Part shown: piece by piece, positions 1 through 64,000 of the stretch | Layout of the letters: every line of letters starts with the position of its first letter | Numbering within the stretch: position 1 is the first letter of the stretch | Sequence record: OZ035744.1 | Source: Felixounavirus LF110P1 | Reading direction: 5' to 3' (one strand) | DNA length: 64,000 nucleotides | Translations under genes and position numbers: made by a program | The notes under the pieces: model-generated | Seen by the model: the letters and a program-made list of their open reading frames with translations, nothing else | What the model was told of the DNA's origin: nothing | Database searches by the model: none

Positions 1-29
1 CTGAATAATTCTATTTGCGGAGGCGCTTA

Positions 30-1631
30 ATGGACTTAAATGCTGTTAAGCAGAAGCGAGTGGAAGATGTTAGGAAAGTCCTAGCTGGAGAGTTGGGGCT
101 TTCTGATGAAGTAAAAGAAATTATTAAATCATTCGGTAAAGACCCCTCTAAATTCCTTCCAACTCAAATTCTGACTTTATTAAGATACACACCAGACCAA
201 GTTCGCCTTATCTTTAAATTGATGACTGATAAGAACTATGTAGCCCCTCAGCCGGGTTCTCAAGAGGTCTTTTTAAATACTAATGCTGACTTGGTTCTCT
301 ATGGTGGTGCTGCTGGTGCTGGTAAGACTGCCGCATTGTTAATGGACTCTTTAAGATTTATTGAAGACCCTAACTATAATGCTGTATATTTCCGTCGAAA
401 TACAACACAGTTACAAGGTGGTTTATGGCCTGCTGCAAAGAAACTATTTGGTAAGTTTGGTGGGATTCCTCACGAGCAGAAAATGACTATCACATTCCCT
501 TCTGGGGCAACTATCAAGTTTACCTACCTAGAACTTGAAAAGCACGCTGAAGGTCATCAGGGTATTGAATACTCAGCTATTTACTTTGACGAAGGTACAC
601 ACTTCTCTGCTTCACAGATTTCATACCTACAAACCCGTCTACGTTCTGGTGCTGAAGGCGATTCATACATGAAGATTTCCATGAACCCAGACAGAGACCA
701 CTTTATTTACGATTGGGTAGAGCCATTCTTAGATGAAGAAGGCTACCCAGACCCTGAAAAATGTGGTCGTATTCGTTGGTATGTTATGAACGATGGTGTG
801 ATGGTTTCTGATTGGGAGAGAGACAAGATTCTTGAAATGTTCCCTCTTGAGATTCCTCAAACATACACCTTCATCTCTGGTACGATTGATGATAACCCAA
901 TTCTTGACTTCTTAGAACCTAAATATCGTGGTAAGTTGGAAAACAACACACCTGTAAACGTTGCAAGACTTCGTTTCGGTAACTGGAAGGCTCGTGCAGA
1001 AGGTTCAAACTATTGGCAAAGACAATGGTGTGAGATTGTTGATTCACTCCCAGAAGATGTGTTTGATGTCAGAGCATGGGACTTAGCAGCAACTTTACCA
1101 TCTGAGATTAACCCTAATCCAGACTGGACAGCAGGTGTTAAGATGGGTAAATCTAAAAAAGACGGTTGCTATTATATCATTGATGTAGTAAGATTTAGAG
1201 ATAGACCCTCTGGAGTCGAAACACAAATTAATTTGACTGCTGAAAGTGACGGTAAGCGAACTGGTATTTTTATCCCTCAAGACCCAGGCGCTGCTGGTAA
1301 ATCCTACGCAACATCCCTCATCAGGAAACTTGCCGAGAAAGGCTATCGTGCAAGAGCTAAACCAACAAATAAAGATAAAGTTACCCGATTTGCGGGGTTT
1401 TCTGCTGCTTCTGAAGCTGGACTTGTAAAAGTCTTGAGAGGTAGTTGGAATGAAGCTTACTTCCAAGAGCTTGAAGGCTTTTGTGGTGATGGTAAAACTA
1501 AAGATGACCAAGTGGATGCTACCAGTGATGCTTTCAACAGTCTTAACGAAGTTAAATTATTCAAGCCACCATCAATGGGTGCTCACACAGACTTAGTGAG
1601 AGGAAACCCATATGAGGGGCTTAGACGTTGA
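30..1631 (+). CDS. terL: Terminase large subunit; start uncertain (TTG at 15 or ATG at 30, the latter with a GGAGG RBS)
   Basis: Walker A P-loop LYGGAAGAGKT near the N-terminus; ~530 aa; first gene of the structural block, followed directly by the portal candidate. Confidence 0.8.
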   Translation: MDLNAVKQKRVEDVRKVLAGELGLSDEVKEIIKSFGKDPSKFLPTQILTLLRYTPDQVRLIFKLMTDKNYVAPQPGSQEVFLNTNADLVLYGGAAGAGKTAALLMDSLRFIEDPNYNAVYFRRNTTQLQGGLWPAAKKLFGKFGGIPHEQKMTITFPSGATIKFTYLELEKHAEGHQGIEYSAIYFDEGTHFSASQISYLQTRLRSGAEGDSYMKISMNPDRDHFIYDWVEPFLDEEGYPDPEKCGRIRWYVMNDGVMVSDWERDKILEMFPLEIPQTYTFISGTIDDNPILDFLEPKYRGKLENNTPVNVARLRFGNWKARAEGSNYWQRQWCEIVDSLPEDVFDVRAWDLAATLPSEINPNPDWTAGVKMGKSKKDGCYYIIDVVRFRDRPSGVETQINLTAESDGKRTGIFIPQDPGAAGKSYATSLIRKLAEKGYRARAKPTNKDKVTRFAGFSAASEAGLVKVLRGSWNEAYFQELEGFCGDGKTKDDQVDATSDAFNSLNEVKLFKPPSMGAHTDLVRGNPYEGLRR

Positions 1632-1648
1632 TAGCTAGGTGAAGAAGA

Positions 1649-3115
1649 ATGGCAGATATTACAGAAACACAAGAAAGCTTACCACCATTTAGAATGGGTG
1701 AAGTAGGTTCTTTGGGTCTGAAGGTTAAGAATGGAAGAATCTATGAAGAACCTCGTCAGGCACTAAGGTTCCCTGAAAGTATTAAAACTTTCCAATTAAT
1801 GATGCGTGACCCTGCTGTAGCAGCATCTGTAAATATTATTAAGATGTTTGTCAGAAAAGTCAACTGGAGATTCGTACCTCCAAAGGGAAAAGAGCAAGAC
1901 CCTAAAATGCTTGAAAGAGCAGACTTCTTTAATTCTTTAATGGATGACATGGAGCATGATTGGGCAGATTTTATTAATTCTGTAATGTCATTCTGCACTT
2001 ATGGGTTCTGTGTTAACGAGAAAGTTTATAAGAAGCGACAGGGTAAAAAAGGAAAGTACCAGTCAAAATTTGATGATGGTCTAATTGGATGGGCTAAATT
2101 ACCAATCAGAAACCAATCAACACTTGATAAGTGGTATTTTGACGAAGACTTTAGAAAAGTTACTGGTGTTAGACAGAATCTGAGAAATGTTTCACATATT
2201 GCTGGAGCAATTAATCTCGGAGAAAGGCCACTAACAAGAAAACTTCCACGAGCTAAATTCATGCTGTTTAAGTATGATGATGAATATGGAAACCCAGAAG
2301 GTCGTTCACCATTACTTAATGCCTATGTACCGTGGAAGTATAAAGTTCAGATTGAAGAGTACGAAGCCGTTGGTGTTTCAAGAGACTTGGTAGGTATGCC
2401 AAAGATTGGTTTACCACCAGATTATCTGGATGAAAATGCAGAACCTGAAAAGAAAGCTTTCGTACAATACTGCAAAACTGTTGTTAACGATATGATTGCT
2501 AATGATAGAGCAGGTTTAATCTGGCCTAGATATATCGACCCAGATACTAAAGAGGATATTTTCGAGTTCTCATTAGTTTCTAGACAGGGTGCTAAAGCAT
2601 ACGATACAGGTTCTATTATTGACAGATATTCCAAGCAGATTATGATGGCATTTATGTCAGATGTTCTTGCTATGGGTCAGTCAAAATATGGTTCATTCTC
2701 TCTTGCAGATTCTAAGACAAGCTTACTAGCGATGTCAGTAGATATTCTGCTGAAGCAAATTAAGAACGTAATTAACCGTGATTTAGTTGCACAGACTTAT
2801 GCTCTTAATATGTGGGACGATGAAGAACATGTACAAATCACATATGATGATATCGAAACTCCAGACCTTGAAGCAATTGGTTCTTATATCCAGAAGACTG
2901 TTGCAGTAGGTGCTTTGGAAGTTGACAAAGAGCTATCTAACAAGCTTAGAGAGCATATTGGTCTTCCTCCTGCTGATGAGTCTCAGCCAGTATCTGAAAA
3001 GCTTTCTCCAAATAGCCAAAGCCGTTCAGGAGATGGTTATAAGACCGCTGGAGAAGGTACTGCAAAGACACCTTCAGCGAAAGACCCAAGCACAGCAAAT
3101 AAGGCAAATAAATAA
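1649..3115 (+). CDS. Portal protein (putative)
   Basis: 488 aa ORF immediately downstream of the terminase in canonical head-module order; acidic, Ser/Thr-rich C-terminus. Confidence 0.6.
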   Translation: MADITETQESLPPFRMGEVGSLGLKVKNGRIYEEPRQALRFPESIKTFQLMMRDPAVAASVNIIKMFVRKVNWRFVPPKGKEQDPKMLERADFFNSLMDDMEHDWADFINSVMSFCTYGFCVNEKVYKKRQGKKGKYQSKFDDGLIGWAKLPIRNQSTLDKWYFDEDFRKVTGVRQNLRNVSHIAGAINLGERPLTRKLPRAKFMLFKYDDEYGNPEGRSPLLNAYVPWKYKVQIEEYEAVGVSRDLVGMPKIGLPPDYLDENAEPEKKAFVQYCKTVVNDMIANDRAGLIWPRYIDPDTKEDIFEFSLVSRQGAKAYDTGSIIDRYSKQIMMAFMSDVLAMGQSKYGSFSLADSKTSLLAMSVDILLKQIKNVINRDLVAQTYALNMWDDEEHVQITYDDIETPDLEAIGSYIQKTVAVGALEVDKELSNKLREHIGLPPADESQPVSEKLSPNSQSRSGDGYKTAGEGTAKTPSAKDPSTANKANK

Positions 3116-3615
3116 TGGCTGAAGTTATCTCTATTTCAAATGCTACACGAGTGCATTCGTATAGAGGTGTTCTTATCATTACTGACAAGTTATCTGTAGA
3201 GGCTGGCTCAAGGGTCAGCCTTTCAGGTTATGTAAGTGATGGTGGAACCTCTGACGTTTTCACTATTTGCAGGTTACTTGATGCTCCAATGAGTGGAAAA
3301 CCGTTTATTTCAGGAAATTGTAGTGAAATTGTTAAAATTCCATTTGACAGTTCATGCCTTTTGGGTGTAAAGTTATATAACTGCGAGAATAAACGTATCA
3401 ATGTTAATAGCATTGAAGCCGCTTTCATTACCCTCGACACTGCATTTCAATCTCCAATGACAGTTAATAAAGAAACAAACAGACTTGAATACATTTTTTC
3501 ACAAAATGATTACAAAGTACTTGTCAAAGGCAAAGTATATGATATGATTGTAAATGTGGTAGATGAATCTGGTAACCATTCAACAGTCCTTAAACAAAAA
3601 GTAAGGTTTAATTAA
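3115..3615 (+). CDS. Hypothetical protein (head-module accessory)
   Basis: 166 aa ORF start-overlapping the portal stop (ATGA-type coupling); no recognisable motif. Confidence 0.4.
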   Translation: MAEVISISNATRVHSYRGVLIITDKLSVEAGSRVSLSGYVSDGGTSDVFTICRLLDAPMSGKPFISGNCSEIVKIPFDSSCLLGVKLYNCENKRINVNSIEAAFITLDTAFQSPMTVNKETNRLEYIFSQNDYKVLVKGKVYDMIVNVVDESGNHSTVLKQKVRFN

Positions 3616-3947
3616 TGGGAACATTAACTATTGATGGTAAGAATAAAATCCTCGCCACGCTAACCCCAACGACTATTATTTTACACAATGTAGACCCAAC
3701 GGCAGACCCTACAGCAAATAAGGTTACTCAGCCAGTGGCTATTTATTTTTCTGAACCGGATAATGGCTTAATTGCCTCAGAAGATACAGTTAATATTACT
3801 GTTCCAGCTTCTGCAACGGTCTCACACTATAGCTTGTGGGATGCTAACGATAAATGCGTGGCAACTGGTGCTCTTAGCAAACCTCAATTCTTTGCTGAAG
3901 AAGGTATCTATGTTATCTCTTCAGTCTCTGTAGATTTAAACAAATAG
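3615..3947 (+). CDS. Hypothetical protein
   Basis: 110 aa ORF, coupled to the upstream ORF; no recognisable motif. Confidence 0.4.
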   Translation: MGTLTIDGKNKILATLTPTTIILHNVDPTADPTANKVTQPVAIYFSEPDNGLIASEDTVNITVPASATVSHYSLWDANDKCVATGALSKPQFFAEEGIYVISSVSVDLNK

Positions 3948-3958
3948 GGTGAGTAAAA

Positions 3959-5305
3959 ATGAGTTCGAATATCTTCAGACTTGCTGATAGATTATTCAAC
4001 CAACCTTTACTAGCCACTGAATCATTAGCTCACTCAGCAGCAACTTATGTGAATAACAGATTGCTGGGTGATGTCCAAGCAGCAGTAAACTTTGATAAAC
4101 CCAAAGGTGAAGCAAGAAGTCTTTTAAAAGTAAAAGATGACATTGCTATTATCCCTATTATGGGTGGTTTAACCCATCGTATGACATTCATTGATGCAAT
4201 GTGTACAGGTGGATTAAGTTCTTATGAAGGTTTGCGTAGAGGCTTTGACGAAGCTTTAGCAGATGAGTCAATCAAGACTATTGTTCTGCACATCGATTCT
4301 GGTGGTGGTGAAGCTTCAGGTTGCTTTGAATTAGCACGTCACATTATGGCTTCAAGAGGCCAAAAGAAAATTATTGCTTATGTAGATGAGTTCGCTTGTT
4401 CCGCTGCATACGCTCTTGCATCTTCTGCTGAAGAAATTATTGCATCACCAGATGCAGATGTTGGTTCTATTGGTGTAATTATGGTTCATCAGGAATTAAC
4501 TAAGGCATTTGAAAAGAATGGCGTAACAATTAACGTCATCAAAGCTGGTGAGTTTAAAGGTATGGGTTCACCATTCCAAGCACTCTCAGAAGAAAGCAAA
4601 GAAAGACTTCAAAAGAGAATTAATGATACCTACGCAACCTTTACAGGTTTTGTAGCCGAATCTCGTAATCTCTCTGAAGAAGCTGTAAAGAATACTGAGG
4701 CGAATGTTTATTCTGCTCAGGAAGCTCTTGAACTTGGTTTAATTAACTCAATCATGTCTCAAGATGATTTCTTAAATTACTTACAAGGTTCTGAAGAGGC
4801 TCCTGTAAGTTTAAACGTTAACAATTCAGGTGAAGAAATGACTGAACAAGAAAAGCAAGAACTAGAAGCTTTGCGTCTTCAGGTTGCTCAAATGAAAGCT
4901 AAAGAACAGGAAGCTGCTTTGTCAGATTTGACTAATAAGATTTCTGCTTCTGCTGAAGCTTTTGGATTTGATGCAAAAGAAGCTGCAACGACTATTTTAG
5001 GTGCTGGTCTTGACAACCCTCTGAGTGTTCTGTTTATGAATGCTATGGAAGGTGCTAACCAGAAACTTAATGAAACTATCGCGTCCCATGCTTCTGCAAT
5101 GGAAGAAAAAGAATCAGAAATCACCAAGCTGAAAGAAACTGCTGGTGCTGTTCTTGAACATTCCAACGCTATGGAAGAAGTGGGTAATGACGGCGAAGCT
5201 GATTTGGTTGAAGAAGAAAAAGAACCAGCTAAGAATGCTTCCGAAGACACCGCTGAACAACGCAAACTGGCTCTCCAGAATGCTCTAAAATCTCTTATCA
5301 AATAA
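3959..5305 (+). CDS. Prohead protease (S49/SppA-like) fused to a C-terminal scaffold-like coiled-coil domain
   Basis: IDSGGGEASG and EFACSAAYALA motifs typical of S49 peptidases; C-terminal ~170 aa is Ala/Glu/Lys-rich and helical. Confidence 0.75.
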   Translation: MSSNIFRLADRLFNQPLLATESLAHSAATYVNNRLLGDVQAAVNFDKPKGEARSLLKVKDDIAIIPIMGGLTHRMTFIDAMCTGGLSSYEGLRRGFDEALADESIKTIVLHIDSGGGEASGCFELARHIMASRGQKKIIAYVDEFACSAAYALASSAEEIIASPDADVGSIGVIMVHQELTKAFEKNGVTINVIKAGEFKGMGSPFQALSEESKERLQKRINDTYATFTGFVAESRNLSEEAVKNTEANVYSAQEALELGLINSIMSQDDFLNYLQGSEEAPVSLNVNNSGEEMTEQEKQELEALRLQVAQMKAKEQEAALSDLTNKISASAEAFGFDAKEAATTILGAGLDNPLSVLFMNAMEGANQKLNETIASHASAMEEKESEITKLKETAGAVLEHSNAMEEVGNDGEADLVEEEKEPAKNASEDTAEQRKLALQNALKSLIK

Positions 5306-5316
5306 GGAACACAATA

Positions 5317-5694
5317 ATGGCATATCAAGGTTTTACTAAGTTAGGTAACAGAGAACCTCTGAATGATATCATTCTTTGGGAACAGATTACCCCAACAGGC
5401 CACTCTCGTAAAGAGTACACTCCACAGGCATCTACAGAATATCGTGTAGGCGAGGTTCTGAAAGCAGATGGTACTAAGGTTACAGCAGGGCAAGAAGCTC
5501 AGGCTGATTCGGTATGTATCGTTAATTTCTACGCAGACCTGCAACTGTCTTACCACGGTCAGTTGAAAGTTGTTGGTATCCACCGTGATGCAGAACTAAA
5601 AGACCTGCTAATTCTTGAATCAAGCGTTAATGCTGATGAAGTCAAGAAAGCTCTGGCTGCTAAAGGTATTGATTTCGTACCAACTGGCCTGTAA
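5317..5694 (+). CDS. Putative head decoration or small head protein
   Basis: 125 aa ORF between the protease/scaffold and the major capsid candidate; assignment by position only. Confidence 0.35.
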   Translation: MAYQGFTKLGNREPLNDIILWEQITPTGHSRKEYTPQASTEYRVGEVLKADGTKVTAGQEAQADSVCIVNFYADLQLSYHGQLKVVGIHRDAELKDLLILESSVNADEVKKALAAKGIDFVPTGL

Positions 5695-5727
5695 TAACAA
5701 TAATAAGACATTCTGGAGAATTTTACA

Positions 5728-6840
5728 ATGTTGACTAATTCTGAAAAAAGCAGATTTTTCCTTGCTGACCTGACTGGTGAAGTCCAGTCTATCCCAAATA
5801 CTTATGGGTATATTTCCAACTTAGGTCTGTTCCGTTCAGCACCAATCACCCAAACTACTTTCCTGATGGACTTGACTGATTGGGATGTTAGCTTGCTTGA
5901 TGCGGTAGACCGTGATAGCCGTAAAGCAGAGACTAGCGCACCTGAGCGTGTTCGTCAAATCAGCTTCCCAATGATGTACTTCAAAGAAGTTGAAAGCATT
6001 ACTCCTGATGAGATTCAGGGTGTACGTCAGCCAGGCACTGCAAATGAACTGACTACTGAAGCTGTAGTACGTGCTAAGAAGCTGATGAAGATTCGTACCA
6101 AGTTCGATATTACTCGTGAGTTCCTGTTTATGCAAGCTCTGAAGGGTAAAGTTGTTGATGCTCGTGGTACTCTGTATGCTGACCTGTACAAGCAGTTCGA
6201 CGTTGAGAAGAAGACTATTCACTTTGACCTCGACAATCCTAATGCTGACATCGACGCTTCTATTGAAGAACTGCGTATGCACATGGAAGATGAAGCTAAG
6301 ACTGGCACTGTAATCAACGGTGAAGAAATTCACGTAGTTGTTGACCGTGTATTCTTCAGCAAACTGACTAAGCATCCTAAGATTCGTGACGCTTATCTTG
6401 CACAGCAGACTCCACTGGCTTGGCAGCAGATTACTGGTTCTCTGAGAACTGGTGGTACTGACGGCGTTCAGGCTCACATGAACACTTTCTACTACGGTGG
6501 TGTTAAGTTTGTCCAGTACAACGGTAAGTTCAAAGACAAGCGTGGTAAGGTTCACACTCTGGTTAGCATTGATGGTGTTACTCAGGATGGAACTGTAGGT
6601 GTAGGACATGCTTTCCCTAACGTTTCTATGCTGGGTGAAGCAAACAACATCTTCGAAGTGGCATATGGCCCATGTCCTAAGATGGGTTACGCGAATACAC
6701 TTGGTCAGGAACTGTACGTATTCGAATACGAAAAAGACCGTGACGAAGGTATCGACTTTGAAGCTCACTCTTACATGCTGCCATACTGTACTCGTCCTCA
6801 GTTGCTGGTAGATGTTCGTTCTGACGCTAAAGGCGAATAA
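5728..6840 (+). CDS. Major capsid protein (putative)
   Basis: 370 aa ORF after protease/scaffold; codon usage rich in highly expressed codons (many GGT, CGT, CTG). Confidence 0.6.
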   Translation: MLTNSEKSRFFLADLTGEVQSIPNTYGYISNLGLFRSAPITQTTFLMDLTDWDVSLLDAVDRDSRKAETSAPERVRQISFPMMYFKEVESITPDEIQGVRQPGTANELTTEAVVRAKKLMKIRTKFDITREFLFMQALKGKVVDARGTLYADLYKQFDVEKKTIHFDLDNPNADIDASIEELRMHMEDEAKTGTVINGEEIHVVVDRVFFSKLTKHPKIRDAYLAQQTPLAWQQITGSLRTGGTDGVQAHMNTFYYGGVKFVQYNGKFKDKRGKVHTLVSIDGVTQDGTVGVGHAFPNVSMLGEANNIFEVAYGPCPKMGYANTLGQELYVFEYEKDRDEGIDFEAHSYMLPYCTRPQLLVDVRSDAKGE

Positions 6841-6861
6841 TATTCTTAAGGAGGGTTATGA

Positions 6862-7311
6862 ATGTGTTATACAGGCGACCCAGCCAATAACCCTCTTGAT
6901 AGAGTAAGAATCCTCTGCACAGACACCAATAATGATGAAATTCTTATTGAACAGTCTGTGCTAGAGTGGTTCTATCTAGAATCTGGAAAGGATGAAAAGA
7001 AAGCAGCCATCAAAGCTCTTAAATATTTACTCTTTCAAGTAGCCAAGATGGGAGATGAGAAGGTTGGTGGTGTTTATTTACGTAACTCTTCCAGATTCAA
7101 ATCTCTGAAAGCTGTTTATGACGACCTTGTTAAAAGCTCTGTTTCAGGACTACCCTATGCAGGTGGTATTAATCAGTGTGATATTGACATGCGTCGTCAG
7201 AATCCTTGCTCTGTCAAGAAATACACAGAATATGGTGATGCTGCCAGATACGAAGGCAGAGATTACTGCAACCGTGTTAATGGCGTATTTATTATCGAGC
7301 GAGATGAATAA
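6862..7311 (+). CDS. Head-tail connector/head completion protein (putative)
   Basis: Position between capsid and tail genes; 149 aa. Confidence 0.35.
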   Translation: MCYTGDPANNPLDRVRILCTDTNNDEILIEQSVLEWFYLESGKDEKKAAIKALKYLLFQVAKMGDEKVGGVYLRNSSRFKSLKAVYDDLVKSSVSGLPYAGGINQCDIDMRRQNPCSVKKYTEYGDAARYEGRDYCNRVNGVFIIERDE

Positions 7312-7793
7312 TGGTTAAAAGGGTTATTCACCCCGCGAGAGCAAAATTAGTCGGGGCTATGAAGAACTTGCAGACGGCTAATGCTCAAGTTGGGTATTTT
7401 CAAGAACAAGGTCAACATAGCTCTGGTTTTTCTTATCCTGCTTTAATGTATTTACAAGAAGTTATTGGGGTTCCTTCAGCTTCTGGTAAAGTATATCGTA
7501 GGTTGTTTGAAATCACTATGATGCTAAACAAACAGACCTTGTTAGAGCAGACTAAGAAGAATCTATATAAGCAACTTAGCAGTCTCAATACAGACCCTTC
7601 AAATACCTTAGAAGCATTTGCAAAGAATACTCAAAAGGCAATTAAAAGGGGGTTTGGTAATTCTGCTATCCTTCCTCCTAACGCACCTTCCACAGTCAAG
7701 AAAAAAGGCTTTAACGCACCTCTTGTTGAGACAGGTGACTTAAGAGATAATCTTGCTTATAAAATTTCTACTAAGAAGGGTATTAAAAAATGA
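7311..7793 (+). CDS. Head-tail joining protein (putative)
   Basis: 160 aa, start overlaps upstream stop. Confidence 0.35.
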   Translation: MVKRVIHPARAKLVGAMKNLQTANAQVGYFQEQGQHSSGFSYPALMYLQEVIGVPSASGKVYRRLFEITMMLNKQTLLEQTKKNLYKQLSSLNTDPSNTLEAFAKNTQKAIKRGFGNSAILPPNAPSTVKKKGFNAPLVETGDLRDNLAYKISTKKGIKK

Positions 7794-8191
7794 GACTCTT
7801 AAACAGACACAGCTTTGTAGTAAAGCGTAAAGTCTCTGAAGATGGTTATTATAATGATGATGGTGATTGGGTAGCTTCGCAAGATATTGTAGAGGTTAAC
7901 TGCAAAGGTAATATCCAGCCATATATCAAAGGTTCTGTAAAGAATGGTACACAGATTGCTTTACCGGAAGGTATTAGGCTTACCGATACAAGAATCCTGT
8001 ATACCACATATAAACTTAGAACTTCAGATGATGTAGAGTGGAATGAGTCTGATATTGTTATGATTGATGGTCATGAGTATGAAGTATTTATGACTATGGA
8101 TTGGTCACAGCAATTAGCCCATACGTCCCATTATGAATATATCATTATTAGAAGGGATAAAATGAATGCAGTTAGAAACAGCAGAACTTGA
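7790..8191 (+). CDS. Neck/tail completion protein (putative)
   Basis: 133 aa, 4-nt overlap with upstream ORF. Confidence 0.35.
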   Translation: MRLLNRHSFVVKRKVSEDGYYNDDGDWVASQDIVEVNCKGNIQPYIKGSVKNGTQIALPEGIRLTDTRILYTTYKLRTSDDVEWNESDIVMIDGHEYEVFMTMDWSQQLAHTSHYEYIIIRRDKMNAVRNSRT

Positions 8192-8765
8192 AAAAGGTCT
8201 AGTTAGAACCTTAGTGGATGTTATTGGTCACAGACTAGCTCGTGATAAAAATAATAGACCGAATGTAATTAGAGCTTACCCTTCTGATAACTCAAATGAC
8301 AAAGGTTTAAAACCTGACCAGCCATTTATTACCGTATATTGTCAAGATGCTGCAACACCTTATGGTTGGGTTCTTGATAAGTTTGTTGAGGATGATGTAG
8401 TTTGCTACAGAATTGCTTTTCAGATTCCAGTATTAATTACGGTGAATGGTAAAGGTGCTCACAGTATTATGCTTGAGCTTAAACAACGATTAGAGATGAG
8501 TTCAGTCAGGGATTTAATTCTTGAAGAGACAGGAGCTACAGTACTAGACACTGGAGCCATCCCAAATGACTACACTTATCTCAATACAGATTTCGAAAAT
8601 TCTGCGCCTCTTGTTGTAACTCTTGTAAAAAATTCAGTCCTGAAAGATGAACGTGGAAGTATTATTGAGCGTGTCATTGTTGATGGTGAGTTGGTTTATG
8701 AAGAAGGACAAGAGCCACCAGAATATACTATCCATCTAGATGTAGACTCCAAAGGGGTAAAATAA
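8166..8765 (+). CDS. Tail completion/terminator protein (putative)
   Basis: 199 aa, position immediately before the sheath candidate. Confidence 0.35.
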   Translation: MQLETAELEKGLVRTLVDVIGHRLARDKNNRPNVIRAYPSDNSNDKGLKPDQPFITVYCQDAATPYGWVLDKFVEDDVVCYRIAFQIPVLITVNGKGAHSIMLELKQRLEMSSVRDLILEETGATVLDTGAIPNDYTYLNTDFENSAPLVVTLVKNSVLKDERGSIIERVIVDGELVYEEGQEPPEYTIHLDVDSKGVK

Positions 8766-10118
8766 ATGTGGAATCCAATTGTTAATGTAGATATTACATT
8801 GAACACCGCAGGAACTACAAGAGAAGGTTTTGGTTTGCCACTATTCTTAGCTTCAACAGATAACTTTGAAGAAAGAGTCCGTGGTTATACTTCCTTAACT
8901 GAAGTTGCTGAAGATTTCGATGAAAACTCTGCTGCATATAAGGCTGCTAAACAACTTTGGAGTCAGACTCCTAAAGTAACTCAGCTTTATATTGGTAGAC
9001 GTGCTATGCAGTACACTGTATCAATTCCTAATGCTGTTACTGAAAGTACAGACTACTCAATTACTGTAGCTGCTGGCGGTGGAATTTCTCAACCATACCA
9101 GTACACAGCAGTGGAATCAGACACTGCTGAGAAAGTTTTGCAACAGTTTAAAACACAGATTGAAGCTGACCCAACAATCAAAGATAAGGTTTCTGTGAAC
9201 GTAACTGGTAGCAATGGCTCTGCCACAATGATTATTACCAAAGCTGGTGATAATGACTTTGTGAAAGTAACAACCACAGCACAGACTGTGTATATTGCAA
9301 GTACAACTGCCGATACAGCATCAACTGCTCTGGCAGCTATCGAAGCTTACTCTACTGACTGGTATTTCATTGCAGCAGAAGACAGAACTCAACAGTTTGT
9401 CTTAGCAATGGCTTCTGAGATTCAGGCTCGCAAGAAAATCTTCTTTACAGCTAACTCCGATGTAACAGCCCTGCAAGGTACAGAATTAGCCAGTGCAAAT
9501 GATGTTCCAGCACAGCTTGCTAAGAGTATGTACACTCGTACAGTTTGCTTGTGGCATCACGCAGCAGCAGAAGACTATCCAGAGATGGCATACATTGCTT
9601 ATGGTGCTCCATATGATGCAGGTTCAATTGCTTGGGGTAATGCTCAGCTAACTGGTGTAGCAGCTTCTCTACAACCATCTAATCAGAGACCTCTGACAAG
9701 TATTCAGAAGTCTGCTTTAGATGTACGTCACTGTAACTTTATTGACCTTGATGGTGGTGTTCCAGTGGTTCGTAGAGGGATTACTTCTGGTGGGGAATGG
9801 ATTGATATCGTCCGTGGTGTTGACTGGTTAGAATCAGACCTGAAAACTTCTCTGAGAGACTTGCTAATTAACCAGAAGGGTGGTAAGATTACTTATGATG
9901 ATACTGGTATTACACGTATTCGTCAAGTCATTGAAACCTCTCTACAAAGAGCAGTCAACAGAAACTTCCTGTCATCTTACACAGTTAATGTTCCTAAAGC
10001 CTCTCAAGTTGCTTTGGCAGACAAGAAAGCTCGTATCCTGAAAGATGTTACCTTCGCAGGTATCTTAGCAGGGGCTATCTTGGATGTTGACTTGAAAGGT
10101 ACAGTGGCTTACGAATAA
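8766..10118 (+). CDS. Tail sheath protein (putative)
   Basis: 450 aa ORF followed by a 148 aa ORF, two chaperone-like ORFs and the tape measure: the usual contractile-tail gene order. Confidence 0.5.
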   Translation: MWNPIVNVDITLNTAGTTREGFGLPLFLASTDNFEERVRGYTSLTEVAEDFDENSAAYKAAKQLWSQTPKVTQLYIGRRAMQYTVSIPNAVTESTDYSITVAAGGGISQPYQYTAVESDTAEKVLQQFKTQIEADPTIKDKVSVNVTGSNGSATMIITKAGDNDFVKVTTTAQTVYIASTTADTASTALAAIEAYSTDWYFIAAEDRTQQFVLAMASEIQARKKIFFTANSDVTALQGTELASANDVPAQLAKSMYTRTVCLWHHAAAEDYPEMAYIAYGAPYDAGSIAWGNAQLTGVAASLQPSNQRPLTSIQKSALDVRHCNFIDLDGGVPVVRRGITSGGEWIDIVRGVDWLESDLKTSLRDLLINQKGGKITYDDTGITRIRQVIETSLQRAVNRNFLSSYTVNVPKASQVALADKKARILKDVTFAGILAGAILDVDLKGTVAYE

Positions 10119-10133
10119 TAGAGGTAAATTGGA

Positions 10134-10580
10134 ATGGCTATGTATCAGCAATATTCCCCTAAAGACGTTGTATGTAGCTGGAATGGTATTGCCATTGAAG
10201 GCTTTGCCCCAGATTCATTCTTGCGTCTACAGAGAACATCACCGCTTGTGACACCAGTTGTTGGTGCAGGTGGTCAAGTTGCTCTGACAAGAAATGCAGA
10301 CAAGACAGGTACTATTGAGATTGAGTTAATGCAGACTTCTCTCTCTAACCAGATGCTTTCTGCAATTCAAGCTAAACAAGACAATATGGAACTTGAAGAA
10401 GATATCTCTTCTAACTTCGTAATCTACGACCCATCAGGCTCTGTTCTGGCAACTGGTATTAATGCTTGGTTGCAGGAATTACCACAGATTGAACTTGGTC
10501 GTGACCAGAACTCTAAAACTTGGATTTTTGGTTGTGAGAAGCTAGACTACACTTCTACAATTCCAGCGTCAAGTGTTTAA
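10134..10580 (+). CDS. Tail tube protein (putative)
   Basis: 148 aa; followed by a strong hairpin plus T-run terminator. Confidence 0.5.
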   Translation: MAMYQQYSPKDVVCSWNGIAIEGFAPDSFLRLQRTSPLVTPVVGAGGQVALTRNADKTGTIEIELMQTSLSNQMLSAIQAKQDNMELEEDISSNFVIYDPSGSVLATGINAWLQELPQIELGRDQNSKTWIFGCEKLDYTSTIPASSV

Positions 10581-10592
10581 TAAATCCTATAA

Positions 10593-10626
10593 GGGGGAGA
10601 CTTTAAAAGGTCTTCCCCTTTTTTGT
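10593..10626 (+). terminator. Rho-independent terminator after the tube gene
   Basis: GGGGGAGAC ... GTCTTCCCC stem followed by TTTTTTGTTT. Confidence 0.6.
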
Positions 10627-10653
10627 TTCTTTTAAAAGTATTAAGGAATCACA

Positions 10654-11052
10654 ATGAAAACAGAATCTAGAGTAATTAATGGTAAGAAAGTAAATATCGT
10701 TCTGCTTGGGGCAAGAGATGGTATTAAGATGTCTATGAAGTTGGGTAAAATTGTTGTTCCAACCTTTGCACAGATGCTATCAAGTCTGACTGACAAGGGT
10801 AAGAAGGAAGCTCCAATGGTTCCATTTAAAGAACTTGTTGAAGCTTGTTTTGACAGAATTGAAGAAATTAACCTTGAAGAGATGGCTACCTTATTATTTC
10901 AAGGGGCAACTGTTGACGACTTCCCACTTAATATTGATACGTACTTCCAAGCAAACTACGGTGAGTTTATTGATTACTTAGCATTTGCGCTGGAGGCAAA
11001 CTTCGGAAGTTTTTTCGAAGCAAGCATTTTCAAAAGCCTAACTTCTCAGTAA
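10654..11052 (+). CDS. Tail assembly chaperone (G-like)
   Basis: 132 aa ORF directly upstream of the tape measure; contains slippery heptamer near its 3' end. Confidence 0.55.
   Translation: MKTESRVINGKKVNIVLLGARDGIKMSMKLGKIVVPTFAQMLSSLTDKGKKEAPMVPFKELVEACFDRIEEINLEEMATLLFQGATVDDFPLNIDTYFQANYGEFIDYLAFALEANFGSFFEASIFKSLTSQ
11010..11016 (+). other. Candidate -1 programmed ribosomal frameshift site (slippery heptamer T TTT TTC)
   Basis: Heptamer sits in the zero frame as agT TTT TTC, 12 codons before the stop; a -1 slip reads through into the 11055..11294 ORF. Confidence 0.5.
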
Positions 11053-11054
11053 AC

Positions 11055-11293
11055 ATGGGTAACACTCTACAGACACCACTAACTGATGCTGCTGTAGAGG
11101 CAACCTATGAAGAAGCAGACGAGATGAAATTTGTGCTTGCTATTTATGGTATGGAAGGGTGTAAAGAAACACTTGACCAACTCTTTGCTATGACATTCTC
11201 TGATTTATTATCATTGAGACAATTTCTTGAAATTCAGAGGTCGTATAAAGAGGAAATTGCTTACAACGAACTTAGAAGAGCAGGAAAAATGTA

Positions 11294-11294
<1 letters not shown>
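11055..11294 (+). CDS. Tail assembly chaperone frameshift extension (GT-like)
   Basis: 79 aa ORF in the -1 frame relative to the upstream chaperone ORF, ends at the tape measure start. Confidence 0.45.
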
Positions 11295-19313
<8,019 letters not shown>

Positions 19314-19315
19314 TA

Positions 19316-20503
19316 ATGGCAGTAGGTGAAATTCAAATTAGTGCCTTGCCTCAAGCAGCCTTACCAATTGACCTTAGTGATATCTTCCATCTTAAGCAGG
19401 GTATTGAGGATAAGAGATGTACTCTTGAGCAATTACTTGCTCCACACTCAAGCCTAAGAAATAACCCTCATGGTGTGACTAAAACACAAATTGGTTTAGA
19501 TAACGTTATTAATGCTCTTCAGTTAGTTGCTGCAAATAACTTATCAGATATTGTTAATGTAGCTGAGGCAAGAGCAAATCTACAGATTATGTCTTCAGAA
19601 GAGGTTAATAACCTTGTTCAACAGCATATTCAGGACAAGAGCAACCCACACAATACAACTAAGGCACAGGTAGGATTGAGTAATGTTCAAAACTGGACAA
19701 CATCTAACCTTTATAATGAAGATGCAGATAAGTATGCTACAGCAAGAGCAGTAAATAACTTGTACAAGGCTGTTCAGGCTTCTTATCCAGTAGGTACTAT
19801 CCATCTTTCCATGAACTCTGCAAACCCTTCTACATATTTAATTTGTGGAGGAACTTGGGAGTTAGTTTCAAAAGGTAGGGCATTGGTTGGTTATGACTCT
19901 GACACAAGACCAGCAGGTTCTGTATTTGGTGCTTCAACTGTTACTTTGTCAGTTAATAACATGCCTCAACATTCACACTCCGTGTCTCTTAGTGGTGGTG
20001 GTCACACTCATAATGCAACTGTGTCAATTTCAGCTTTTGATTATGGAACTAAGACTACCAATTCTTTTGACTATGGAACAAAGACTACTAACACAACTGG
20101 TAACCATAACCATATTGGTAGTGGGTCAACAAGTTCTGCTGGTGCTCATAACCACAGATTGACATATGAAGCAGGCGGTGGCCTATCGGAAAGACCTGCA
20201 ATGGTTTGGTCTACAAGAAATGACCAATCGTGGTACTCAGCAGATGCTGTCTGTGAAGTCGCTGGTGCACATACCCACTCTTTCAGTGTTACCACCAACA
20301 CAACTGGTAACCACAACCATACAGTAGGTATTGGTGCTCACAGCCACACAGTTGGTATTGGTTCGCATACACATAATGGTACTGTAACAGTTTCTTCTTC
20401 TGAACATACGCATAGCGGGAACACTAATAGTGTTGGTGGAGGACAAGCTTTCAACATTGAGCAGCCATCCTTCGTACTGTATGTATGGCAGAGAACAGCT
20501 TAA
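19316..20503 (+). CDS. Tail fibre protein with His-x-His repeats (short paralogue)
   Basis: C-terminal repeats GGHTHNATVS, TGNHNH, AGAHNH, AGAHTHSF, GAHSHTVGIGSHTHNG; conserved C-terminus ...YVWQRTA shared with the next gene. Confidence 0.7.
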   Translation: MAVGEIQISALPQAALPIDLSDIFHLKQGIEDKRCTLEQLLAPHSSLRNNPHGVTKTQIGLDNVINALQLVAANNLSDIVNVAEARANLQIMSSEEVNNLVQQHIQDKSNPHNTTKAQVGLSNVQNWTTSNLYNEDADKYATARAVNNLYKAVQASYPVGTIHLSMNSANPSTYLICGGTWELVSKGRALVGYDSDTRPAGSVFGASTVTLSVNNMPQHSHSVSLSGGGHTHNATVSISAFDYGTKTTNSFDYGTKTTNTTGNHNHIGSGSTSSAGAHNHRLTYEAGGGLSERPAMVWSTRNDQSWYSADAVCEVAGAHTHSFSVTTNTTGNHNHTVGIGAHSHTVGIGSHTHNGTVTVSSSEHTHSGNTNSVGGGQAFNIEQPSFVLYVWQRTA

Positions 20504-20513
20504 TTTCTTTACA

Positions 20514-20533
20514 GGGGCTTGATAGCCCCTTTT
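20514..20533 (+). terminator. Terminator-like hairpin between the tail fibre genes
   Basis: GGGGCT tgata GCCCC followed by TTTT. Confidence 0.4.
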
Positions 20534-20549
20534 AAGAGGAAAATTTATA

Positions 20550-22931
20550 ATGGCAGATTACAAGTTGAGTGAATTAAACTCAATCGATACAATCCGTTCA
20601 GATGACCTTCTTCACGTCAGGGTTAAAAAGAGACCTGAAATGCTTGGTGATGAAGACCGTCGAATGACCTATCAAGACTTCTTAGCATCTTTTAAACTTG
20701 AAAGGTTTGTTCAGATTGCTGGTAGTACTATGACAGGTGATTTAGGGATTGTTAAGTTACTTTATGGTGGTAAGGTAGTCTTTAACCCAACAGGCTCTTC
20801 TGAGGTTACTATTGGGGATGTTTTAAAGACTTTTAAAATCAACGCAAATGGCCTTAAACTGACTATTGCAGATGCTTCAAGGTCGGCAACTGTTTATCAT
20901 ACTCTGAATAAACCAAGCCCTAATGAACTTGGGATGAGAACTAATGAAGAGAATGATGCAAGATATGCAAGGTTGGCTGTAACAAATAACTTCAACATTA
21001 GGCAAGCAATTGTAACTGATGGTGAGCAGTTAACCCTTAAGAAAGCAACTAATGCAGGAGCTTCATATATTCAGGGTAGAGATGCTAATAACCAGCAAAC
21101 GTGGTATGTTGGACAGGGAAATGCAAACAACACTAATGTTTATCTGTACAATCATGCCACTGGCTCAATGTTAACCCTTGACGCAACAGCGTCATTTAAC
21201 AAGACACTAAGAGTCATGGGTCAAGTCCAACCTTCTGACTTCTCTAACTTAGATGCTAGATACTTTACTCAGACAGTAGCTAATCAGAGGTTTGCACAGT
21301 TAGCTGCGAATAATACTTTTAGCGGTGCAAACACATTTAGTAACTATATCAGTGTGAAATCTAATGCTGCTGCTATCGTGCTAAAAAATAAAGCTGTTAA
21401 TGAATCTTTGTTCATCCTAGCAAAAGACACCGAAGATAATAACCTGTGGTATATTGGTAAAGGTGACGCAAATGACAATATCACATTTTACGATTACAAA
21501 GGTAACACTTCTATTGTCTTAAACTCGTCTGGTGCTGCATTCAACAAGCCTGTAAAAATCACTGGTCAAGTTCAACCTTCCGATTGGACTAATATTGACT
21601 CTAGATACATTCCAGCAGCTACTTTGAATAATCTTGCTAAGATTAATGTTGGTAATACATTCACATTCCAGCAAATTATCCAAGCAAATGGTGAAGCTAT
21701 TAGACTAAAAAACTCTTCTGAGAACTCACCGTTGTATATTAGAGGTCAGGACAGCACTGGTGCTAATAGATGGTATGTAGGTAATGGTTCAGGGAATGAT
21801 AATGTTATCATCCACAACTATAAGACAGGCTGTGAAGTGAATCTGTCTAGTGTTGCTGCTATTAATAAAACACTAAGAATCACTGGTCAAGTTCAACCTT
21901 CTGATTGGGCTAACTTGGATGCTAGATACTTTGTTAAGACTCAGTTATTAAATCAATCCTTAATGACTGTATCTGTCGATAACCTTGAAAACCCTTCAGC
22001 ATTTAATCTTGGCTACTCAGGTTTTGTAAGAAATAATAGTGTTACTAGTGGCTTGAAAGAGTTGGCAATTCATGTTGCTCACTCTAGTAAGTCTGCTGCA
22101 CACGCAAGGGGTATCTCTTTTGTATACGGTTCAAACGGTTTGGCAGCATTCACCTATGCCTATGACAAAAATGGTGACTATGCCGGAGAGGCACAGCTTT
22201 ACACAACTGATTTTAAACCAACCCCTTCAGATATCGGTGCATACACTAAAGCTGAGACTGACCAGAAGATTGCACAGGCAGTAAGTGACTCTACAGACCT
22301 TAATAAAATCTATCCAGTAGGTATTGTGACATGGTTTAACAGCAATGTTGACCCTAATACAGCACTTCCTGGTCTAACTTGGACTTACCTGAACAATGGT
22401 GTTGGTAGAACTATCAGAATTGCAGCAGCAAACGGTTCAGATGTTGCTACAACAGGTGGTTCAGATTCTGTGACGTTAGCTGTTGGTAACTTACCATCGC
22501 ACACCCATAGTTTCTCTGCTACCACTTCATCTTTTGATTATGGTACGAAGGGAACTAACAGTACTGGTGGTCATGCTCACTCTGTAAGTGGTACAACAAG
22601 TGCTGCTGGTAACCACGCTCACCACTTAGGTTTGTTATTAGTTAATGGTGGTGATGCTTTGTACGGTTATACAACAGTTGGTAACAATAAGACAAGGACT
22701 CTTGACTGGCTTGACAGAACTGATAACAAGTTCCCTAACACTAACACAACTGGTAACCATACACACACATGGTCTGGTACTACAAGCAACACTGGTGCTC
22801 ACACCCACTCTGTAGGTATCGGTGCTCACACTCATACAGTTAGTGGTAACACTGGTGGTACAGGTTCTGGTTCAGCATTTAGTGTTACTAACCAGTTCTA
22901 CAAGTTAATGGCTTGGGTAAGAACTGCTTAA
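20550..22931 (+). CDS. Tail fibre protein with three internal repeat modules and a His-x-His tip (long paralogue)
   Basis: Three copies of the G-Q-V-Q-P-S-D-(F/W)-x-N-(L/I)-D-(A/S)-R-Y-(F/I) module; C-terminal [41 protein letters not shown] repeats; ends ...AWVRTA. Confidence 0.7.
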
Positions 22932-23010
22932 TCCCTTATTGACTGATTGTTAAGATGGTGTTAATATTCTTTATGGGTATTCTCACCATCTTGGCTGATG
23001 AGGTGATTAA

Positions 23011-23205
23011 ATGCCTACAATCCTAGCAATTCTTCTAAAAAATCTAGGTAGCTTCTTCTGGAAACTCATTTTATCCCTTCTAAGTGAATACATGATTGAG
23101 AAAGTGTTCTTTAAGCTTGCAAGATACCTTGCGAGTAAAACAGACACACCTATTGATGATGAGTTCGTAGATAACTTAGAAAAAGCTTTTAAGGGGGAGA
23201 AATAA
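23011..23205 (+). CDS. Small hydrophobic protein
   Basis: 64 aa, hydrophobic N-terminal half; no recognisable motif. Confidence 0.3.
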   Translation: MPTILAILLKNLGSFFWKLILSLLSEYMIEKVFFKLARYLASKTDTPIDDEFVDNLEKAFKGEK

Positions 23206-23577
23206 ATGAAGTGGCTAGAGGAAGCTTTTAAAAATAATATTGGTGCAATTGTAATTGGTATTTTTAGTGTTATTGGGATGTATACCACTATGCAAGTTTC
23301 AAGTGGTAAACAAGAAGTGTCTGTCACAACAAAGTTACAGCAGCTAGATAATTATTCCAAAAGTAACTATTCAGCTATTCGTGATTTACAGTCTGACATG
23401 AGACTGATTCAGCTAGGGATGGAGAACCAGAAAGTTCAGTTAGAGAATGTTAAGGGTGAAAACGCAAAACTTACCAAAACTCTTGATAAATTCTCTGACA
23501 GTGTGAATAATCTGGCTCAATCAGTATCAGCCCTCCAAGCTATTACTGAAAAGAACACAAAGAATACTGAAAAATAA
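23206..23577 (+). CDS. Membrane-anchored coiled-coil protein (holin-like or assembly factor, uncertain)
   Basis: N-terminal hydrophobic segment IGAIVIGIFSVIGMY followed by heptad-like helical sequence. Confidence 0.3.
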   Translation: MKWLEEAFKNNIGAIVIGIFSVIGMYTTMQVSSGKQEVSVTTKLQQLDNYSKSNYSAIRDLQSDMRLIQLGMENQKVQLENVKGENAKLTKTLDKFSDSVNNLAQSVSALQAITEKNTKNTEK

Positions 23578-23583
23578 AGTTTA

Positions 23584-23610
23584 AGGCTCCTTTTTACGGG
23601 AGCCTTTTTT
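23584..23610. terminator. Bidirectional rho-independent terminator between convergent late (+) and replication (-) blocks
   Basis: AGGCTCC tttttacg GGAGCCT followed by TTTTTT; flanked by the 3' ends of convergent genes. Confidence 0.65.
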
Positions 23611-23613
23611 GTT

Positions 23614-24513
23614 TTACTTACCTACTGACAGAGGTGCTTCAATCTTCCCTGCATGTTGGTAGTTGTTAATGCCACCAATAAAATCACTTGCAGTGAGATG
23701 TTTTAGGTCACTTAAAGTGTTAAGTGGGATACCAATCTCAAAAGTTGGTGCATGGAACTCTTCATTGTTCATCAGTTCATAAACCTGCTTCATATGGTTC
23801 TGATAAATCTGAGTATCTCCAAAGACACCTATCAAATATCGTGGAGTGTATCCAGTCATCTTACAAAGGACTTCCAGAATAAAACCATAAGATGCAATGT
23901 TAAACGGAAGCCCTAAAAAGGTGTCTACAGAACGCTGATACCATTGTAAGTCAACTTCACCCTCGTTGGTGATATAAATCTGAAACAGAACATGACAAGG
24001 TGCTAAAGCCATTGAGTTTGCTGCAATATCTGCTGCATTCCAAGCGTTAACAAGCATGTAACGGTCTGTGATATCACCCTTCATCTTCGCTACTAAGGTC
24101 TCTAACTGGTCTACAACACAACCATCATGACCCTCAAAGTTTCTCCACTGAACCCCGTAGATTCTACCACCTGCATCCTCTAACCAGTCTTGTTCAGAGG
24201 AATAATTAGAGCTTAACCAGCGTTTAAAATCATCTGACCAGATAGTCCAGCGTTCCCCATCATTTTCACCCCAAGTACGGTAACGAAGTTCACCAAGTTT
24301 ATTCTCACCATTCAGGAACCATAAAGCTTCCCCAATAACTTGCCGTGTAAACACCTGTTTAGATGTTAAGAGTGGGAAACCAGTTCGCATATCAAAACGA
24401 AACTGTGGTGGAGCAAATGCAGAGATAACATCTCCAGTTCGTGTAGTACGCAGTTCACCAACGGATAAAACATGGTTCAGGATATTTTTGTAACTCAAAT
24501 CAGCTTGTGACAT
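23614..24513 (-). CDS. thyA: Thymidylate synthase (ThyA-type)
   Basis: Active-site motif MALAPCHVLFQIY plus DLQWYQRSVDTFLGLPFNIASY, characteristic of ThyA. Confidence 0.9.
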   Translation of the reverse strand: MSQADLSYKNILNHVLSVGELRTTRTGDVISAFAPPQFRFDMRTGFPLLTSKQVFTRQVIGEALWFLNGENKLGELRYRTWGENDGERWTIWSDDFKRWLSSNYSSEQDWLEDAGGRIYGVQWRNFEGHDGCVVDQLETLVAKMKGDITDRYMLVNAWNAADIAANSMALAPCHVLFQIYITNEGEVDLQWYQRSVDTFLGLPFNIASYGFILEVLCKMTGYTPRYLIGVFGDTQIYQNHMKQVYELMNNEEFHAPTFEIGIPLNTLSDLKHLTASDFIGGINNYQHAGKIEAPLSVGK

Positions 24514-24514
24514 A

Positions 24515-25060
24515 TCAAAAGTGTCCTTTTACTTGTGGAACATAAATTTCAAAGGTTGCTTTACCATCATCCGATGGCCTTGACTGTACCTTTGCAAATA
24601 CACGGCTATCATACAGCTTCTCAAAGAAGTTTTCAAAAGGTAAATGCACAGTGGCCTCTTCAGTAACTTTATGGAAGACTGTATGGAACACCACACCAGC
24701 ATACGGTAAAGCATTGACAAGGACACCTGCACCACCAATTACAAAGACATCTTCATCAATAGAGCTATCAAGATACTTCAAAAATGCTCCAAATGACTCT
24801 TTACTGGCTTTAGCATACATTACATCATCTTTGCCAAAGTCTATGCCTAAGTATGGTACAGAATTTGTTAAGATTAGGTTTGCACGTTCTGGTAGAGGTT
24901 TACTACCCAGAGTCTTAAAAGTCTCATTACCCATCACTACTAAGTTATTTTTAGTGAGTCTCTTAAACTCTTGCATGTCCTGTTTATGTCGAGGCCACGG
25001 CATACCAGTTGGAGTACCAAACTCACCATTTTCACCACTTGCAAAGATTAATTTAATCAT
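24515..25060 (-). CDS. folA: Dihydrofolate reductase
   Basis: N-terminal MIKLIFASGENGEFG...MPW and VVMGNETFKTLG...PLPERANLILT pattern typical of DHFR; adjacent to thymidylate synthase. Confidence 0.8.
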   Translation of the reverse strand: MIKLIFASGENGEFGTPTGMPWPRHKQDMQEFKRLTKNNLVVMGNETFKTLGSKPLPERANLILTNSVPYLGIDFGKDDVMYAKASKESFGAFLKYLDSSIDEDVFVIGGAGVLVNALPYAGVVFHTVFHKVTEEATVHLPFENFFEKLYDSRVFAKVQSRPSDDGKATFEIYVPQVKGHF

Positions 25061-25317
25061 TTTGTAAATCCTTTCTTAATGAACCAGTTGATAACACTCT
25101 TCACAACTTTACTACGATGGTAGATAAAATGTGGAGAGGGTTGGTATGAACCATAAGCCCAGAAAGCGATAATTTCATTACACCCTGTGCATCGGGTACT
25201 TTCTTCAGCAATATGACCGTTGACTATTTCACTTACCTCACCTTGTAAGTCTGTACACCCGCAATGTGGACAACGGATAGGTGTTCCATCAGACTCATAG
25301 CAGTGTTCAATTTTCAT
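25057..25317 (-). CDS. Zinc-ribbon protein
   Basis: Two Cys pairs, CPHCGC and CTGCNE; 86 aa. Confidence 0.4.
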   Translation of the reverse strand: MKIEHCYESDGTPIRCPHCGCTDLQGEVSEIVNGHIAEESTRCTGCNEIIAFWAYGSYQPSPHFIYHRSKVVKSVINWFIKKGFTK

Positions 25318-25833
25318 CTATTTAACCTCAAAAACTGGTTCAAGAACCAATATAAAGTCTACACAGTCATCTTCTTCATCCAGAATACCATCAAAGTTCT
25401 TAGGTACAAAGTCGAAGAGGCTCATAGAATATCGGTCAGAAGTAACCCTGATAGTGTTCCCTATATTCTCTACAGTTAATATTGTACGGCTTTCTGTTAC
25501 CTCACTTAGAAGATTACTCACAAAGTCATCTAAGAAGTGTTTCATCAGTGACTTGAAGCCTTTAGGGTAATCTGTACCAGAGTATGTTTCAATCTGAGGA
25601 ACAAGCTTAACATTTATACTAGTCTTTGTTAAGAACGTTTTAGAGAACATGCTATCAGGTAGCTTACAAACAGTCTTTCCAGTACCTTCATGTTCAATCT
25701 CAACAAAACCAGCTTCGTCGCCACATGTAACTATTTTAAAAGATGCTTCATTCTCATACTGTGAAGCCATAAACTTTTTAAGCATTTCTTTAAGGAAATC
25801 TGCATGAGCATCTTGTAAGTAGATATCAATCAT
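25318..25833 (-). CDS. Hypothetical protein
   Basis: 171 aa ORF, tightly packed with neighbours. Confidence 0.4.
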   Translation of the reverse strand: MIDIYLQDAHADFLKEMLKKFMASQYENEASFKIVTCGDEAGFVEIEHEGTGKTVCKLPDSMFSKTFLTKTSINVKLVPQIETYSGTDYPKGFKSLMKHFLDDFVSNLLSEVTESRTILTVENIGNTIRVTSDRYSMSLFDFVPKNFDGILDEEDDCVDFILVLEPVFEVK

Positions 25834-25846
25834 AGTTAATCACCTA

Positions 25847-26206
25847 TTATGGGAACAAGCACTTAATGTCATCGTTTTTGAAAACAAAACTTGTGTAGTT
25901 GTGACCATCAACATCCAACCAAACAGCCTGAACATCCACACCATCAAGATTGTGGTAAAGTTCTTTGATGAAGTGGTCTTTCACAATCTGACTGCTAGTT
26001 GTTTCCAGCTTAATGTTCGAGATTGCTGAACCTACAGCCATATAGCCCATGACACGTTTCTTTTCAGTATGCTTAATCTTACCATCTTTGTAAGCCATAA
26101 TGAGACTGGAAAGAATCTTCACACCGTAATACTTTTCAAGGTGAGTAGGTACACCATAAAAGCCTAATGCGAAGTTTTCAGAGTGGATAATGTTTTCACG
26201 TTTCAT
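25847..26206 (-). CDS. Hypothetical protein
   Basis: 119 aa ORF. Confidence 0.4.
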   Translation of the reverse strand: MKRENIIHSENFALGFYGVPTHLEKYYGVKILSSLIMAYKDGKIKHTEKKRVMGYMAVGSAISNIKLETTSSQIVKDHFIKELYHNLDGVDVQAVWLDVDGHNYTSFVFKNDDIKCLFP

Positions 26207-26207
26207 A

Positions 26208-26507
26208 TTAATCTGCCAGCCTTAAATTGAAATTAACACCAAATTTTTCACATACCCCCAACATATACTCAAGGGAAACATTCCCAGTGAGGTGGATTAT
26301 GTTGGATACACGAGCCTGAGAGATACCACAAATTTTAGCAACTTGCTCTTGAGAAAGACCTCTGGATTTAATCTCTCTCTTAAAACGATGTGCAACGAAG
26401 TCTCTCATTTCGTCTACATCCATTGGACAAATATAACTCTCCATTTCAGCCTCTCTATCAGCCTCCCAATCATCTTGTGGGGCATAAGGGTCAAAAACCT
26501 CATTCAT
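26208..26507 (-). CDS. Helix-turn-helix (XRE-like) DNA-binding protein; start at 26507 or 26537
   Basis: C-terminal LSQEQVAKICGISQARVSNIIH helix-turn-helix signature; acidic N-terminal region. Confidence 0.5.
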   Translation of the reverse strand: MNEVFDPYAPQDDWEADREAEMESYICPMDVDEMRDFVAHRFKREIKSRGLSQEQVAKICGISQARVSNIIHLTGNVSLEYMLGVCEKFGVNFNLRLAD

Positions 26508-26712
26508 CTTTCTTCTTCCGTTTGCGTGAAGTGTCAATCAATGAGTCTATGTTAGTAGCCCTGACCTTTTCACGTTCATCGTTAAGATAATCGTCAAGAG
26601 CCTTTTCAATCTGTGAATCATCTTGACAGATAACTGTAAAGACTGTAAAGCCGTCTGTATCGTCAATTATCTTACCATAACCGCTTCTGGGATGTAACTT
26701 TTTAAGAGCCAT
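26500..26712 (-). CDS. Small hypothetical protein upstream of and coupled to the HTH gene
   Basis: 70 aa; 8-nt overlap with the ATG of the HTH ORF; basic C-terminus SRKRKKKDE. Confidence 0.4.
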   Translation of the reverse strand: MALKKLHPRSGYGKIIDDTDGFTVFTVICQDDSQIEKALDDYLNDEREKVRATNIDSLIDTSRKRKKKDE

Positions 26713-26713
26713 A

Positions 26714-27097
26714 TCAAATACCTGTGCAGCTTCTGTTTTCTAAGAAATACTCAACACCATACATAGCTTTTTGCATCAAATCTTCTTTAAACTGGATACG
26801 ATGGTTGAGCATAGCCTGTACATCAATATCATCACGGTGTTTCTCTTTAATGTTTGCAGATTGCAGGAAATACTCTGCAAGAACACGATACTGGTAGTCA
26901 GTCACCTTATCAGTCATCTCTGTTAAAGACTCTTCAGAGATGGGTTTAAGTAACTCACCTTTAGATAACGCAACACCTTTTACAATCTGGCAAGTGTCTT
27001 CTGGAACACCTGATAAGTCCACATTTGGAAGTTCTGTTGCATTGACTGGTAAGTTCATTGCCATAACCATTGCAGTAGCTAATAAAATCTTTTTCAT
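26714..27097 (-). CDS. Secreted/periplasmic protein with signal peptide
   Basis: N-terminal MKKILLATAMVMAMNLPVNA with a likely cleavage site after VNA; 127 aa. Confidence 0.5.
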   Translation of the reverse strand: MKKILLATAMVMAMNLPVNATELPNVDLSGVPEDTCQIVKGVALSKGELLKPISEESLTEMTDKVTDYQYRVLAEYFLQSANIKEKHRDDIDVQAMLNHRIQFKEDLMQKAMYGVEYFLENRSCTGI

Positions 27098-27222
27098 AAT
27101 GACCTCAAAGTTATATTAAATTTTGTATTACATTGAGTATAAAAATAAGCTATAACACCTGACTTGTCAACAGATTTTATAGCTTATTTGGCAGATTTTT
27201 TATAAGGCTACTGCCATCCTTC

Positions 27223-27460
27223 CATACATTACCTAACCAAGCCTAACATCACACAACCAGACCGAGCCGCACCCCGCCTTATTAAAAGACCCTCTTAAAG
27301 ACCTTTTAAAAAGGTAAGTCTCATTTTAATGTAGTTGAGACTAACTACCCATACCATACCTTACACCGCCGTACCACACCGAACATCACCAAACCATACC
27401 AAGCCAGAGCCTACTGTACCATACCGAACATCACTTAAAAACCCTCTTAGAAGACTCTTA
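27223..27460. repeat. Two degenerate tandem copies of a C/A-rich, G-poor element with a 19-bp direct repeat
   Basis: GTACCACACCGAACATCAC (27371-27389) and GTACCATACCGAACATCAC (27416-27434); TTAAAAGACCCTCTTAAAGACC (27282-27303) and TTAAAAACCCTCTTAGAAGACT (27435-27456). Confidence 0.5.
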
Positions 27461-27521
27461 AGTGATGCTGGTGAGTACCCGTTGGTTTATGCTGCTCAGT
27501 ATACTCACCAAATTTTCTATG

Positions 27522-27710
27522 TCAACAACTTTCTAATAAAGTTTTATGAAGACTTTGCTTAACAACCCGCCTCACATGCCTATGCTCTTTCTTAATAAAG
27601 AGTGACCTCTTCTTGACAGAGCGCCTATTCTTGTAAGTATTACTAGGATACTTATCATGAACCGGACAACAACTCCCCGGATTTGTAAACTTGATAATCT
27701 CTCTTTTCAC
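27522..27710 (-). CDS. Small basic protein (possible; coupled to ligase stop)
   Basis: 62 aa, Lys/Arg-rich; ATG overlaps the ligase stop by 1 nt. Confidence 0.3.
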   Translation of the reverse strand: MKREIIKFTNPGSCCPVHDKYPSNTYKNRRSVKKRSLFIKKEHRHVRRVVKQSLHKTLLESC

Positions 27711-28849
27711 TATTCATAATCCCTAATAACTAGCCCTACAGGGAACTGTAAAGACCCCTTACGAGTCATCTTCTGGAACTGAACCGTTAAAGGTTTCCCG
27801 ATAAACTCTTCAGGATGTTCAGCAAGATACTGTTTCTTCTCGTGTGTAGTTTTCCATGAGACATCTACAAAGACGTTAGGAAGAGTCTCTACAACGAACT
27901 TGCCATGACCACGTTTATCGGTCTTTACACCAGTCACTTTAAACTCTTCAGTGTGCATCTTCTTGTGCTTAATCAAGAAGTATGAACGGTGACCACACTC
28001 GTAGAAAGATTCTTCAGAGATTGAGCGGTACATTGCACCTTCAAACTTAGCTTCAACCCACTTATCATGAGCTTCATCAAACTCTTCCCAAGAATTTACA
28101 CGACGAGACTTAACAGGGACAACTTTACAGCCATCTCTAAAGTCATTCAATGGTGAAGTCTCAATAATATCTCTACGCTCAGGCCACGTCTTAGTACTAT
28201 CACAGATATCGTACCAGTAAAACTTAAGTAAATGTCTGTCAGGATTGTCTTCATTTTTAATCATGGAGACAATATCTTCTAAGTCCAACCCATGAGCATA
28301 GATTTCACCATCAAATTCATCAACATCTTTATGGAGCCTTAACATTGCCATAATGTCAGGTATTAGTTCAGTAGGTATTTTGTAAACAGTATTCTCACGA
28401 GAATATGCTGTAAATACACTACCAATGCTTAAGTGCCTTGAAATCCTACAACGGACACCATCAAGTTTCGGTTGAGCATCAGCAGGGAACTTCAGATACT
28501 TTGCATGGCTAACCTTTGCAGCATCATGAGCAAGTTGTACACCAACCTTCTCAGTGTTCTGTGCAGACTCTTTTGTGTAAGCATAACCTTTGCGGTCAAC
28601 TTGCTTTTTATACTTAGCAGCAACTTCAAAGAGAGCTTGCTGTTCAGCATTACGCTCATTCTTTTTACCGATGTTCTTAGTCTCTGCTGTGTACTCTTCA
28701 AACATCATCTTACCATTTTCTTTACCGTAGGTTGTGATAACTTTGTCACCTACAGAAACACATGACCAGACATTGAAAGAGCCATCTTTATTTTGTTTGT
28801 ACAGTATTGTCATTTTATTCCTCTGAGTGATACCAAGTATTGCAAGCAT
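27710..28849 (-). CDS. ATP-dependent DNA ligase
   Basis: Adenylation motif I PKLDGVR (KxDG), motif IV EGAMY, motif V FLIKHKK. Confidence 0.85.
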   Translation of the reverse strand: MLAILGITQRNKMTILYKQNKDGSFNVWSCVSVGDKVITTYGKENGKMMFEEYTAETKNIGKKNERNAEQQALFEVAAKYKKQVDRKGYAYTKESAQNTEKVGVQLAHDAAKVSHAKYLKFPADAQPKLDGVRCRISRHLSIGSVFTAYSRENTVYKIPTELIPDIMAMLRLHKDVDEFDGEIYAHGLDLEDIVSMIKNEDNPDRHLLKFYWYDICDSTKTWPERRDIIETSPLNDFRDGCKVVPVKSRRVNSWEEFDEAHDKWVEAKFEGAMYRSISEESFYECGHRSYFLIKHKKMHTEEFKVTGVKTDKRGHGKFVVETLPNVFVDVSWKTTHEKKQYLAEHPEEFIGKPLTVQFQKMTRKGSLQFPVGLVIRDYE

Positions 28850-29006
28850 TACATGCGTAAAGCTCTAAGTCATTTTTATCCGGTTTATGAAAGCAGTTTG
28901 CTCCGCAGTGGCAACGGAATGGCCTTCCACCAACTGTCAGGATGAAGGATTGAACCTTTCCATCAGGAGTTCGTACAGCATTTTTATGCTTATCTTCTTT
29001 GTTCAT
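28815..29006 (-). CDS. Small Cys-rich zinc-binding protein
   Basis: CHCGANCFHK ... CNACNTWYH; 63 aa. Confidence 0.35.
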   Translation of the reverse strand: MNKEDKHKNAVRTPDGKVQSFILTVGGRPFRCHCGANCFHKPDKNDLELYACNACNTWYHSEE

Positions 29007-29209
29007 TTTCTCTTACCACCAACCTCTACGTCGATAACTTGAACATCGCCAGCAACATCAAACTTATGAATGATGCTTTCCACAGTGTAAGTCCAACCAT
29101 CAATGCGAACCAACTCACCTTCTCGTGGGACGATTGGATTACGTTGAGCTACGGTTGTAGTGGAGTGAACAACATCATAACAATAGATATAGTTTACTAG
29201 GACTTCCAT
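29003..29209 (-). CDS. Hypothetical protein
   Basis: 68 aa ORF, coupled starts. Confidence 0.3.
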   Translation of the reverse strand: MEVLVNYIYCYDVVHSTTTVAQRNPIVPREGELVRIDGWTYTVESIIHKFDVAGDVQVIDVEVGGKRK

Positions 29210-29218
29210 ATCTTCACC

Positions 29219-29473
29219 TTAAAAGAATAAGTCAGATGCTTTTGGGTTGATTAAACTCATGCAGTTTTGAAGCATGGCTTCATTGTACCCATCTTGGCAA
29301 ACTACGTAGAGTTTATCGAAAGTTTCTTTTGATGCTGGGGAGACTGATAACTCTTGGCATACACTAAGATACCATTCGTAATCTAAGCCTCTGCTCCAAG
29401 CGTCAGCGATTAGGGATGTAGCTTTGTCTTTGCTTCTGATAACTTCATCAGACTTTTCAATTTTACTGTTCAC
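29219..29473 (-). CDS. Hypothetical protein
   Basis: 84 aa ORF (GTG start in the track). Confidence 0.3.
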   Translation of the reverse strand: MNSKIEKSDEVIRSKDKATSLIADAWSRGLDYEWYLSVCQELSVSPASKETFDKLYVVCQDGYNEAMLQNCMSLINPKASDLFF

Positions 29474-29618
29474 GATGTTCTACCTCTCTGTACGTTCGTC
29501 GATAGTTTATAATAAGCTGTGCTAACTCGTTGCTTTTAACATCTGAACGTAGCAGTTGCCAATCAAAACCTTTACCGACTCTTCCATATAAGCTAAATAA
29601 TTTTACTTTGCGTTTCAT
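29463..29618 (-). CDS. Small ORF missing from the supplied track (51 aa)
   Basis: Hand translation MKRKVKLFSLYGRVGKGFDWQLLRSDVKSNELAQLIINYRRTYREVEHREQ; GGAG RBS 6-7 nt upstream of the ATG. Confidence 0.3.
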   Translation of the reverse strand: MKRKVKLFSLYGRVGKGFDWQLLRSDVKSNELAQLIINYRRTYREVEHREQ

Positions 29619-29635
29619 TTTGGTACTCCCAATAC

Positions 29636-29848
29636 TCAGAGGCCAATACTAATACGTTCACCCTTGAGGACTCCTGTACGGTCTCTTACAATCTTACCGT
29701 CAACAATAAGGATATGCGCAGACTTTAAAGATTCACTATTAAAACCTTTTACGAACTTACTAGGCATCACCACAATAAGCATCTCTTGAATCAACTCTGG
29801 AGTGTAGCAGTTGTCGTGAAGTTGTTGGATAACGTCTGCAAGTTTCAT
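29636..29848 (-). CDS. Hypothetical protein
   Basis: 70 aa ORF. Confidence 0.3.
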   Translation of the reverse strand: MKLADVIQQLHDNCYTPELIQEMLIVVMPSKFVKGFNSESLKSAHILIVDGKIVRDRTGVLKGERISIGL

Positions 29849-29899
29849 ATAACCTCCTATATCAGATATTGTATAAGGTACTCTTCCATGAGCACCTTG

Positions 29900-30463
29900 T
29901 CAAGATAGTTTTGCAAACTCTCCGTGGAGTTTCACAGCAGCTTCACAGTAAGCTTTATGGGCTTCTTCAGGGGTGTCAAACATACCAAGATGATAGTTTT
30001 TACCTTGTAAACGAATCATTGCTCTAAATCTTACACCTATCTTCTGCACACCTTTTGGCAACCCAGATAGGGACTTTCTTGACCGATTGCAAGAGTTTTG
30101 TGAAGCTGTACAAACCCTTAAATTCAAGTACCTATTGTCCCAACCATCACCATTCTTATGGTCAACCTGTAAGGTTTTATCAGGCAGGTATCCATCCACA
30201 TATAGTATTGCTAGACGGTTAGCTTGGTAGCCTTTACCATCAAGCAATAACTGAACAGACTTGTGACCGTCTGTGTTTATCCTATAATTTCCTGCCTTTT
30301 TACCTCCAAAACGAGAGTTGAAGTTCTTATTGCCTCGTGATACCGGCTCTCTAAACTTCCAAGTAAAGACCCCTGTTTCGGGGTCGTAGTCCAATAGCTC
30401 CTTAAGACGAATTTCTGTAATCATTTCAACACCATCAATGTACTTCCAACCAGCTCTTACCAA
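29900..30463 (-). mobile_element. Free-standing HNH homing endonuclease (NUMOD4-like N-terminus, HNH core, AP2-like DNA-binding C-terminus)
   Basis: LKELLDYDPETGVFTWK (NUMOD4-like); QVDHKNGDGWDNRYLNLRVCTASQNSCNR (HNH); GVRFRAMIRLQGKNYHLGMFDTPEEAHKAY (AP2-like); start overlaps the 3' end of the polymerase gene by 29 nt. Confidence 0.7.
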
Positions 30464-33164
30464 CCTTACCTGTGCCAGTTACAAGTGTCTCACTCTTCAA
30501 ACCTAAATTCTTAGATGCCTGACCATACATCCAGTCAGTTATGGCTTTAACTTCTTGAGTCATACTTTCTGGGCATTCCCAACTGTTTTCATCGTGGTAT
30601 GCCAGCAAAAGCCTAGCACCAATTGCTGGTTTTCGTCCATTTAATTTTGTCAGTCCTTCTTCACATGCTCTTCTACAAGCAAGGTTAATTGCCTCATTTT
30701 GAATCTGAGCCTCCGAACCCATAAGCAAATAATTCAATAACTTATGTGGAGATTTGCACCACAACCAAGCTCCAGCAACTTTTACAAAGCCCCCTTTAGA
30801 GATTGCAGCAGTCTTACCAAATACCTCTTCAAGTGCCTTTTTAGTTGCTTTGTAGTCAGCTTCCAAGTCATCTAGCAGCTTTTTAATTTTAGGCAAACGA
30901 ATAAAGTAAGTCTGTTTAGTCAGCGCACCTTCCTGAGTAGTTGCAGCCTTAATCGTCTTAGCAAACTTCTCATCACCTGCACCGAACAGCAGTGCATAGA
31001 TACCATTCTTAGCTTTCTTACGACCCTTGCTAATCTCATGAAGAAGATTCTCATCCTGAGTAGCTCGACAAGTCAAGATGTCCTGCTCATCGTTCAAGTT
31101 AAAGTAAATACTGTTCAGTGTATGTGCATCAGTCCCTGAATAGACAACGTACAGGTCATTCTCAGAGTCATAGCGAAGGTACTTATCAATCTCTGGGTTG
31201 AGGTACTCATCAAAGTGTTTACAGTAATAGCGTCCATCTTCTTGACGAATGAACTCAATTTCTTCTTTACCTTGCGTTACCGCTTTGGTGAAGTCTTTAT
31301 CACCCATAAAGTTACAAAGAAGAACTAGCTGGGCTGAGTTCATATCTACAGAGACAACGTTAGTACCTTCCTCACAAATCCACACTGCCCTCATTGGTTC
31401 CCCATAGACAGCAGCACCAGATGGTACGTTTACAATACCATACTGTGTCATACGTCCAGTTGAAGTACCAAACACCATTGCACCAGCACTAAGGCGACCA
31501 TCAGGACGAATCTGGTTCAACCAACCTTTTTCATCATCCTTTGAGTTCTCAATAGTTCTGCGTCGGTGCATCAAAGTGTAGTATTTAGCAATCTTCTGTC
31601 CAAGCTCACCTTCAATCGTATCGTAAGATGATTCAGTAAGTTTTGGTGAAGTACGGATTAAGCAAGGCTCAAGCAAATCTGTGTACTTCTTCACAGACCA
31701 GTTATGCTCAATGTACTGGACGCCTTCGTGTTCAACATAACTCAAACCACACCGCTCAACCATTTCCTGCCACTTAGGATGCTTTGTAATCATCTTTTTA
31801 TTGTCTTTGAAACGACAAACTTTGACAGGGCGACCATCAGAGTCTTTCTTGTAGTTCCAGTCATCTGGAATCCAACCAACTGATTTCAAGTAGTCTTTAA
31901 CAACTGCTACCTGAGTCATACGAGAAACTTCAAACTCAATTGGTGTATATGGTGCATCAATCAAACCTGTGTAGCGACTTGACTCAAGTTCAAAGTGGTT
32001 AACAACGTGGCTGTTATAGTACTTCACAGTTTTGACTGTTTTTACTGGCTTCCAGTCTTTGCATTTCTTGCCAATCTTTGCGTTCAACTCATTGCAAATT
32101 GCACGAGCATCCTTCATTGCTACAAAGCCTTCCTTGTACTCTTCACCAGTTACAGTGTTGGTTGGTGTATAGCAATTCCTTTTTTCAATGTTAAAAATCT
32201 TTGTAGTTGGCTTACCAAATGGTTTGATTTCGTATGTCTGCATCTCGCCATTACGTACCTGCTGACGATACTTTGTCTTAGGGTACTTGGTAATTCTTTT
32301 CAGTCCATCTGCATGACCAAATGTTTCAACATACTCATTCCAAGCTTTTGCAAACTCTTCTCCAGTGACTTTACCTTTGGTCTTAATAGTTGGAGGTAGA
32401 TGTGGTTCAACCTCTGAAGCAAGCTCATTAGTCAACTTGTCAAGTTCCTTTACATGGAACTCCATAAGCTCTTTATCAGCTTTCCAACCATTGATAGCTT
32501 GTTGACTCATCCAGAAAGATGTTTCTTTAGCTCGCATGTAGGTTTCATAAGTGTCTATGCCACACTTCTTAAGCTTGAGATACTCATTATCAAGTGCCCG
32601 TTTAGTTTTGGCGTTAATACGGATATCTTCTACAACACGAGTGAAGATTTCTGCATTCCACACACCCCAATGTTCAATCTCTGGTTTACGAACACCGACA
32701 CGAGCACCCCATGCAGCCAAACCATGAGCACCTTTATAACCCTTTGGAGTTGGTCTATCCATCCACTGAACACGAGACTGGATAAGAGAATCCTGAAAGA
32801 AATTACTCCACGGTTTACACTTTGGATTATCAAAGTTCCATAAATCGGGTGCAATGTGATTGAAAACCCACCAGTCATAACCAAGACCATTATGAATGCA
32901 AAGACGTTTTGCCTTTAACGCAAACTCAATACCTTCACGTAAGCCACCCTTAATGTACTTGGTATACTTGTGACCGAGGATAGGCTCATCTGTAAAGACC
33001 CATACAGGTGGCTCTTCATCGTCAGATTTATAGTCTGCGAAAGCCATTACGTGCACTTTAGTGAACTCAAGGAGTAAACCATCAGTTTCTGTATCACCAA
33101 CTAAATGTAAGTTTTTAAAATCTACGTTTTCCATTTTTACTCCCTCTAAAATCATTAACCTCAT
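30435..33164 (-). CDS. DNA polymerase, family A, with 3'-5' exonuclease domain
   Basis: Exo I motif VGDTETDG; VVSVDMNSAQLVLL (motif A-like), KNGIYALLFGAG (motif B-like), LLAYHDENSWE (motif C HDE). Confidence 0.85.
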   Translation of the reverse strand: MRLMILEGVKMENVDFKNLHLVGDTETDGLLLEFTKVHVMAFADYKSDDEEPPVWVFTDEPILGHKYTKYIKGGLREGIEFALKAKRLCIHNGLGYDWWVFNHIAPDLWNFDNPKCKPWSNFFQDSLIQSRVQWMDRPTPKGYKGAHGLAAWGARVGVRKPEIEHWGVWNAEIFTRVVEDIRINAKTKRALDNEYLKLKKCGIDTYETYMRAKETSFWMSQQAINGWKADKELMEFHVKELDKLTNELASEVEPHLPPTIKTKGKVTGEEFAKAWNEYVETFGHADGLKRITKYPKTKYRQQVRNGEMQTYEIKPFGKPTTKIFNIEKRNCYTPTNTVTGEEYKEGFVAMKDARAICNELNAKIGKKCKDWKPVKTVKTVKYYNSHVVNHFELESSRYTGLIDAPYTPIEFEVSRMTQVAVVKDYLKSVGWIPDDWNYKKDSDGRPVKVCRFKDNKKMITKHPKWQEMVERCGLSYVEHEGVQYIEHNWSVKKYTDLLEPCLIRTSPKLTESSYDTIEGELGQKIAKYYTLMHRRRTIENSKDDEKGWLNQIRPDGRLSAGAMVFGTSTGRMTQYGIVNVPSGAAVYGEPMRAVWICEEGTNVVSVDMNSAQLVLLCNFMGDKDFTKAVTQGKEEIEFIRQEDGRYYCKHFDEYLNPEIDKYLRYDSENDLYVVYSGTDAHTLNSIYFNLNDEQDILTCRATQDENLLHEISKGRKKAKNGIYALLFGAGDEKFAKTIKAATTQEGALTKQTYFIRLPKIKKLLDDLEADYKATKKALEEVFGKTAAISKGGFVKVAGAWLWCKSPHKLLNYLLMGSEAQIQNEAINLACRRACEEGLTKLNGRKPAIGARLLLAYHDENSWECPESMTQEVKAITDWMYGQASKNLGLKSETLVTGTGKVGKSWLEVH

Positions 33165-33194
33165 ACATTACTGCAAAAAATTATAAAAAGCAAG

Positions 33195-33223
33195 TTGACA
33201 ATGCACTTGACAAGGTGTTAATC
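33195..33223 (+). promoter_or_regulatory. Candidate sigma70-like promoter(s) in the divergent control region (two overlapping TTGACA boxes)
   Basis: TTGACA at 33195-33200 and 33207-33212; weak -10 TTAATC/TAATCT at 33218-33224; AT-rich region follows. Confidence 0.35.
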
Positions 33224-33330
33224 TTTGCGAAGTGGGTTTTTACTTAAAAGGTTACTTAACAGTTTAACTATACAGATACTTTAAATCTCTTAAAAGATTA
33301 TTTAATAGCTTTTAAAAAGCTTTAAAGTAT

Positions 33331-33347
33331 AACGTATAGAATACGTT
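33331..33347. promoter_or_regulatory. Palindromic candidate operator AACGTAT-aga-ATACGTT
   Basis: 7-bp inverted arms with 3-bp spacer in the AT-rich region between the polymerase and the first plus-strand gene. Confidence 0.3.
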
Positions 33348-33391
33348 AAGATAAAAGATTAAAACTTAATAGTTACTTAAAAGAGGCTTAC

Positions 33392-33814
33392 ATGCAGAAA
33401 ATGTTTGTTCACCCAGACATAGCTGACTTTGTTAGAGCTTTGCAGAAGTTGGAAGAACTTGACATTGCTGCTCAACGGGAATATGCTCACCATCACAGGA
33501 GAATGGTTGATATACAACATGAAATAGAGTTGTCTGAAAACTATGAAGATGACTTAAAATGCTCTGTATTTGAGCATATGAAAGATGTTGCTACAGCAAG
33601 ACGTAAAGCTAAAGACACAGTTGCTTTACTAGATTCTCTTAAAAAGAGGTTGCAAAGTGGTACAGACCTGTGTAATCTAGCGTCACTGATTAACGATGTT
33701 GAAACTTCTTGGGATAGGCACTATTATCCACGTTCTGAAAAGACACTTGACTTTTCTTCATCAGAAAACTTAAAATGTTCTAGAAAGAAACTTAACCAAC
33801 TGAGAGAGAAATAA
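33392..33814 (+). CDS. Hypothetical early protein
   Basis: 140 aa ORF; AAGAGG RBS upstream. Confidence 0.4.
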   Translation: MQKMFVHPDIADFVRALQKLEELDIAAQREYAHHHRRMVDIQHEIELSENYEDDLKCSVFEHMKDVATARRKAKDTVALLDSLKKRLQSGTDLCNLASLINDVETSWDRHYYPRSEKTLDFSSSENLKCSRKKLNQLREK

Positions 33815-33815
33815 T

Positions 33816-34628
33816 ATGAATATCAATGTGGAACAGATGCTTGAAGAGAAAGGTGTTGATGAAGCATTCTTAATCAATGCCGTAGAAAGCATGGCTATGA
33901 TTCTTCGTGGAAATAACTACACAGAACAGTTTATGCCTGCAAGCTACAACTTACCTGAAGACAAGTCTGATAGTAGTGCTTTTGCAGAGCAGGTTAATAT
34001 GATGCTGTGTGACAAAACGCTTGCTTTAGCATCTATCGTTGTAGGTGTCGATGCTCTTGCAGAGTTCATTTTTTATGAGATGCAGAAAAATGACTATATT
34101 GCCATGACATCTGAAGAAAAAGACTCGCTGCTGCTCTTAGATAATGATGAGCTAGTTGGCCTGTTAATTTCTTCAACGAGTGCTGTTATGGCTGCTCTTG
34201 AGAAGCGTATGAATGAGAAGTTGTCACGGTATGAAAAACTTGATTGGGGCGTAGAAGAATTAAACCCACGAATCAAAGAGATTATCCAGCAAACCAAAGC
34301 TTCTTTGGAAGAAGCTGTGAAAGATGATTATGTAGCTGGCATAGAACCACTACAGGTGAAAGTTGCATTGATGATGCCAGCTATCTCTACGATGATGAAT
34401 ATCGTTGCATTAATCCAGCTTTCACAGATGATGGGTACAACCATCGAGTTCATTGAGAGTATGACTGGTGGTGTCAGTATGCAAGCAATCAATGATGTTT
34501 TGGTGAGCATTGGAGCTTCAATCATTGAAGAGAAACTGCGCATTAACTTTGGTGACGATTTTGTGAAGCAAATCGCAGCTATGGCTGAAAAAGAACACTC
34601 ACAGATTACCACTGAACAACTGCACTGA
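33816..34628 (+). CDS. Hypothetical early protein
   Basis: 270 aa helical protein; coupled to the upstream ORF. Confidence 0.4.
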   Translation: MNINVEQMLEEKGVDEAFLINAVESMAMILRGNNYTEQFMPASYNLPEDKSDSSAFAEQVNMMLCDKTLALASIVVGVDALAEFIFYEMQKNDYIAMTSEEKDSLLLLDNDELVGLLISSTSAVMAALEKRMNEKLSRYEKLDWGVEELNPRIKEIIQQTKASLEEAVKDDYVAGIEPLQVKVALMMPAISTMMNIVALIQLSQMMGTTIEFIESMTGGVSMQAINDVLVSIGASIIEEKLRINFGDDFVKQIAAMAEKEHSQITTEQLH

Positions 34629-34689
34629 GTTTTTATAAATATTACAAGCCTCCTTAGTTGGGGGCTTTTTAGTAATTAAGGGAGATAGA

Positions 34690-35433
34690 ATGAGTAATAT
34701 TATCGCATTTACTGGAAAGGCACGCTCTGGAAAAGACACCTCATGTTCTATTGTGAAGAACATCTTAGAGGATGAGTACGGCTACAATGTTGCTGTAATG
34801 GCCTTTGCAGACAACCTTAAAATGTCTGCATCAAAGATATTTGACCTGACTTGGAATGACCTGTATGGTGAAACTAAAGAGACTCCACAGGTATTTGACT
34901 TATCATATCCTGAACTGATGTTTAAAGTTACGGAAGCTATGGAGTTCACCTTCAGAGATGAACGTTACCATATGGACTTCAAGCTTATGTCAGAGTTAAC
35001 CGGACGATTAATCATGGAGCTTAAGAAGGTTGCTAAACCTACCCTATTAACACGTCTGGGATTTAGTAAAAAGTATAAATTCTCATCAAGACAAATTCAA
35101 CAGATTTGGGGTACTGAAGTTGTCCGTAAAGTAATGGGCGACAAGTTCTGGTCTAAAGACCTTGAAAAAAGAATGGTTAGATTCCATGAAATGTGCTCAC
35201 TTAGAAATCAATATGGTTTTGTCTTAATCAGTGATTTAAGATTTGACTCTGAAGCTGAATGGCTGAGTAGATTTGCACACCAAACTATTGAAGTAAAAAG
35301 AGACAATGTGGACAAAGTTTCATCACATGTTTCAGAAAATGGGATTTCTACAAAATATGAGCGTGACATTATTCATAATAATGGTACTCTTGCAGACCTT
35401 GAGAACAAGCTAAGAGCCATCATTAAAGTTTAA
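34690..35433 (+). CDS. Deoxynucleoside monophosphate kinase-like protein
   Basis: N-terminal IIAFTGKARSGKDT P-loop resembling the T4 gp1 dNMP kinase start (GVKRSGKDT); 247 aa. Confidence 0.65.
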   Translation: MSNIIAFTGKARSGKDTSCSIVKNILEDEYGYNVAVMAFADNLKMSASKIFDLTWNDLYGETKETPQVFDLSYPELMFKVTEAMEFTFRDERYHMDFKLMSELTGRLIMELKKVAKPTLLTRLGFSKKYKFSSRQIQQIWGTEVVRKVMGDKFWSKDLEKRMVRFHEMCSLRNQYGFVLISDLRFDSEAEWLSRFAHQTIEVKRDNVDKVSSHVSENGISTKYERDIIHNNGTLADLENKLRAIIKV

Positions 35434-35441
35434 AAGAGAGA

Positions 35442-35642
35442 ATGAAGATGAGAGTAAAAGACAATTTTAAAGTTATTGACCACCGTTTAGTGGAACTCTC
35501 ATCTCTTTCCAATGAGGTAATGATTGAACGTCTTAAGAGAGTTGAATCACGAAGGAAAGAGATTGCAGATGAAATTCATGAACTGGACAAGATTGAAAAT
35601 GGATTGAAGGCAGAACTACAACGAAGAGGTGCTAATGTCTAA
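35442..35642 (+). CDS. Small coiled-coil protein
   Basis: 66 aa. Confidence 0.3.
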   Translation: MKMRVKDNFKVIDHRLVELSSLSNEVMIERLKRVESRRKEIADEIHELDKIENGLKAELQRRGANV

Positions 35643-37620
35643 AGGTCGTAAATTGAAAGAGGCTGGTCAGTTTGTTGGTCATTGCGCATGTCCACGTTGT
35701 GGTTCATCAGATGCTGGTTCAATCTATCATCATGACGATGATTCTTATTCAATGACTTGCTTTAGTTGTAACAAAGGTTTCCCAGAGTGGGATTTTGATA
35801 AAGGACAAATCGTGAGCACTTATTCTACTGGTTCAGACAATAAAAACCGTACTTTCCGTGGAATGGATTTAGACGATGTAAAAGAAAACCTAGAAGCAAT
35901 GGACTTGAAAGATAGGAAGATTCCTGCAAAAGTCCTTGAACGCTTAGGTATCAAGGTTGACATTGACAGTGATGGTGAAATTGACGCGCATTTCTATCCA
36001 ACTTACAAACGTAATGAAGATGGTAAGCTAGAGCACGTTGGCTACCGTGTTCGTCACCGTTACCCAGAAGACCATCCAAAAGAACACCTACGAGGTAAGT
36101 TAAAAGACTTTTCTGGTGGTGTTGGAGACATTAAAGGTGAACTGGCAATGTTCGGTTCATGGATTGCTCCAGAAGGTGGTAACCGTCTATTCATCTGGGA
36201 AGGTGAGATGGAATGTGCGACAGCAATCTATATGACTTCTCTTGCGATTAAGGATAAATCTCGTCGTAAGAATTACTGTCACGTATCTGTTCCATCAGGT
36301 GCAAACATCAAGTCTATCAAAGATAACTATCAGTACATTACATCATTTGATGAGATTTACTTGTGCTTTGATAACGATGAAGCAGGTGCTAAAGCCACTA
36401 AAGAGGCTGCTGGTATCCTACCTATTGAGAAGGTTCGTTTATTCCAGTATCCAGAAGGCGTAAAAGACCTTAACGAGTGGTGGACAAAGTTCTATAAAGA
36501 GAAAGACACAGTTCTGGAAGGATTTAAGCAGCGTATCTACAATGCACCTCGTTACTGTCCTGCTGGTATCAAGAACTTTGCAGATGGTTTTGAGGCAATG
36601 AAGAATCGTGGTCAGATTCCATTGATTCCTTTCCCAGAATCTTTCGGAGATTTGAACAGGCTGACTTATGGTGGTTACGGTTTAGGTGAGATTACAACTA
36701 TTGCAGCACCATCTTCAGTAGGTAAGTCAGCTTACACTCGTGAGATGATTTATTCAGCTTGGAAAGAAACTGATTATAATATCGGTGTAATTCCTGTAGA
36801 AGATACCTATGAAGAGTTGATGGAGATGCTCTGTGCAATCCACCTGAGCAAGCAGATTTCTGAGATTCCTTATGACGAACGTGATTGGGATGAATTGAAG
36901 AAGGCACACGCAGAACTGTCTAAGGGTCGTCGTATCCACATCGTTGACCATCAAGGGGCAATTGACCAAGATAACTTGCTGGAGTTTGTTGACTATCTTG
37001 TTAACAGCTTAGACTGTAAGATTATTATTCTTGACCCTATTACGTTGGCTCTGTCACGTTCAGATACGGATGAAGAGGAAGTTTTATCTGAGCTATTGCG
37101 TCGTTGCAAACGCTACCAGTATGCACAGGTGAACGTCTGTCACGTTCGTAAGAGTGCAGGTGGTCAGAAGGCTAACTCCGAAGGTGGAGATATCTCTGAA
37201 GAGGATATTAAAGGTTCTGGTGCGTATTTCCAGATTTCTATGAACAACATTCTATTAATGCGTAACAAGGTTGACCCAGACCCTGTTAAGAAAAACTTGA
37301 CAAAAATCAAGTTAACTAAATGCCGTCGTCATGGTAAGTCAACAGGTATTGCTGGTCATACTTGGTACAATCCAGATACAGGACGTCTCATTAAAGCCTC
37401 TGGTTGTGGAGTTGACATTGATGGTGCAGCAGAAAATATTCGCCAACAGTTTGGTATTGGTGAAGCTGAAGACCATTACGATGACTCTTTGCCACATTAT
37501 GAGGATGAAGTGTTTGACCGTGAGACTGGTGAAGTCTATACTGAAGAGCAGCGTCAAAGCTCAACGATTCCACCTGTATTAAGTGAGGATGCAGATGACT
37601 GCCCGTTCGAAACTGAGTGA
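35629..37620 (+). CDS. Bifunctional primase-helicase (T7 gp4-like: zinc ribbon, TOPRIM, DnaB-family helicase)
   Basis: Cys4 zinc ribbon CACPRCG...CFSCNKG; TOPRIM acidic motifs FIWEGEME and FDNDEAG; Walker A APSSVGKSAY. Confidence 0.85.
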   Translation: MLMSKGRKLKEAGQFVGHCACPRCGSSDAGSIYHHDDDSYSMTCFSCNKGFPEWDFDKGQIVSTYSTGSDNKNRTFRGMDLDDVKENLEAMDLKDRKIPAKVLERLGIKVDIDSDGEIDAHFYPTYKRNEDGKLEHVGYRVRHRYPEDHPKEHLRGKLKDFSGGVGDIKGELAMFGSWIAPEGGNRLFIWEGEMECATAIYMTSLAIKDKSRRKNYCHVSVPSGANIKSIKDNYQYITSFDEIYLCFDNDEAGAKATKEAAGILPIEKVRLFQYPEGVKDLNEWWTKFYKEKDTVLEGFKQRIYNAPRYCPAGIKNFADGFEAMKNRGQIPLIPFPESFGDLNRLTYGGYGLGEITTIAAPSSVGKSAYTREMIYSAWKETDYNIGVIPVEDTYEELMEMLCAIHLSKQISEIPYDERDWDELKKAHAELSKGRRIHIVDHQGAIDQDNLLEFVDYLVNSLDCKIIILDPITLALSRSDTDEEEVLSELLRRCKRYQYAQVNVCHVRKSAGGQKANSEGGDISEEDIKGSGAYFQISMNNILLMRNKVDPDPVKKNLTKIKLTKCRRHGKSTGIAGHTWYNPDTGRLIKASGCGVDIDGAAENIRQQFGIGEAEDHYDDSLPHYEDEVFDRETGEVYTEEQRQSSTIPPVLSEDADDCPFETE

Positions 37621-38029
37621 TAGCTATAAAAGAGAGGGGTTCACACCCTTATTTGAAGAAAAAAGTTTAAATAAATTTCATGAAGAGTGTTTGACAAAGA
37701 TTGATAGGTTCTATAGAATGCTCCACATGAAATGCGATGGAGAAGTTGAAATAGAACAGCAGTTCCATCAAAGTATGATTACAGTCATCATTACACTGCC
37801 TCAGCATAATATTGGTTGGCTGTTTATAATGAAAGAAAATGTGTTTGAATATCAAGTATATCGGAGAATATCATGAAACACTCTAAAGCATTTGAAAAAG
37901 TTTTTGGGGATTCCTTAAAAGCCACTGCTGGAAAACCAGCAAAATACTATGAAGAAAAACGTGTAAGAACTGGAAAAACTGCACGTAAAGCAGCTTCTAA
38001 AGATAAGCACAACTTCCAGTAATTAGTAT

Positions 38030-38058
38030 TTGACAATAGAGTATCAACAAATTAGAAT
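38030..38058 (+). promoter_or_regulatory. Sigma70-like promoter TTGACA-17-TAGAAT
   Basis: TTGACA at 38030-38035, 17-bp spacer, TAGAAT at 38053-38058, ~35 nt upstream of the SSB-like gene. Confidence 0.55.
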
Positions 38059-38094
38059 TGGTACTCTTCATAAATTGAGATAGAGGTTTAAATA

Positions 38095-38952
38095 ATGTCT
38101 AAAGTTGTTAAAATGAAAGCTCCGGTAGAGAAGTACAACGGTACTGAACGTCAAACTCTGCGTTACCTGCTGAAAGATGTCTGGTTTTATTACCTGAACA
38201 CTTCACCACGTCCGGGAAAAGGTAAGTCTATTGATAAGAAATTCCCAGGCAAGGACTGTAACTACAGCGTATCAATTCTGGCAGAAGACGGTAACAAACT
38301 GTTTAAAGAGTTTACTAAGTCTAAGAAAAACCCAGAGGGTTGGGATAAAGTTACCACTGAAGCAGTTGATGCAGACGACTTCGAAGAGAAGTTTGGTTGT
38401 AAACCACCTTTTGAAGCAGACACTTACTACATCTTGAAAGTAAGTCGTGCAGCAGCTTATAAAGATGGTGCTGTATGGACAGCTAAACAGTCATTCCCTG
38501 TAATGCTGATTGAAGAAGTAAACGGTAAACGTGTAGCTGTTAAACAGCCGATGAAGAAAATCAAAGCTCAAGCATCTGATAAGCATGAAGATGATAAGAA
38601 CTATGATGTAATTCATCCAGATATTGCAGTTGGTAACGGTTCTTTTGGTAGTGTGATTCTTTCTACTCACTTCTACACTTTTGAGAACAATGTTCTGACT
38701 AAACCTATTCAGGAACAGTTTATCATTGATACTCTTGTACCTTACACTGGTGGTAACGGTGCTAATGGTGAACCTGAACTGGATGAAGATGAACTGGCTA
38801 TGCTTGGTCTTGATGGTGTCGAAGATAACGGTGAAATCACTGAAGAAGACGCAACAGACCATAAATCTTCGAATGATTCTGATGATGGTGATGATGAAGA
38901 TTTGCCAGACCCAGATGACGAAGAGGATGAAGACTTCGATACAGAAGATTAA
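38095..38952 (+). CDS. Single-stranded DNA-binding protein (T7 gp2.5-like, putative)
   Basis: 285 aa with a highly acidic C-terminal tail DSDDGDDEDLPDPDDEEDEDFDTED; position within the replication block. Confidence 0.5.
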   Translation: MSKVVKMKAPVEKYNGTERQTLRYLLKDVWFYYLNTSPRPGKGKSIDKKFPGKDCNYSVSILAEDGNKLFKEFTKSKKNPEGWDKVTTEAVDADDFEEKFGCKPPFEADTYYILKVSRAAAYKDGAVWTAKQSFPVMLIEEVNGKRVAVKQPMKKIKAQASDKHEDDKNYDVIHPDIAVGNGSFGSVILSTHFYTFENNVLTKPIQEQFIIDTLVPYTGGNGANGEPELDEDELAMLGLDGVEDNGEITEEDATDHKSSNDSDDGDDEDLPDPDDEEDEDFDTED

Positions 38953-39013
38953 TCTCTAAAGTTACTTTAAAGCCCTGTACTCCGTATGGGGCTTTTTCAT
39001 ATGGAGAGCCATA

Positions 39014-40054
39014 ATGGAGAAGTACACATTAACAAAACTTCCCGATTCAGTTACACATGTTTTTATTGACTCTGACAGTATTGCCTATAAAGGTGCTTGT
39101 GTAGTTGAGAAATCAAAATATAAATACGTCAATAAACTCACAGCAGAAGAATCTGAGCCATTTGATAATGCGAAAGATGCTGCAAGATGGTTAGCAGACC
39201 AGAGAATCCTTGTGGAAGAACTTGGCCTGACATTTGATGAAGATGAATGGGAAAGACAGACTTGGAAAGAAGCTAAGAGTGAAAAAGAAGCTATCATGGC
39301 TACTCAACAGGTGCTTCAGGAATGGCTTAAGATTGTTGGTAAAGAAAGAACTTGGGTAGGCTATTTAACAGAGAAAGGTGTGCATAAACATAAAGACATT
39401 AAAGGTCTTGAGCACCAATATCAAGGTAACCGTAAAGATGCTGTCACACCAACACACTTAGTTGCTTGTCGTGAATACCTTTTATCCAGACCAGAGTTCA
39501 AGCTCTTAAAGGGGGGCTTCGAAGCCGATTCAATCGTAATTGCTAAAGCTGAAAAGATGGGTAAGAAGGCTGCTCTTATGAGTATTGATAAAGACCTTCG
39601 ACAAGCTGAAGGAACTTATTGTATTGATATGACTTATGAAAAATCACCACTAATCTTTATTGCTGATAATAATGTTGGTGATATCTGGGATTGTCCTATC
39701 AAATCAAAACCAAAAGCTGCAAAAACAGTTGGTGTAGGTTTTAAGTTCTTATGCTATCAGGCTGTTGCTGGAGATAATGCAGACAACTACTTCGGACTTA
39801 AAGGTGCTGGTAAAGTAGCTGTGATGAATGCTTTAGATGGTAAAGAGACCTACAAAGAGTGTCTTGATGCTATCTATGAACTCTATGCTAAAAAAGACTC
39901 TTATACCTATGTGTCATGGGATGGACAGACTGTTACAAAGACACCGTTAGAGTTAATGGAACAGCATTTCTGGATAGCATATCAAGAGAGAAATCCAAAA
40001 GACAATTTCTCTTTCAAGAAATATAATTGGGAGCCGTGTATGAATGAAGATTAA
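39014..40054 (+). CDS. 5'-3' exonuclease/flap endonuclease (RNase H-like)
   Basis: HVFIDSDSIAYKGA, GFEADSIVIAKAE, MSIDKDLRQ and GDNADNYFGLKGAGKVAV align by eye with conserved T4 RNase H/FEN blocks. Confidence 0.6.
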   Translation: MEKYTLTKLPDSVTHVFIDSDSIAYKGACVVEKSKYKYVNKLTAEESEPFDNAKDAARWLADQRILVEELGLTFDEDEWERQTWKEAKSEKEAIMATQQVLQEWLKIVGKERTWVGYLTEKGVHKHKDIKGLEHQYQGNRKDAVTPTHLVACREYLLSRPEFKLLKGGFEADSIVIAKAEKMGKKAALMSIDKDLRQAEGTYCIDMTYEKSPLIFIADNNVGDIWDCPIKSKPKAAKTVGVGFKFLCYQAVAGDNADNYFGLKGAGKVAVMNALDGKETYKECLDAIYELYAKKDSYTYVSWDGQTVTKTPLELMEQHFWIAYQERNPKDNFSFKKYNWEPCMNED

Positions 40055-40541
40055 AGGATTTGGCAATTGCCCTACCTACGGTCATTGGGTATCTTTATGT
40101 GGGGAAGTTGACCCCACTAAACATTTTGGCTTTGTCTATTTAGTACACTGTAAGAAGACTGGACAATATTATATAGGAAAGAAACAGCTTAACAGTGTGA
40201 CCAAAAGAAAAGTTGCTGGGAAGACTCGGAAGAAGGTAGTCACTAAGGAAAGTGATTGGATGACTTACGAAACCTCTTCTGAGTATATTAAAAAAGATAT
40301 TGAGAGCTTTGGAAAAGAATTTTTTGACTTTTACATTATTCAGACCTACTACACAAAAGGTGGCCTAGTCTATGGTGAAGCAAACCTTCAACATAAATTC
40401 GATGTAATGACAAAAAGGATTGACTCGAAGCTCAGACTCTTCTACAATGCCAATATTGCAGCAATTAAGTTTATTACTAAAGAAACTTATGAAGATGCTG
40501 AAAAAAGAATCCATAAGGTAATGAAAGCAAATTGTGCTTGA
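40044..40541 (+). CDS. GIY-YIG-like nuclease domain protein (putative)
   Basis: FGFVYLVHCKKTGQYYIGKK matches a GIY-(x10)-YIG spacing; 165 aa. Confidence 0.35.
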   Translation: MKIKGFGNCPTYGHWVSLCGEVDPTKHFGFVYLVHCKKTGQYYIGKKQLNSVTKRKVAGKTRKKVVTKESDWMTYETSSEYIKKDIESFGKEFFDFYIIQTYYTKGGLVYGEANLQHKFDVMTKRIDSKLRLFYNANIAAIKFITKETYEDAEKRIHKVMKANCA

Positions 40542-40547
40542 TAACTA

Positions 40548-40793
40548 TTGAGAGAGAATAAAATGTTTAACAAAAGTAAAGCTGTGAGTCATGTAGCAAA
40601 AGTTGACAGTAAGATTGAAGAACTTGAGCGCATTCTTGCAAATGCTAGAGAGTCAATAATTAAAGAAGTTGAAGCTGTTGAATCACAAATGCAGCATCTA
40701 ATGCTTAAACGCCAAGAGCTACGTGAGCATCTGGAATATATTGAAACACGAGAGCTAAAGGTTAACAGATTTTTAAGGAGTCCAAATGTTTAA
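40548..40793 (+). CDS. Small coiled-coil protein
   Basis: 81 aa. Confidence 0.3.
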   Translation: MRENKMFNKSKAVSHVAKVDSKIEELERILANARESIIKEVEAVESQMQHLMLKRQELREHLEYIETRELKVNRFLRSPNV

Positions 40794-41541
40794 CTCAAGA
40801 GAAGCAGTAAAAAACTGGAATCTTCGTTGTGGAAACACTCAAAAGAAACCTTACAGTGATGAGTATTGGGAATCTTTAAAATCCCAGTCTCTGTGTATGC
40901 TGGAAGAAGCAAAAGAGCTTGTAAAAGCAATTGAAGAGAAAGACCCCATTGAGACACTGGATGCTCAGGCAGATTTGCAATATGTTCTTGACGGTTTGAT
41001 TTACCTGTCACAACATGACCATAACGGTGCTATGAAAGCTGTTTGCCGTAATAATGACCTGAAGTACACAGATGACTATGAAGAAGCTTTAAAACGTCTT
41101 GCAGATATTGAGAAGCGTACTGGTCAAGAGTGTATTATCAGAATGTCAGTAGTTGATGGTAAAGAGTGGTATGCCATTGTTCGTGCAGCAGATGGGAAGA
41201 TTATGAAGCAATCGAATCTCCCTAAAGTACAGCTTGGTGAATACATTGTAGAACTTGAAAGCCAAGAACTTTTTGTGGTAGTATCTGAGACATGCGTTAT
41301 CTGCAAAGGTATTGTAGATAGTTTAAAGGATTTGGGTGTAGATGGTTTTGTAGAAGTTAATCCAATTACCTCTAAAGCAGATAAAGACTTCTGTAAAGAG
41401 AATGGACTATGGATTGCAGATATTGTCTATTATGATGGTGAGCAGTTCCATGTAACCTCATACCCGAAACTGAATTATGATGCTAATAACCTGAAGTGCT
41501 GGTTAAAAGGGGTTGGTTATAATGGATTCACAGAACATTAA
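40786..41541 (+). CDS. Two-domain protein: MazG-like N-terminus and thioredoxin-fold-like C-terminus with a CxxC (putative)
   Basis: N-terminal acidic helical motifs MLEEAKELVKAIEE and DAQADLQYVLDGL; C-terminal FVVVSETCVICKG resembles a glutaredoxin strand-CxxC-helix start. Confidence 0.3.
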   Translation: MFNSREAVKNWNLRCGNTQKKPYSDEYWESLKSQSLCMLEEAKELVKAIEEKDPIETLDAQADLQYVLDGLIYLSQHDHNGAMKAVCRNNDLKYTDDYEEALKRLADIEKRTGQECIIRMSVVDGKEWYAIVRAADGKIMKQSNLPKVQLGEYIVELESQELFVVVSETCVICKGIVDSLKDLGVDGFVEVNPITSKADKDFCKENGLWIADIVYYDGEQFHVTSYPKLNYDANNLKCWLKGVGYNGFTEH

Positions 41542-41845
41542 TAAAGAGGGTGTGGCTCAGAAGAGCCACTTCTCAAACTACAATATTTCTATGACGGTGT
41601 TCATGAATGACCCGTTACTAGAAAAATATGGTGAGACTCCAGATACACTTCTGGACAATGAACAAGTTTTAAAAGCAGTCCTGTACAAATATGGGATTGA
41701 TATTGAGAAAGAATATTCCTTTGAAATCTGCCAACACAGGAATACTTTCGGTAAAGTTGTGATGGCTCCACTCTTTATGGGTGTAGAAAGGACTGACTAT
41801 GGTTGGTTATATCTAAAAAGAAACTTGGAGAAATACCGTGTCTAA
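41513..41845 (+). CDS. Hypothetical protein
   Basis: 110 aa ORF. Confidence 0.3.
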   Translation: MVIMDSQNINKEGVAQKSHFSNYNISMTVFMNDPLLEKYGETPDTLLDNEQVLKAVLYKYGIDIEKEYSFEICQHRNTFGKVVMAPLFMGVERTDYGWLYLKRNLEKYRV

Positions 41846-42176
41846 AGCAAAAAAGCTATCTTATGATGATATTGTCTCAGGTGCTAAGTTAGGCGTTGAC
41901 AGCCTCGGACAAGATGTTAAGCACGGGGACACAGTTATGTACTGTGATGACCGAAGAGGTAGAAGTGCAATCTTGTTTGGAAGAATTGTTTGCAAGATGC
42001 GAGGCAATTACGTTGTTGCAGACATGGATGTGAACGTTACACAAAAACTTGAAACACTTATGGATGATAATACATCATCATGGTTCCCCCTGAACTGTAT
42101 GCACACTTCTTCAGTCACAAAAGTAAGTGATAAGTTTTACGATATGTGGCAGAATGAGCAAATTTTCAAGATTTAA
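41838..42176 (+). CDS. Hypothetical protein
   Basis: 112 aa ORF followed by a strong terminator. Confidence 0.3.
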   Translation: MSKAKKLSYDDIVSGAKLGVDSLGQDVKHGDTVMYCDDRRGRSAILFGRIVCKMRGNYVVADMDVNVTQKLETLMDDNTSSWFPLNCMHTSSVTKVSDKFYDMWQNEQIFKI

Positions 42177-42182
42177 ACTAGG

Positions 42183-42204
42183 GAGCCTCTTCGGAGGCTC
42201 TTTT
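42183..42204 (+). terminator. Rho-independent terminator (TTCG tetraloop)
   Basis: GAGCCTC ttcg GAGGCTC followed by TTTT. Confidence 0.6.
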
Positions 42205-42222
42205 CATCTGTAGGATTCAAAA

Positions 42223-44457
42223 ATGATTAAGACAATTAAAAAATCAAACGGTACAGTAGTAAGCTTTGACCCAGAAAGACTGAATAAGTGGGCATCATGG
42301 GCAGATAAACGTGGAATTATCTGGTCAGAAGTCACTATGGAAGCTATGAAACGTGTCTATGAGGGTTGCACTACAAAAGAGATGCACCAAGCCATGATTG
42401 ATGTTTGTGTTGATAAACAAACTCAAGAGTACTCAGATATGGCTGGACGACTACTTTTGGGTATTATCTACAAAGAAGCATTTGGAGGCTTTACTAAGGT
42501 TCCTACGCTGGTTACCTTCGTTAAAAATATGGAGAGAGCAGGACTTTGGGAGAAGATGGACTACTCACAGGAAGAGCTTGAATACCTGCAAGGTTACATT
42601 GTGCACTCAAAAGATATCTCTTACGGTTATGCAGTCTTGAAACAGTTCAGAGACAAGTATGGTATCCGTGATATTAAAACGGGAAGACTTTTTGAGTCAC
42701 CACAATTTATGTTTATGGGTATGGCTATGAAAGCCTTTGAGAAGCAACCAAAGCACCGTAGATTACAAGATGTTATCAAGCTGTACACTTACCTATCTGA
42801 CCTGAAGATTAACGCTCCTACACCTTATCTGAATGGTTTAAGGGCCACTAAATCAGGTTATGCGTCATGCTGTTTGATTAAGGCAAATGACACTGCCGAA
42901 TCTCTCGGTATTGCTGCAAAGGTTGCTTATGATATGACTACAAAGCAAGCTGGCATTGGGATGCTGATGGAGACTCGTACTATTGGTGATGGTATCCGTC
43001 AAAATACTATTGAGCACATGGGTAAACTACCTTATTACAAGCTTGTACGCTCATCTGTAGAGGCAAACAAACAGAAGAGTCGTGGTGGTTCAGCTAATAA
43101 CTTCTACACTGCTCTAGACCCGCAGATTGAAGATTTACTGCGTTTGAAGCACCCTACAACGGTTCCTTCTAAACGTATTAATGAGATGGACTACTCATTC
43201 GGCACAAACGATTATTTCTGGCAGTGTGTTCAGTATGATACAGATTGGTTGCTATTCTCTTACAAAGATGCACCAAAACTCTATGACATGTTCTACACAG
43301 CATCTGCTGATGAGTTTGCTATGGCAGTTGGTCACGCAGTGCATTCAGGTGTTAAGCACAGACGAGTAAAGGCTCGTGAAATTGCTAAACTGTTTATCCA
43401 GCAGCGTTATGCAACAGGTCGTGTGTACCCATTCTTCACGAATAATGCAAACACACATACACCATTTAAAGAGCCTTTGAAGATGTCAAATCTTTGTATG
43501 GAAATTGTATTGCCAGTGTATGGTTTTGAGAAAGAGACAGACCTTTACAGAGATGATGCTGTGAAAGAGGATGGTGAGGTGGCTCTTTGCTTCCTAGCTA
43601 GTTTGGTTGCAGGGAGAATTTCAGAAGATGAATACGCTGACGTTGCTTATTATGCTCTTGCAATGGTTGACTCCGTTATTGACCTTATGGATTATCCGTA
43701 TCCGTCGATGCGTAACCACGTTCAGAAGCGTCGTTCTGTTGGGATTGGCCTTACAAATGTGGCTCATTACCTTGCGAAGAACTACGTGAACTACTCTTCA
43801 CGAGCAGGTAAAACGAAACTTCATGAACTGGCAGAGATGCACTCTTACTATCTGCATGAAGCCTCTCTGAGACTTGCTAAAGAACGTGGCGTGCCAGAGT
43901 ACATGAAGTTCACTAAGTATCCTGAAGGCTGGGTTCCTCCAAAGACAGCTAACAAGAAGATTGATGAAAAGCATGATGCAAAACTACGATATGATTGGGA
44001 TGACTTAGCACAACGTATCAAAGAAAATGGTGGAATCCGAAACTCTGTATTAGAAGCTTACATGCCTAATGAGAGTTCTTCACTGGCAACCAATACGACA
44101 AACGGCTTGTATCCAATTCGTGACTTTATTTTAACTAAAAAGTCTGCAACTGGTAACGTACTGTTTATTGTTCCAGATTATGAAGAGTTGAAGTATGTAT
44201 ATGAAATTGCTTGGGGTATTGACACCTTTGACCTGATTGATTGTTATGCAATTGTTCAAAAGTTCACTGGTCAAGCTATCTCTTCAGATTTCTATGTTGA
44301 CTACGCAAAAGCTAAGAAGGTATCATTGGCTCAAGCTTTGAAGTACATGATTTATGCCAACTCGGTAGGTATGAAAACCATGTACTACCTTAACAGTCGC
44401 ATTGGTGTAGGTAAATCTGCACTGCAAGATGCTTATTGCGAGGGTTGTGGTGTTTAG
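42223..44457 (+). CDS. nrdA: Ribonucleotide reductase class Ia large subunit
   Basis: 744 aa; N-terminal ATP-cone-like IKKSNGTVVSFDPERL; C-terminal Cys pair CEGCG; followed by nrdB. Confidence 0.85.
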   Translation: MIKTIKKSNGTVVSFDPERLNKWASWADKRGIIWSEVTMEAMKRVYEGCTTKEMHQAMIDVCVDKQTQEYSDMAGRLLLGIIYKEAFGGFTKVPTLVTFVKNMERAGLWEKMDYSQEELEYLQGYIVHSKDISYGYAVLKQFRDKYGIRDIKTGRLFESPQFMFMGMAMKAFEKQPKHRRLQDVIKLYTYLSDLKINAPTPYLNGLRATKSGYASCCLIKANDTAESLGIAAKVAYDMTTKQAGIGMLMETRTIGDGIRQNTIEHMGKLPYYKLVRSSVEANKQKSRGGSANNFYTALDPQIEDLLRLKHPTTVPSKRINEMDYSFGTNDYFWQCVQYDTDWLLFSYKDAPKLYDMFYTASADEFAMAVGHAVHSGVKHRRVKAREIAKLFIQQRYATGRVYPFFTNNANTHTPFKEPLKMSNLCMEIVLPVYGFEKETDLYRDDAVKEDGEVALCFLASLVAGRISEDEYADVAYYALAMVDSVIDLMDYPYPSMRNHVQKRRSVGIGLTNVAHYLAKNYVNYSSRAGKTKLHELAEMHSYYLHEASLRLAKERGVPEYMKFTKYPEGWVPPKTANKKIDEKHDAKLRYDWDDLAQRIKENGGIRNSVLEAYMPNESSSLATNTTNGLYPIRDFILTKKSATGNVLFIVPDYEELKYVYEIAWGIDTFDLIDCYAIVQKFTGQAISSDFYVDYAKAKKVSLAQALKYMIYANSVGMKTMYYLNSRIGVGKSALQDAYCEGCGV

Positions 44458-44512
44458 TTTTAACAACTATGAGGGTCGTAAAAGACCCTCTAAAAATAAC
44501 TTTGGAGAGACC

Positions 44513-44770
44513 ATGAAAGATTTAATAGAAAAACATGAGCGACCAATATACTTGCTCTACAAACCCCGCAAAGCATTGTACTATGTGAGCAGCACAGGTA
44601 TCATGATAAAGCAGAATAATGACTTATGGGTCACTGGAGCCTCTTACATCTCTACAGCAGACGGTAAAATCTACGCAAGACCTTATGAGATGTTCAACAA
44701 AGAAAATTGGGAAGTTTTAGACAGAAAACAAGCCTTAGAAATGATAAAGAAAGGAGAAATCACGCTATGA
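44513..44770 (+). CDS. Hypothetical protein (start chosen at ATG 44513, GGAGAG RBS)
   Basis: 85 aa; stop overlaps the nrdB ATG (ATGA). Confidence 0.3.
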   Translation: MKDLIEKHERPIYLLYKPRKALYYVSSTGIMIKQNNDLWVTGASYISTADGKIYARPYEMFNKENWEVLDRKQALEMIKKGEITL

Positions 44771-45840
44771 TTAACCAGCACCCAATCTTTTTAGGTGGTG
44801 AGAGAAAAACTTTTGACTCACTTAATAAACACTACCCAAAAATCTTTGAACTTTATAAACAACAAAAAGCACAAGACTGGTCAGAAGATGAGTTCCCTTT
44901 TGAACAATCACGTCTTGATTTTGAGAGTGTCCCAGCATCAATGTCAGGTGTAATGCTTGAGATTCTTAAGTGGCAGTGGGAAGCAGATACTCAAGTTGCT
45001 AAGAGCTTGGCATTTGCCTTTGCACCATTTATCTCTGATGACATCTATGCAACTGCAATTATGAAGCAGTCTGAGATTGAAAACCTACATGCCCTTACTT
45101 ACTCAGAGATTGTAAGGCAATGTATTAAAAACCCTGAAACAATCTTAGATGAGATTAACCAGAATATTGCTGTACAAGACCGATTAAAAACTGTGAATCG
45201 TGTTCTTGAAGAATTGCTGGACGAAGGTATAAACTATCGGCTAAGTTATGTCCGTGACTCACTTCTGGATAAAGACCCTTTACACTTCCATAAAGTGATT
45301 CTAAAAGGTCTATTTGCAGTGACTGCACTTGAAGGTATATCCTTTATGGCATCCTTTGCATGTACTTTTGCACTTGATGCTCAAGATAAATTTCAGGGTA
45401 TTGCTCAAGCTGTCCAGAAAATTATGCTTGATGAAATCCTTCACACTAAAATTGATATTGAAGTTTTAAAAGAAACTTTAAGAGATGATGAGTGGCAAAA
45501 AGCTTTCCAACAAATTCTTCCAGAGATTAAAGTAATCTTAGATGAAGTAGTTGAAAGCGAAGAGAAATGGTCGTATTATATCTTCTCCGAAGGACGCGCT
45601 GTAGTTGGATTAAATACAAAGCTTCTTCATGAGTGGGTTTACTATAATGCTGCCCCACTGTATGATATGTTTGGCATTCCCAGAGATTTTGTAGCTCCTA
45701 AAGAACCACCTTTGAAGTATATGATTAAGAAGATGGAAATTGATAAAGAGCAGAATGCTAATCAGGAGCAACAGAACGGTGCGTATTTATTGAATACTGT
45801 TGTAGATGATTTGAATAGTGGATTTTTAGAGGTTCCTTAA
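44767..45840 (+). CDS. nrdB: Ribonucleotide reductase class Ia small subunit (start at 44767, not the track's 44707)
   Basis: ~357 aa helical protein directly downstream of nrdA; GGAG RBS upstream of the 44767 ATG. Confidence 0.8.
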   Translation: MINQHPIFLGGERKTFDSLNKHYPKIFELYKQQKAQDWSEDEFPFEQSRLDFESVPASMSGVMLEILKWQWEADTQVAKSLAFAFAPFISDDIYATAIMKQSEIENLHALTYSEIVRQCIKNPETILDEINQNIAVQDRLKTVNRVLEELLDEGINYRLSYVRDSLLDKDPLHFHKVILKGLFAVTALEGISFMASFACTFALDAQDKFQGIAQAVQKIMLDEILHTKIDIEVLKETLRDDEWQKAFQQILPEIKVILDEVVESEEKWSYYIFSEGRAVVGLNTKLLHEWVYYNAAPLYDMFGIPRDFVAPKEPPLKYMIKKMEIDKEQNANQEQQNGAYLLNTVVDDLNSGFLEVP

Positions 45841-46082
45841 TGACTTATGTAATTTACTCCAAAACTGGATGCCCTCAGTGTGAGACTGCAAAGAATTTTG
45901 CAAAAGCTCGTGGTATTGACCATGTTGTAAGAATGTTAGGACAGGATTATGAACTGTCAGACCTGATGGATATTGCACAGATGCCAGTTCGTCAGATGCC
46001 ATTCATCATGAAAACTGACGGTCAAAACCTAAAACCTGTTGGAACGCTACAGAATTTTATGGCAGAGGTGAATAATGCTTAA
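45840..46082 (+). CDS. Glutaredoxin/NrdH-like redoxin
   Basis: CPQC active site after an N-terminal beta strand (VIYSKTGCPQCETAK); 80 aa; sits between nrdB and nrdD. Confidence 0.7.
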   Translation: MTYVIYSKTGCPQCETAKNFAKARGIDHVVRMLGQDYELSDLMDIAQMPVRQMPFIMKTDGQNLKPVGTLQNFMAEVNNA

Positions 46083-46281
46083 ACGCCTTTGGGAAGGTTT
46101 AGTTGTTGATGCACCAGCTATTGTGATTGGTATGCTTGTTGTTAACCTATTTACTGATTTTGAACAAGGTTCATTGTTTGGAGCCATGTTACTATGGGTT
46201 ATCTTTGAAATATTAGAAATACAGTTAGGCATCACTGAAAAACTAAGAGAACTCTTTTCGAAGTTTTCTAAAAAGATTTAA
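46075..46281 (+). CDS. Small membrane protein (two hydrophobic segments)
   Basis: VVDAPAIVIGMLVVNLF and LFGAMLLWVIFEILEI. Confidence 0.35.
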   Translation: MLKRLWEGLVVDAPAIVIGMLVVNLFTDFEQGSLFGAMLLWVIFEILEIQLGITEKLRELFSKFSKKI

Positions 46282-46288
46282 AATGAAA

Positions 46289-46310
46289 GGGTCTCTTCGG
46301 AGACCTTTTT
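46289..46310 (+). terminator. Rho-independent terminator (TTCG tetraloop)
   Basis: GGTCTC ttcg GAGACC followed by TTTTT. Confidence 0.6.
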
Positions 46311-46329
46311 AGTATGCAAAGGAGCAATA

Positions 46330-48474
46330 ATGAACAAAGTACAGATTATTAAAAAGAATGGCTCACTTGAAGAACCTGATATCAAAAAAGTTTTAGCAGC
46401 AGTCACAAAGTCAGCTAACAGAGTTGGTTATAAAGAGCTTCCACCAGATGTTACTCAAGCTCTTGAGTCAGCATTTATGAGGATTCTGGTAAAGTCCACT
46501 AAGCAGAATAATTTGCTAATTTCGGTAAATGATATTCACAGTATTGTTGAGGGTGCTTTGGCAGAAGTCAATCACGAGATTTATGAGTCTTACTCAACAT
46601 ATAGAAATTACCGTAAAGAGGTTGCTCAAAATTGGGATGAACTCTACCAGAAGACTAAAGATACACTCTTCTTAGGTGACCGAGAAAACGCTAATTTTGA
46701 CAGCAGTTTAATTTCTACAAAAGGTTCAATTATTCGTGGTTATCTGACTAAAGAAATCTTTAAACAGTACCATTTAACACCAGAGGAACTTGAAGCCATT
46801 GAAAAAGGGTTTATCTACATCCATGATTTAAGAGACCTAATTTTTGGTGGTATCAACTGTTGCCTGTTTGACATTGGTAAAGTCCTGAAAGGTGGCTTTG
46901 AAATGTCTGGCATCGAATATTGTGAACCGAAGTCTGTACTGTCAGCCTTACAGGTTATTGGTGATGTAGTTCTTTCAGCAACTGCACAGCAATTTGGTGG
47001 CTTTACTTTAGCAGAGATTGATAAGGTACTTGTACCGTATGCTAAGAAGTCTCTACACTATCATGCTGAGAAAGCAGCATCTTATGGTATTCCTAAAGAA
47101 CATTACCACAATTATGTCATGGAGCAGCTACAGATTGAACTGACTCAGGGTTTCCAGTCACTTGAAATGAAACTAAACACTGTACCTTGTAGTCGTGGGG
47201 ATTTTGCATTCACAACTTTGACATTCGGGTTACTTGACTCAGATATGTCCAATGAAGATAACCGACTGCAATACATGATTGCAAGTACTCTCCTAGATGT
47301 TCGTATGAATGGACAAGGTAAGAGCAAGAAGCCTGTTGTATTCCCTAAACTGGTTTATATTTATGACCAGAAGAGACACGATGAGAATATCTGTCAAGGC
47401 CACCTGTACAGTAAAGCTATTGAGTGTTGCTCTAAAGCAATGTATCCAGACTTCTTAAGTGTATCTGGTCATGGTGCTGTAGCAGAGGCTTTTGAGCGTT
47501 CTGGTAAGGTTATTTCACCAATGGGTTGCAGAGCTTTCTTGTCTCCATATCTTAATGAGGATGGGGAAGAGTTCTACGTTGGTCGTGCTAACATTGGTGC
47601 TGTATCTTTGAACTTACCAATGATTTACCAGTATTCTAAAGAGAATGGATTAGACTTCTGGACAGAACTTGATAAATATCTCGAAATGATTCGTAGCTTC
47701 CATAAGAAACGCTACGAAATGATTGCTAATATGCCAGCAAGTTCTAACCCTCTTGCATTCACACAAGGTGGTCTGTACAAAGGAACTAAGAAACCTACTG
47801 ACAAGGTTGGTTGGGATATTGTGAAGTCCTTCACAGCTTCTTTTGGTGTTACTGCGCTTGATGAGTTGTCTGTTCTTGCTGAAGGTAAACGACTTCATGA
47901 AGTTGGAAGCTATAGTTTTGCATATGATGTTCTGGCATACATCAACATGAAAACCGAAGAGTTTAAAAATGAAGATGGCTTCTTATATGCCGTCTATGGT
48001 ACTCCAGCAGAATCACTATGTGGGACTCAGCTAAAACAGTTCAGAGATATGTTTGGGGTTATCAAAGGTGTTTCCGATAAGGAATACTTTACAAACAGTT
48101 TCCATATGAATGTTGCAGCAGACATCTCGCCATTTGAGAAGCAGGACTTAGAAGAGCCATTCTTCCATATCTGTAGAGGCGGTAGAATCCAGTATGTAAG
48201 AGTAGCTAACCCAGAAAACTTAACAGCACTTAAAAGTTGTATTACAAGAGGGATGTTGAAAGGTTTCTATCAGGGGCTTAACTTTGACTTAGCAATCTGT
48301 GAACATTGTGGTAACAGACCAAAGGCTGATGTTGAAGAATGTGAGGTTTGCCATTCACATGATATCTCTGTGATTAACAGGGTGTGTGGGTATCTTGGAT
48401 GGACTAAGATTAAAGGTGAATCCCGAATGAACGATGCAAAAATCGCTGAGATTCGTGATAGAGTCTCTATGTAA
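46330..48474 (+). CDS. nrdD: Anaerobic ribonucleoside-triphosphate reductase (class III)
   Basis: C-terminal zinc ribbon CEHCG...CEVCHS and glycyl-radical motif NRVCGYLGW; N-terminal ATP-cone-like region. Confidence 0.85.
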   Translation: MNKVQIIKKNGSLEEPDIKKVLAAVTKSANRVGYKELPPDVTQALESAFMRILVKSTKQNNLLISVNDIHSIVEGALAEVNHEIYESYSTYRNYRKEVAQNWDELYQKTKDTLFLGDRENANFDSSLISTKGSIIRGYLTKEIFKQYHLTPEELEAIEKGFIYIHDLRDLIFGGINCCLFDIGKVLKGGFEMSGIEYCEPKSVLSALQVIGDVVLSATAQQFGGFTLAEIDKVLVPYAKKSLHYHAEKAASYGIPKEHYHNYVMEQLQIELTQGFQSLEMKLNTVPCSRGDFAFTTLTFGLLDSDMSNEDNRLQYMIASTLLDVRMNGQGKSKKPVVFPKLVYIYDQKRHDENICQGHLYSKAIECCSKAMYPDFLSVSGHGAVAEAFERSGKVISPMGCRAFLSPYLNEDGEEFYVGRANIGAVSLNLPMIYQYSKENGLDFWTELDKYLEMIRSFHKKRYEMIANMPASSNPLAFTQGGLYKGTKKPTDKVGWDIVKSFTASFGVTALDELSVLAEGKRLHEVGSYSFAYDVLAYINMKTEEFKNEDGFLYAVYGTPAESLCGTQLKQFRDMFGVIKGVSDKEYFTNSFHMNVAADISPFEKQDLEEPFFHICRGGRIQYVRVANPENLTALKSCITRGMLKGFYQGLNFDLAICEHCGNRPKADVEECEVCHSHDISVINRVCGYLGWTKIKGESRMNDAKIAEIRDRVSM

Positions 48475-48483
48475 AACTTGACA

Positions 48484-48525
48484 AGGTGATGTGGGTCTTG
48501 ATAGGCTTACATCACCTTTTTTTTT
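48484..48525 (+). terminator. Strong rho-independent terminator after nrdD
   Basis: AGGTGATGT ... ACATCACCT followed by a run of nine T. Confidence 0.7.
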
Positions 48526-48631
48526 ATTGGATGTTAGATATGGCAGAGAGTATTATTGGGTTGTTCATAGGTTCTGTCTTACTAGGGTTCTTTTTAGGAC
48601 TCTCTTATTGTGAATTGAAAGGTAAGTTAAA

Positions 48632-48832
48632 ATGCTTAAGATATCAAAAGCGTTGATATACATACTCCATATTCTAGTCTTCTTCTTTGGGGTTAGTGTT
48701 ATGGTATGGGGTTTTTCAGACCCACAATGGAGTTTATCATATCATGGTCAGATGGATTTATGGTCATGCTTCAAACCATTTTTAGGGTTAGCTATAGCAT
48801 TCAGTGCATTACCAACTAAGGTGAAATTATGA
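48632..48832 (+). CDS. Small membrane protein
   Basis: 66 aa with hydrophobic segments ALIYILHILVFFFGVSVMVWGF and PFLGLAIAFSAL. Confidence 0.3.
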   Translation: MLKISKALIYILHILVFFFGVSVMVWGFSDPQWSLSYHGQMDLWSCFKPFLGLAIAFSALPTKVKL

Positions 48833-49224
48833 TTAAGTTGAGTCAAAAACAGTTAGAGTGGATTAAAGACTATGCCTCAGAGTGTGGCTCTTGTGAAAAG
48901 AATCACGTAAGATATTCAACATTCCACACGGTCTTCACATTGTATATCGGCGACAATGTTCTAAGTGATTCTGTAGAAGATGGTGTAGCATTGCCTAATG
49001 AATTGCTTGACAAATTAGCTGTAGTCACTGGAACTTGGTCTGAAGAAGACGGTCATGAACTATCTAACGATATTGTCTTCTACAGTCTTGAAAACATCAT
49101 GAATCCAGAGTACATTATGCTAATGACTTGCGCACAAGATTGTGTACCATTACAAAACTTCATTAAAGAGCACTGTGAAGAATTTATTACTAAACAGGTT
49201 CCTTGTCAGGTGGTGTTTGAATGA
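48829..49224 (+). CDS. Hypothetical protein
   Basis: 131 aa, Cys pair CGSCEK. Confidence 0.3.
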   Translation: MIKLSQKQLEWIKDYASECGSCEKNHVRYSTFHTVFTLYIGDNVLSDSVEDGVALPNELLDKLAVVTGTWSEEDGHELSNDIVFYSLENIMNPEYIMLMTCAQDCVPLQNFIKEHCEEFITKQVPCQVVFE

Positions 49225-49520
49225 GTAAAACAATTCGAAGAAAAGGTTTAAAGAACGTTCATGGATTTTATGAGTGGAGAAATGAGGTACGTAACAGAGA
49301 AAATGCTTCAGAGGTCTACTACCACTCTGATATGATGTCCAGAAAAGGTGGCTTTTACGACTTCACAAGTCAGCCTTGTAGAGAGATTAAGAAGGCTACT
49401 AAACGTCTTACAAGAACACAAATAAGGCAGCTTTCTAAGACATCCTTCTTAGATGAAGACTTTGACATTGATAGTAAGTCTCCAAAGAAAGCTGCTAAGA
49501 ACACTTATATGTATTGGTGA
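49221..49520 (+). CDS. Hypothetical basic protein
   Basis: 99 aa. Confidence 0.3.
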   Translation: MSKTIRRKGLKNVHGFYEWRNEVRNRENASEVYYHSDMMSRKGGFYDFTSQPCREIKKATKRLTRTQIRQLSKTSFLDEDFDIDSKSPKKAAKNTYMYW

Positions 49521-49529
49521 GGTAACTAG

Positions 49530-50015
49530 ATGAATTACATGGAGATTAGACCATTTGACACAGCTAATGGTGAAGGGGTTCGTGTAAGCCTCTTCGTAGC
49601 TGGTTGTAAGCATCACTGTGAAGGCTGCTTTAACAGGGAGTCTTGGAAGTTTAATGCTGGTAAAGAGTTTACTTATGCAAACCTTTACGGGATTCTAAGA
49701 CTTTTGGAAGATGATTCTTTAAGTGGTCTATCTATTCTCGGTGGAGAACCACTGGATGACCGTAATGTTGAAGAGGTCACAAAAATTTGCCAGAAGGTAA
49801 AGTCTATCTACCCAGAGAAGTCTATATGGCTCTGGACAGGTTTTCAACTACACGAAAAGATTCACTTAGATGTGATGAAATATGTTGACGTGGTGATTGA
49901 TGGTAAGTATGATTCATCTAAACCAACAGTTAAACCGTATCGTGGTTCTGATAACCAAAACCTCTGGAGAAAAGAGTATGGATGGCAAGGCGATTGTCAG
50001 TGGAGAGCCGAGTAG
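49530..50015 (+). CDS. nrdG: Anaerobic RNR activating enzyme (radical SAM)
   Basis: CKHHCEGCFN (CxxxCxxC iron-sulfur cluster motif); ~160 aa; close to nrdD. Confidence 0.8.
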   Translation: MNYMEIRPFDTANGEGVRVSLFVAGCKHHCEGCFNRESWKFNAGKEFTYANLYGILRLLEDDSLSGLSILGGEPLDDRNVEEVTKICQKVKSIYPEKSIWLWTGFQLHEKIHLDVMKYVDVVIDGKYDSSKPTVKPYRGSDNQNLWRKEYGWQGDCQWRAE

Positions 50016-50042
50016 CGGTGGATTCAAACGCGGTGAGTTTGT

Positions 50043-50298
50043 TATGTCGTACTGTAACATGTCACTATTTGGTAGCTACAAAGTAAATCCAGAAACCATT
50101 GAAGAGTGGAAAGTCTATACTAAAAGTCTGTTTGACTCCACTGGTATGGAAGCATTGAAATGTATTGAGGATGCTGGAGTATTTAAAGTAAAATACAAAG
50201 CACATTTCTCAAATTTTTACGCGACAAACTTACGTGTTGATGATAAAGTTGTCTCAGTTACTGAAGAAGAACTTAATAAGTTCTGTATTAAACTTTAA
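50043..50298 (+). CDS. Hypothetical protein (start chosen downstream of the nrdG overlap)
   Basis: Track ORF 49897..50298 overlaps nrdG; first ATG after the nrdG stop is 50043. Confidence 0.3.
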
Positions 50299-50579
50299 TG
50301 AGAGAGACTAAAATGGGAATTTTAGGTAATATGAAATCTGGCTTCTTGAAGGCACTGGCAAAAGCAGCAGCAATCATTTCTATAACTGGAAAGCAGGTTG
50401 GTGTAGATGCTTCAGCAGTTGCACAAGTTCTTACAAGCCAAATTGAACAGCAACCTTACATCTATGTAGGCCGTGGCAAAGGTGGTAAGAAACAAGCCCA
50501 CCGTCCGTCTGGTGCAGCAGCTATTAAACGAGCAGCTAAGAAAGCTCGTAACCGTAAACGTAATAAGAAGGCTAAATAA
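50298..50579 (+). CDS. Hypothetical protein with a strongly basic C-terminus
   Basis: C-terminal KRAAKKARNRKRNKKAK. Confidence 0.3.
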   Translation: MRETKMGILGNMKSGFLKALAKAAAIISITGKQVGVDASAVAQVLTSQIEQQPYIYVGRGKGGKKQAHRPSGAAAIKRAAKKARNRKRNKKAK

Positions 50580-50581
50580 TC

Positions 50582-50902
50582 ATGAGCAAAGTTTATAACA
50601 CTCGCAAATTACAGATTTTCGTACTGTGCCAGTTTATGGCTAAAGAGTATAACTTCTACTATTGCGGCACAGGTTTTATTAGTGATGATGATGGCTCATA
50701 CCTCCCATTCAAAGAAGCTGTAAAGCTCTTTAATGAAGAGAAAAGCTCTAAGAAAGATATTGAAAAGGTTAAGCTAACCTACAGCAAGAAAGATAAGAAG
50801 ATTATCTGCCTAGATAACTTTGTAAAAGTTACTGGAGAAGCAAAAGAGTTTATGGATGAGAGTGAGATTTCATTCACAAGCATCTTGAAAGTAGCTCAGT
50901 AA
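50582..50902 (+). CDS. Hypothetical protein
   Basis: 106 aa, followed by a terminator. Confidence 0.3.
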   Translation: MSKVYNTRKLQIFVLCQFMAKEYNFYYCGTGFISDDDGSYLPFKEAVKLFNEEKSSKKDIEKVKLTYSKKDKKIICLDNFVKVTGEAKEFMDESEISFTSILKVAQ

Positions 50903-50914
50903 ACAGATACTATA

Positions 50915-50939
50915 AGGGAACTGTAAAGGTTCCCTTTTT
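50915..50939 (+). terminator. Rho-independent terminator
   Basis: AGGGAAC tgtaaag GTTCCCT followed by TTTTT. Confidence 0.6.
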
Positions 50940-50953
50940 ATTTTGGAGATGAT

Positions 50954-51469
50954 ATGTATCTGTCAAACCTAAAACGTTCTGCTGCAATGTCAGTGCTAAG
51001 ACTCAGCTTTGAGGAACGTCAAGAGTTCATTGACTCCCACCAATACGACCCCTCAAACTCCAATCACATGATTCTCTGGAATCGTGAAAGTACTCGTGAA
51101 AGAGCACTATTCCGTTATTACCCACACTACACTATAGATAACCTGTATGAATTGTTTGTTGTGAAGAACACCATTACAGTGCTCAATAAACTTTGCAGAT
51201 ACACAGGCAGTCAATCCTTCACATTAGGCCATCACAAACCTGTTACAAAGGGTGGTGAGCATCACTGTGCAAACTGGTTTATTCAGACTAAACTTGATAA
51301 CCAGAAGCAAGGGGATAACCTTCTAAGCACCCCTAAGATGACCTACGAAGAGCAAGAGAAATATATCAAAAATAATATGCCAGATGTGCTTGACAACCAC
51401 TATACAGATTTGGCAATATCTCTCCTGTTGAAGTTCGAGACAGTTTATAGGGCAACTTACAATGGCTAA
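50954..51469 (+). CDS. HNH-like nuclease motif protein (putative)
   Basis: LGHHKPVTKGGEHHCANWFIQTKLDNQKQGDN resembles an HNH core (HH...N...N). Confidence 0.3.
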   Translation: MYLSNLKRSAAMSVLRLSFEERQEFIDSHQYDPSNSNHMILWNRESTRERALFRYYPHYTIDNLYELFVVKNTITVLNKLCRYTGSQSFTLGHHKPVTKGGEHHCANWFIQTKLDNQKQGDNLLSTPKMTYEEQEKYIKNNMPDVLDNHYTDLAISLLLKFETVYRATYNG

Positions 51470-51740
51470 AGAAAAGTGGGAGATTTTACCATTAGTCAGT
51501 GAAGGTGGTAATGGTTGTGAGATGTACATGATACGTGGTCATGTTCCAGAACCAATTGCGCTTGAGATGGTAAACAACTTTACAGATGGTTCTTACAAAG
51601 ACTTAGGAGAGCCAACTATAAAGCATCAATGGGTAAAGCCTGTACCAGACAGCACAGGTAACTGTAGTGTACTTTACCACGTTGTAGACCCTGTAAAATG
51701 CAAATCTGCAATGGCAGTAACAAACGTAACCTTTGATTGA
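51462..51740 (+). CDS. Hypothetical protein
   Basis: 92 aa. Confidence 0.3.
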   Translation: MAKEKWEILPLVSEGGNGCEMYMIRGHVPEPIALEMVNNFTDGSYKDLGEPTIKHQWVKPVPDSTGNCSVLYHVVDPVKCKSAMAVTNVTFD

Positions 51741-51755
51741 GATAGAGAGAAAACT

Positions 51756-52637
51756 ATGAAAACTGTTATTGAAGCCGTCATCACCGCACAAGAGAAATTC
51801 TTCCACACAGAAAAATTTAACATCATCCAATTCCCATCTGGAGAAATTGGTGGAAACTTCTCTGAAGATTTTGTTAAGTTTGCTGAGCGTAATGCTGGTA
51901 AGATTGATAATGTTATATTTACTGTACAGGGGTATGACAAAGATACACTGTTTGCATTAGCTTTGGCTAAGGATGCCGTTGACAGTCTTGTTCCCCAGAA
52001 ATCAGCGATGAAAACCGTTGTTTTCGGGTTCTTACCAAATGCTCGATATGACCGCCACATGTTCAAAGGTGATGCAGCAGCACTGAAAGTCTTTGCCAAC
52101 CTCGTTAATGCAATGGGTTTTGATGCAGTATGTGCTCTTGACCCTCACAGTAATGTTGCAGAAAACTTATTTAAGTGTTTTCAGAGCATGAAGCAAAAAG
52201 ATGTGGCAGTACACTTTGCAAGTGACCCACGCATTGATTTCTTAGTAGCCCCAGATGCAGGTGCAGCTAAGAAGACTGAAGATGCCGCTAAAGAGGTGGA
52301 TAAACCATATATCACAATGTCTAAAGTGCGTAACCTTAAGACTGGTGAAATTACTGGTATGCGAATCCTTGATGATGTTGATTTGACAGATAAAACCGTC
52401 ATGATTCTGGATGATATTTGTGATGGTGGGCGAACCTTCATAGAGGCAGCTAAACATCTTCGTGAAGCAGGTGCAAAACGTGTGGAACTCTATGTAACTC
52501 ATGGTATTTTCTCTAAAGGTGTTGAAAACTTACTTGACAATGGTATTGACCATATCTACACTACAAACTCTTTGGGTGAAGCTAAAGACCGTGGCTTAAC
52601 ACATTACGCCCAAGTTACTGTAGTAACTATTGATTGA
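51756..52637 (+). CDS. Ribose-phosphate pyrophosphokinase (Prs) family protein; could be canonical PRPP synthetase or an ADP-ribose pyrophosphokinase (Adps-like)
   Basis: PRPP-binding signature VMILDDICDGGRTF, plus FGFLPNARYDRH and LDPHS blocks aligning with Prs FGYARQDRR and DLHA. Confidence 0.8.
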   Translation: MKTVIEAVITAQEKFFHTEKFNIIQFPSGEIGGNFSEDFVKFAERNAGKIDNVIFTVQGYDKDTLFALALAKDAVDSLVPQKSAMKTVVFGFLPNARYDRHMFKGDAAALKVFANLVNAMGFDAVCALDPHSNVAENLFKCFQSMKQKDVAVHFASDPRIDFLVAPDAGAAKKTEDAAKEVDKPYITMSKVRNLKTGEITGMRILDDVDLTDKTVMILDDICDGGRTFIEAAKHLREAGAKRVELYVTHGIFSKGVENLLDNGIDHIYTTNSLGEAKDRGLTHYAQVTVVTID

Positions 52638-52646
52638 AACTTTATA

Positions 52647-52667
52647 GGGGCTTGAAAGCCCCATTTT
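52647..52667 (+). terminator. Hairpin between the Prs-like and NAMPT-like genes (weak terminator or attenuator)
   Basis: GGGGCTT gaa AAGCCCC followed by ATTTT. Confidence 0.35.
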
Positions 52668-52682
52668 GAGAGAGATTAAAAG

Positions 52683-54464
52683 ATGACTAAATCACTTTAT
52701 GCCGTACCAGCAGGTTTAAACGCAGATGCTTACAAATCTGGTCATGTTTACCAGTATCCTAGTGCAACAGAGTACTTGATGTTCAACCTGACACCACGTA
52801 GTGACAAATGGTTTAACAGCCCTTTGGCAATTGACGGTGTAGTGGCTTTTGGTATTCAACGTTTCGTTAAAGATTACTTGATAGACCATTGGAACGCCAC
52901 TTTCTTTGAACGTGACAAAAAAGAAGCAATTGACGAAATCTTAGAAGTCATGAACGGTGTTCTGGGCAAAGATGCTATTGGTCGAGAGCATTGGGAAGCA
53001 CTTCACGACTTAGGTTATCTGCCAGTCGAAGTATACGCTGTAGAAGAAGGCACAGTTGTTCCGATGCGTGTCCCAATGATTGTATTCCAGAACACTGTTT
53101 CAGGTTTCCATTGGGTAGCGGGGTATCTGGAAGATGCTTTCTCTGCTGAGATTTGGAAGGCTTGTACCATTGCAACTATTGCATTGCACTACAAACGTAT
53201 CTGTAAGAAGTGGGCTGACCTCACTTGTGACAACGACTTCCATTTACCTTATCAGTGCCATGACTTTGCTATGCGTGGTATGTCCGGCTTTACTGATGAC
53301 GCATTTAACGCTGTAGGTCACTTAACCAGCTTTAAAGGAACTGATAGCTTCCCTGCTGTATACACTGCTAAACGAATCTATGGTCAGTCTTACCCAATCT
53401 CTGATATTGGTAGTTCTGTACCAGCCACTGAACACTCTGTAATGTGTGCAAACATTGCTTGGGAAGGTGGTAATGAATTGATTGAAGATGAAAGACGCTT
53501 TAAAGGTGAGTTACAAACCTTCCGTCGTTTTTTAACAGAAACTTACCCAACTGGTATTGCAAGTGTTGTTTCAGATACTTATAATTTCTGGAGAACTGTA
53601 TCAGTCATATTACCAGAACTCCGTAAAGAGATTATGGAACGCAATGGCAAACTGGTAATTCGTCCTGATTCTGGAGACCCTGTGCATATTGTCACAGGAT
53701 ACAAAGCAATCCATTTAGAGTGTGCTAAAAAGGCTTATTACGAACACTTAAGCAAGCTTGAAGCCAGCGACACAATGTTGAATGCTGTTCTGAACATGAA
53801 GCTTGAAAACATCAATTATGGTATTGCTGGATGGCTACTGTCAGAAGGCTACGAAATGGTTGTTGACAGAGAAGACTTTGAAGTTGCTGATACAGTACTG
53901 CTGAAGAATGCTTATATGGTTGGTTCTGCAAACGTTGTAACACGTCCTGTAGCAGAGATTGATGGAGCTATTAAGACCCTGTATAACATCTTCGGAGGGA
54001 CTATCAACTCTAAAGGATTCAAGGTACTGGATGAGCATATCGGCCTTATCTATGGTGACTCTATCACGCTGGAACGTGCAAACGAAATCCTGAAGCGCCT
54101 TTATGAAATGGGTTTTGCAAGCTCTAACGTGGTGTTTGGTGTAGGCTCTTACACTTACCAGTACATGACTCGTGACACATTTGCATTTGCTGTCAAAGCA
54201 ACTCTTGCAAGCATTGGTGGTAAAGAGATTATGCTTGCAAAAGACCCTAAAACAGATAGCGGTGTTAAGAAATCTGCCTTTGGTGGTGTAGCGCCTATGT
54301 GGGACGGTGATAAACTGAAAGCTGTAGATGGCTACGGATTCCAGAGTTTTGCAGATGTACTTGACCACCAAGCTTGTGCTTTACGTTTAGTCTTTAGTGA
54401 CTCTGAGCAGTTTGGTTACACAACTCTTGGTGATATTCGAAATAATATTGACAAGCAGCTTTAA
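52683..54464 (+). CDS. Nicotinamide phosphoribosyltransferase (NAMPT/NadV) family protein; possibly Namat-like
   Basis: N-terminal NADAYKSGHVYQYP matches the NAMPT DSYKVTHYKQYP block; 593 aa, longer than I would expect for a typical NAMPT. Confidence 0.75.
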   Translation: MTKSLYAVPAGLNADAYKSGHVYQYPSATEYLMFNLTPRSDKWFNSPLAIDGVVAFGIQRFVKDYLIDHWNATFFERDKKEAIDEILEVMNGVLGKDAIGREHWEALHDLGYLPVEVYAVEEGTVVPMRVPMIVFQNTVSGFHWVAGYLEDAFSAEIWKACTIATIALHYKRICKKWADLTCDNDFHLPYQCHDFAMRGMSGFTDDAFNAVGHLTSFKGTDSFPAVYTAKRIYGQSYPISDIGSSVPATEHSVMCANIAWEGGNELIEDERRFKGELQTFRRFLTETYPTGIASVVSDTYNFWRTVSVILPELRKEIMERNGKLVIRPDSGDPVHIVTGYKAIHLECAKKAYYEHLSKLEASDTMLNAVLNMKLENINYGIAGWLLSEGYEMVVDREDFEVADTVLLKNAYMVGSANVVTRPVAEIDGAIKTLYNIFGGTINSKGFKVLDEHIGLIYGDSITLERANEILKRLYEMGFASSNVVFGVGSYTYQYMTRDTFAFAVKATLASIGGKEIMLAKDPKTDSGVKKSAFGGVAPMWDGDKLKAVDGYGFQSFADVLDHQACALRLVFSDSEQFGYTTLGDIRNNIDKQL

Positions 54465-54477
54465 AAGTATATGATAA

Positions 54478-54499
54478 GAGGCTCCCGTAGGAGCCTCTT
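54478..54499 (+). terminator. Terminator-like hairpin
   Basis: AGAGGCTCC cgta GGAGCCTCT followed by TTAATTT. Confidence 0.4.
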
Positions 54500-54517
54500 T
54501 AATTTCTGGAGAAAACT

Positions 54518-54853
54518 ATGAAAATCAAAGAGATGAACATCAACATTGTCTTAGAAGAACGTTGGGAGAACATCAATAAGCCTGAAGATGGCCATAAGTT
54601 CCTTAACAAAATTTTAGTAGCAGCTAAAGAAGAACTGACTGGTAAGATTGCAGCAGCAATCACAATAAAGGTCTGCGTAAAAGGTCTTCCAGACAATCAC
54701 CAATTTGCACTTGACGAGTTTAAAGGAAGCTTCTACAATCCAAACAAACAGATGCTTGAAAGTAACTTTGCAGTGTCTACAAGTATCGTTCATGACAGAA
54801 GCTTTATCCTTTACAAGAATATGAGAGGTGAGTCATGCAAGCATATTGGATAG
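54518..54853 (+). CDS. Hypothetical protein
   Basis: 111 aa. Confidence 0.35.
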   Translation: MKIKEMNINIVLEERWENINKPEDGHKFLNKILVAAKEELTGKIAAAITIKVCVKGLPDNHQFALDEFKGSFYNPNKQMLESNFAVSTSIVHDRSFILYKNMRGESCKHIG

Positions 54854-55011
54854 AAATTTTGCTGTCACTTGGTAGTGTAGCAGTATTTGTTTACCTCCTT
54901 TGTAAGTACTTTGCAGAGCACAAAAAATGTGACTACTGTAATGGAGAGGGGTACATAAGGGCAGGATGTTGCCCTATGTGTGGTGGTTCTGGTAAAATGT
55001 TTAATAAGTAA
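54835..55011 (+). CDS. Small membrane-anchored zinc-finger protein (DnaJ-like CxxCxGxG repeats); not in the supplied track
   Basis: Hand translation MQAYWIEILLSLGSVAVFVYLLCKYFAEHKKCDYCNGEGYIRAGCCPMCGGSGKMFNK; GAGG RBS 8 nt upstream. Confidence 0.4.
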   Translation: MQAYWIEILLSLGSVAVFVYLLCKYFAEHKKCDYCNGEGYIRAGCCPMCGGSGKMFNK

Positions 55012-55039
55012 TTTAACAGTAAACTGAGAGGAAAGTATT

Positions 55040-57406
55040 ATGCGCATGGTAAATGACCACGCAGAAGTGATTAAGAGTTCAACTTCTTTAGAGACGTCTC
55101 AAGCACAGATTACAATGACACCTGAGATGTTCAGCCTTTTGAGTTCTGGTGTGTATACCTTTAAAGAAAGGGCAGTGATTCGTGAACTGTCATGTAACGC
55201 AGTAGATGCTCAGAAAGAAGCTGGAAAAGAGAACATCCCATTCCATGTGCATTTACCTACTCGTTTTGAGCCTTACTTCGAAGTTCGTGATTTTGGAACT
55301 GGATTGACTCATGATAAAGTTATGAGTTTGTACCTAAACTATGGAGCTTCTACGAAGAATGACTCTAATGACTACATTGGTGCAATGGGTATCGGCTCAA
55401 AGTCACCATTTGCAATTGCTCAGTCATTCACAGTATCTAGTTATGTTGACGGTGTTGTTAATAAGTACTCTGTTTATCTTGAGAATGGTATCCCTCAAGT
55501 AACTAAGCTGACAACTAACCAAACAAAAGAACCTAATGGTTTAGCTGTACGTGTGGCAGTTGCTGACCACCGTATCTCAAAGTTCTTTGAAGAAGCTGGG
55601 AATGTGTACTCATACTTCACTGTAAAACCAGAAAGTAATATTGAGTACGACGATGTATTAGCAGATATGAACGTAATTGCCCGTGAAGAAGGTGTTTATG
55701 AGGCCATGATTCATAAGCACAGCTGGCGTTCTAGTGATAACAGGACAGAGTTTAATGTGGTGATGGGTAACATTGCCTATCCAGTGAACATGGAAGCGTT
55801 ACTTGGTGATGATTTCTTCAAAGTCTTGCCAGAGTTTTTCCGTAGGAGCGTAGACCTTGTAAACATCTACATGCCTATTGGTTCAGTTGCTATTGCAGCT
55901 TCTCGTGAAGCATTGCAGATGAATGACACGACAAAAAATGTTATCATTGAGGCTACTAAAAAGATAACTGAAGCCATTACAAAGGATGTTATCAAGAAAG
56001 TTAATAGCCAACCTACACTCATGGATGCTGCACAGGCTTATGCTGAGTTACGTTTGAACTCACGAGAGATGTTTAATGCTGTGTGTCCAAAGCTAGAGTG
56101 GGGTGGCGTTAAGCTTGATTCTCTGGAAGAAGAATTGCTAAACATTCGTCGTGGAATTATCTACGCAGAAGACGGCTCAGTCATTTACGAACGTGACGGT
56201 AAAGGTAATATTAAGGTTGATAGGAACGGGAACAATATCCCTAAAGTAGATTATCTTTATGACCCAGTTGCTTATGTCAAGTTTAACTCTTTAGAGAGTA
56301 AGATTCGTGCAACAGCACTATCCTACACTCAAGAGGCGAGCATGTTCAACATCTTTGGTGCAATGCGCAAAAGCCAGATTGGACAGTTTTTGTTCGTGAT
56401 TAATGACCGTCGAAATAAAAATGGCACTGAGAAGACTGTTGGGCGTAACCAAATCTTGCGTGGTGCATGTCGAGACTATGCAAGTGAGTCTAGTCTGTTT
56501 CACAGATACAATGGTATTGTCTTTGTATTCTCGACTGAAAAAGAGTTAGATGACTTAATCAATCTGCACAAACTTGATAAAAGTTTGTTAAAGATTGTGA
56601 AAATGTCTGATAAGGAGCACCATTACCAGCGTAAAGAAGCTGTAAGAGGTGTTGTAAAACTCTGGAAAGCTGTTCCAGCAGAAGGTGTAGCTTCCTATAA
56701 AGAGGTTTCAGAAGACTTTGATACAATTGAAGAGCCTCAGCTTTACATTAAGGCAGTTGGTGACACAGTTGATGGCGAATGTTTTTGCTCATCTCCAGAA
56801 GATGTAGCCAAGTCAGTTGCTAATGTTACAGGGAAGACAGTCTATGTTTTCCGAAAAGCAAATTGGAAAAAGATACCAGAAGACTGGATTGAAGTAGATG
56901 AGAAACTCTTGAACGATAGCTTAACTGATGTTCATTGGATTAATCATAACAGGTATATGACACGTATCTATATGAATGGTGTCCTTGACCTTACAAGCAG
57001 TTGGATTATTGCCAGAAACTTTACGTTCAATAACAGGAAGATTTCTCGTGGCTATTGCTATTCACGGGATACAAACAAAACTATCTTCCTAGAAGGTAAT
57101 GAAGAGGCTGTAGAGGCAATGTTTGGTAAAATCCAGTATGTTGCTGCACCATTTGCATACACTTACACTATTAGTGTGTTGAAAACTTTGAAAGATTGTC
57201 TTGACAACGATACAAAGCTTTACAAGAAAATTAAGAAAGCTGGTGACCGTATGGTTATTAAGGTGACAAACTACCTTTCAAAAAGAAAACAAGAAAACTT
57301 CTTGCTTTCCCATTTAGATTGGAATAAAGTGTCACCCATCGAAGTGAGTAAGTTCTTAGGTTTTGATGTGAAGTGTGTTCCAGAAGGAACTACAGTTTAC
57401 GATTAA
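55040..57406 (+). CDS. rIIA: rIIA-like protein (GHKL ATPase N-terminal domain)
   Basis: ERAVIRELSCNAVDAQ, EVRDFGTGL and DSNDYIGAMGIGSKSPFAIAQSFTVSSY closely parallel T4 rIIA blocks as I recall them. Confidence 0.85.
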   Translation: MRMVNDHAEVIKSSTSLETSQAQITMTPEMFSLLSSGVYTFKERAVIRELSCNAVDAQKEAGKENIPFHVHLPTRFEPYFEVRDFGTGLTHDKVMSLYLNYGASTKNDSNDYIGAMGIGSKSPFAIAQSFTVSSYVDGVVNKYSVYLENGIPQVTKLTTNQTKEPNGLAVRVAVADHRISKFFEEAGNVYSYFTVKPESNIEYDDVLADMNVIAREEGVYEAMIHKHSWRSSDNRTEFNVVMGNIAYPVNMEALLGDDFFKVLPEFFRRSVDLVNIYMPIGSVAIAASREALQMNDTTKNVIIEATKKITEAITKDVIKKVNSQPTLMDAAQAYAELRLNSREMFNAVCPKLEWGGVKLDSLEEELLNIRRGIIYAEDGSVIYERDGKGNIKVDRNGNNIPKVDYLYDPVAYVKFNSLESKIRATALSYTQEASMFNIFGAMRKSQIGQFLFVINDRRNKNGTEKTVGRNQILRGACRDYASESSLFHRYNGIVFVFSTEKELDDLINLHKLDKSLLKIVKMSDKEHHYQRKEAVRGVVKLWKAVPAEGVASYKEVSEDFDTIEEPQLYIKAVGDTVDGECFCSSPEDVAKSVANVTGKTVYVFRKANWKKIPEDWIEVDEKLLNDSLTDVHWINHNRYMTRIYMNGVLDLTSSWIIARNFTFNNRKISRGYCYSRDTNKTIFLEGNEEAVEAMFGKIQYVAAPFAYTYTISVLKTLKDCLDNDTKLYKKIKKAGDRMVIKVTNYLSKRKQENFLLSHLDWNKVSPIEVSKFLGFDVKCVPEGTTVYD

Positions 57407-57411
57407 AGTGT

Positions 57412-57441
57412 TTGACAAGGGGCTTCAAAGCCCCTTAGAAT
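57412..57441 (+). promoter_or_regulatory. TTGACA-18-TAGAAT promoter-like element with a palindromic spacer
   Basis: TTGACA 57412-57417; spacer AGGGGCTTCAAAGCCCCT is a perfect hairpin; TAGAAT 57436-57441; lies between rIIA and rIIB. Confidence 0.4.
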
Positions 57442-57485
57442 ATCCTCACAAAATGATTTATTAACTAACAAGAGAGAGTAATAAG

Positions 57486-58595
57486 ATGACTACTAAAACT
57501 AAAGCACAGATTGACGCAGAAATTTACAAACTGGTTAAAGAAGGTAAGCTGACTAAAACAGCTATTGCACAGAAATTTAATACTTCAACCCGTTCAGTCG
57601 GTCGTGCTGTAGAGCGTCATGAAGCAACATTAAAAGGGAATAAGAAGGTAACTTCTACACCAGCTACGAAGACTTTGAAACAAGTTGCTAAGACCTTTAA
57701 GAAGAAAGCTGGAAAACCAGTTGAAAAGGTAGTTAAAGACGCTGTACAGAAAGCTCCAGTAAATAAACTGCACGAAGCTATGCAGAAAGATGACAAGATT
57801 GAGTACATGATTACTGGTGATTCTGTAATTATGACTTATGGTTCAGAATCTGAAATTGTTGAGTCTACTCATCCGAACTATCAAGAGATTGTAGTTCATG
57901 TTGTGAAAGGTGAGTTCAAGAAAGCATTTGAACTGATGAACATTCGTAAGTCTATCGAAAACTTCACGCAGGGAGCTATCACAATCAAAGGTGATAAGCT
58001 ATTCTACGGTGCTGTTGAGATGCGTTCTACTCTGGTTGACCGTATACTTCACATGATGAAGACTGGTGATAAAGGTTTTGAACGACTTGTAATGTTCTTC
58101 GAAAAACTGATGGAAAACCCATCTAAAGATTCTGTAGAACAACTTTGGGGATTCATATCTCACCTTGATGTTGAAATTGATGAAGAAGGCTACATCATTG
58201 GTTGGAAGAAAGTCTCTACTCGTGAAGGCAAGCTGGTTGACTCCCGCACCTGCAAAGTACCTAATGATTTGGGTAACATTGTAGAAATGCCACGTTGGAT
58301 GGTTGATAATAACCGTAACGTGACTTGCTCTCAAGGTCTTCACGTTGGTGCTTGGGATTATGTTCGTTACTTCTCAGGTGATACAATTCTGAAGGTTCGT
58401 GTCCATCCACGAGACGTTGTATCCGTACCAACTGATTACAACGATATGAAGATGCGCTCGTCTCGTTATGAAGTTGCAGCAATCGTTGATAATCAACGTA
58501 AAGTACTGAAAGCATGGGATGGCAAGACTGAAGCTTTGCATGTCATCGTTGGTACTGCTGGAGAACTTATCTCTGAGCGTAAACGTGAAATCTAA
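57486..58595 (+). CDS. rIIB: rIIB-like protein
   Basis: KVRVHPRDVVSVPTDYNDMKMRSSRYEV, GDKLFYGAVEMRSTLVDRIL and CSQGLHV parallel T4 rIIB blocks as I recall them. Confidence 0.8.
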   Translation: MTTKTKAQIDAEIYKLVKEGKLTKTAIAQKFNTSTRSVGRAVERHEATLKGNKKVTSTPATKTLKQVAKTFKKKAGKPVEKVVKDAVQKAPVNKLHEAMQKDDKIEYMITGDSVIMTYGSESEIVESTHPNYQEIVVHVVKGEFKKAFELMNIRKSIENFTQGAITIKGDKLFYGAVEMRSTLVDRILHMMKTGDKGFERLVMFFEKLMENPSKDSVEQLWGFISHLDVEIDEEGYIIGWKKVSTREGKLVDSRTCKVPNDLGNIVEMPRWMVDNNRNVTCSQGLHVGAWDYVRYFSGDTILKVRVHPRDVVSVPTDYNDMKMRSSRYEVAAIVDNQRKVLKAWDGKTEALHVIVGTAGELISERKREI

Positions 58596-58612
58596 TAAGT
58601 AATTTCTTAAAA

Positions 58613-58634
58613 GGCTGCTTCGGCGGCCTTTTTT
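58613..58634 (+). terminator. Rho-independent terminator after rIIB (TTCG tetraloop)
   Basis: GGCTGC ttcg GCGGCC followed by TTTTTT. Confidence 0.6.
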
Positions 58635-58635
58635 A

Positions 58636-58664
58636 TTTGTATTTTGTGCAGAGTGCTGTATAAT
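58636..58664 (+). promoter_or_regulatory. Candidate promoter with consensus -10 TATAAT
   Basis: TTTGTA (58636-58641), 17-bp spacer, TATAAT (58659-58664), upstream of the transglycosylase gene. Confidence 0.4.
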
Positions 58665-58695
58665 TGTTGTCACGATAAACTAAACAGGAGAACCA

Positions 58696-59244
58696 ATGAA
58701 GAAATTGATTCTAGGTTTGTGCTTAATGTTTACAGCACACTTATCTTATGCAGTTGACTGCCCAGAGCTATCAATTAGCCAAAAAGTAAACATGTTAAAA
58801 GCTTACCAGTATGGTGAGAACAACATGGGTAAAGGTTGGGGTATCACTCTAGCTGCTATAGCCTTACAAGAGTCAGAGTTAGGTCTGAAGGTAGAGAATA
58901 AAAAGACACATGATTATGGTATTTTCCAGAATCACTTGAAGACTGTTGTAAAGCGTAACAAAATTAGCCCTAATGTGGCTAAAAAGAAACTCTTAAAAGA
59001 CTTTGACTATGCTGCAAAGGAAACGCACAAAGAGCTTGAGTTTTGGACAAAGGTACATGGTCAGCCAAAGTCAAAGAAGACTTTACAAAAAGTTTTAGCA
59101 TCATATAATGCTGGGTATTCGTACAGAATCCCTAAAGCTAAGAAGTATTCTCAAGATGTCTATAACAACATGAAAGTTATTGCTCAATGTGAATTTGCAA
59201 CAAACATTTCTAAGGTAAATCATGAAAAAATTAAGAAAGTCTGA
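58696..59244 (+). CDS. Secreted lytic transglycosylase (SLT domain), candidate endolysin
   Basis: Signal-like N-terminus MKKLILGLCLMFTAHLSYA; SLT catalytic region AIALQESELG with downstream DYGIFQ. Confidence 0.7.
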   Translation: MKKLILGLCLMFTAHLSYAVDCPELSISQKVNMLKAYQYGENNMGKGWGITLAAIALQESELGLKVENKKTHDYGIFQNHLKTVVKRNKISPNVAKKKLLKDFDYAAKETHKELEFWTKVHGQPKSKKTLQKVLASYNAGYSYRIPKAKKYSQDVYNNMKVIAQCEFATNISKVNHEKIKKV

Positions 59245-59917
59245 TGAAGTACTGTGTCATGCTTATGACTTACATCCTCATGAGTTAGGTCTTAATTCCT
59301 GTGTATGGACTCCAGAACAGTGTAGGGATTTTGAAGACACTGCAAGAGAAGTTGTATGTTCACTCGAAGAGTTCCACACATCAGAGCCAATTGTGAATGT
59401 TGTAGATAAAGAGACTGGACAAACTATAGGCGTAAGTCGTGATAGCTTAGTCATAGTCAATAAAGACCTTGTAGAAAAAGGTAACCTTATCTTAGCAGAC
59501 ATTGATGGTGTTCTTACAAATTTTAATCACGAAGATTGCTCAACGGAATTGATTGATGGGTCATTTTCACAGTACACTAATTTGCTTGACTCTGTAAGTG
59601 CAAAGCCGACGTATGTTTTCAATATCATTGATGCAATTGCTAATCATGCTGCCATTGGACTCTTGACAGCTAGAGGTGAATCTCAGAGAATCCCTACTGA
59701 GATGTTTTTAAGGCATTACATAGAGCATGATTACATGCTTTTTATGCGTGGTTTTGGAACTAACTCTATAAGTGCAGAAAGTTTGAAAGTGAGGATGATT
59801 CAGTCTTGCATTCTGCCTTACTTTAATATAGTATGTTTTATAGAAGACACAGAGAAGAATGTGCAGAAGGTGAACAGAATCCTTCCACACATCAAAACCA
59901 TGTTAGTTAAACATTGA
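59222..59917 (+). CDS. HAD-superfamily phosphatase-like protein (putative nucleotidase)
   Basis: HAD motif I LILADIDGVL; 231 aa with the HAD-like part in the C-terminal two thirds. Confidence 0.4.
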   Translation: MKKLRKSDEVLCHAYDLHPHELGLNSCVWTPEQCRDFEDTAREVVCSLEEFHTSEPIVNVVDKETGQTIGVSRDSLVIVNKDLVEKGNLILADIDGVLTNFNHEDCSTELIDGSFSQYTNLLDSVSAKPTYVFNIIDAIANHAAIGLLTARGESQRIPTEMFLRHYIEHDYMLFMRGFGTNSISAESLKVRMIQSCILPYFNIVCFIEDTEKNVQKVNRILPHIKTMLVKH

Positions 59918-59927
59918 GAGAAAACTT

Positions 59928-60392
59928 ATGAACAATATCATTACGGTAGCACTGGACGTTACGGCAAACAAATCTGAAGTAGTTCGTAACATTATCAAGA
60001 GCAACTTTGAGGGTAAAATCTTCCGTGCTGTCAACGTAAAAGCAGACGGTAACATCCGAGAGTATCGTGCTCTTTTGAATGTTAAGAAACACGTAAAGGG
60101 TTCTGGCTCAACCACAGCACACAAAGAAAACCTGATGACTATCTATGATATGGGGATGGCTTCAGAATTAGGTGCTGAAGGTATCGTTAAAGAAGGTGCT
60201 CCGTATCGCTCTTTCAATCTGGAAACTGCTCTTATGCTTTCCTTTACAAGTGGTTCTAAAACAACTACTTATCTCTTTACTGATGCTGCAACGGTATCTG
60301 CTATCAAGGATAGCACTGTCAAAGCTGGGGTAGCTGCTGCTGCAAAAGCTTCTTCGATGGCTGCAAATGTCCTTGCTAAAGTCCTCGGTTAA
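59928..60392 (+). CDS. Hypothetical protein
   Basis: 154 aa, Ala/Ser/Thr-rich C-terminus; followed by a terminator. Confidence 0.35.
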   Translation: MNNIITVALDVTANKSEVVRNIIKSNFEGKIFRAVNVKADGNIREYRALLNVKKHVKGSGSTTAHKENLMTIYDMGMASELGAEGIVKEGAPYRSFNLETALMLSFTSGSKTTTYLFTDAATVSAIKDSTVKAGVAAAAKASSMAANVLAKVLG

Positions 60393-60403
60393 GGTTAAGA
60401 TAC

Positions 60404-60425
60404 AGGCTCCTTCGGGAGCCTTTTT
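60404..60425 (+). terminator. Rho-independent terminator (TTCG tetraloop)
   Basis: AGGCTCC ttcg GGAGCCT followed by TTTTT. Confidence 0.6.
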
Positions 60426-60444
60426 CATTTCAGGAGATTGTTAA

Positions 60445-60792
60445 ATGACATTTAAAGAGTTCTGTCAAGCTACTTTCATAATTGTTTTCTTAGTTGGGGC
60501 AGGTGTCTGGGGAGGATACTCTTACAGAGACTATCAAGTTGCTGAAACTGAGCTAAACAATCAAAAGCTCATAAGTGTTGCTAAAGATGCTTATCAGGAA
60601 GGATTAGTCACACTGAGCACCAATTACAAAAATGATTTGAAAGATGTGCTTGCTAAGAATAAGCATACAAAAGAGGTACTAACATATGAAAAAACTAAGC
60701 CAGAGTTTTATAATGTTTGTGTTACTGATAACTATGTCAGGGTGTTCAACGAACAAAGTGAACAGTACATTCAAAAACTCCCAAGTAAGTGA
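60445..60792 (+). CDS. i-spanin (Rz-like) candidate
   Basis: N-terminal transmembrane segment FIIVFLVGAGVWGGYSY then a helical periplasmic domain; 115 aa. Confidence 0.5.
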   Translation: MTFKEFCQATFIIVFLVGAGVWGGYSYRDYQVAETELNNQKLISVAKDAYQEGLVTLSTNYKNDLKDVLAKNKHTKEVLTYEKTKPEFYNVCVTDNYVRVFNEQSEQYIQKLPSK

Positions 60793-60955
60793 GAGTGATA
60801 AGTACACTCAAGAAGAGTCACGGTATATCATCAAAGGCAACACAGGCAGCGATGTAGCAGAAGCACTTGAGTTCTACCGTGACGGCTTTTACCAGTGTAC
60901 AATTAAAGCTAATAACCTTATTGACATGATTTTATTAGGGAATAAGCAGCAATGA
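60686..60955 (+). CDS. o-spanin (Rz1-like lipoprotein) candidate, overlapping the Rz-like gene in another frame
   Basis: Lipoprotein-type signal MKKLSQSFIMFVLLITMSGC with Cys after a lipobox-like TMSG; starts inside the i-spanin ORF. Confidence 0.45.
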   Translation: MKKLSQSFIMFVLLITMSGCSTNKVNSTFKNSQVSESDKYTQEESRYIIKGNTGSDVAEALEFYRDGFYQCTIKANNLIDMILLGNKQQ

Positions 60956-61221
60956 CAGAGAATCAAGACACTTTCTATGTAGAAGGTTACTTACTGTTAC
61001 CACGACCAAAAGAAACTTATATGCGAATCGACTTCTTACCAACCATTATGGATAATGTGATGTGTCATATCTTTATGCAAGGTGTCACAGCACAGCTTAA
61101 GCATGTTGGTAAAGAGTGCAAAATAAAGGTTGACACTCATCCAGAAATCAAAGAGAATCACTACACATGGTTCTTACCAGATTCTAAAGAAATCTTAGCA
61201 GTTCTTAAAACGAGGAAGTAA
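60952..61221 (+). CDS. Hypothetical protein
   Basis: 89 aa, coupled start. Confidence 0.3.
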   Translation: MTENQDTFYVEGYLLLPRPKETYMRIDFLPTIMDNVMCHIFMQGVTAQLKHVGKECKIKVDTHPEIKENHYTWFLPDSKEILAVLKTRK

Positions 61222-61223
61222 CT

Positions 61224-61550
61224 ATGCAGATTAATGGAAGAGATTTTGTAGCCGTTTACTACGAGAAAGATAAAGAGGTTGGTGTAGCACAAGTAACTTA
61301 CGGCAATGGTAAGTGGCTATATGGAACAATTGCAGTGGTCGGAACAAGAAGTGACACAAAAACTTTTAAAGATTGTGTTGACCTTCTTGAAGAATCCATT
61401 CAGAATCATTGGTGTCTGATATGGATGACTGACAACGAAGTGATAGAACGCTTCAAAAAGATTGATATCAGCATTGATAGTATTGAGCATGTTGATTTAT
61501 ATGAGCTAACTGAGAAGGTAAACTATGAAAGTAATACTAGCCAGAGATAA
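61224..61550 (+). CDS. Hypothetical protein
   Basis: 108 aa. Confidence 0.3.
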   Translation: MQINGRDFVAVYYEKDKEVGVAQVTYGNGKWLYGTIAVVGTRSDTKTFKDCVDLLEESIQNHWCLIWMTDNEVIERFKKIDISIDSIEHVDLYELTEKVNYESNTSQR

Positions 61551-61752
61551 AAAGACACGAAAGCTTATCAGGTCAGCAGTGTTCATTGGACGAAATGAGG
61601 TCATCCCATTTACAGCAAATGATGTGATAGCTTACAGGAAGAACTTAGTATTCACTGACTGCTTACGTGGCTTCATCTCTGAACCATTGGAAGACTTTAA
61701 AAGTCGTTGTGGTAAAGGTATCATCATTCAAGAGGCAATTATTCATGGCTGA
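61525..61752 (+). CDS. Hypothetical protein
   Basis: 75 aa. Confidence 0.3.
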   Translation: MKVILARDKKTRKLIRSAVFIGRNEVIPFTANDVIAYRKNLVFTDCLRGFISEPLEDFKSRCGKGIIIQEAIIHG

Positions 61753-61945
61753 CTTCTGTAAAGACTGTTCTATCGAAATGTTCGGACGTGATACAGGTGA
61801 CTTAAAAGGTCTTATCACTGAAGATGATTTTAAAGCTGGTTATGCAATGCCAGTAATCTGTGAAGGTTGTGGGTGCATCTGGGTAGACCATGAGGGGCAA
61901 CGTGTAAAACCTTCAGAAGATAAAGAATCTTGGGAGAGATGCTAA
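61745..61945 (+). CDS. Small zinc-binding protein (start at ATG 61745 within track ORF 61667..61945)
   Basis: MADFCKDCSIEMFG...VICEGCGCIWVDHEG: two Cys pairs. Confidence 0.35.
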   Translation: MADFCKDCSIEMFGRDTGDLKGLITEDDFKAGYAMPVICEGCGCIWVDHEGQRVKPSEDKESWERC

Positions 61946-62731
61946 ATGGGTATTGTAAAAATCATCAATGGTGATATCTTTGCTGCATTTGATAAAGGTA
62001 AGTTTGACATCATTGGTCATGGTTGTAACTGCATGAACCTAATGGGCGCAGGTATCGCTGACAAGATTTCTAAACTTTACCCAAAAGCATATGAGACCGA
62101 TACAGAAGTTTATCTCTATGCAGGTGGTATAGGTCACAAACCCTGTGAGAATTTACTAGGTAATTTCTCTGTAGCACGCTTAAAACAAGGTCGTATAGCT
62201 AACCTTTACACTCAGCTTAAGACTGGTAAAGATGCCCGATACAGTGCTTTAGAGTCATCTTTGAAACAGCTTAACAGATACTGTGAAGTTAATCAGTTGA
62301 AGAAAGTTGGTTTACCTATGATTGGTGCAGGTATCGGTGGACTTGACCCTCAAGCCATCACAGTTATCATCAATCAGGTGATGAAGAGTGTAGATGTTTA
62401 TCTGTATGTCTATGAAGGCGAGATGTACCACAAGTTACGCTCAGGTTGGAAGAACTACTGTGAACCAGAATACTTTGCAGGTGTAGCAGTGTTCACAGAT
62501 AACGCAGTTACCCTCTTCAGACGAAGAAAAGGTAAGATACATCAAAGTAACCCTCCGGTTGAAAAGATGTCTCTAAGTAACGCTCTAGTTACCCACCTGT
62601 CAAAGAGCAATCACAGAATTGCTGTAACATTTGGTAGTGATGCAGAAGCTTATATCTATGCAAGAACTGATGAGGATATCGAGGCAATCTTCTCTTCACC
62701 AGAAGTTACCTTCTTAGACGCAAAGAACTAA
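61946..62731 (+). CDS. Macro domain (ADP-ribose binding/processing) protein with a C-terminal extension
   Basis: INGDIF...DIIGHGCNCMNLMGAGIADKI and KVGLPMIGAGIGGL resemble the two macro-domain binding loops (VNAAN...GGGV and PAISTGIYG). Confidence 0.6.
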   Translation: MGIVKIINGDIFAAFDKGKFDIIGHGCNCMNLMGAGIADKISKLYPKAYETDTEVYLYAGGIGHKPCENLLGNFSVARLKQGRIANLYTQLKTGKDARYSALESSLKQLNRYCEVNQLKKVGLPMIGAGIGGLDPQAITVIINQVMKSVDVYLYVYEGEMYHKLRSGWKNYCEPEYFAGVAVFTDNAVTLFRRRKGKIHQSNPPVEKMSLSNALVTHLSKSNHRIAVTFGSDAEAYIYARTDEDIEAIFSSPEVTFLDAKN

Positions 62732-62804
62732 GAAACTCTGTAGTATATTCACAATAGCCTAAGCCTTTCTTATCTGGTAAATTTTTCAGGTAAGGAGGGC
62801 TTTT

Positions 62805-62984
62805 TCATTTTAGAATTGTGCAGGTAGAGTTCTGTAGAGAAATCTGTAGAGAGAATTTTGAACTCCAAAGAGAAAATTCATTTTCAAACTGTGCAGGTAA
62901 TCTCCAAAGAGCTTTTTCATTTTCAAAACGTGCAGACCCCGCTCAGGTCGGGCAAGAAAAATCATTTTAGAATTGTGCAGGTAG
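62805..62984. repeat. Four iteron-like direct repeats, consensus TCATTTT(AG/CA)AA(T/C)TGTGCAGGTA
   Basis: Copies at 62805-62827, 62878-62900, 62917-62938, 62962-62984; also tandem CTGTAGAGA at 62831-62839 and 62843-62851. Confidence 0.6.
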
Positions 62985-63000
62985 GTTTTTATAGACAGCC

Positions 63001-63040
63001 AGCCCAACACCTCTCCCCCTCTTACTCCCCCTCTCCCAAA
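63001..63040 (+). other. Polypyrimidine C-rich tract
   Basis: CCCAACACCTCTCCCCCTCTTACTCCCCCTCTCCC on the plus strand, G-rich on the minus strand. Confidence 0.5.
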
Positions 63041-63159
63041 AAGTCAAGAGAAAAATTTGTAGCGGATTGAAAAATAATTCTTGATTTGCGTTCTGTTTTG
63101 TGGTAGTCGTGCGCACCCGTTTCATTACAGTTTTGCCAAAAATATTTTTAAAATTTTTA

Positions 63160-63188
63160 TTGACTCTTTGAACGTGGTTATCTAATAT
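63160..63188 (+). promoter_or_regulatory. Sigma70-like promoter TTGACT-17-TAATAT
   Basis: TTGACT 63160-63165, 17-bp spacer, TAATAT 63183-63188, preceded by an AT-rich UP-like region. Confidence 0.5.
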
Positions 63189-63251
63189 TTACATCAACGG
63201 GGAGGGAATGACCTTCCCCACTAAATAAAATCCTAAACTGGAGATTCAAAA

Positions 63252-63440
63252 ATGGCATCAAGAAAAATTAAAGTTGGCGATGAGGTTAACATTAAGCACG
63301 AATACTCTTACAAAATGCTAACTATACGCTCTTATAAGGTTTATCAGGTGGAAGCTATCCACAAAGATAATACTTTTTCCTTAAAAGGGTATAGCGAACG
63401 TTTCCCTGCTGAACTCTTTGAGAAATGGAGCGCGAAATAA
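63252..63440 (+). CDS. Hypothetical small protein
   Basis: 62 aa; GGAG RBS. Confidence 0.35.
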   Translation: MASRKIKVGDEVNIKHEYSYKMLTIRSYKVYQVEAIHKDNTFSLKGYSERFPAELFEKWSAK

Positions 63441-63646
63441 TGCTTTACAGTCGTGAATTGATGGTTACAACTAACGTTAACACAAAGGTAAAACGTTTTT
63501 ACATGCAAATTTGTGGCGTATGGTCTAGAATATCAGAAGCTGACTATTGCAACTATGTAGAAACAGCTATAAACTCTAATTGCTACCTTACAAGAAATAC
63601 TAAGAATTTTACAAGGCAAACAGCGATTTACTATTACGATAAATAA
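63425..63646 (+). CDS. Hypothetical small protein
   Basis: 73 aa, overlapping start. Confidence 0.3.
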   Translation: MEREIMLYSRELMVTTNVNTKVKRFYMQICGVWSRISEADYCNYVETAINSNCYLTRNTKNFTRQTAIYYYDK

Positions 63647-63736
63647 AAGTACTTTACATGGGGCTTATAGTTCGATAAAGTAAGCCCCAGATAAAGAGCT
63701 TTACCAAATTAACCCTTAAACTAGGAGATTCAAAAA

Positions 63737-64000
63737 TGGCATATCGTGCACCTAAATTCATCAACAAAGACAACTTTCGCAACGCACTGGAGAAGTCACT
63801 TGATGAAAATTTTAAAGGCAACATTATCGTTGTTCACGCATTCAATTTTAAGTATGATGTAAACGGGAATAGAATCAACCATTACACGGCAACCATGTTA
63901 GATGGCACACTATCAAGTGAAAAAGCCGTACTAAATGCACTGGCAGGACGTGGAAAGGTATTAGTAAGATGTGATAAGAGACGTTATCAGGGCGGTGCAT
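63737..64000 (+). CDS. Hypothetical protein, 3'-truncated by the window end
   Basis: ORF beginning MAYRAPKFINKDNF with an AGGAG RBS; runs off the window. Confidence 0.35.

What the first reader, a model, noticed from the sequence alone, without database searches (positions are those of the whole stretch)
29900..30463. HNH homing endonuclease inserted at the 3' end of the DNA polymerase gene
This is a three-module endonuclease (NUMOD4-like, HNH, AP2-like) whose start overlaps the last 29 nt of the family A polymerase ORF. Homing endonucleases often target conserved replication genes and mark sites of recent horizontal insertion. Two further nuclease-like ORFs (GIY-YIG-like at 40044..40541 and HNH-like at 50954..51469) flank the nucleotide-metabolism genes.
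Basis: partly seen in the sequence, partly recalled or inferred. Interest (0 to 1): 0.45.

Follow-up and report, generated by a model that had tools for sequence, protein, structure and literature searches.

The report
Free-standing HNH–AP2 homing endonuclease gene
A small selfish nuclease gene sits just after the DNA polymerase gene of a Felix O1-like phage; relatives carry it, carry other versions of it, or have an empty site, which is ordinary for phage homing endonucleases.

Summary
The window is a Felixounavirus (Felix O1-like myophage).

**What the gene is**
- It lies on the minus strand at 29900..30424.
- It encodes a 174-aa protein with an I-HmuI-like N-terminal/HNH_3 nuclease half and a C-terminal AP2-fold DNA-binding domain.

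- The NUMOD4 assignment fails the profile test.
- The 29-nt overlap with the polymerase exists only for the mechanical TTG start. The conserved start is ATG 30424, 10 nt after the polymerase stop.

**Evidence that it is mobile**
- The gene fills exactly the gap between the polymerase stop codon and a conserved TTGACA box. Its own stop codon lies inside that box.
- In 41 related loci the site is empty in 17, including the Erwinia-phage outgroup.
- The other 24 carry one of four divergent, intact endonuclease families (43–54% aa identity in the three aligned pairs). Within-family dN/dS is 0.04–0.24.
- All four families share a nearly identical final ~60–70 nt.
- Endonuclease-free close relatives match the window's polymerase at 93–99% until about 240–310 nt before the stop. 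Identity then falls to 70–80%, which looks like a co-conversion tract.

**Verdict:** this is textbook free-standing homing-endonuclease biology. The gene is already annotated at this position in Felix O1 and many relatives, so interest is low.

**Side lead:** relatives carry an ORF-less group I intron in the polymerase gene, and in a spread sample it occurs only together with this endonuclease.

The parts
29900..30424 (-). Probable endonuclease gene: ATG 30424..30422, stop TGA 29902..29900, 174 aa
   Evidence: ORF. The ATG start is shared by all type A alleles and lies close to the start of the B-group alleles. HNH_3 plus AP2. AlphaFold model with pLDDT 93.5.
30425..30463 (-). Upstream extension of the mechanical ORF (TTG 30463), overlapping the polymerase end; probably not translated
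   Evidence: These 13 codons are the polymerase 3' end read in another frame. B-group and type D alleles lack an equivalent, and Tf uses a different upstream ATG that is absent from the window.
30227..30424 (-). N-terminal region (aa 1-66): helix plus beta strands, conserved L-x-YDPETGVFTW motif; I-HmuI-like, not a profile-supported NUMOD4
30092..30226 (-). HNH_3 nuclease motif (aa 67-111), D88-H89 ... N101 ... N113
   Evidence: PF13392, 45 bits against a cut-off of 24.8. N101 and N113 are invariant and D88, H89 at least 90% conserved in 100 homologues.
29909..30055 (-). AP2-fold DNA-binding domain (about aa 124-172: three strands plus a long helix)
29903..29968 (-). Shared 3' tail of the gene, 93-100% identical at nucleotide level among six of the seven endonuclease-carrying GenBank loci and most IMG/VR loci, across all four otherwise divergent families
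   Evidence: Sliding identity between families. Homology to type D, B and C carriers resumes at window positions 29968-30006. An identical or near-identical C-terminal peptide ends ...KLHGEFAKLS in most alleles.
29904..30434 (-). The inserted cassette relative to empty-site relatives; it takes the place of 'TTAGTA'
   Evidence: Homology to endonuclease-free relatives ends at window position 30439 and resumes at 29903. Junction sequences.
29849..29903 (-). Conserved intergenic leader: TTGACA (29898..29903), a 17-nt spacer, TACCTT, then AGGAGG and the ATG of the next gene; a probable weak sigma-70-type promoter. The endonuclease stop codon lies inside TTGACA
   Evidence: Unique in the window. 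Present directly after the polymerase stop in every empty-site relative, including Erwinia phages, where it reads TTGACA-N17-TATCTT. The consensus scan did not call it, so promoter function is inferred.
30438..30745 (-). Polymerase 3' block linked to the endonuclease in the window's lineage; a co-conversion-like tract
   Evidence: Endonuclease-free close relatives are 93-99% identical upstream. Identity drops to 70-80% from about 30745 (L003, L005, L019, L022) or about 30672 (L004, L018, L024) to the stop. Type A and type D carriers stay at 94-100%.
30435..33164 (-). Family A DNA polymerase gene, uninterrupted (909 aa). The site where relatives carry a group I intron corresponds to window positions 30989/30990 and is unoccupied here
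   Evidence: Pfam DNA_pol_A and PHROG 17. Gap of 0 in the window against 268-311 or about 800 nt in relatives. No Rfam match in the window.
30368..30385 (-). 6-bp GC-rich hairpin GACCCC-GAAACA-GGGGTC followed by TTTACTT, inside the conserved YDPETGVF codons
   Evidence: Terminator-like hit. The same nucleotides occur in A and B alleles and a near-identical string in C. The fold of the surrounding RNA is not unusual, z=0.41. Function unknown.
29636..29848 (-). Next gene downstream (70 aa, no family match), served by the conserved leader
   Evidence: Homologous ORF directly follows the empty site in TP1 and EC6.

Best explanation
This is a free-standing homing endonuclease gene of the HNH_3-AP2 type, in the same family as the nickase I-HmuI for its nuclease half.

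**Expression (inferred).** It sits in the intergenic gap after the DNA polymerase gene. It is probably co-transcribed with the polymerase and translated from ATG 30424, which follows a weak GGTG Shine-Dalgarno-like sequence.

**Action (inferred).** In a mixed infection with a relative that has an empty or differently occupied site, the protein would use its AP2 domain and N-terminal sheet to bind a specific sequence at or near the polymerase 3' end or junction. The HNH motif would then nick or cut there.

**Spread (inferred).** Recombinational repair from the endonuclease-carrying genome would copy the gene, plus a few hundred bases of adjacent polymerase sequence, into the cut genome. The carrier's own site would be protected by the insertion and by linked, mostly silent substitutions.

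**Shown here:** domain identity and fold, intact catalytic residues, purifying selection, exact insertion boundaries, presence/absence and allele turnover among relatives, and a linked divergent flank.

**Not shown:** cleavage, the target site, whether the cut is a nick or a double-strand break, and the expression route.
For: - **Domains and fold:** HNH_3 above the Pfam cut-off and an AP2 match; PHROG 99 at 1.5e-58.
- **Catalytic residues:** N101 and N113 invariant and D88, H89 nearly invariant in 100 homologues.
- **Polymorphism:** 17 of 41 related loci are empty at exactly this site, including the Erwinia-phage outgroup.
- **Allele families:** four divergent families (A, B-group, C, D) occupy the same site, all with intact ORFs of 167-178 aa.
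- **Selection:** dN/dS within families is 0.04-0.24.
- **Rarity of this allele:** the window's allele, type A, is full-length in only 27 of the 158 phage records that match it at all; 263 records match the polymerase-ligase region.
- **Linked flank:** endonuclease-free close relatives diverge sharply over the last 240-310 nt of the polymerase gene, with at least two different breakpoints.
- **Recent swap:** locus L013 is 98.6% identical to the window over an alignment spanning the polymerase gene and the start of the endonuclease gene, but carries a type D core.
- **Literature:** HNH-AP2 endonuclease genes are known in phages, 29% of one such family lie near DNA polymerase genes, and turnover at fixed positions is described (PMC10448857; read).
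Against: - No biochemical evidence exists for this protein or any allele at this site. I found no paper characterising them.
- The target site cannot be deduced from sequence.
- The linked divergent flank could reflect ordinary homologous recombination of a diverged block rather than endonuclease-initiated repair.
- Flank haplotype and endonuclease state are not perfectly associated. For example, endonuclease-free L018 shares part of its polymerase 3' haplotype with L026, which carries a B-group allele.
- The loci are phylogenetically related, so counts are not independent events.
Confidence: 0.8

Rival explanations
1. The gene is a homing endonuclease, but its target is the intron insertion site 555 nt upstream in the polymerase gene rather than the polymerase 3' end or junction. 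It would act as the trans-acting mobility enzyme for an ORF-less group I intron. This is 'collaborative homing', as described for F-CphI and the psbA intron of cyanophage S-PM2. The window would then be the intron-free state.
For: - Relatives carry a group I intron (RF00028, 62-63 bits, cut-off 50) inserted at the polymerase position that corresponds to window 30989/30990.
- An even-step sample of the ranked phage records gave these counts. ORF-less intron: 13 with the endonuclease, 0 without. No intron: 18 with, 13 without. Intron carrying its own Endonuclease_7 ORF: 2 with, 4 without.
- Fisher's exact test for the ORF-less against no-intron comparison gives p=0.004, uncorrected for phylogeny.
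- The arrangement is discussed in the literature (PMC10448857; PMC6083498, listed).
Against: - The window's polymerase sequence around 30989/30990 shows no mismatch to that of endonuclease-free, intron-free relatives (L003, L019) for about 35 nt on the downstream side and more upstream. An enzyme aimed there would also cut its own genome.
- The endonuclease-linked divergent block starts 245-320 nt downstream of that site, not at it.
- Eighteen sampled genomes, and the window itself, carry the endonuclease without any intron.
- Hitchhiking of the intron within co-conversion tracts, or plain linkage within clades, explains the association equally well.
Confidence: 0.15
2. The gene is a domesticated nuclease or DNA-binding protein that benefits the phage rather than spreading selfishly. 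Possible roles are exclusion of competing relatives, host DNA degradation, or transcriptional regulation of the adjacent promoter through the AP2 domain.
For: - Purifying selection within families.
- The stop codon is embedded in the TTGACA box of the downstream leader.
- The 3' tail next to that box is held at 93-100% nucleotide identity across families. This could reflect a regulatory constraint.
Against: - About 40-45% of relatives lack any gene at the site and are viable isolates.
- Four divergent families replace one another at the same position, which fits selfish turnover better than a fixed function.
- Marker exclusion by homing endonucleases is mechanistically the same process, so this is not a distinct explanation.
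- Purifying selection is also expected for an actively homing gene.
Confidence: 0.1
3. The gene is an inactive relic of an old insertion, on its way to being lost.
For: No activity has been measured. The gene has no promoter of its own that the consensus scan could detect.
Against: - The ORF is intact in all 24 occupied loci.
- Catalytic residues are conserved.
- dN/dS is 0.09-0.24 among type A alleles.
- The structure model is confident throughout.
Confidence: 0.04

Closest known systems
Felix O1 ORF95 (NP_944955, annotated 'HNH endonuclease') and the 'HNH (homing) endonuclease' genes annotated directly after the DNA polymerase gene in other Felixounavirus genomes, e.g. ekra_59 and Tf CDS0072
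   Same: - Same genomic position, between the polymerase stop and the TTGACA leader.
- Same architecture.
- Same final ~27 residues.
- ekra and Tf are the same allele family as the window, at 92-93% aa identity.
   Different: - Felix O1's own gene is a different family (type C), 43% aa identity to the window, and starts 18 nt before the end of the polymerase stop.
- None has been characterised biochemically. The Felix O1 genome paper only counts six HNH copies (PMC3185647).
I-HmuI (PDB 1U3E), the intron-encoded HNH nickase of Bacillus phage SPO1 DNA polymerase gene
   Same: - Best sequence match among solved structures, E=1.4e-4.
- Also associated with a phage DNA polymerase gene (established knowledge).
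   Different: - I-HmuI is encoded inside a group I intron and uses C-terminal helices and a helix-turn-helix for DNA binding (established knowledge).
- The window's protein is free-standing and has an AP2 domain instead.
- Identity is only 24%.
HNH-AP2 homing endonucleases of cyanobacteria, protists and phages (Magnani et al. 2004, cited in PMC10448857) and the 'IPA-HNH' genes of ICP1-like phages
   Same: - N-terminal HNH plus C-terminal AP2 architecture.
- Frequent placement next to DNA polymerase genes.
- Turnover of cognate genes at fixed positions.
- Position at boundaries of genetic exchange.
   Different: - The ICP1 genes are too divergent for the HNH_3 Pfam profile. This gene matches it well.
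- No direct homology test against ICP1 proteins was run.
T4-type free-standing homing endonucleases (Seg and Mob proteins, e.g. MobE) and F-CphI of cyanophage S-PM2
   Same: - Intergenic position next to conserved nucleotide-metabolism or replication genes.
- Presence/absence among relatives and co-conversion of flanking markers.
- Possible trans-mobilisation of a nearby intron (PMC2790892 and PMC2988022, listed; PMC6083498).
   Different: - Different DNA-binding modules.
- F-CphI uses an Endo VII-type motif.
- In the window no intron is present.

Membership tests
HNH_3 / beta-beta-alpha-metal HNH endonucleases (PF13392; I-HmuI type) | Profile match above the curated cut-off | tested here: met
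   45.1-45.3 bits against a cut-off of 24.8, covering aa 67-111 of the 174-aa protein.
HNH_3 / beta-beta-alpha-metal HNH endonucleases (PF13392; I-HmuI type) | Catalytic His and the Asn residues of the motif present | tested here: met
   D88-H89, N101 and N113 are present. N101 and N113 are invariant and D88, H89, N97, N110 are conserved in at least 90% of 100 homologues.
HNH_3 / beta-beta-alpha-metal HNH endonucleases (PF13392; I-HmuI type) | Fold resembles a solved member | tested here: met
HNH_3 / beta-beta-alpha-metal HNH endonucleases (PF13392; I-HmuI type) | Metal-dependent DNA nicking or cleavage | not testable with these tools
   Needs purified protein and substrate DNA.
AP2 DNA-binding domain (PF00847) | Profile match above the curated cut-off | tested here: not met
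   23.4-23.6 bits against a cut-off of 33.3, E about 7e-5. Many close homologues do carry a precomputed PF00847 assignment.
AP2 DNA-binding domain (PF00847) | Three-stranded sheet packed on a C-terminal helix, similar to solved AP2/ERF domains | tested here: met
NUMOD4 (PF07463) | Profile match in the N-terminal region | tested here: not met
   No Pfam hit for aa 1-81, or for NUMOD4 in the whole protein, at E<=10. No PF07463 among the listed homologues. The region does align in part with the I-HmuI N-terminus, so a distant structural relationship is not excluded.
Free-standing homing endonuclease gene (functional class) | Present in some and absent from other closely related genomes at exactly the same site, with clean boundaries | tested here: met
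   17 empty and 24 occupied among 41 loci. Boundaries lie at the polymerase stop and TTGACA.
Free-standing homing endonuclease gene (functional class) | Not inside an intron or intein | tested here: met
   No Rfam match in the window. The gene starts after the polymerase stop in a different frame.
Free-standing homing endonuclease gene (functional class) | Flanking sequence co-inherited with the gene (co-conversion) | tested here: inconclusive
   A linked divergent 240-310 nt polymerase 3' block with variable breakpoints fits co-conversion. Ordinary recombination would leave the same trace, and the association is not perfect (L018 against L026).
Free-standing homing endonuclease gene (functional class) | Cuts the endonuclease-free allele and is inherited preferentially in mixed infections | not testable with these tools
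   Requires cleavage assays and phage crosses.
Collaborative homing pair (free-standing endonuclease plus ORF-less intron) | ORF-less group I intron in the adjacent gene of the same genome | tested here: not met
   The window's polymerase gene is uninterrupted, with no intron match. Relatives do have the intron.

The most novel reading that the evidence does not exclude
In Felixounavirus the polymerase 3' region may be a two-part mobile unit. One part is the free-standing HNH-AP2 endonuclease. The other is a group I intron 555 nt upstream that has lost, or never had, its own Endonuclease VII-type gene. The downstream endonuclease would keep that intron in circulation, either by cutting at the intron site or by carrying it in long co-conversion tracts.

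The four endonuclease families would swap their specificity-determining cores by recombination within a shared 5' motif and a shared ~60-70-nt 3' tail. The window would be the intron-free form of this unit.

In the papers I read, neither the intron (described for phage Mushroom only as a 383-bp gap between 'two polymerase genes') nor this pattern is recognised for Felix O1-like phages.
Probability: 0.25. Interest if true: 0.45.

Novelty: already known. Interest (0 to 1): 0.2.

Why it matters
**For annotation**
- The gene should be called from ATG 30424 as a free-standing HNH-AP2 homing endonuclease, not as a polymerase-overlapping three-module protein.
- The polymerase gene is intact.

**For phage biology**
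- The locus is a clear, data-rich natural example of homing-endonuclease turnover: an empty ancestral site, four competing families, a shared recombination tail and a linked flank.
- Felixounavirus phages are widely used for Salmonella and E. coli biocontrol, and mixed infections could shuffle polymerase alleles.

None of this is surprising to a specialist. The same kind of gene at the same place is already annotated in Felix O1 and dozens of relatives, and the general phenomena are published.

Tried and rejected
- **NUMOD4:** searched Pfam with the N-terminal 81 aa and the whole protein at E<=10 and found no hit. Rejected as a supported module.
- **TTG 30463 start:** rejected as the likely start. 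The upstream 13 codons are polymerase sequence in another frame, and no other allele family shares this start.
- **Intron- or intein-encoded endonuclease:** rejected. There is no Rfam match in the window, and the gene lies after the stop codon.
- **Regulatory RNA structure around the start codon:** the fold is no better than shuffled sequence, z=0.41.
- **TTGACA leader as a repeated phage promoter motif:** it is unique in the window, and the consensus scan does not call it. Promoter function stays an inference from conservation, including in Erwinia phages.
- **Paralogues of the gene within the window:** none found by tblastn.
- **The two other 'nuclease-like' ORFs as mobile insertions:** both match full-length in more than 200 phage records. 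They are not polymorphic in the way this gene is.
- **Intron insertion site as the target:** judged unlikely, because that sequence shows no mismatch between the window and endonuclease-free relatives for about 35 nt downstream and more upstream.
- **Literature on 'Felixounavirus' plus 'group I intron':** no paper found.

Full report
**What the window is.** The 5.8-kb stretch around the finding matches 263 phage records, most at 90-95% identity, almost all from Escherichia, Salmonella, Shigella or Citrobacter phages of the genus Felixounavirus. The window is therefore a Felix O1-like myophage. The finding lies in its replication module, on the minus strand. The order is family A polymerase (30435..33164, 909 aa), the ORF in question, five small ORFs, then an ATP-dependent DNA ligase (27710..28849).

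**Checking the observation.**
- The ORF at 29900..30463 (minus strand, TTG start, 187 codons) is real. In that form it overlaps the polymerase ORF by 29 nt.
- Pfam gives HNH_3 at 45 bits (cut-off 24.8) and AP2 at 23.4 bits (below the 33.3 cut-off).
- PHROGs gives family 99, 'HNH endonuclease', at 1.5e-58.
- NUMOD4 was not found even at E<=10, with either the N-terminal 81 residues or the whole protein.
- The large protein collection holds 880 homologues at E<=1e-5. Those listed are mostly 160-185 aa and carry HNH_3, often with AP2 and never NUMOD4, in the precomputed Pfam column.

**Structure.**
- In an alignment of 100 homologues, Y13, G18, N101, N113, G125, G147 and A155 are invariant. D88, H89, N97 and N110 are conserved in at least 90%. 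The HNH motif of the window's protein is therefore intact.
- An AlphaFold model built on that alignment is confident (pLDDT 93.5, pTM 0.81).
- I-HmuI is also the best sequence match among solved structures, E=1.4e-4, aligning query aa 43-126 to its residues 28-112.
- The protein is thus an I-HmuI-like N-terminal/HNH half fused to an AP2 DNA-binding domain. The third is better described as I-HmuI-like N-terminal strands.

**The start codon.**
- Alleles of the same family in other phages share the ATG that corresponds to window 30424, 10 nt after the polymerase stop (TGA 30435-30437) and preceded by GGTG.
- B-group alleles start 3-10 nt after the stop (ATG 4 nt after in type B proper), type D directly after it, and type C (Felix O1) 18 nt before the end of the stop.
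- The 13 codons between TTG 30463 and ATG 30424 are simply polymerase sequence in another frame.
- I therefore place the gene at 29900..30424 (174 aa), with no overlap.

**Presence, absence and exact boundaries.**
- I fetched 11 GenBank loci and 31 IMG/VR loci retrieved with only the polymerase C-terminus as query.
- Empty sites read '...GAAGTACAC TAA TTAGTA TTGACAAGGTGCTCATGGAAGAGTACCTTATAC...AGGAGG...ATG'. Examples are typing phage 1, EC6, Ro111lw, JN01 and many IMG/VR contigs.
- The distant Erwinia phages have the same plan (TAA CAG TTGACA...). The empty state is therefore ancestral.
- In occupied sites the endonuclease gene fills exactly the space between the polymerase stop and TTGACA. 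Its own TGA lies inside cTTGACa.
- Homology between the window and empty-site relatives ends at 30439 and resumes at 29903.
- Of 41 distinct loci, 17 are empty and 24 occupied. In the IMG/VR set, which was not chosen by endonuclease state, 17 of 31 are occupied.

**Four families at one site.**
- The occupants fall into four groups. Type A includes the window, LF82P2 at 97% nt, and ekra and Tf at 92-93% aa.
- The B-group includes two sub-lineages at 73% and 84% identity. Type C is Felix O1 ORF95, and type D includes Si3, Michonne and SP116.
- Aligned over full length, type A is 53-54% identical at protein level to type B and 43% to type C, and B is 49% to C. Type D matches B at 47-49% in local tblastn alignments.
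- All 24 ORFs are intact, at 167-178 aa.
- Within families dN/dS is 0.04-0.24, so the proteins are under purifying selection.
- The last ~60-70 nt are 93-100% identical between families at the nucleotide level. The rest of the gene is 20-60% identical.
- Most alleles end in ...DTPEEAHKAYCEAA[IV]KLHGEFAKLS, with a few substitutions in types D and B-group and in Tf.
- Locus L013 is 98.6% identical to the window over a 3646-nt alignment that spans the polymerase gene and runs a short way into the endonuclease gene, yet carries a type D core. The core of the gene has therefore been exchanged recently on an otherwise near-identical backbone.
- The window's type A allele is full-length in only 27 of the 158 phage records that match it at all.

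**A linked flank.**
- Endonuclease-free relatives that are otherwise close to the window are 93-99% identical across the polymerase gene. These are L003, L004, L005, L018, L019, L022 and L024.
- Near window position 30745 in one group, and near 30672 in another, identity falls to 70-80% and stays there to the stop codon. The drop includes a 3-nt indel.
- Type A and type D carriers (L006, L007, L013) stay at 94-100% there.
- The changes are mostly silent. Exon-2-equivalent protein identity is 93-94%, against 100% for the 200 residues upstream.
- This is what co-conversion during homing leaves behind, and the block is the natural place to look for the target site. Ordinary recombination could give the same picture.
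- The association is not perfect: endonuclease-free L018 shares part of its haplotype with L026, which carries a B-group allele.

**Mechanism.** The best-supported reading is a free-standing homing endonuclease.
- It is probably co-transcribed with the polymerase gene. The consensus scan found no minus-strand promoter upstream.
- It would be translated from ATG 30424 and bind DNA through the AP2 sheet and the N-terminal strands.
- It would nick or cut an allele lacking it, somewhere in the last ~300 bp of the polymerase gene or at the junction.
- It would then be copied in by recombinational repair, together with flanking sequence.
- By analogy with I-HmuI and related HNH_3 enzymes, which are strand-specific nickases (established knowledge), a nick rather than a double-strand break is plausible.
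- Cleavage, target and expression are inferred, not shown.

**Comparison with what is known.**
- Felix O1 itself has an annotated HNH endonuclease (ORF95) directly after its polymerase gene. The genome paper reports six HNH copies (PMC3185647).
- The window's own allele family is annotated 'HNH (homing) endonuclease' in ekra, Tf, Alf5 and others.
- HNH-AP2 endonucleases are an established family. A 2023 survey describes such genes in phages, their frequent placement by DNA polymerase genes (29%), turnover of cognate genes at fixed positions, and their position at boundaries of genetic exchange (PMC10448857).
- I therefore rate this as already known in kind and in place. The population-level details worked out here are new only as documentation.

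**The other two ORFs named in the finding.**
- 40044..40541 matches the SegE-type GIY-YIG domain (9.4e-28). It is present full-length in all 216 phage records that match it, nearly all at 90% identity or more, against 263 that match the polymerase-ligase region. It therefore behaves as a conserved gene, not a polymorphic insertion. PHROGs and some RefSeq records label it 'NAD synthetase'.
- 50954..51469 belongs to an unknown-function PHROG. It has only a weak HNH-family match (2.4e-4) and no Pfam HNH hit. Its sequence contains ...GHHKPVTKGGEHHCANWFIQTKLDNQKQ..., which resembles a minimal HNH motif. It is conserved in 207 records. I leave it as unresolved.

**A side lead outside the window.**
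- Many relatives have their polymerase gene annotated in two pieces. In Tf, GEP101 and BPS15S6 the 268-311-nt insertion, at the position equivalent to window 30989/30990 and 555 nt before the polymerase stop, matches the group I intron model at 62-63 bits (cut-off 50).
- In EC6-type phages the insertion is about 800 nt and contains an Endonuclease_7-family ORF (5.9e-20).
- The window has no intron.
- An even-step sample of the ranked phage records gave 50 classifiable Felixounavirus records. ORF-less intron: 13 with the downstream endonuclease, 0 without. No intron: 18 with, 13 without. Intron with its own ORF: 2 with, 4 without.
- Fisher's exact test gives p=0.004, not corrected for relatedness.
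- This pattern is what collaborative homing or endonuclease turnover would produce (PMC10448857).
- Against the downstream endonuclease cutting at the intron site: that sequence shows no mismatch between the window and endonuclease-free relatives for about 35 nt downstream and more upstream, and the linked divergent block begins 245-320 nt further downstream.
- The Felix O1 paper states that introns are absent. The Mushroom announcement describes 'two genes' separated by 383 bp without calling it an intron. No paper in the library pairs Felixounavirus with 'group I intron'.

**Verdict.** The finding is a correct identification of an ordinary, already-annotated element, with two details to fix. 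Interest is low (0.2). The most novel reading still open is a two-part mobile unit, endonuclease plus ORF-less polymerase intron, with core-swapping among endonuclease families. I give it about 0.25 probability and moderate interest if true.

Noticed in passing
L001 4057-4332 (Tf), L008 3285-3568 (GEP101), L010 3055-3338 (BPS15S6); equivalent to window 30989/30990, which is unoccupied: An ORF-less group I intron (RF00028, 62-63 bits) interrupts the polymerase gene of many relatives, which are annotated as having two polymerase genes. It does not appear to be recognised as an intron in the papers I read. In a spread sample it occurred only in genomes that also carry the downstream HNH-AP2 endonuclease (13 with, 0 without).
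   Followed up: partly
L002 2778-3260 (EC6); also L016, L017, L020, L021 (insertions of about 780-805 nt): In some relatives the same polymerase insertion is about 800 nt and contains an Endonuclease_7-family ORF (Pfam 5.9e-20). This is probably the intron's own homing endonuclease. In the spread sample four of six such genomes, and four of the five such loci fetched here, have an empty site after the polymerase stop.
   Followed up: partly
window 30368-30385 (minus strand): A GC-rich hairpin, GACCCC-GAAACA-GGGGTC followed by TTTACTT, lies inside the conserved YDPETGVF codons about 40 nt into the endonuclease gene. It is kept at the nucleotide level in families A and B and nearly so in C. It could attenuate read-through from the polymerase gene or serve as a recombination point, but neither was tested.
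   Followed up: no
window 40044-40541 (plus strand): A GIY-YIG domain-only protein (SegE_GIY-YIG, 9.4e-28) is present full-length in all 216 phage records that match it, nearly all at 90% identity or more. It therefore looks like a fixed, possibly domesticated gene. It is labelled 'NAD synthetase' in PHROG 447 and some RefSeq records, which looks like a mis-annotation.
   Followed up: partly
window 50954-51469 (plus strand): A conserved hypothetical protein (PHROG 3500, 207 records) contains a GHHKPVTKGG...N...N string resembling a minimal HNH motif. It has no Pfam HNH hit.
   Followed up: partly
window 29849-29903 (minus strand) and the equivalent in all relatives: The 55-nt leader, with a perfect TTGACA, a 17-nt spacer and a weak -10-like hexamer, is conserved from Felixounavirus to Erwinia phages. 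It always abuts either the polymerase stop or the endonuclease stop.
   Followed up: partly
window 28850-29848 compared with L001, L004, L006, L007: The small ORFs between the endonuclease and the ligase are mosaic. A 210-nt ORF lies just downstream of the endonuclease gene, or of the polymerase gene in endonuclease-free Ro111lw, in Tf, ekra, GEP101, bumzen, Felix O1 and Ro111lw. It is absent from the window, and other small ORFs are swapped between relatives.
   Followed up: no
relatives (warpig, ekra, adrianh, HMD-P8 and others): Several relatives have the DNA ligase annotated as two genes. In ekra the second is only a small 192-nt ORF adjacent to the main gene, so this may be an annotation quirk rather than a real interruption. 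The window's ligase (27710..28849) is intact.
   Followed up: no
GenBank GU169904 (Staphylococcus phage SA1), MG065664 and MG065668 (Campylobacter phages A132, A126): Records named for Staphylococcus and Campylobacter phages contain Felixounavirus sequence at about 90% identity to this locus. This suggests contamination or mislabelling of those records.
   Followed up: no
window 26208-26537 (minus strand); 23614-25060 (minus strand): A Cro/CI-type helix-turn-helix protein (HTH_3, 3e-9) lies downstream of the ligase. Thymidylate synthase and dihydrofolate reductase genes follow. No Rfam family reaches its gathering score anywhere in the 64-kb window.
   Followed up: no

Follow-up and report, generated by a model that had tools for sequence, protein, structure and literature searches.

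Divergent early promoters between genes 96 and 97 of bacteriophage Felix O1 were assumed by Whichard et al. in 2010, who reported no promoter-like or consensus sequence in the 96–97 region (PMC3185647). Felix O1 RT-PCR showed that ORF96, the polymerase, and the rightward ORF101 and ORF105 are transcribed within 5 minutes (PMC3185647). Computed promoters are annotated at this site in the GenBank records MZ726791 (ASO1A) and KR014248 (AYO145A), as pattern matches with 2–3 mismatches, and the rightward promoter of the ASO1A record is placed on the first of the two TTGACA boxes described below. The idea of divergent promoters at this locus is reasonable but not new, having been proposed in 2010. 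The repeats, the hairpin, the paralogous module and the low duplex stability were not described by Whichard et al. In the literature that we searched, we found no mapping of transcription start sites and no RNA-seq mapping for the Ounavirinae, no origin mapping for Felix O1-type phages, and no description of conservation across the subfamily, of a twin-box module with two copies in each genome, of octamers conserved by position, of a compensated hairpin or of a global stability minimum.

The 64-kb stretch of DNA analysed here, hereafter the window, belongs to a Felixounavirus and is 98–99% identical to many Felix O1-like phages. Its segment 32600–34000 matched 305 phage records, 214 of them at 95–99% identity, and the intergenic region between Felix O1 genes 96 and 97 is the same locus, with ∼97% identity. 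We consider it reasonably likely, from sequence and conservation, that this locus of a Felix O1-type phage is its divergent early control region, read by the host σ70 RNA polymerase, and that its AT-rich leader is a conserved cis-regulatory array.

Boundaries and conservation of the intergenic region

The region is flanked by a minus-strand gene for a T7-like DNA polymerase and a plus-strand gene for a conserved 140-aa homologue of Felix O1 gp97 (PHROG 4039, function not assigned in PHROG). The gene order to the right is gp97, gp98, dNMP kinase and primase/helicase. The polymerase starts at ATG 33134, which is preceded by a GAGGGAG ribosome-binding site (RBS) and is the start used in the Suspvirus and Mooglevirus records, and the ATG at 33164 of a mechanical ORF list is an in-frame codon upstream of this start. 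The intergenic region is therefore 33135–33391 (Table 1), and its 257-bp length is conserved in the Suspvirus and Mooglevirus records. The first-pass annotation had described an AT-rich divergent region of 227 bp (33165–33391), the left boundary of which is moved here. A Pfam search with gp97 gave no match, and only nine homologues of it were found. Its predicted structure (model pLDDT 72.5) is a helical hairpin with no DNA-binding fold, the best structural matches being generic coiled coils. A role of gp97 as a DNA-binding autoregulator was rejected on the absence of a Pfam match, the unassigned function of its PHROG family and the small number of homologues.

Five divergent relatives from Suspvirus and Mooglevirus were compared with the window. 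In the polymerase and gp97 genes, identity to these relatives at third codon positions is 54–64%, while over the whole intergenic region it is 81–86%. Identity is 86–98% in a core block (33185–33239) and 81–86% in the AT-rich part (33240–33391), and 33155–33184 is the sole stretch as variable as neutral sites. By this comparison, the region is under clear purifying selection, with 81–98% identity across three genera versus 54–64% at synonymous positions.

All of the individual motifs listed by the first-pass annotation are present. Both TTGACA boxes occur (33195–33200 and 33207–33212), although they do not overlap as claimed, since their starts are 12 bp apart. The repeat TTACTTAAAAG is found at 33240–33250 and 33373–33383, the first copy starting one base before the 33241 given for it, and a further copy with one mismatch is located at 33252. 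The near-palindrome AGCTTTTAAAAAGCT is in the sequence at 33307–33321, as is the 17-bp palindrome AACGTAT-aga-ATACGTT at 33331–33347, which extends to 8-bp arms (33330–33348). TTGACA occurs in the window at the chance rate (72 seen, 69 expected), and an 8-bp perfect inverted repeat is present in 13% of dinucleotide shuffles of the region. TTACTTAAAAG with at most one mismatch was seen 12 times against 4 expected. Single motifs are weak against chance; the ensemble is not chance.

Table 1. Coordinates of the features in and around the polymerase/gp97 intergenic region (window numbering)
Feature	Position	Strand	Remarks
Complete intergenic region	33135–33391		257 bp, 26% GC; polymerase ATG 33134, gp97-like ATG 33392
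Polymerase RBS GAGGGAG	33140–33146	−	5 nt upstream of ATG 33134; conserved in the alignment
Candidate M2, proximal leftward promoter	33193–33165	−	−35 TTGCTT (33193–33188), N17, −10 TAATGT (33170–33165)
A-tract AAAAAGCAAG	33185–33194	+	Placed as a proximal UP element would be; 100% identity to the 5 divergent relatives; paralogous module also A-rich
−35 TTGACA of P(+)	33195–33200	+	Invariant in Felixounavirus, Suspvirus, Mooglevirus, Kolesnikvirus and Hafnia phage
Second box CTTGACAAGGTG	33206–33217	+	Inside the P(+) spacer; no usable −10 at 16–19 nt
Extended −10 TGtTAATCT of P(+)	33216–33224	+	Conserved as TGnTA(A/G)TCT; constant 18-nt spacer
GAAGTGGGTTTT	33229–33240	+	At predicted start of rightward transcript; conserved
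AT-rich leader, candidate DNA unwinding element	33235–33384		Least stable 150-bp duplex of the window
Octamer CTTAAAAG	33243	+	
Octamer pair 1, CTTAAAAG-gtta-CTTAACAG	33243–33262	+	
Octamer CTTAACAG	33255	+	
Candidate M3, distal leftward promoter	33295–33267	−	−35 TTTTAA (33295–33290), N17, −10 TATAGT (33272–33267)
Octamer CTATACAG	33268	+	
Octamer CTTAAAAG	33289	+	
Octamer pair 2, CTTAAAAG-atta-TTTAATAG	33289–33308	+	23-nt direct repeat of pair 1, 83% identity; conserved
15-bp palindrome AGCTTTTAAAAAGCT with octamer CTTTAAAG	33307–33327		92–98% conserved
Palindromic octamer CTTTAAAG	33320–33327	+	
Hairpin/dyad TAACGTAT-aga-ATACGTTA	33330–33348		100% paired in 15 distinct sequences
Octamer CTTAATAG	33365	+	
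Octamer pair 3, CTTAATAG-tta-CTTAAAAG	33365–33386	+	Runs into gp97 RBS AAGAGG (33381–33386)
Octamer CTTAAAAG	33376	+	

Predicted rightward promoter, its paralogue and the leftward candidates

The best-supported element of the region is a predicted rightward σ70-type promoter, P(+), with the sequence TTGACA-N18-TGtTAATCT. Its matrix score of 10.6 bits is the best σ70-type match in the region. The same score ranks only ∼30th in the window, where several higher-scoring matches lie inside genes, and the argument for P(+) therefore rests on position and conservation. In three genera both hexamers and the length of the spacer are conserved. Conservation of the −35 box extends to five lineages, each of which has a TAnnnT hexamer 17–18 nt downstream of TTGACA. 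The place of the −10 is taken by TAATGT and TACATT in Hafnia and Erwinia phages. The −10 of P(+) itself matches the consensus at three of six positions, and a perfect TTGACA is also found in other intergenic promoters of the same phage. A sequence resembling GAAGTGGGTTTT, TGGGGTTTT, is present in Hafnia phage SarahDanielle. Transcription is predicted to start near 33231, which would give a rightward leader of ∼160 nt, and P(+) would drive the operon of gp97, gp98, dNMP kinase and primase/helicase.

The second TTGACA box was considered as an additional −35 element and rejected, as no −10 is found at 16–19 nt from it either at this locus or in the paralogous module. The window has three exact copies of the 12-mer CTTGACAAGGTG, at 29893 (minus strand), 33206 and 48477 (plus strand), and the copies at 29893 and 48477 are promoter-like sites. 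The second box may be an operator, or a second or alternative contact for RNA polymerase.

The paralogous module is located outside the window, at the other divergent junction of Felix O1, between genes 40 and 41 (AF320576 21437–21664). Felix O1 has exactly two copies of the 22-mer TTGACAAWGCACTTGACAAGGT, one at 96/97 and the other at 40/41. The 40/41 module consists, in order, of an A-tract, TTGACA-AAGCAC-TTGACAAGGT, a TAGGCT −10, ACTTAAAAGGTT, octamers (CTTAGAAG, two copies of CTTAAAAG, CTTTTAAG and CTTATAAG), an inverted repeat and an RBS. The distance of ACTTAAAAGGTT from the second TTGACA box is 36 nt at 40/41 and 35 nt at 96/97. These sequences suggest that promoter and leader start form a module with two copies per Felix O1 genome, and that each of the two long rightward transcription units begins with one of them. 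Unrelated genes follow the two copies, and the presence of the module at both junctions thus argues for a promoter or regulatory function. A scan of IMG/VR with a 15-base twin-box pattern, which was too loose, matched many unrelated contigs; several Felixounavirus contigs were matched twice.

The polymerase gene of Felix O1 is transcribed within 5 min, and a host-recognised leftward promoter should therefore exist. No good σ70 match facing the polymerase gene was found in the region by the matrix scan. The proposal of divergent promoters by the first-pass annotation is plausible in that the genes diverge and the rightward promoter is conserved in three genera; its leftward half lacks a good σ70 match. 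Two weak candidates, M2 and M3, are listed in Table 1. M2 scores only 4.8 bits, although its hexamers and 17-nt spacer hold position in three genera, with a −10 of the form TAnnGT (TAATGT or TAGGGT). Its −35 box is 1 bp from the −35 box of P(+), and M2, if used, would give a polymerase leader of ∼24 nt. At an M2-like position, TTGCAA-N17-TACTAT was read by eye in the Hafnia phage. M3 scores 7.0 bits, is invariant in three genera and resembles a computed promoter of the ASO1A record. It lies inside the AT-rich leader, overlapping the octamer CTATACAG (33268–33275), and its use would place ∼125 nt of leader ahead of the polymerase gene, in overlap with the 5′ end of the rightward transcript. The polymerase operon would then start from a weaker promoter placed back-to-back with P(+), and either M2 or M3 fits this arrangement. 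A minus-strand TATAAT (33185–33180) was rejected as a promoter, as it lacks a −35 at 15–19 nt and its conservation does not extend beyond Felixounavirus.

The first-pass annotation also suggested an operator for switching between the two flanking blocks. This is unsupported: both blocks are early by the Felix O1 RT-PCR, which disfavours an operator-controlled switch.

The AT-rich leader and its possible functions

The plus strand of the leader carries seven octamers of the type CTTnAnAG, which, with TTTAATAG at 33301, make up three pairs at 11–12 bp spacing. The stricter pattern CTTWANAG, defined after inspection of the sequence, occurs six times on the plus strand of the region, whereas 5000 dinucleotide shuffles gave 0.19 on average and never more than 3; its window-wide rate corresponds to ∼0.1 per strand for an equal length. 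The loose pattern CT-N4-AG is not significantly enriched, at seven per 170 bp where several coding stretches have six, and the octamers are only marginally phased at ∼11 bp (p about 0.05). Conservation follows the motif closely. Octamer positions 1, 2, 3, 5, 7 and 8 are 98–100% conserved between genera and positions 4 and 6 ∼75%, versus ∼70% for bases outside the octamers and the two palindromes (p = 2e-4). Susp-, Moogle- and Kolesnikviruses retain the paired layout, and in the Hafnia phage it is expanded. The octamers would be sites for a sequence-specific factor, acting on DNA or on the leader RNA, that tunes early expression. A genome-wide middle or late promoter motif was rejected as their identity, as copies elsewhere are mostly inside genes or terminator A-tracts and the loose pattern is not enriched. 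Comparison by eye with host-factor consensus sequences gave no convincing fit for IHF, Fis, Lrp, DnaA or CRP.

The 19-bp dyad at 33330–33348 is ∼110 bp downstream of the P(+) core, and no second copy of it was found in the window. At two of the seven pairs both partners have been replaced, A-T by T-A and C-G by T-A, and the loop changes from AGA to AAC. This pattern is compatible with a hairpin formed by RNA or by melted DNA, and also with half-sites that co-evolve under binding by a protein dimer. The 15-bp palindrome AGCTTTTAAAAAGCT showed no compensatory changes.

The first-pass annotation had also raised a replication origin. The nearest-neighbour free energy of the segment 33235–33384 is −1.073 kcal/mol per step, compared to a mean of −1.284 (sd 0.042). 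The segment is the least stable of the 64-kb window at lengths of 100, 150 and 200 bp, 5 sd below the mean, and the homologous Felix O1 segment (63573–63722) ranks first genome-wide at the same three sizes. It begins ∼10 bp after the −10 of P(+). A conserved promoter thus stands directly upstream of the least stable duplex of both the window and the Felix O1 genome, and minimal T4 origins consist of a promoter and an AT-rich downstream unwinding element (PMC3016281). This arrangement fits a transcription-activated origin of the T4 oriF/oriG or T7 primary-origin type, which could coexist with promoter function and which we nevertheless regard as unlikely. The P(+) transcript would invade the unstable segment and form a persistent RNA–DNA hybrid that primes the leading strand, and the T7-like primase/helicase would load on the displaced strand. 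The location between the T7-like polymerase and the primase/helicase genes is consistent with such an origin, as is the divergence of the genes, by which forks starting here would be co-directional with transcription. A local minimum of the cumulative GC skew is also found here, at ∼33 kb. However, it is fully explained by gene orientation, and GC skew was rejected as origin evidence because the skew follows the coding strand throughout. An unwinding element needs low stability only, whereas this segment is conserved motif by motif. The duplication of the module at 40/41 is more simply explained by co-regulated promoters, although T4 has several origins, and AT-rich leaders are common without origin function. 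In a test for iterons, three bipartite units of ∼20 bp were recognised (33243–33262, 33289–33308 and 33365–33383), with irregular distances of 46 and 76 bp between them. No initiator protein was identified for these repeats, the adjacent gp97 having no predicted DNA-binding fold.

Somewhat less probable again is that the conserved elements act in RNA, namely in the 160-nt leader of the gp97 operon, where the stem-loop 33330–33348 and the CUUnAnAG repeats would be bound by an RNA-binding protein or nuclease that sets mRNA stability or gp97 translation. In three close genera, seven octamers read CT..A.AG on the plus strand and two on the minus strand, the latter two being near-palindromic sites that are among the seven; the octamers are therefore borne by the transcribed strand. 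The two changes in the hairpin are of the classic compensatory kind and its loop changes freely. The last octamer abuts or overlaps the AAGAGG RBS. Against this, the leader as a whole does not fold significantly more stably than its shuffles (z = −1.5; 14 of 200 equalled or exceeded its stability), and only two local hairpins survive in a consensus fold. An Rfam 15 scan of 32900–33700 matched no family, the best hits having E-values of at least 0.57 and scores far below the gathering thresholds. Leader transcription is itself inferred. Related octamers are moreover very numerous, in the opposite orientation, in a 1.6-kb untranslated region near the genome ends, and the octamers are mostly palindromic in Erwinia phages. 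These two observations favour recognition on DNA.

The 1.6-kb region (Felix O1 12305–13928) has no ORFs and contains 61 CT-N4-AG octamers, compared to ∼16 expected from the genome average. CTTGTTAG and CTGTTAAG are each present eight times, and CTGTTAAG is the reverse complement of CTTAACAG of the polymerase/gp97 leader. The spacings cluster at 10–12, 21–23, 31–33 and 42–44 bp. Several deposited genomes begin or end inside this stretch, and direct terminal repeats were reported by PhageTerm for the Felixounavirus genomes of one announcement (PMC11737134). Thus, the array probably flanks the genome ends. The leader octamers look like a small outpost of this terminal-array family. A more ambitious proposal, to which we likewise give little credence, is that the octamers are bound by a phage protein that coats phased arrays at both twin-TTGACA leaders and the ∼60-copy terminal array, and that the octamer array with the most unstable duplex at polymerase/gp97 is a transcription-activated origin. 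If this were true, one repeat family would link early transcription, replication initiation and genome ends in the Ounavirinae.

Finally, an AT-rich spacer with no specific function, its motifs being low-complexity coincidences, is very improbable and strongly disfavoured: taken singly, the number of TTGACA boxes, the length of the palindrome and the frequency of the loose CT-N4-AG pattern are each within chance, but identity is 81–98% where neutral sites are at 54–64%, conservation tracks positions within the octamer motif, the length of the region and that of the promoter spacer are both conserved, the promoter module is duplicated and the hairpin contains compensatory changes.

Comparison with known control regions and origins

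Salmonella typing, biocontrol and therapy all make wide use of Felix O1-type phages. The present analysis gives coordinates for one predicted and conserved early promoter, two candidate polymerase promoters, a conserved array of octamers, a hairpin and the segment that is the best candidate of the genome for an unwinding element. If the octamers are a protein-binding code of early leaders and the terminal region, they would reveal a regulatory or organising factor in the subfamily; if they are not, the locus is an ordinary, well-conserved early promoter region.

The T7 primary origin contains the tandem promoters φ1.1A and φ1.1B upstream of an AT-rich segment. T4 oriF and oriG and the T7 primary origin are alike the present locus in having a promoter followed by an easily melted, AT-rich segment of ∼150 bp beside replication genes. 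They differ from it in the polymerase and promoter class, as T4 uses MotA-dependent middle promoters and T7 its own RNA polymerase, whereas P(+) is a promoter of the host σ70 type. Additionally, the sequence of the T4 unwinding element is unconstrained, in contrast to the Felix O1-type leader, which is conserved motif by motif.

Repeat arrays that are bound cooperatively at helical-turn spacing include Pho boxes (CTGTCAT-N4-CTGTCAT), the 11-bp repeats of R1 parC bound by ParR, origin iterons and the T7 heptamer arrays beside the terminal repeat. The octamer pairs, at 11–13 bp, seem similar in layout to these examples. However, none of them shares the octamer sequence, and phasing within the intergenic region is marginal.

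In phage λ, PR and PRM are likewise two outward-facing units served by one short conserved region. If M2 is the polymerase promoter, the −35 elements of the Felix O1-type locus almost touch. Felix O1-type phages are virulent, with no known repressor/Cro pair, and both sides of the locus are early. The dyads are found in the leader and not between the promoters. The window encodes an HTH protein at 26208–26537 (Pfam HTH_3, E = 3e-9). Compared with these systems, the locus is a known kind of element in a well-conserved form, and the chance of a more interesting role is modest.

Octamer-rich and divergent regions of Felix O1

Octamers related to the CTTnAnAG type, which occurs in the AT-rich leader of the intergenic region between the polymerase gene and the gp97-like gene, are also found at two sites of the Felix O1 genome (AF320576). 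The larger is an array of 61 octamers of the looser pattern CT-N4-AG, among them eight copies of CTTGTTAG, eight of CTGTTAAG and four of CTTAAAAG, with spacings that cluster at multiples of ∼10.7 bp. This ORF-less stretch is conserved throughout the Ounavirinae. Since several genome records have their start or end within this stretch, it probably flanks the direct terminal repeats. No description of the array was found in the Felix O1 genome paper (Whichard et al. 2010). The second site, between genes 40 and 41, shares the element ACTTAAAAGGTT with the polymerase/gp97 region, contains further octamers and has an inverted repeat of its own, AGATATC-N6-GATATCT.

Features outside the polymerase/gp97 intergenic region
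Feature	Location	Remarks
Octamer array	Felix O1 12305-13928, outside the window	1.6 kb without ORFs, at convergent junction
Other divergent intergenic region, between genes 40 and 41	Felix O1 21437-21664, outside the window	Has a paralogous copy of the twin-TTGACA module (predicted rightward promoter with a second TTGACA box in its spacer)
ORF-less stretch	Window 27098-27521	424 bp, within leftward block; read on minus strand
Sigma70-like matches (three)	Window 33459-33487, 33699-33727, 33747-33776	10.9-12.5 bits; within gp97 coding sequence
TTGACA/terminator overlaps (two)	Window 57412-57441, 48477-48530	
HNH endonuclease gene	Window 29900-30463	Downstream of polymerase gene
Gene after gp97	Window 33816-34628	

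Other promoter-like sequences in the window

Two consensus-like promoters, TTGACA-N16-TATACT at 27525 and TTGACA-N17-TATTTT at 27170, belong to the ORF-less stretch of the leftward block. The stretch also contains degenerate repeats rich in G and T (GGTATGGT, GTTCGGTNTGGTAC) and a recurrent motif, GTCTT(C)TAAGAGGGT; its palindrome ACCTTTTAAAAAGGT is similar to AGCTTTTAAAAAGCT of the polymerase/gp97 region. The best-scoring match inside gp97, TTGACA-N17-TATGCT, probably arose by chance, as Mooglevirus does not conserve it at the protein level. Promoter-like TTGACA boxes also overlap two terminator hairpins, one reading TTGACAAGGGGCTTCAAAGCCCCTTAGAAT and the other CTTGACAAGGTGATGT...ACATCACCTT and then nine consecutive Ts.

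Neighbouring genes

Many records, like PHROG 4251, name the gene following gp97 "minor tail protein"; it has no match in Pfam. It lies in the early replication operon, between the polymerase gene and those for dNMP kinase and primase/helicase, and its name seems to have been passed on from one annotation to another. In three Erwinia and Hafnia Kolesnikvirus genomes, an inserted HNH endonuclease gene separates the control region from the polymerase gene, unlike the HNH endonuclease gene of the window, which lies on the far side of the polymerase gene.

Follow-up and report, generated by a model that had tools for sequence, protein, structure and literature searches.

Two sites in the genome of Felixounavirus LF110P1, one before rIIB and the other before a 285-aa gene of the replication cluster, carry the hexamers of a host-type promoter interleaved with a conserved hairpin. 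On balance, these elements appear to be compact stop/restart modules that would uncouple a downstream gene from the gene upstream of it. The promoters themselves are mostly ordinary and have already been predicted in a relative, Escherichia phage vB_EcoM_ASO1A (MZ726791), where the sigma-70 promoters at 2298-2327 and 69752-69780 are the same two elements at homologous positions. What is of note is the layout, in which the spacer or -10 region of a sigma-70 promoter doubles as a conserved RNA hairpin, an arrangement that recurs in the genome and is kept across genera. All positions given here refer to the window, the whole stretch of 64,000 nucleotides of this Felixounavirus (sequence record OZ035744.1) that was analyzed.

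A preliminary description of this DNA had placed TTGACA-17-TAGAAT at 38030-38058 and the same boxes, with an 18-nt spacer, at 57412-57441, and both are confirmed. A motif search of the window adds a third exact copy, at 37691-37719 on the plus strand, which that description had missed. On both strands of the window, TTGACA-N16-19-TAGAAT has 3 exact matches against 0.10 expected, and none of 100 shuffles contained three copies. The -35 scores 6/6 against TTGACA at 38030, 57412, and 37691, and TAGAAT matches the TATAAT consensus at five of its six positions, keeping the A at position 2 and the T at position 6; the promoters before rIIB and the 285-aa gene match the sigma-70 consensus at 11 of 12 positions. 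The spacers of the three exact sites (17, 17, and 18 nt) all lie within 17 +/- 1 nt. Both promoters are on the coding strand, with 36 nt (ATG at 38095) and 44 nt (ATG at 57486) between the end of the -10 and the start codon. A perfect TTGACA with TAnnnT at 16-18 nt is found at 14 sites in the window, and 8 of these overlap non-coding DNA, which makes up 5.7% of the window; all 8 are in the sense orientation. Across genera the hexamers are conserved in flanks that drift, and the -10 of relatives retains the form TAnnnT. The identification of host-type promoters is thus supported indirectly, by consensus, spacing, orientation, distance to the gene, intergenic enrichment, cross-genus conservation of the hexamers, the ASO1A annotation, and the timing of expression in Felix O1 described below. 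The third exact copy lies inside a small ORF (37583-37876) and shows no local structure (z +0.66). It is conserved within the genus, and more distant relatives have TTGACT or TTGACG-17-TAAAGT; this conservation may reflect coding constraint or promoter constraint, which cannot be separated there.

The predicted rIIB promoter lies between two plus-strand genes that are annotated in relatives as rIIA (55040-57406) and rIIB (57486-58595). Its -35, TTGACA at 57412-57417, is shared by relatives from Felixounavirus, Suspvirus, and Mooglevirus, with TTGACT in one of them, and its -10, TAGAAT at 57436-57441, is TAAAAT in two relatives. The spacer, AGGGGCTTCAAAGCCCCT, has 18 nt here and 17 nt in the Suspvirus and Mooglevirus relatives. 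From the usual distance of 6-8 nt, transcription would be expected to start at about 57447-57449. The spacer had been taken to be a perfect palindrome, which it is not, but it does provide a perfect 8-bp stem, in which AAGGGGCT (57417-57424) pairs with AGCCCCTT (57429-57436) around a 4-nt loop, TCAA. This stem extends into both hexamers, taking in the final A of the -35 and the initial T of the -10, and has the core GGGGC-N6-GCCCC. Its energy is -12.5 kcal/mol alone and -15.5 kcal/mol in a 55-nt context (z -3.1). The hairpin begins 11 nt past the rIIA stop and has the stable, G+C-rich stem-loop of a terminator; a U-tract is absent after it, the tail from 57437 reading TTAGAATA.

In close relatives the stem of this hairpin is invariant and the loop variable. 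No compensatory changes are found within the promoter-bearing clade, and the stem, being invariant there, is uninformative on pairing. A hairpin occupies the rIIA-rIIB position in every sampled clade of the Ounavirinae, with stems that differ: GGGGC/GCCCC, GGGGCTG/CAGCCCC, TGGTGGC/GCCACCA, and GTGGTC/GGCCAC (z -3.1 to -4.0 in these four clades). In Kolesnikvirus and the Arno162 group the hairpin is present but the promoter hexamers are not, and the clades without hexamers still carry the rIIB gene; rIIB is therefore read through the hairpin there, which can be at most a partial terminator in these phages. In Felix O1, expression followed by RT-PCR peaks at 10 min for ORF2, the second gene, which is taken to be rIIB, and at 25 min for ORF1 (rIIA), a difference in timing that is compatible with separate control.

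The second element precedes the 285-aa gene (38095-38952, plus strand), which is found between genes for a primase-helicase and an exonuclease. This synteny and an acidic C-terminal tail favor the label SSB-like that had been given to the product, but searches of Pfam, PHROG functions, and the PDB gave no match; an AlphaFold model from the single sequence (pLDDT 37) was unusable. Five clades have the -35/-10 pair with its 17-nt spacer, which holds also where other genes lie upstream. The TAGAAT hexamer, which had been presented as a recurrent signature, appears to be nothing special, since in relatives this same promoter has TAAGAT, TAATAT, TAACAT, or TAAAGT. In all five clades the promoter is bracketed by a hairpin, found here at 38038-38067 (plus strand; -9.1 kcal/mol, z about -2). 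Its 5' arm, AGAGTATCAA (38038-38047), lies in the spacer, its loop contains TAGAA, which is most of the -10, and its 3' arm, TTGGTACTCT (38058-38067), covers the probable start site. In an arms-only alignment fitted to the structure and comprising three lineages, 97.5% of cells are paired, both partners have changed in five of the nine base pairs, and G-U pairs persist. A U-tract is likewise absent after this hairpin, where the tail from 38068 is TCATAAAT.

Promoter-like sequences and hairpins are also interleaved at 48478, 22939, 29903 (minus strand), 33195, and 54448. At 48478-48527 (plus strand), TTGACA abuts the terminator after nrdD, which has its stem at 48483-48518 and a -10-like TAGGCT in the loop (48502-48507), followed by a T run (z -5.4). 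In relatives of this site the -35 is invariant, the 16-nt loop varies at one position only, and the stem varies with two compensated pairs, a count that was reached by 64 of 500 shuffles and is not significant. At 22939-22995 (plus strand), the -10 of TTGACT-17-TAATAT sits in the loop of a 12-bp hairpin at 22949-22995 (z -5.0). The pair TTGACA-16-TATGAT at 54448-54499 (plus strand), also a predicted promoter in ASO1A, directly abuts a hairpin at 54476-54499, and a Mooglevirus relative has the same arrangement, its -10 reading TATTAT. Where the DNA polymerase gene and the rightward genes diverge, there is a tandem, TTGACA-N6-TTGACAAGGTG (33195-33245, plus strand), with an imperfect hairpin overlapping it and GGTTTTT after it; the genome's other divergent region carries the same tandem (ASO1A 24062-24084). 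At 29875-29903 of the minus strand, the -35-like hexamer in TTGACAAGGTG abuts the hairpin AAGGTGCTC-ATGGAA-GAGTACCTT. Overall, in the sense orientation 9 of 30 intergenic hairpins have a -35-like hexamer at a distance of -1 to 8 nt upstream, compared with none of 27 in the antisense orientation. Promoter-like sites are structured when intergenic (median z about -1.8) and not when coding (median about +0.7), and the stem sequences differ from promoter to promoter.

These sites also account for the -35 context that had been reported to recur. Exact copies of TTGACAAGGTG are found at 33207 and 48478, as reported, and on the minus strand at 29903-29893, but the minus-strand site that had been named, 27170-27156, reads TTGACAAGTCAGGTG and has the -35 alone in common; TTGACAAGG occurs in 6 copies against 0.94 expected. 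The recurrence is real, but it does not define a shared -35 context for early promoters. At 48478, 29903 (minus strand), and 57412, AGG(TG) forms the base of a stem, as the opening part of a hairpin arm, and changes with its partner. The common feature is therefore a -35 that directly abuts a hairpin, rather than an extended -35 box.

In the mechanism that we propose, host RNA polymerase with the housekeeping sigma-70 would read both promoters and restart transcription inside the long rightward early/middle block, before rIIB and before the 285-aa gene. The hairpin fills the -35/-10 spacer in the first case; in the second it has its 5' arm in the spacer, the -10 in its loop, and its 3' arm over the probable start site. 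As transcripts from the promoter would start after or inside the hairpin, it could be folded only by RNA that comes from upstream. On such read-through RNA, the hairpin may act as a weak terminator (an attenuator), protect the 3' end by its structure, or do both. RNA initiated at the promoter could not form the hairpin and would be unaffected, and the net effect would be a compact stop/restart unit in which the second gene is controlled independently of the first. What the analysis shows are the sequence features with their enrichment, conservation, and covariation; the activity of the promoters, the positions of the starts, and the effect of the hairpins on RNA are inferred from these. Part of the overlap may simply reflect crowding, since promoters and terminators have to share the little room that short intergenic regions leave.

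Since neither the hairpin at 57417 nor that at 38038 has a U-tract, they are not canonical terminators. A terminator scan requiring 5 or more T within 8 nt listed neither of them, and the ASO1A annotation has no terminator at either homologous position. The earlier suggestion that the rIIB element attenuates read-through from rIIA and also serves as the rIIB promoter is plausible and has been strengthened by the retention of the hairpin with different stems, but its attenuator half is weakened by the missing U-tract and by the silence of both the scan and the ASO1A annotators. It may be, although we regard it as rather unlikely, that the promoters are real and the hairpins never terminate, serving only to stabilize or mark the 3' end of the upstream RNA, as an exonuclease barrier after Rho-dependent termination or cleavage, or as a processing signal. 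The tails of both hairpins fit such a role, as do Kolesnikvirus and the Arno162 group, with their hairpin without a promoter and an rIIB that must be expressed by read-through. Against it, hairpins of similar style at 48483, 50914, and 58609 carry clear T runs, and the density of T used in the scan is reached at 48519 (a T run) and at 50937. As for processing, RNase III needs stems longer than 8-10 bp. Whichever of these roles applies, the structure is conserved in relatives, by different stems at the same rIIA-rIIB position in four clades and by covariation at the 285-aa gene.

A less probable reading is that the hexamers are not used at all. They would then be chance occurrences or by-products beside hairpins, for example where the TGA of TTGACA serves as a stop codon or an AT-rich tail resembles a -10, and rIIB and the 285-aa gene would be expressed by read-through only. 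TTGACA is indeed common in coding sequence, with 50 copies on the plus strand, a looser promoter scan showed no overall enrichment (45 found against 49.7 expected, and 65 against 50.6), and rIIB is present in clades that lack the hexamers. This reading is at odds with the excess of the exact pattern, with the concentration of perfect sites in the small non-coding fraction, all of them sense, with the conservation of the hexamers across genera where the adjacent bases vary, and with the different timing of rIIA and rIIB in Felix O1.

It is more improbable still that the inverted repeats are operators in double-stranded DNA, at which a dimeric regulator, such as the helix-turn-helix protein encoded at 26208-26537 on the minus strand, binds between the -35 and -10 for late shut-off. 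A dyad between these boxes is in the classical position for an operator, the phage encodes this HTH_3 protein, and the GGGGC-N6-GCCCC core is invariant in the promoter-bearing clade and has 3 copies in the window against 0.01 expected. However, the other two copies, at 20514-20529 (preceded by TTTACA) and 52647-52662, both on the plus strand, have no -10. The arms are wholly different between promoters (AGAGTATC, GGGGC, AGGTGATG, and AAGATGGTG), with no dyad shared among them, and both loop length and register vary between clades. Moreover, the arms of the 38038 hairpin change by compensated substitutions and keep pairs of the G-U type, which are meaningless in a duplex. Finally, extrusion of the hairpins from supercoiled DNA as cruciforms that switch the promoter through its -35/-10 geometry is barely credible: reverse-complement "flipped" alleles at two hairpins are the change expected if the DNA arms pair, at least during replication, but hairpins with stems of 5-10 bp and loops of 4-23 nt would not readily extrude, and the register of the hairpin relative to the hexamers differs between clades.

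The reading of the two elements as stop/restart modules bears on a question raised by Felix O1, whose genome paper states as not known whether its many terminators are passed by read-through or by secondary downstream promoters. The modules are concrete, mutable candidates for such secondary promoters. A wider proposal, which we put forward only tentatively, is that promoters are deliberately built into hairpins throughout the Ounavirinae, in the spacer, around the -10, or against it, and that gene blocks are chains of insulated stop/restart modules, which would answer the question. Phages of the Felix O1 type are widely used in the typing and biocontrol of Salmonella and E. coli and increasingly in engineering, and these applications would benefit in practice from a record of where the real promoters and insulating elements lie.

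Promoters of this kind have been listed in related phages. The calls in ASO1A were based on similarity to TTGACA(N15-18)TATAAT with one mismatch, and the UAB_Phi87 paper lists in silico 42 hypothetical promoters of the TTGACA/TATAAT type; neither of the two sites described here is among the in-silico promoters of the Felix O1 genome paper. The lists for ASO1A, Felix O1, and UAB_Phi87 are pattern matches only and make no mention of the hairpins, their conservation, or their interleaving with the promoters.

The arrangement before rIIB resembles that in phage T4, where rIIB is likewise served by a promoter of its own, located downstream of rIIA, and has a separate onset. However, the T4 rIIB promoter is a MotA-dependent middle promoter, which needs MotA and AsiA and in which a MotA box replaces the -35, whereas the site described here has a perfect TTGACA. 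The MotA box has a TGCTT-like consensus centered near -30, and none is visible near that position at either promoter. The early promoters of T4 and T5 and the PL and PR promoters of lambda have near-consensus -35 and -10 elements that recruit unmodified host polymerase, as the two sites would. To our knowledge, these promoters have no conserved hairpin in the spacer or around the -10. In E. coli, the frd terminator overlaps the ampC promoter-attenuator, so that one hairpin both ends a transcription unit and belongs to the start region of the following one. The ampC hairpin lies downstream of the start site and attenuates the ampC RNA too. Unlike ampC, the probable start at rIIB, the 285-aa gene, and 48478 falls after or inside the hairpin, and the new RNA would escape it. 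Similarly, the class II terminators of T7 that double as E. coli sigma-70 promoters (bioRxiv 10.64898/2026.02.12.705533) combine a stop and a start signal in one short sequence. Those sites are hairpin-independent and have an extended TGn -10, whereas the elements described here combine a stop-like hairpin with classical -35 and -10 hexamers.

The rIIA and rIIB region of LF110P1 (rIIA 55040-57406, rIIB 57486-58595) is 96-98% identical to that of many Felix O1-like myoviruses of the genus Felixounavirus, phage ULIM9 being the top match at 97.9%. Along the window, late structural genes lie on the plus strand as far as ~23.6 kb; the genes between 23.6 and 33.2 kb form a leftward block that closes with the DNA polymerase gene, and from 33.4 kb onward genes for replication and nucleotide metabolism and the rII genes make up a long block read rightward. 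Relatives were compared with alignment tools, partly by hand.

The preliminary description had reported host-type promoter hexamers, TTGACA-17-TAGAAT at 38030-38058 upstream of a 285-aa gene (38095-38952) and TTGACA-18-TAGAAT at 57412-57441 between rIIA and rIIB, and had suggested a motif search across the whole genome. Both sequences are as described, and the search finds three exact copies of TTGACA-N16-19-TAGAAT against 0.10 expected, a number reached in no shuffle. The third, overlooked at the time, lies at 37691-37719 inside a small ORF. Its inferred start (~37725-37726) lies right at an ATG in frame with that ORF (37727; window 37719-37729), and a leaderless RNA encoding a shorter product is therefore possible; this ATG is absent from more distant relatives. 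The observation is confirmed, and its interpretation is supported in part.

In five clades the 285-aa gene promoter retains a -35 and a -10 separated by 17 nt, despite clade-to-clade differences in the upstream genes. The pair is TTGACA/TAGAAT in Felixounavirus, TTGACA with TAAGAT, TAATAT or TAACAT in Suspvirus and Mooglevirus, TTGCAA/TAAGAT in Kolesnikvirus, TTGACT/TAAAGT in a Hafnia-phage group and TTGACA/TAACAT in Pectobacterium phage Arno162. TAGAAT is consequently just a near-consensus -10 and not the special signature it was taken for; a phage-specific -10 is ruled out, since relatives carry TAAGAT, TAATAT, TAACAT or TAAAGT at the same promoter. Copies of TAGAAT lie mostly within coding sequence. 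At rIIB, relatives with a 76-84% identical rIIB protein have TTGACA-GGGGC-loop-GCCCC-T-TAGAAT with a 17-nt spacer, in which the hexamers are kept and the loop and the bases 3' of the -10 vary.

Promoter-like sites show no overall excess in a loose scan. A strict class, comprising a perfect TTGACA and TAnnnT at 16-18 nt, has 14 members, 8 of which overlap the non-coding DNA that makes up 5.7% of the window, and all 8 are oriented along transcription. The reading that the hexamers are not promoters is judged less likely. Both cited sites carry a predicted-promoter annotation in Escherichia phage vB_EcoM_ASO1A (MZ726791), and the UAB_Phi87 paper lists 42 hypothetical promoters of the same type; these promoters are therefore not new, as others had predicted them. 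Literature searches on Felix O1-like phages found no usable start-site or RNA-seq data and no mapped starts. In Felix O1, RT-PCR gave a maximum at 10 min for ORF2, taken to be rIIB as it is the second gene, and at 25 min for ORF1 (rIIA), a timing that fits the promoter reading.

The spacer at rIIB was described as a perfect hairpin. Its stem is indeed perfect (8 bp, closed by a loop of 4 nt), but the spacer is not a perfect palindrome, and the stem includes the final base of the -35 and the initial base of the -10. GGGGC-N6-GCCCC occurs three times in the window against 0.01 expected. Hairpins are also found between rIIA and rIIB in Kolesnikvirus Erwinia phages (GGGGCTG-GAAA-CAGCCCC), the Arno162 group (TGGTGGC-CTAACAA-GCCACCA) and a Hafnia-type contig (GTGGTC-TAATAA-GGCCAC), where they fold well (z -3.1 to -4.0). 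The hairpin predates the promoter and is more widespread. In Kolesnikvirus and the Arno162 group no -35/-10 surrounds it, so that rIIB must be made by read-through and the hairpin is not a full terminator there. The proposal that one element acts as attenuator of rIIA read-through and promoter of rIIB is plausible and gains from the retention of the hairpin across clades, but no terminator is called at the site, either in a terminator scan or in the ASO1A annotation, and the hairpins are followed by at most two to four U in any clade.

Downstream of the hairpin, at 57460-57475 in the rIIB leader, TTAAAC or TTAACTAAC is kept in all Ounavirinae clades sampled, and the rest of the leader differs between clades (motif homologues: loci L033, L063 and L067-L069 of relatives). 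Within the phage population, exact reverse-complement ('flipped') alleles exist for the hairpins at 57419-57434 (GGGGC-TTCAAA-GCCCC and GGGGC-TTTGAA-GCCCC) and 54476-54499 (GGCTCC-CGTA-GGAGCC and GGCTCC-TACG-GGAGCC), which suggests loop inversion via template switching or recombination between the arms.

The 285-aa gene promoter also has a hairpin: the spacer contains its 5' arm, the loop contains the -10, and the inferred start site is covered by the 3' arm. Each of the five clades has a hairpin overlapping this promoter, the register shifting somewhat from clade to clade. When only the arms of nine sequences, drawn from three clades, are aligned, pairing holds in 97.5% of cells, and five of the nine pairs show two-sided changes. 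The covariation score was not reached by any shuffle, the alignment having been fitted to the structure; given this fitting and the few lineages, the covariation is supportive rather than conclusive. Retained G-U pairs, and stems that differ between promoters, speak for a structure in RNA rather than a dyad bound by protein; operator and cruciform readings of the inverted repeats were weighed and judged unlikely. The encoded protein has no match in Pfam, PHROGs or a PDB profile search, and its single-sequence AlphaFold model has a pLDDT of 37. The label 'SSB-like' is supported only by an acidic tail and by synteny, the gene being flanked by those for primase-helicase and exonuclease; which protein it is makes no difference to the promoter question.

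The layout recurs elsewhere. At 48478 a perfect TTGACA adjoins the strong terminator after nrdD, with the -10-like TAGGCT in its loop. Relatives share an invariant -35 there, and the 16-nt loop has one variable position, whereas the stem varies; the two compensated pairs in it are not significant against shuffles. A -35-like hexamer lies directly 5' of a hairpin at 22939, 29903 (minus strand) and 33195, and a -10 directly adjoins a terminator hairpin at 54448 and 50885, the layout at 54448 being kept at the homologous site of a Mooglevirus relative. Of 30 intergenic hairpins, 9 have a TTGACA-like hexamer (at least five matching positions) -1 to 8 nt upstream in the sense direction, where the base rate predicts ~2.6; the antisense count is 0 of 27. 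Intergenic promoter-like sites are structured, whereas coding ones are not. At gathering thresholds, Rfam finds no known RNA family in the entire window. Some relatives (loci L136, L139 and L146) have the nrdD module swapped for an unrelated ~60-nt sequence with its own hairpin (GGCACA...TGTGCC), which shows that intergenic modules undergo mosaic exchange.

The proposed recurrence of TTGACAAGGTG holds exactly at 33207 and 48478; the minus-strand site cited at 27170 has only the -35, and the exact minus-strand copy is at 29903. It recurs, but not as a shared -35 context, as the bases after TTGACA belong to the stem. An extended -35 or factor site was set aside because at three sites the extra bases form the start of a hairpin arm whose sequence changes together with that of the opposite arm.

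Some of the overlap between promoters and hairpins is due to crowding, the intergenic spaces being short. Conservation of the hexamers and the nrdD terminator loop beside variable stems suggests that both functions are under selection. Read most simply, promoter and hairpin would together form a compact stop/restart module. At each module the inferred start lies after or inside the hairpin, so the promoter's own RNA could not form the hairpin and RNA from upstream could. The hairpin would attenuate or cap transcripts arriving from upstream, and the host-type promoter would restart transcription with its own level and timing.

Several other features were noted. Each of the two divergent intergenic regions has a tandem TTGACA-N6-TTGACAAGGTG (window 33195-33217; ASO1A, locus L003, 24062-24084), each time followed after ~25-30 nt by ACTTAAAAGGTT, and TTACTTAAAAG repeats lie at 33243, 33255 and 33373; a role as early promoters or as origin-like repeats is possible. 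The 8-mer TATAGAAT, located ~50 nt upstream of the gene that opens the rightward block, is kept at 33335-33342 and in the distant relative Arno162 (L101, ~5612-5619) amid otherwise diverged AT-rich sequence of the divergent regulatory region. The 8-mer lacks a -35 at the right distance in the window and has TTAACA-18 in Arno162; it may belong to a promoter that consists of a -10 only or depends on a factor. Small early genes are preceded in at least five places by a promoter-plus-leader cassette of ~100 nt (window 63160-63250; ASO1A 8047, 10224, 11275, ~12860 and ~13430), in the order TTGAC(A/T)-17-TAA(A/T)(A/T)T, ~10 nt, a hairpin GGGGAGGGAATGACCTTCCCC without U-tract, ACTAAATAAAGTCCTAAACTGGAGATTC and ATG. 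ASO1A annotates part of it as 'terminator'; the hairpin would lie almost at the RNA 5' end, resembling a stabilising 5' stem-loop. Just past the large terminator at 62761-62802, the direct repeat CATTTTAGAATTGTGCAGGTAG occupies 62806-62827 and 62963-62984, ~157 nt apart. In the minus-strand block, a 612-nt gap without a convincing ORF (27098-27709) has sigma-70-like sites at 27525 (TTGACA-16-TATACT) and 27170 (TTGACA-17-TATTTT) and several strong hairpins, one of them, near 27469, with a stem of 20 bp; the gap has no Rfam match and is possibly a non-coding RNA or regulatory region. Among phage-encoded proteins, the only obvious candidate regulator of these promoters is the small product of the minus-strand gene at 26208-26537, which has a helix-turn-helix domain of the Cro/C1 type (HTH_3, E 3e-9) and carries the annotation 'transcriptional regulatory protein' in relatives.

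The authors of the Felix O1 study did not decide between read-through and secondary promoters as the way in which transcription gets past terminators, and the stop/restart modules are candidates for the latter. The layout is not described in the ONT-cappable-seq paper on Pseudomonas phages; the novelty, a nested arrangement of known elements conserved across the subfamily, is modest. The rIIB gene of T4 likewise has its own promoter, although that of T4 depends on a phage factor.

Follow-up and report, generated by a model that had tools for sequence, protein, structure and literature searches.

The open reading frame at positions 40786-41541 of Felixounavirus LF110P1 (record OZ035744.1; the whole 64,000-nt stretch that was analysed, one strand, is referred to here as the window) encodes a 251-residue protein that almost certainly has two domains. 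By sequence and predicted fold, the N-terminal domain is an all-α NTP pyrophosphohydrolase of the MazG/HisE type, belonging to the DR2231-like branch, and the C-terminal domain is, in its sequence and structural model, a thioredoxin fold that is atypical through loss of the cis-proline. The reading that best explains the protein as a whole, to which we assign a probability of about 0.5, is that of a pyrophosphatase of the dNTP module carrying a thiol accessory domain derived from NrdH.

The original prediction had placed the gene at exactly these coordinates, and this was borne out: on the plus strand, the 251-residue frame has its ATG at 40786 and its stop codon at 41539-41541 (Table 1). The start of the gene overlaps the stop of an 81-residue upstream frame (40548-40793) by 8 nt. 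The frame is beyond chance, as phrog_2144 matches the protein from end to end (E 1e-101) and tblastn recovered it at full length from 301 of 304 matching phage records. It is the ortholog of Felix O1 ORF109 (NP_944984.1, "MazG-like pyrophosphatase").

Table 1. Positions in the window of the fusion gene, its domains and motifs, and two context genes
Feature	Position	Strand	Basis or remark
Whole gene	40786..41541	+	two-domain protein, 251 aa; phrog_2144 full-length match
Shine-Dalgarno AAGGAG	40775..40780	+	5 nt 5' of ATG; read from sequence
N-terminal domain, residues 1-150	40786..41235	+	Pfam PRA-PH, AF2, Foldseek, profile match
Predicted metal motif 1, E40-E41-A-K-E44	40903..40917	+	48/48; DR2231 E46/E47/E50 align
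Predicted metal motif 2, D59-A-Q-A-D63	40960..40974	+	DR2231 E79/D82 align
Loop Q76-H-D-H79, between helices 3 and 4	41011..41022	+	tracks C-domain presence
V86-C87-x-N89-N90-D91-x-K93, helix 4	41041..41064	+	conservation and DR2231 alignment
Basic motif R133-x-x-D136-x-K138-x-x-K141-...-P146, after hairpin	41182..41223	+	aligns to DR2231 C-terminal RRADGKQLKP
Inter-domain linker, residues 151-159	41236..41262	+	low-confidence AF2 model
C-terminal thioredoxin-fold (NrdH/glutaredoxin-like) domain, residues 160-251	41263..41538	+	AF2 model
CxxC C170-V-I-C173, N-terminus of helix α1	41293..41304	+	codons TGC GTT ATC TGC
A211-D212, cis-Pro position at β3 N-terminus, without Pro	41416..41421	+	profile alignment
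nrdA, class Ia RNR large subunit	42223..44457	+	context gene
Small glutaredoxin/NrdH-like protein	45840..46082	+	CPQC, MPF cis-Pro; directly 3' of nrdB

The N-terminal half had been tentatively assigned to the MazG type from its acidic helical motifs, and both profile and fold searches agree with that assignment. Pfam PF01503 (PRA-PH) matched residues 19-87 with 27.4 bits, above the gathering score of 21.3, and was also matched by seven of the eight diverse members tested. The canonical MazG family PF03819 gave no Pfam match with the window protein; it was matched by three of eight relatives, with only P0020 (27.5 bits) above the 22-bit cut-off. When a broad profile of 24 N-domain sequences was compared with solved structures, it matched DR2231 (E 4.9e-7) and HisE (PDB 1yvw, E 9.2e-7). 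Structure prediction, which had been suggested as a check, yielded a MazG-type fold for this domain and a thioredoxin-type fold for the C-terminal one, from AF2 input alignments that were shallow (18 and 9 sequences). In the N-domain model, a core of four helices (residues 4-14, 25-50, 54-75 and 79-91) is followed by an insertion comprising a helix (98-112) and a β-hairpin (116-133). DR2231 was the sole MazG-type protein among the 50 Foldseek PDB matches listed, with target-normalised TM scores of 0.43-0.59 for its chains, and a fold search of BFVD gave matches to proteins named "NTP pyrophosphohydrolase, DR2231-like". Among the listed matches, DR2231 is the closest solved relative by both sequence and predicted fold. 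Because the full-length model had a pTM of only 0.44, with pLDDT below 50 at linker residues 155-158, its inter-domain geometry is unreliable.

Conservation was assessed in 48 relatives, 15 of them fused to a C-domain and 33 standalone. The acidic motifs lie in the predicted helices 25-50 and 54-75, D63 being invariant like the glutamates of the first motif and D59 being kept in 47/48. In DR2231 of Deinococcus radiodurans (PDB 2yeu, 2yf3, 5hva and others), the metal ligands E46, E47, E50, E79 and D82 correspond to E40, E41, E44, D59 and D63, so that all five are conserved in the phage protein, although the relationship is remote (about 16-20% identity). The two proteins also share an N-x-x-K motif, represented here by the invariant N90 and K93, and a C-terminal R-x-x-D-G-K-x-x-K-P, to which R133, D136, K138, K141 and P146 align in a second aligned segment; K138 and K141 are kept in 48/48. 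Unlike DR2231, the phage protein has the helix and hairpin (98-133) inserted before the basic motif, as well as a whole additional domain at its C-terminus. It has the four-helix core and acidic motifs in common with HisE (PF01503; 1yvw) but, unlike HisE, has no histidine-biosynthesis context, and public labels of "phosphoribosyl-ATP pyrophosphohydrolase" are a transfer of the family name rather than of function.

The only N-domain positions that correlate with the presence of the C-domain are Q76 and H79, the latter being His in 15/15 fused proteins versus 0/33 standalone ones. As a sign of a link between the domains this pattern is weak, since all fused proteins belong to a single clade. An intramolecular redox pair between C87 and the CxxC was considered and rejected: C87 is not specific to fused proteins, being Cys in 14 of the 33 standalone relatives and Ser in the fused protein P0039. 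We also rejected the 80-residue, Cys-free tail of P0041 (224 residues) as a degenerate C-domain; with an hhalign probability of 1%, it is unrelated.

The C-terminal domain was modelled with a pLDDT of 90.3 and a pTM of 0.80. Its elements (β1 161-165, α1 171-182, β2 189-191, α2 197-205, β3 212-216, β4 221-225 and α3 233-242) follow the order β-α-β-α-β-β-α and form the four-stranded mixed sheet with three helices that defines the thioredoxin fold class. The strand followed by CVIC that had been likened to the start of a glutaredoxin is found there: a strand is predicted for LFVVV (161-165), and helix 171-182 has at its N-terminus C170 and C173, the pair that aligned with the active-site CxxC of NrdH and of thioredoxins. 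All 32 fused-length proteins collected retain both cysteines, with 12 different dipeptides between them, and these are the only two invariant cysteines in each chain, C203 being absent from several members.

Family matches for this domain emerged only with a diverse profile (A7) and with the ortholog P0022. A Pfam search with the C-terminal half of the window protein returned nothing, even at an E value of 10, as did a PDB sequence search with that half alone or with a narrow profile (A4). P0022 matched Pfam Glutaredoxin (PF00462) with 23.5 bits, just over the gathering score of 22.9, across profile positions 1-39 of 60 only; the NCBIfam NrdH model (TIGR02194) matched at E 8.7e-4 with 19.4 bits, far under its cut-off of 85.75. 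Among sub-threshold PDB profile matches, 14 of 20 were thioredoxin-fold proteins, with CxxC aligned on CxxC. Kinship with the separate glutaredoxin of the phage itself was visible by profile methods only, since BLASTP gave no alignment whereas hhalign aligned the two across β1-CxxC-α1-β2 (E 6.5e-5).

Glutaredoxins characteristically carry CPYC together with a TVP/GG-x-DD glutathione site, and NrdH proteins carry C-V/M-Q-C and WSGFRP. The C-domain resembles NrdH-redoxins and small glutaredoxins (PF00462 and TIGR02194; 1h75, 4fiw, 1r7h and 7c10) in size, topology and the helix-1 CxxC, and like them is encoded in an RNR gene cluster. Unlike them, it has no fixed dipeptide, no cis-proline and, by inspection of the alignments, neither WSGFRP nor the glutathione-binding GG-x-DD, and it was in no case found free-standing. 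The cis-proline of NrdH and desulfothioredoxin aligns to D212 or A211, and no Pro occurs between α2 and β3 in 31/32 fused members, the cis-Pro position being A, G or S; in the exception, P0038, a Pro is present but offset by one residue. Across the thioredoxin fold class, the cis-proline, which contributes to the substrate-binding site, is even better conserved than the CxxC (PMC2757866). The fusion thus presents a natural thioredoxin fold with a strictly conserved CxxC but without the cis-proline, a state hitherto studied mainly with point mutants, in which the ability to bind Fe-S is acquired.

Beyond two small ORFs, nrdA starts 680 bp downstream of the gene and is followed by nrdB, the separate glutaredoxin, nrdD and nrdG, in agreement with the RNR adjacency originally noted. 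This adjacency to nrdA is kept in Kolesnikvirus, where the protein is 39% identical. NrdA ends in ...YCEGCGV, and the C-terminal cysteine pair of this subunit is the normal target of redoxins. The separate glutaredoxin matched Pfam Glutaredoxin with 30.5 bits and also matched NCBIfam glutaredoxin/NrdH models. Felix O1 has td, frd, a dNMP kinase, nrdAB and nrdDG, td being ~17 kb from the fusion gene; its annotation lists neither a dUTPase nor a dCMP deaminase, and a tblastn search with E. coli Dut gave no match better than E 0.5. Six of the seven contexts examined for standalone N-domain relatives have ThyX and/or RNR within about 4 kb; ThyX is directly 3' of P0067 and one ORF away from P0049, an adjacency seen with standalone relatives only.

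From its conserved residues and context, the N-domain is probably a (d)NTP pyrophosphohydrolase with a role in dNTP metabolism. E40, E41, E44, D59 and D63 would bind divalent metal, N90, K93, R133, K138 and K141 would hold the triphosphate, and the (d)NTP would be cleaved to (d)NMP and PPi. The fold does not predict substrate specificity within the MazG superfamily. By analogy with DR2231, for which the title of Mota et al. (2016, FEBS J; cited in PMC7575645 and PMC10014863) claims "exclusive activity on dUTP", dUTP is the leading candidate for the main substrate, at somewhat under even odds, and dCTP or aberrant dNTPs may be hydrolysed too. The dUMP formed would feed the phage thymidylate synthase, and uracil would be kept out of phage DNA in the absence of another phage dUTPase; as the host supplies Dut, however, a phage dUTPase would not be strictly required. 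The T4 enzyme likewise feeds dNMPs into the synthesis of thymidylate or modified bases alongside RNR. Superfamily and proposed dNMP-supply role are shared with the phage all-α (d)NTP pyrophosphatases described in 2005 and cited in PMC5122711; those enzymes, unlike the fusion, have no redoxin domain, and we detected no direct sequence match to them.

The most likely ancestor of the C-domain is a gene for an NrdH or glutaredoxin within the RNR cluster. Because it kept the CxxC cysteines but lost the cis-proline and the constraint on the dipeptide, we infer that it is no longer a general disulfide reductase. The role that we tentatively propose, a non-canonical regulatory or tethering one for its thiols, rests on these negative features. 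The domain might act as a switch that responds to redox state, tether the enzyme to RNR via the CxxC of the NrdA tail, or do both, metal binding being another non-reductase role compatible with the same overall reading. Coupling of the putative pyrophosphohydrolase to redox control would be plausible. In a phage without a conventional dUTPase, the fusion suggests that dUTP/dNTP hydrolysis is linked, physically or through regulation, to the reduction of ribonucleotides.

Could the N-domain serve in anti-defence rather than in dNTP pools, degrading (p)ppGpp or another signal nucleotide? There is a precedent in Atd1 of Pectobacterium phage PcCB7V, likewise a phage-encoded pyrophosphatase of the MazG superfamily, which hydrolysed ppGpp (Km about 50 μM), left rNTPs intact and conferred protection from TIR effectors (bioRxiv 10.1101/2022.06.09.495361); the NARP1 anti-defence operon, moreover, lies within the same window. 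However, Atd1 is a single-domain protein in an anti-defence neighbourhood, whereas the fusion gene lies in a dNTP module, and fused and standalone relatives alike occur in RNR, ThyX or replication modules rather than in anti-defence islands. The absence of a canonical MazG match and the closeness of DR2231 and HisE among solved structures also argue against an alarmone hydrolase. The 302-304 phage records containing a homolog of the fusion family do not include PcCB7V, and on that absence, rather than on a sequence comparison, we assign Atd1 to another subfamily and rejected a link to it. Both the gene neighbourhood and the closest relative of known activity speak for hydrolysis of dNTPs, in particular dUTP, and we regard alarmone hydrolysis as very unlikely. 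A second possibility is house-cleaning of oxidised or aberrant dNTPs such as 8-oxo-dGTP and 5-OH-dCTP, switched on by a stress-sensing thioredoxin-like domain. House-cleaning members of the superfamily are documented (PMC10014863; Moroz et al., 2005, as cited), and a strictly conserved, redox-sensitive CxxC fused in cis would suit such a switch. The closest characterised relative is, however, dUTP-specific rather than promiscuous, and ThyX beside the standalone relatives points to dUMP supply, making this reading unlikely. It corresponds to the sanitation coupled to redox control of the original prediction.

As to the C-domain, it might have remained a working hydrogen donor of the NrdH/glutaredoxin type for the class Ia RNR of the phage, reducing the C-terminal Cys pair of NrdA with host thioredoxin reductase or glutathione as its electron source; the fusion would then merely co-localise two activities of the dNTP pathway. 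NrdH, mycoredoxin and glutaredoxin are indeed the nearest families, nrdA is close by with its synteny kept, and invariant CxxC cysteines would face a NrdA tail with CEGC. Against this, the residue lost in all but one member is that of the substrate site, the dipeptide that sets the redox potential drifts freely, no motif of either donor family is seen, and a canonical glutaredoxin is already encoded right after nrdB. Altogether, a working donor seems rather unlikely. Nor do we give much weight to a metal or [2Fe-2S] module. Its ligands, once the cis-proline was lost, would be the CxxC thiolates, holding Zn or an Fe-S cluster that is perhaps shared between both subunits of a MazG-type dimer or has H79 as a further ligand; the enzyme would thereby respond to iron or oxidants, or the site would only serve to keep the oligomer stable. 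MazG/DR2231 enzymes are oligomeric, and the PDB entries listed as profile matches hold several chains each. The distribution of H79 would fit such a site but may be mere inheritance within the clade, and a free dipeptide would be more typical of metal knuckles than of tuned redox sites. In human TRX1, according to PMC6210436 (citing Su et al., 2007) and PMC2757866, replacing the cis-proline with S, T or A suffices for [2Fe-2S] binding in homodimers, and it is A, G or S that the fused family has there. The TRX1 cluster, however, used the additional Cys73, which has no general equivalent in the fused family, where each chain offers two invariant cysteines only. The more specific conjecture is unlikely: that the CxxC site between two C-domains of the dimer holds metal or [2Fe-2S], perhaps with H79, has no reductase activity and gates the hydrolysis of dUTP/dNTPs according to the redox state that the neighbouring RNRs require. 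If true, this would be the first natural case of a thioredoxin-fold domain that has used the missing cis-proline to make a nucleotide pyrophosphatase sense iron or oxidants.

The combination of a MazG-type domain with a thioredoxin-like one had been called unusual. As an architecture it is, since in an exhaustive search of 1.84 billion representative proteins the C-domain was found only within the MazG fusion, and a BFVD fold search for MazG plus thioredoxin architectures returned only the same family and single-domain proteins. In frequency it is not: the fusion is intact in about 300 Andersonviridae phage genomes and is common among sequenced phages. Five long proteins matching the C-domain (P0024-P0028) were judged spurious; P0025 and P0028, on inspection, proved to be tandem-repeat proteins in which a short motif was matched repeatedly, and the other three (1153-2339 residues, six matched stretches each) had the same pattern. 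Public names for the family are "MazG-like pyrophosphatase", "PRA-PH-like" or "hypothetical"; the redoxin domain is named in none of the public annotations seen, and no description of the C-domain fusion was found in the literature searched. Recognition of the second, redoxin-derived domain corrects the annotation of a gene conserved in about 300 genomes of Felix O1-type phages, which are classic Salmonella typing phages and widely used candidates for therapy and biocontrol. We take phage Bas63 to be a Felixounavirus as well. Cas13a selection has been used before to edit this member of the BASEL collection (NARP1 study), and the 251-residue protein is of tractable size, so that these hypotheses are directly testable.

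The DNA of the window was 97-99.5% identical to Felixounavirus genomes such as LF82P9, VpaE1 and UAB_Phi87, which places it in the Andersonviridae, subfamily Ounavirinae. The original prediction had put a fusion at 40786-41541, next to the RNR operon, and both points held: the frame is open from start to stop codon, and nrdA lies two small ORFs 3' of it, followed by nrdB, an 80-aa glutaredoxin (CPQC), nrdD and nrdG. The genes around it are tightly packed, its start overlapping an upstream 81-aa ORF by 8 nt and its 3' end overlapping the downstream ORF (ATG 41522) by 20 nt. The fused gene is real, conserved and never split; phrog_2144 of PHROGs spans its product from end to end (E 1e-101), which tblastn recovered with a coverage of at least 80% in 301 of 304 matching phage records. 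The Felix O1 counterpart is ORF109 (NP_944984.1), now named 'MazG-like pyrophosphatase' in RefSeq; other records use 'phosphoribosyl-ATP pyrophosphohydrolase-like' or 'hypothetical'.

Features of the fused gene and its surroundings in the window
Feature	Position	Strand	Remarks
GIY-YIG endonuclease ORF	40044-40541	+	165 aa
Small ORF	40548-40793	+	
Shine-Dalgarno AAGGAG	40775-40780	+	sequence
Fused gene	40786-41541	+	ATG 40786, stop 41539-41541; 251 aa
Q76/H79 loop	41011-41022		between helices 3 and 4
Small ORF	41522-41845	+	
Small ORF	41838-42176	+	
nrdA	42223-44457	+	
Small ORF between nrdA and nrdB	44429-44770	+	phrog_2652, E 8.7e-36
Glutaredoxin/NrdH-like gene	45840-46082	+	80 aa, CPQC
Prs-like gene	51756-52637	+	Pribosyltran + Pribosyl_synth
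NAMPT-like gene	52683-54464	+	NAPRTase + NAMPT_N

The N-terminal domain (residues 1-150) is predicted to be a catalytically intact all-alpha NTP pyrophosphohydrolase of the DR2231/HisE type with a helix-hairpin insertion, an assignment drawn from the Pfam score, the model, Foldseek, invariant residues and profile matches together. Pfam PRA-PH (PF01503) matched residues 19-87 with 27.4 bits against a cut-off of 21.3. The full-length AlphaFold2 model (mean pLDDT 80.7, built on a shallow 18-sequence alignment) had helices at residues 4-14, 25-50, 54-75 and 79-91, then a helix at 98-112 and a beta-hairpin at 116-133, and among the 50 PDB matches listed by Foldseek the only kinds were thioredoxin-fold proteins and MazG-like DR2231 of Deinococcus radiodurans. 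Searching with a profile of the domain turned up some 30 fused proteins, along with many standalone relatives 148-178 aa long, which span all of it, hairpin included. In an alignment of 48 sequences, fused and standalone, E40, E41, E44, D63, N90, K93, K138 and K141 were invariant, and D59, R133 and D136 nearly so. When a 24-sequence profile of the wider family was compared with solved structures, DR2231 was the best match (E 4.9e-7 to 2.7e-6) and HisE the next (9.2e-7), the DR2231 metal ligands E46/E47/E50/E79/D82 aligning with phage E40/E41/E44/D59/D63. The C-terminal RRADGKQLKP of DR2231 aligns with phage R133-D136-K138-K141-P146.

Modelled alone on a shallow 9-sequence alignment, residues 156-251 reached a pLDDT of 90.3 (range 87.6-90.3 over five models) and a pTM of 0.80, with elements in the order b1-a1-b2-a2-b3-b4-a3 and with C170 and C173 at the start of helix 1, where the canonical active site lies. 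The sequence evidence for this fold is weaker than the model, but independent. The C-half of the window protein had no Pfam match, even at E 10; its Kolesnikvirus ortholog P0022 (39% identical) scored 23.5 bits against the 22.9-bit gathering score of Pfam Glutaredoxin over residues 162-200, and matched NCBIfam NrdH at E 8.7e-4. With a diverse C-domain profile, 14 of the 20 best PDB matches, all 20 sub-threshold, were thioredoxin-fold proteins (four NrdH, Grx1/2/3, thioredoxins, the APS-reductase Trx domain and PDI), and their CxxC aligned with that of the family. Comparison with the phage's own glutaredoxin by hhalign gave E 6.5e-5 across b1-CxxC-a1-b2. The architecture proposed originally, a MazG-type N-half and a C-half with a strand and CVIC as in a redoxin, is thus supported, since models and independent sequence evidence agree on both domains.

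Both cysteines were kept in all 32 fused-length proteins collected, in which the intervening dipeptide took 12 forms (VI, II, AI, PI, TL, EI, FI, SM, TQ, SL, SF and TK). No proline was found between helix 2 and strand 3 in 31 of these 32; the other, P0038, has one there, a residue out of register. The cis-proline of NrdH and desulfothioredoxin aligns to D212 or A211 of the window protein; in lacking it, the redoxin domain departs from the rule that its fold class keeps most strictly. Just eight residues of the C-domain were invariant among proteins 26-65% identical: V164, C170, C173, G184, A198, D199, W239 and L240. This pattern of conservation indicates that the cysteines are clearly under selection, and that the features tuning a canonical reductase are not.

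Run exhaustively against 1.84 billion representative proteins by HMMER, the C-domain profile gave just six matches judged genuine, all of 244-251 aa with the domain C-terminal; at that sensitivity the domain was found neither free-standing nor in other fusions, which confines it to this one. The view that the fusion is unusual was thereby borne out, though the gene is common in sequenced phages. Five long proteins (P0024-P0028) were also matched, each in several stretches. All five were judged spurious; the two inspected (P0025 and P0028) are tandem-repeat proteins in which the match is to a short 'EFC..N.L..AD.V.Y'-like motif. Such false positives could mislead automated domain transfer. Carriers of the fusion included Felixounavirus, Mooglevirus-type, Suspvirus-type and Kolesnikvirus phages, a Yersinia phage, metagenomic contigs and Arnovirus, which is in the Andersonviridae but outside the Ounavirinae. 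BFVD showed one full-length structural relative, from Pectobacterium phage Wc4 of the same family; besides this it gave single-domain pyrophosphohydrolases or, much further down, viral redoxins on their own. A full-text literature search returned no paper on a phage MazG-glutaredoxin fusion by title or abstract. Both domains belong to well-known superfamilies, but the second is named in none of the annotations seen and the architecture is undescribed in the literature searched.

Kolesnikvirus keeps the order exonuclease, GIY-YIG endonuclease, small ORF, fused gene, two small ORFs, nrdA and nrdB. Of seven standalone relatives looked up on long contigs, six had ThyX and/or RNR within about 4 kb, which points to dNTP and dTMP synthesis as the setting in which the N-domain family works.

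Genomic contexts of standalone N-domain relatives
Relative	Context
P0067	ThyX directly downstream, RNR after
P0049	NT5C upstream; ThyX one small ORF downstream, then RNR + glutaredoxin
P0047	downstream: NT5C, thioredoxin/glutaredoxin, ThyX, RNR
P0068	downstream: RNR small + large subunits, nrdD, nrdG
P0040	upstream: exonuclease, RuvC; RNR large subunit 3.6 kb downstream
P0079	weak ThyX match + UDG within 5 kb
P0053	T4-like replication module, between clamp loader and DNA polymerase

The Felix O1 annotation includes td, frd, dNMP kinase, nrdAB, glutaredoxin and nrdDG, and no dUTPase or dCMP deaminase; E. coli Dut gave nothing better than E 0.5 by tblastn in the window or Felix O1. In their title, Mota et al. 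(2016; FEBS J 283:4274) credit DR2231 with 'exclusive activity on dUTP', and the review 'Life without dUTPase' (PMC5122711) treats MazG-like enzymes of this kind as possible dUTPase substitutes. Given this context and DR2231 as nearest characterised relative, dUTP hydrolysis is the best single guess for the N-domain.

The mechanism we propose builds on these observations: two predicted folded domains are joined by a short linker; the metal and triphosphate site is intact; a strongly selected CxxC occupies the canonical position; the cis-proline has been lost; the C-domain is confined to this fusion; and the gene lies in the RNR cluster. The N-domain would hydrolyse dUTP or another dNTP to dNMP and PPi; with dUTP, this would supply dUMP to thymidylate synthase and exclude uracil from DNA. 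Damaged dNTPs are a rather improbable substrate, and alarmones, which the original prediction had named as an alternative, more improbable still: a preprint reports that the phage MazG-like enzyme Atd1 hydrolyses ppGpp, but its source phage is not among the phage records with a homolog of this family and its genomic context differs.

The C-domain most likely came from an NrdH/glutaredoxin gene of the RNR cluster and may have been retained for a thiol-dependent, non-canonical role, sensing the thiol redox state that RNR relies on, docking to the CxxC tail of NrdA, or both. Such a regulatory or tethering role is the most likely one, at a probability of roughly 0.35. That the domain is a true RNR reductase is doubtful; a metal or Fe-S site is equally doubtful. 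According to a passage in PMC6210436 citing Su et al. (2007), changing the cis-proline of human TRX1 to S, T or A suffices for [2Fe-2S] incorporation into homodimers. A cis-proline-less CxxC that did bind a metal cluster, or gate dNTP hydrolysis, would be a finding of greater interest.

In a column-by-column scan, only Q76 and H79 tracked fusion: H79 was His in 15/15 fused and 0/33 standalone relatives, and Q76 was Gln in 14/15 and 3/33, respectively. The pattern may flag a contact between the domains or a (metal) ligand, or may be due to common descent alone. The pTM of the full-length model, 0.44, makes its inter-domain geometry unreliable. C87 of the N-domain was rejected as a redox partner of the CxxC because it is not confined to the fusion, being Cys in 14 of 33 standalone relatives and Ser in the fused protein P0039.

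The C-terminus of NrdA, ...DAYCEGCGV, is a CxxC tail. Thioredoxin, glutaredoxin or NrdH usually acts on tails of this kind, and the fused C-domain might dock to this one. Directly 3' of nrdB is a canonical glutaredoxin/NrdH-like gene with an MPF cis-proline (Pfam Glutaredoxin, 30.5 bits; NCBIfam glutaredoxin/NrdH matches), so one gene cluster holds two redoxin-fold CxxC modules.

Flanking the fused gene, which they overlap or abut, are three conserved small ORFs without assigned function, at 40548-40793, 41522-41845 and 41838-42176: phrog_4442 (a predicted coiled coil), phrog_4007 and phrog_3358. Similar ones occupy the same positions in Kolesnikvirus, and the three are possible partners. One of them, phrog_4007, also matches a 115-position 'thymidylate synthase' PHROG weakly, which is probably no more than noise in the annotation. 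The ORF at 40044-40541 encodes a GIY-YIG homing endonuclease (Pfam SegE_GIY-YIG, E 9.4e-28); its 'NAD synthetase' label in phrog_447 and RefSeq (Felix01p201) seems to be an annotation error that has spread. The domain composition of the adjacent Prs-like and NAMPT-like genes matches the two-gene NARP1 operon (Adps and Namat), and the annotations 'ribose-phosphate pyrophosphokinase' and 'nadV' are therefore probably wrong about the reactions. In phage Bas63, NARP1 was shown to counter NAD-depleting defences by rebuilding NAD+ from ADP-ribose and nicotinamide (bioRxiv 10.1101/2024.02.11.579819). Felix O1 has an HNH endonuclease inserted between these two genes, which is absent there in the window. 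The small ORF that overlaps the end of nrdA, of unknown function, corresponds to hypothetical ORF113 of Felix O1.
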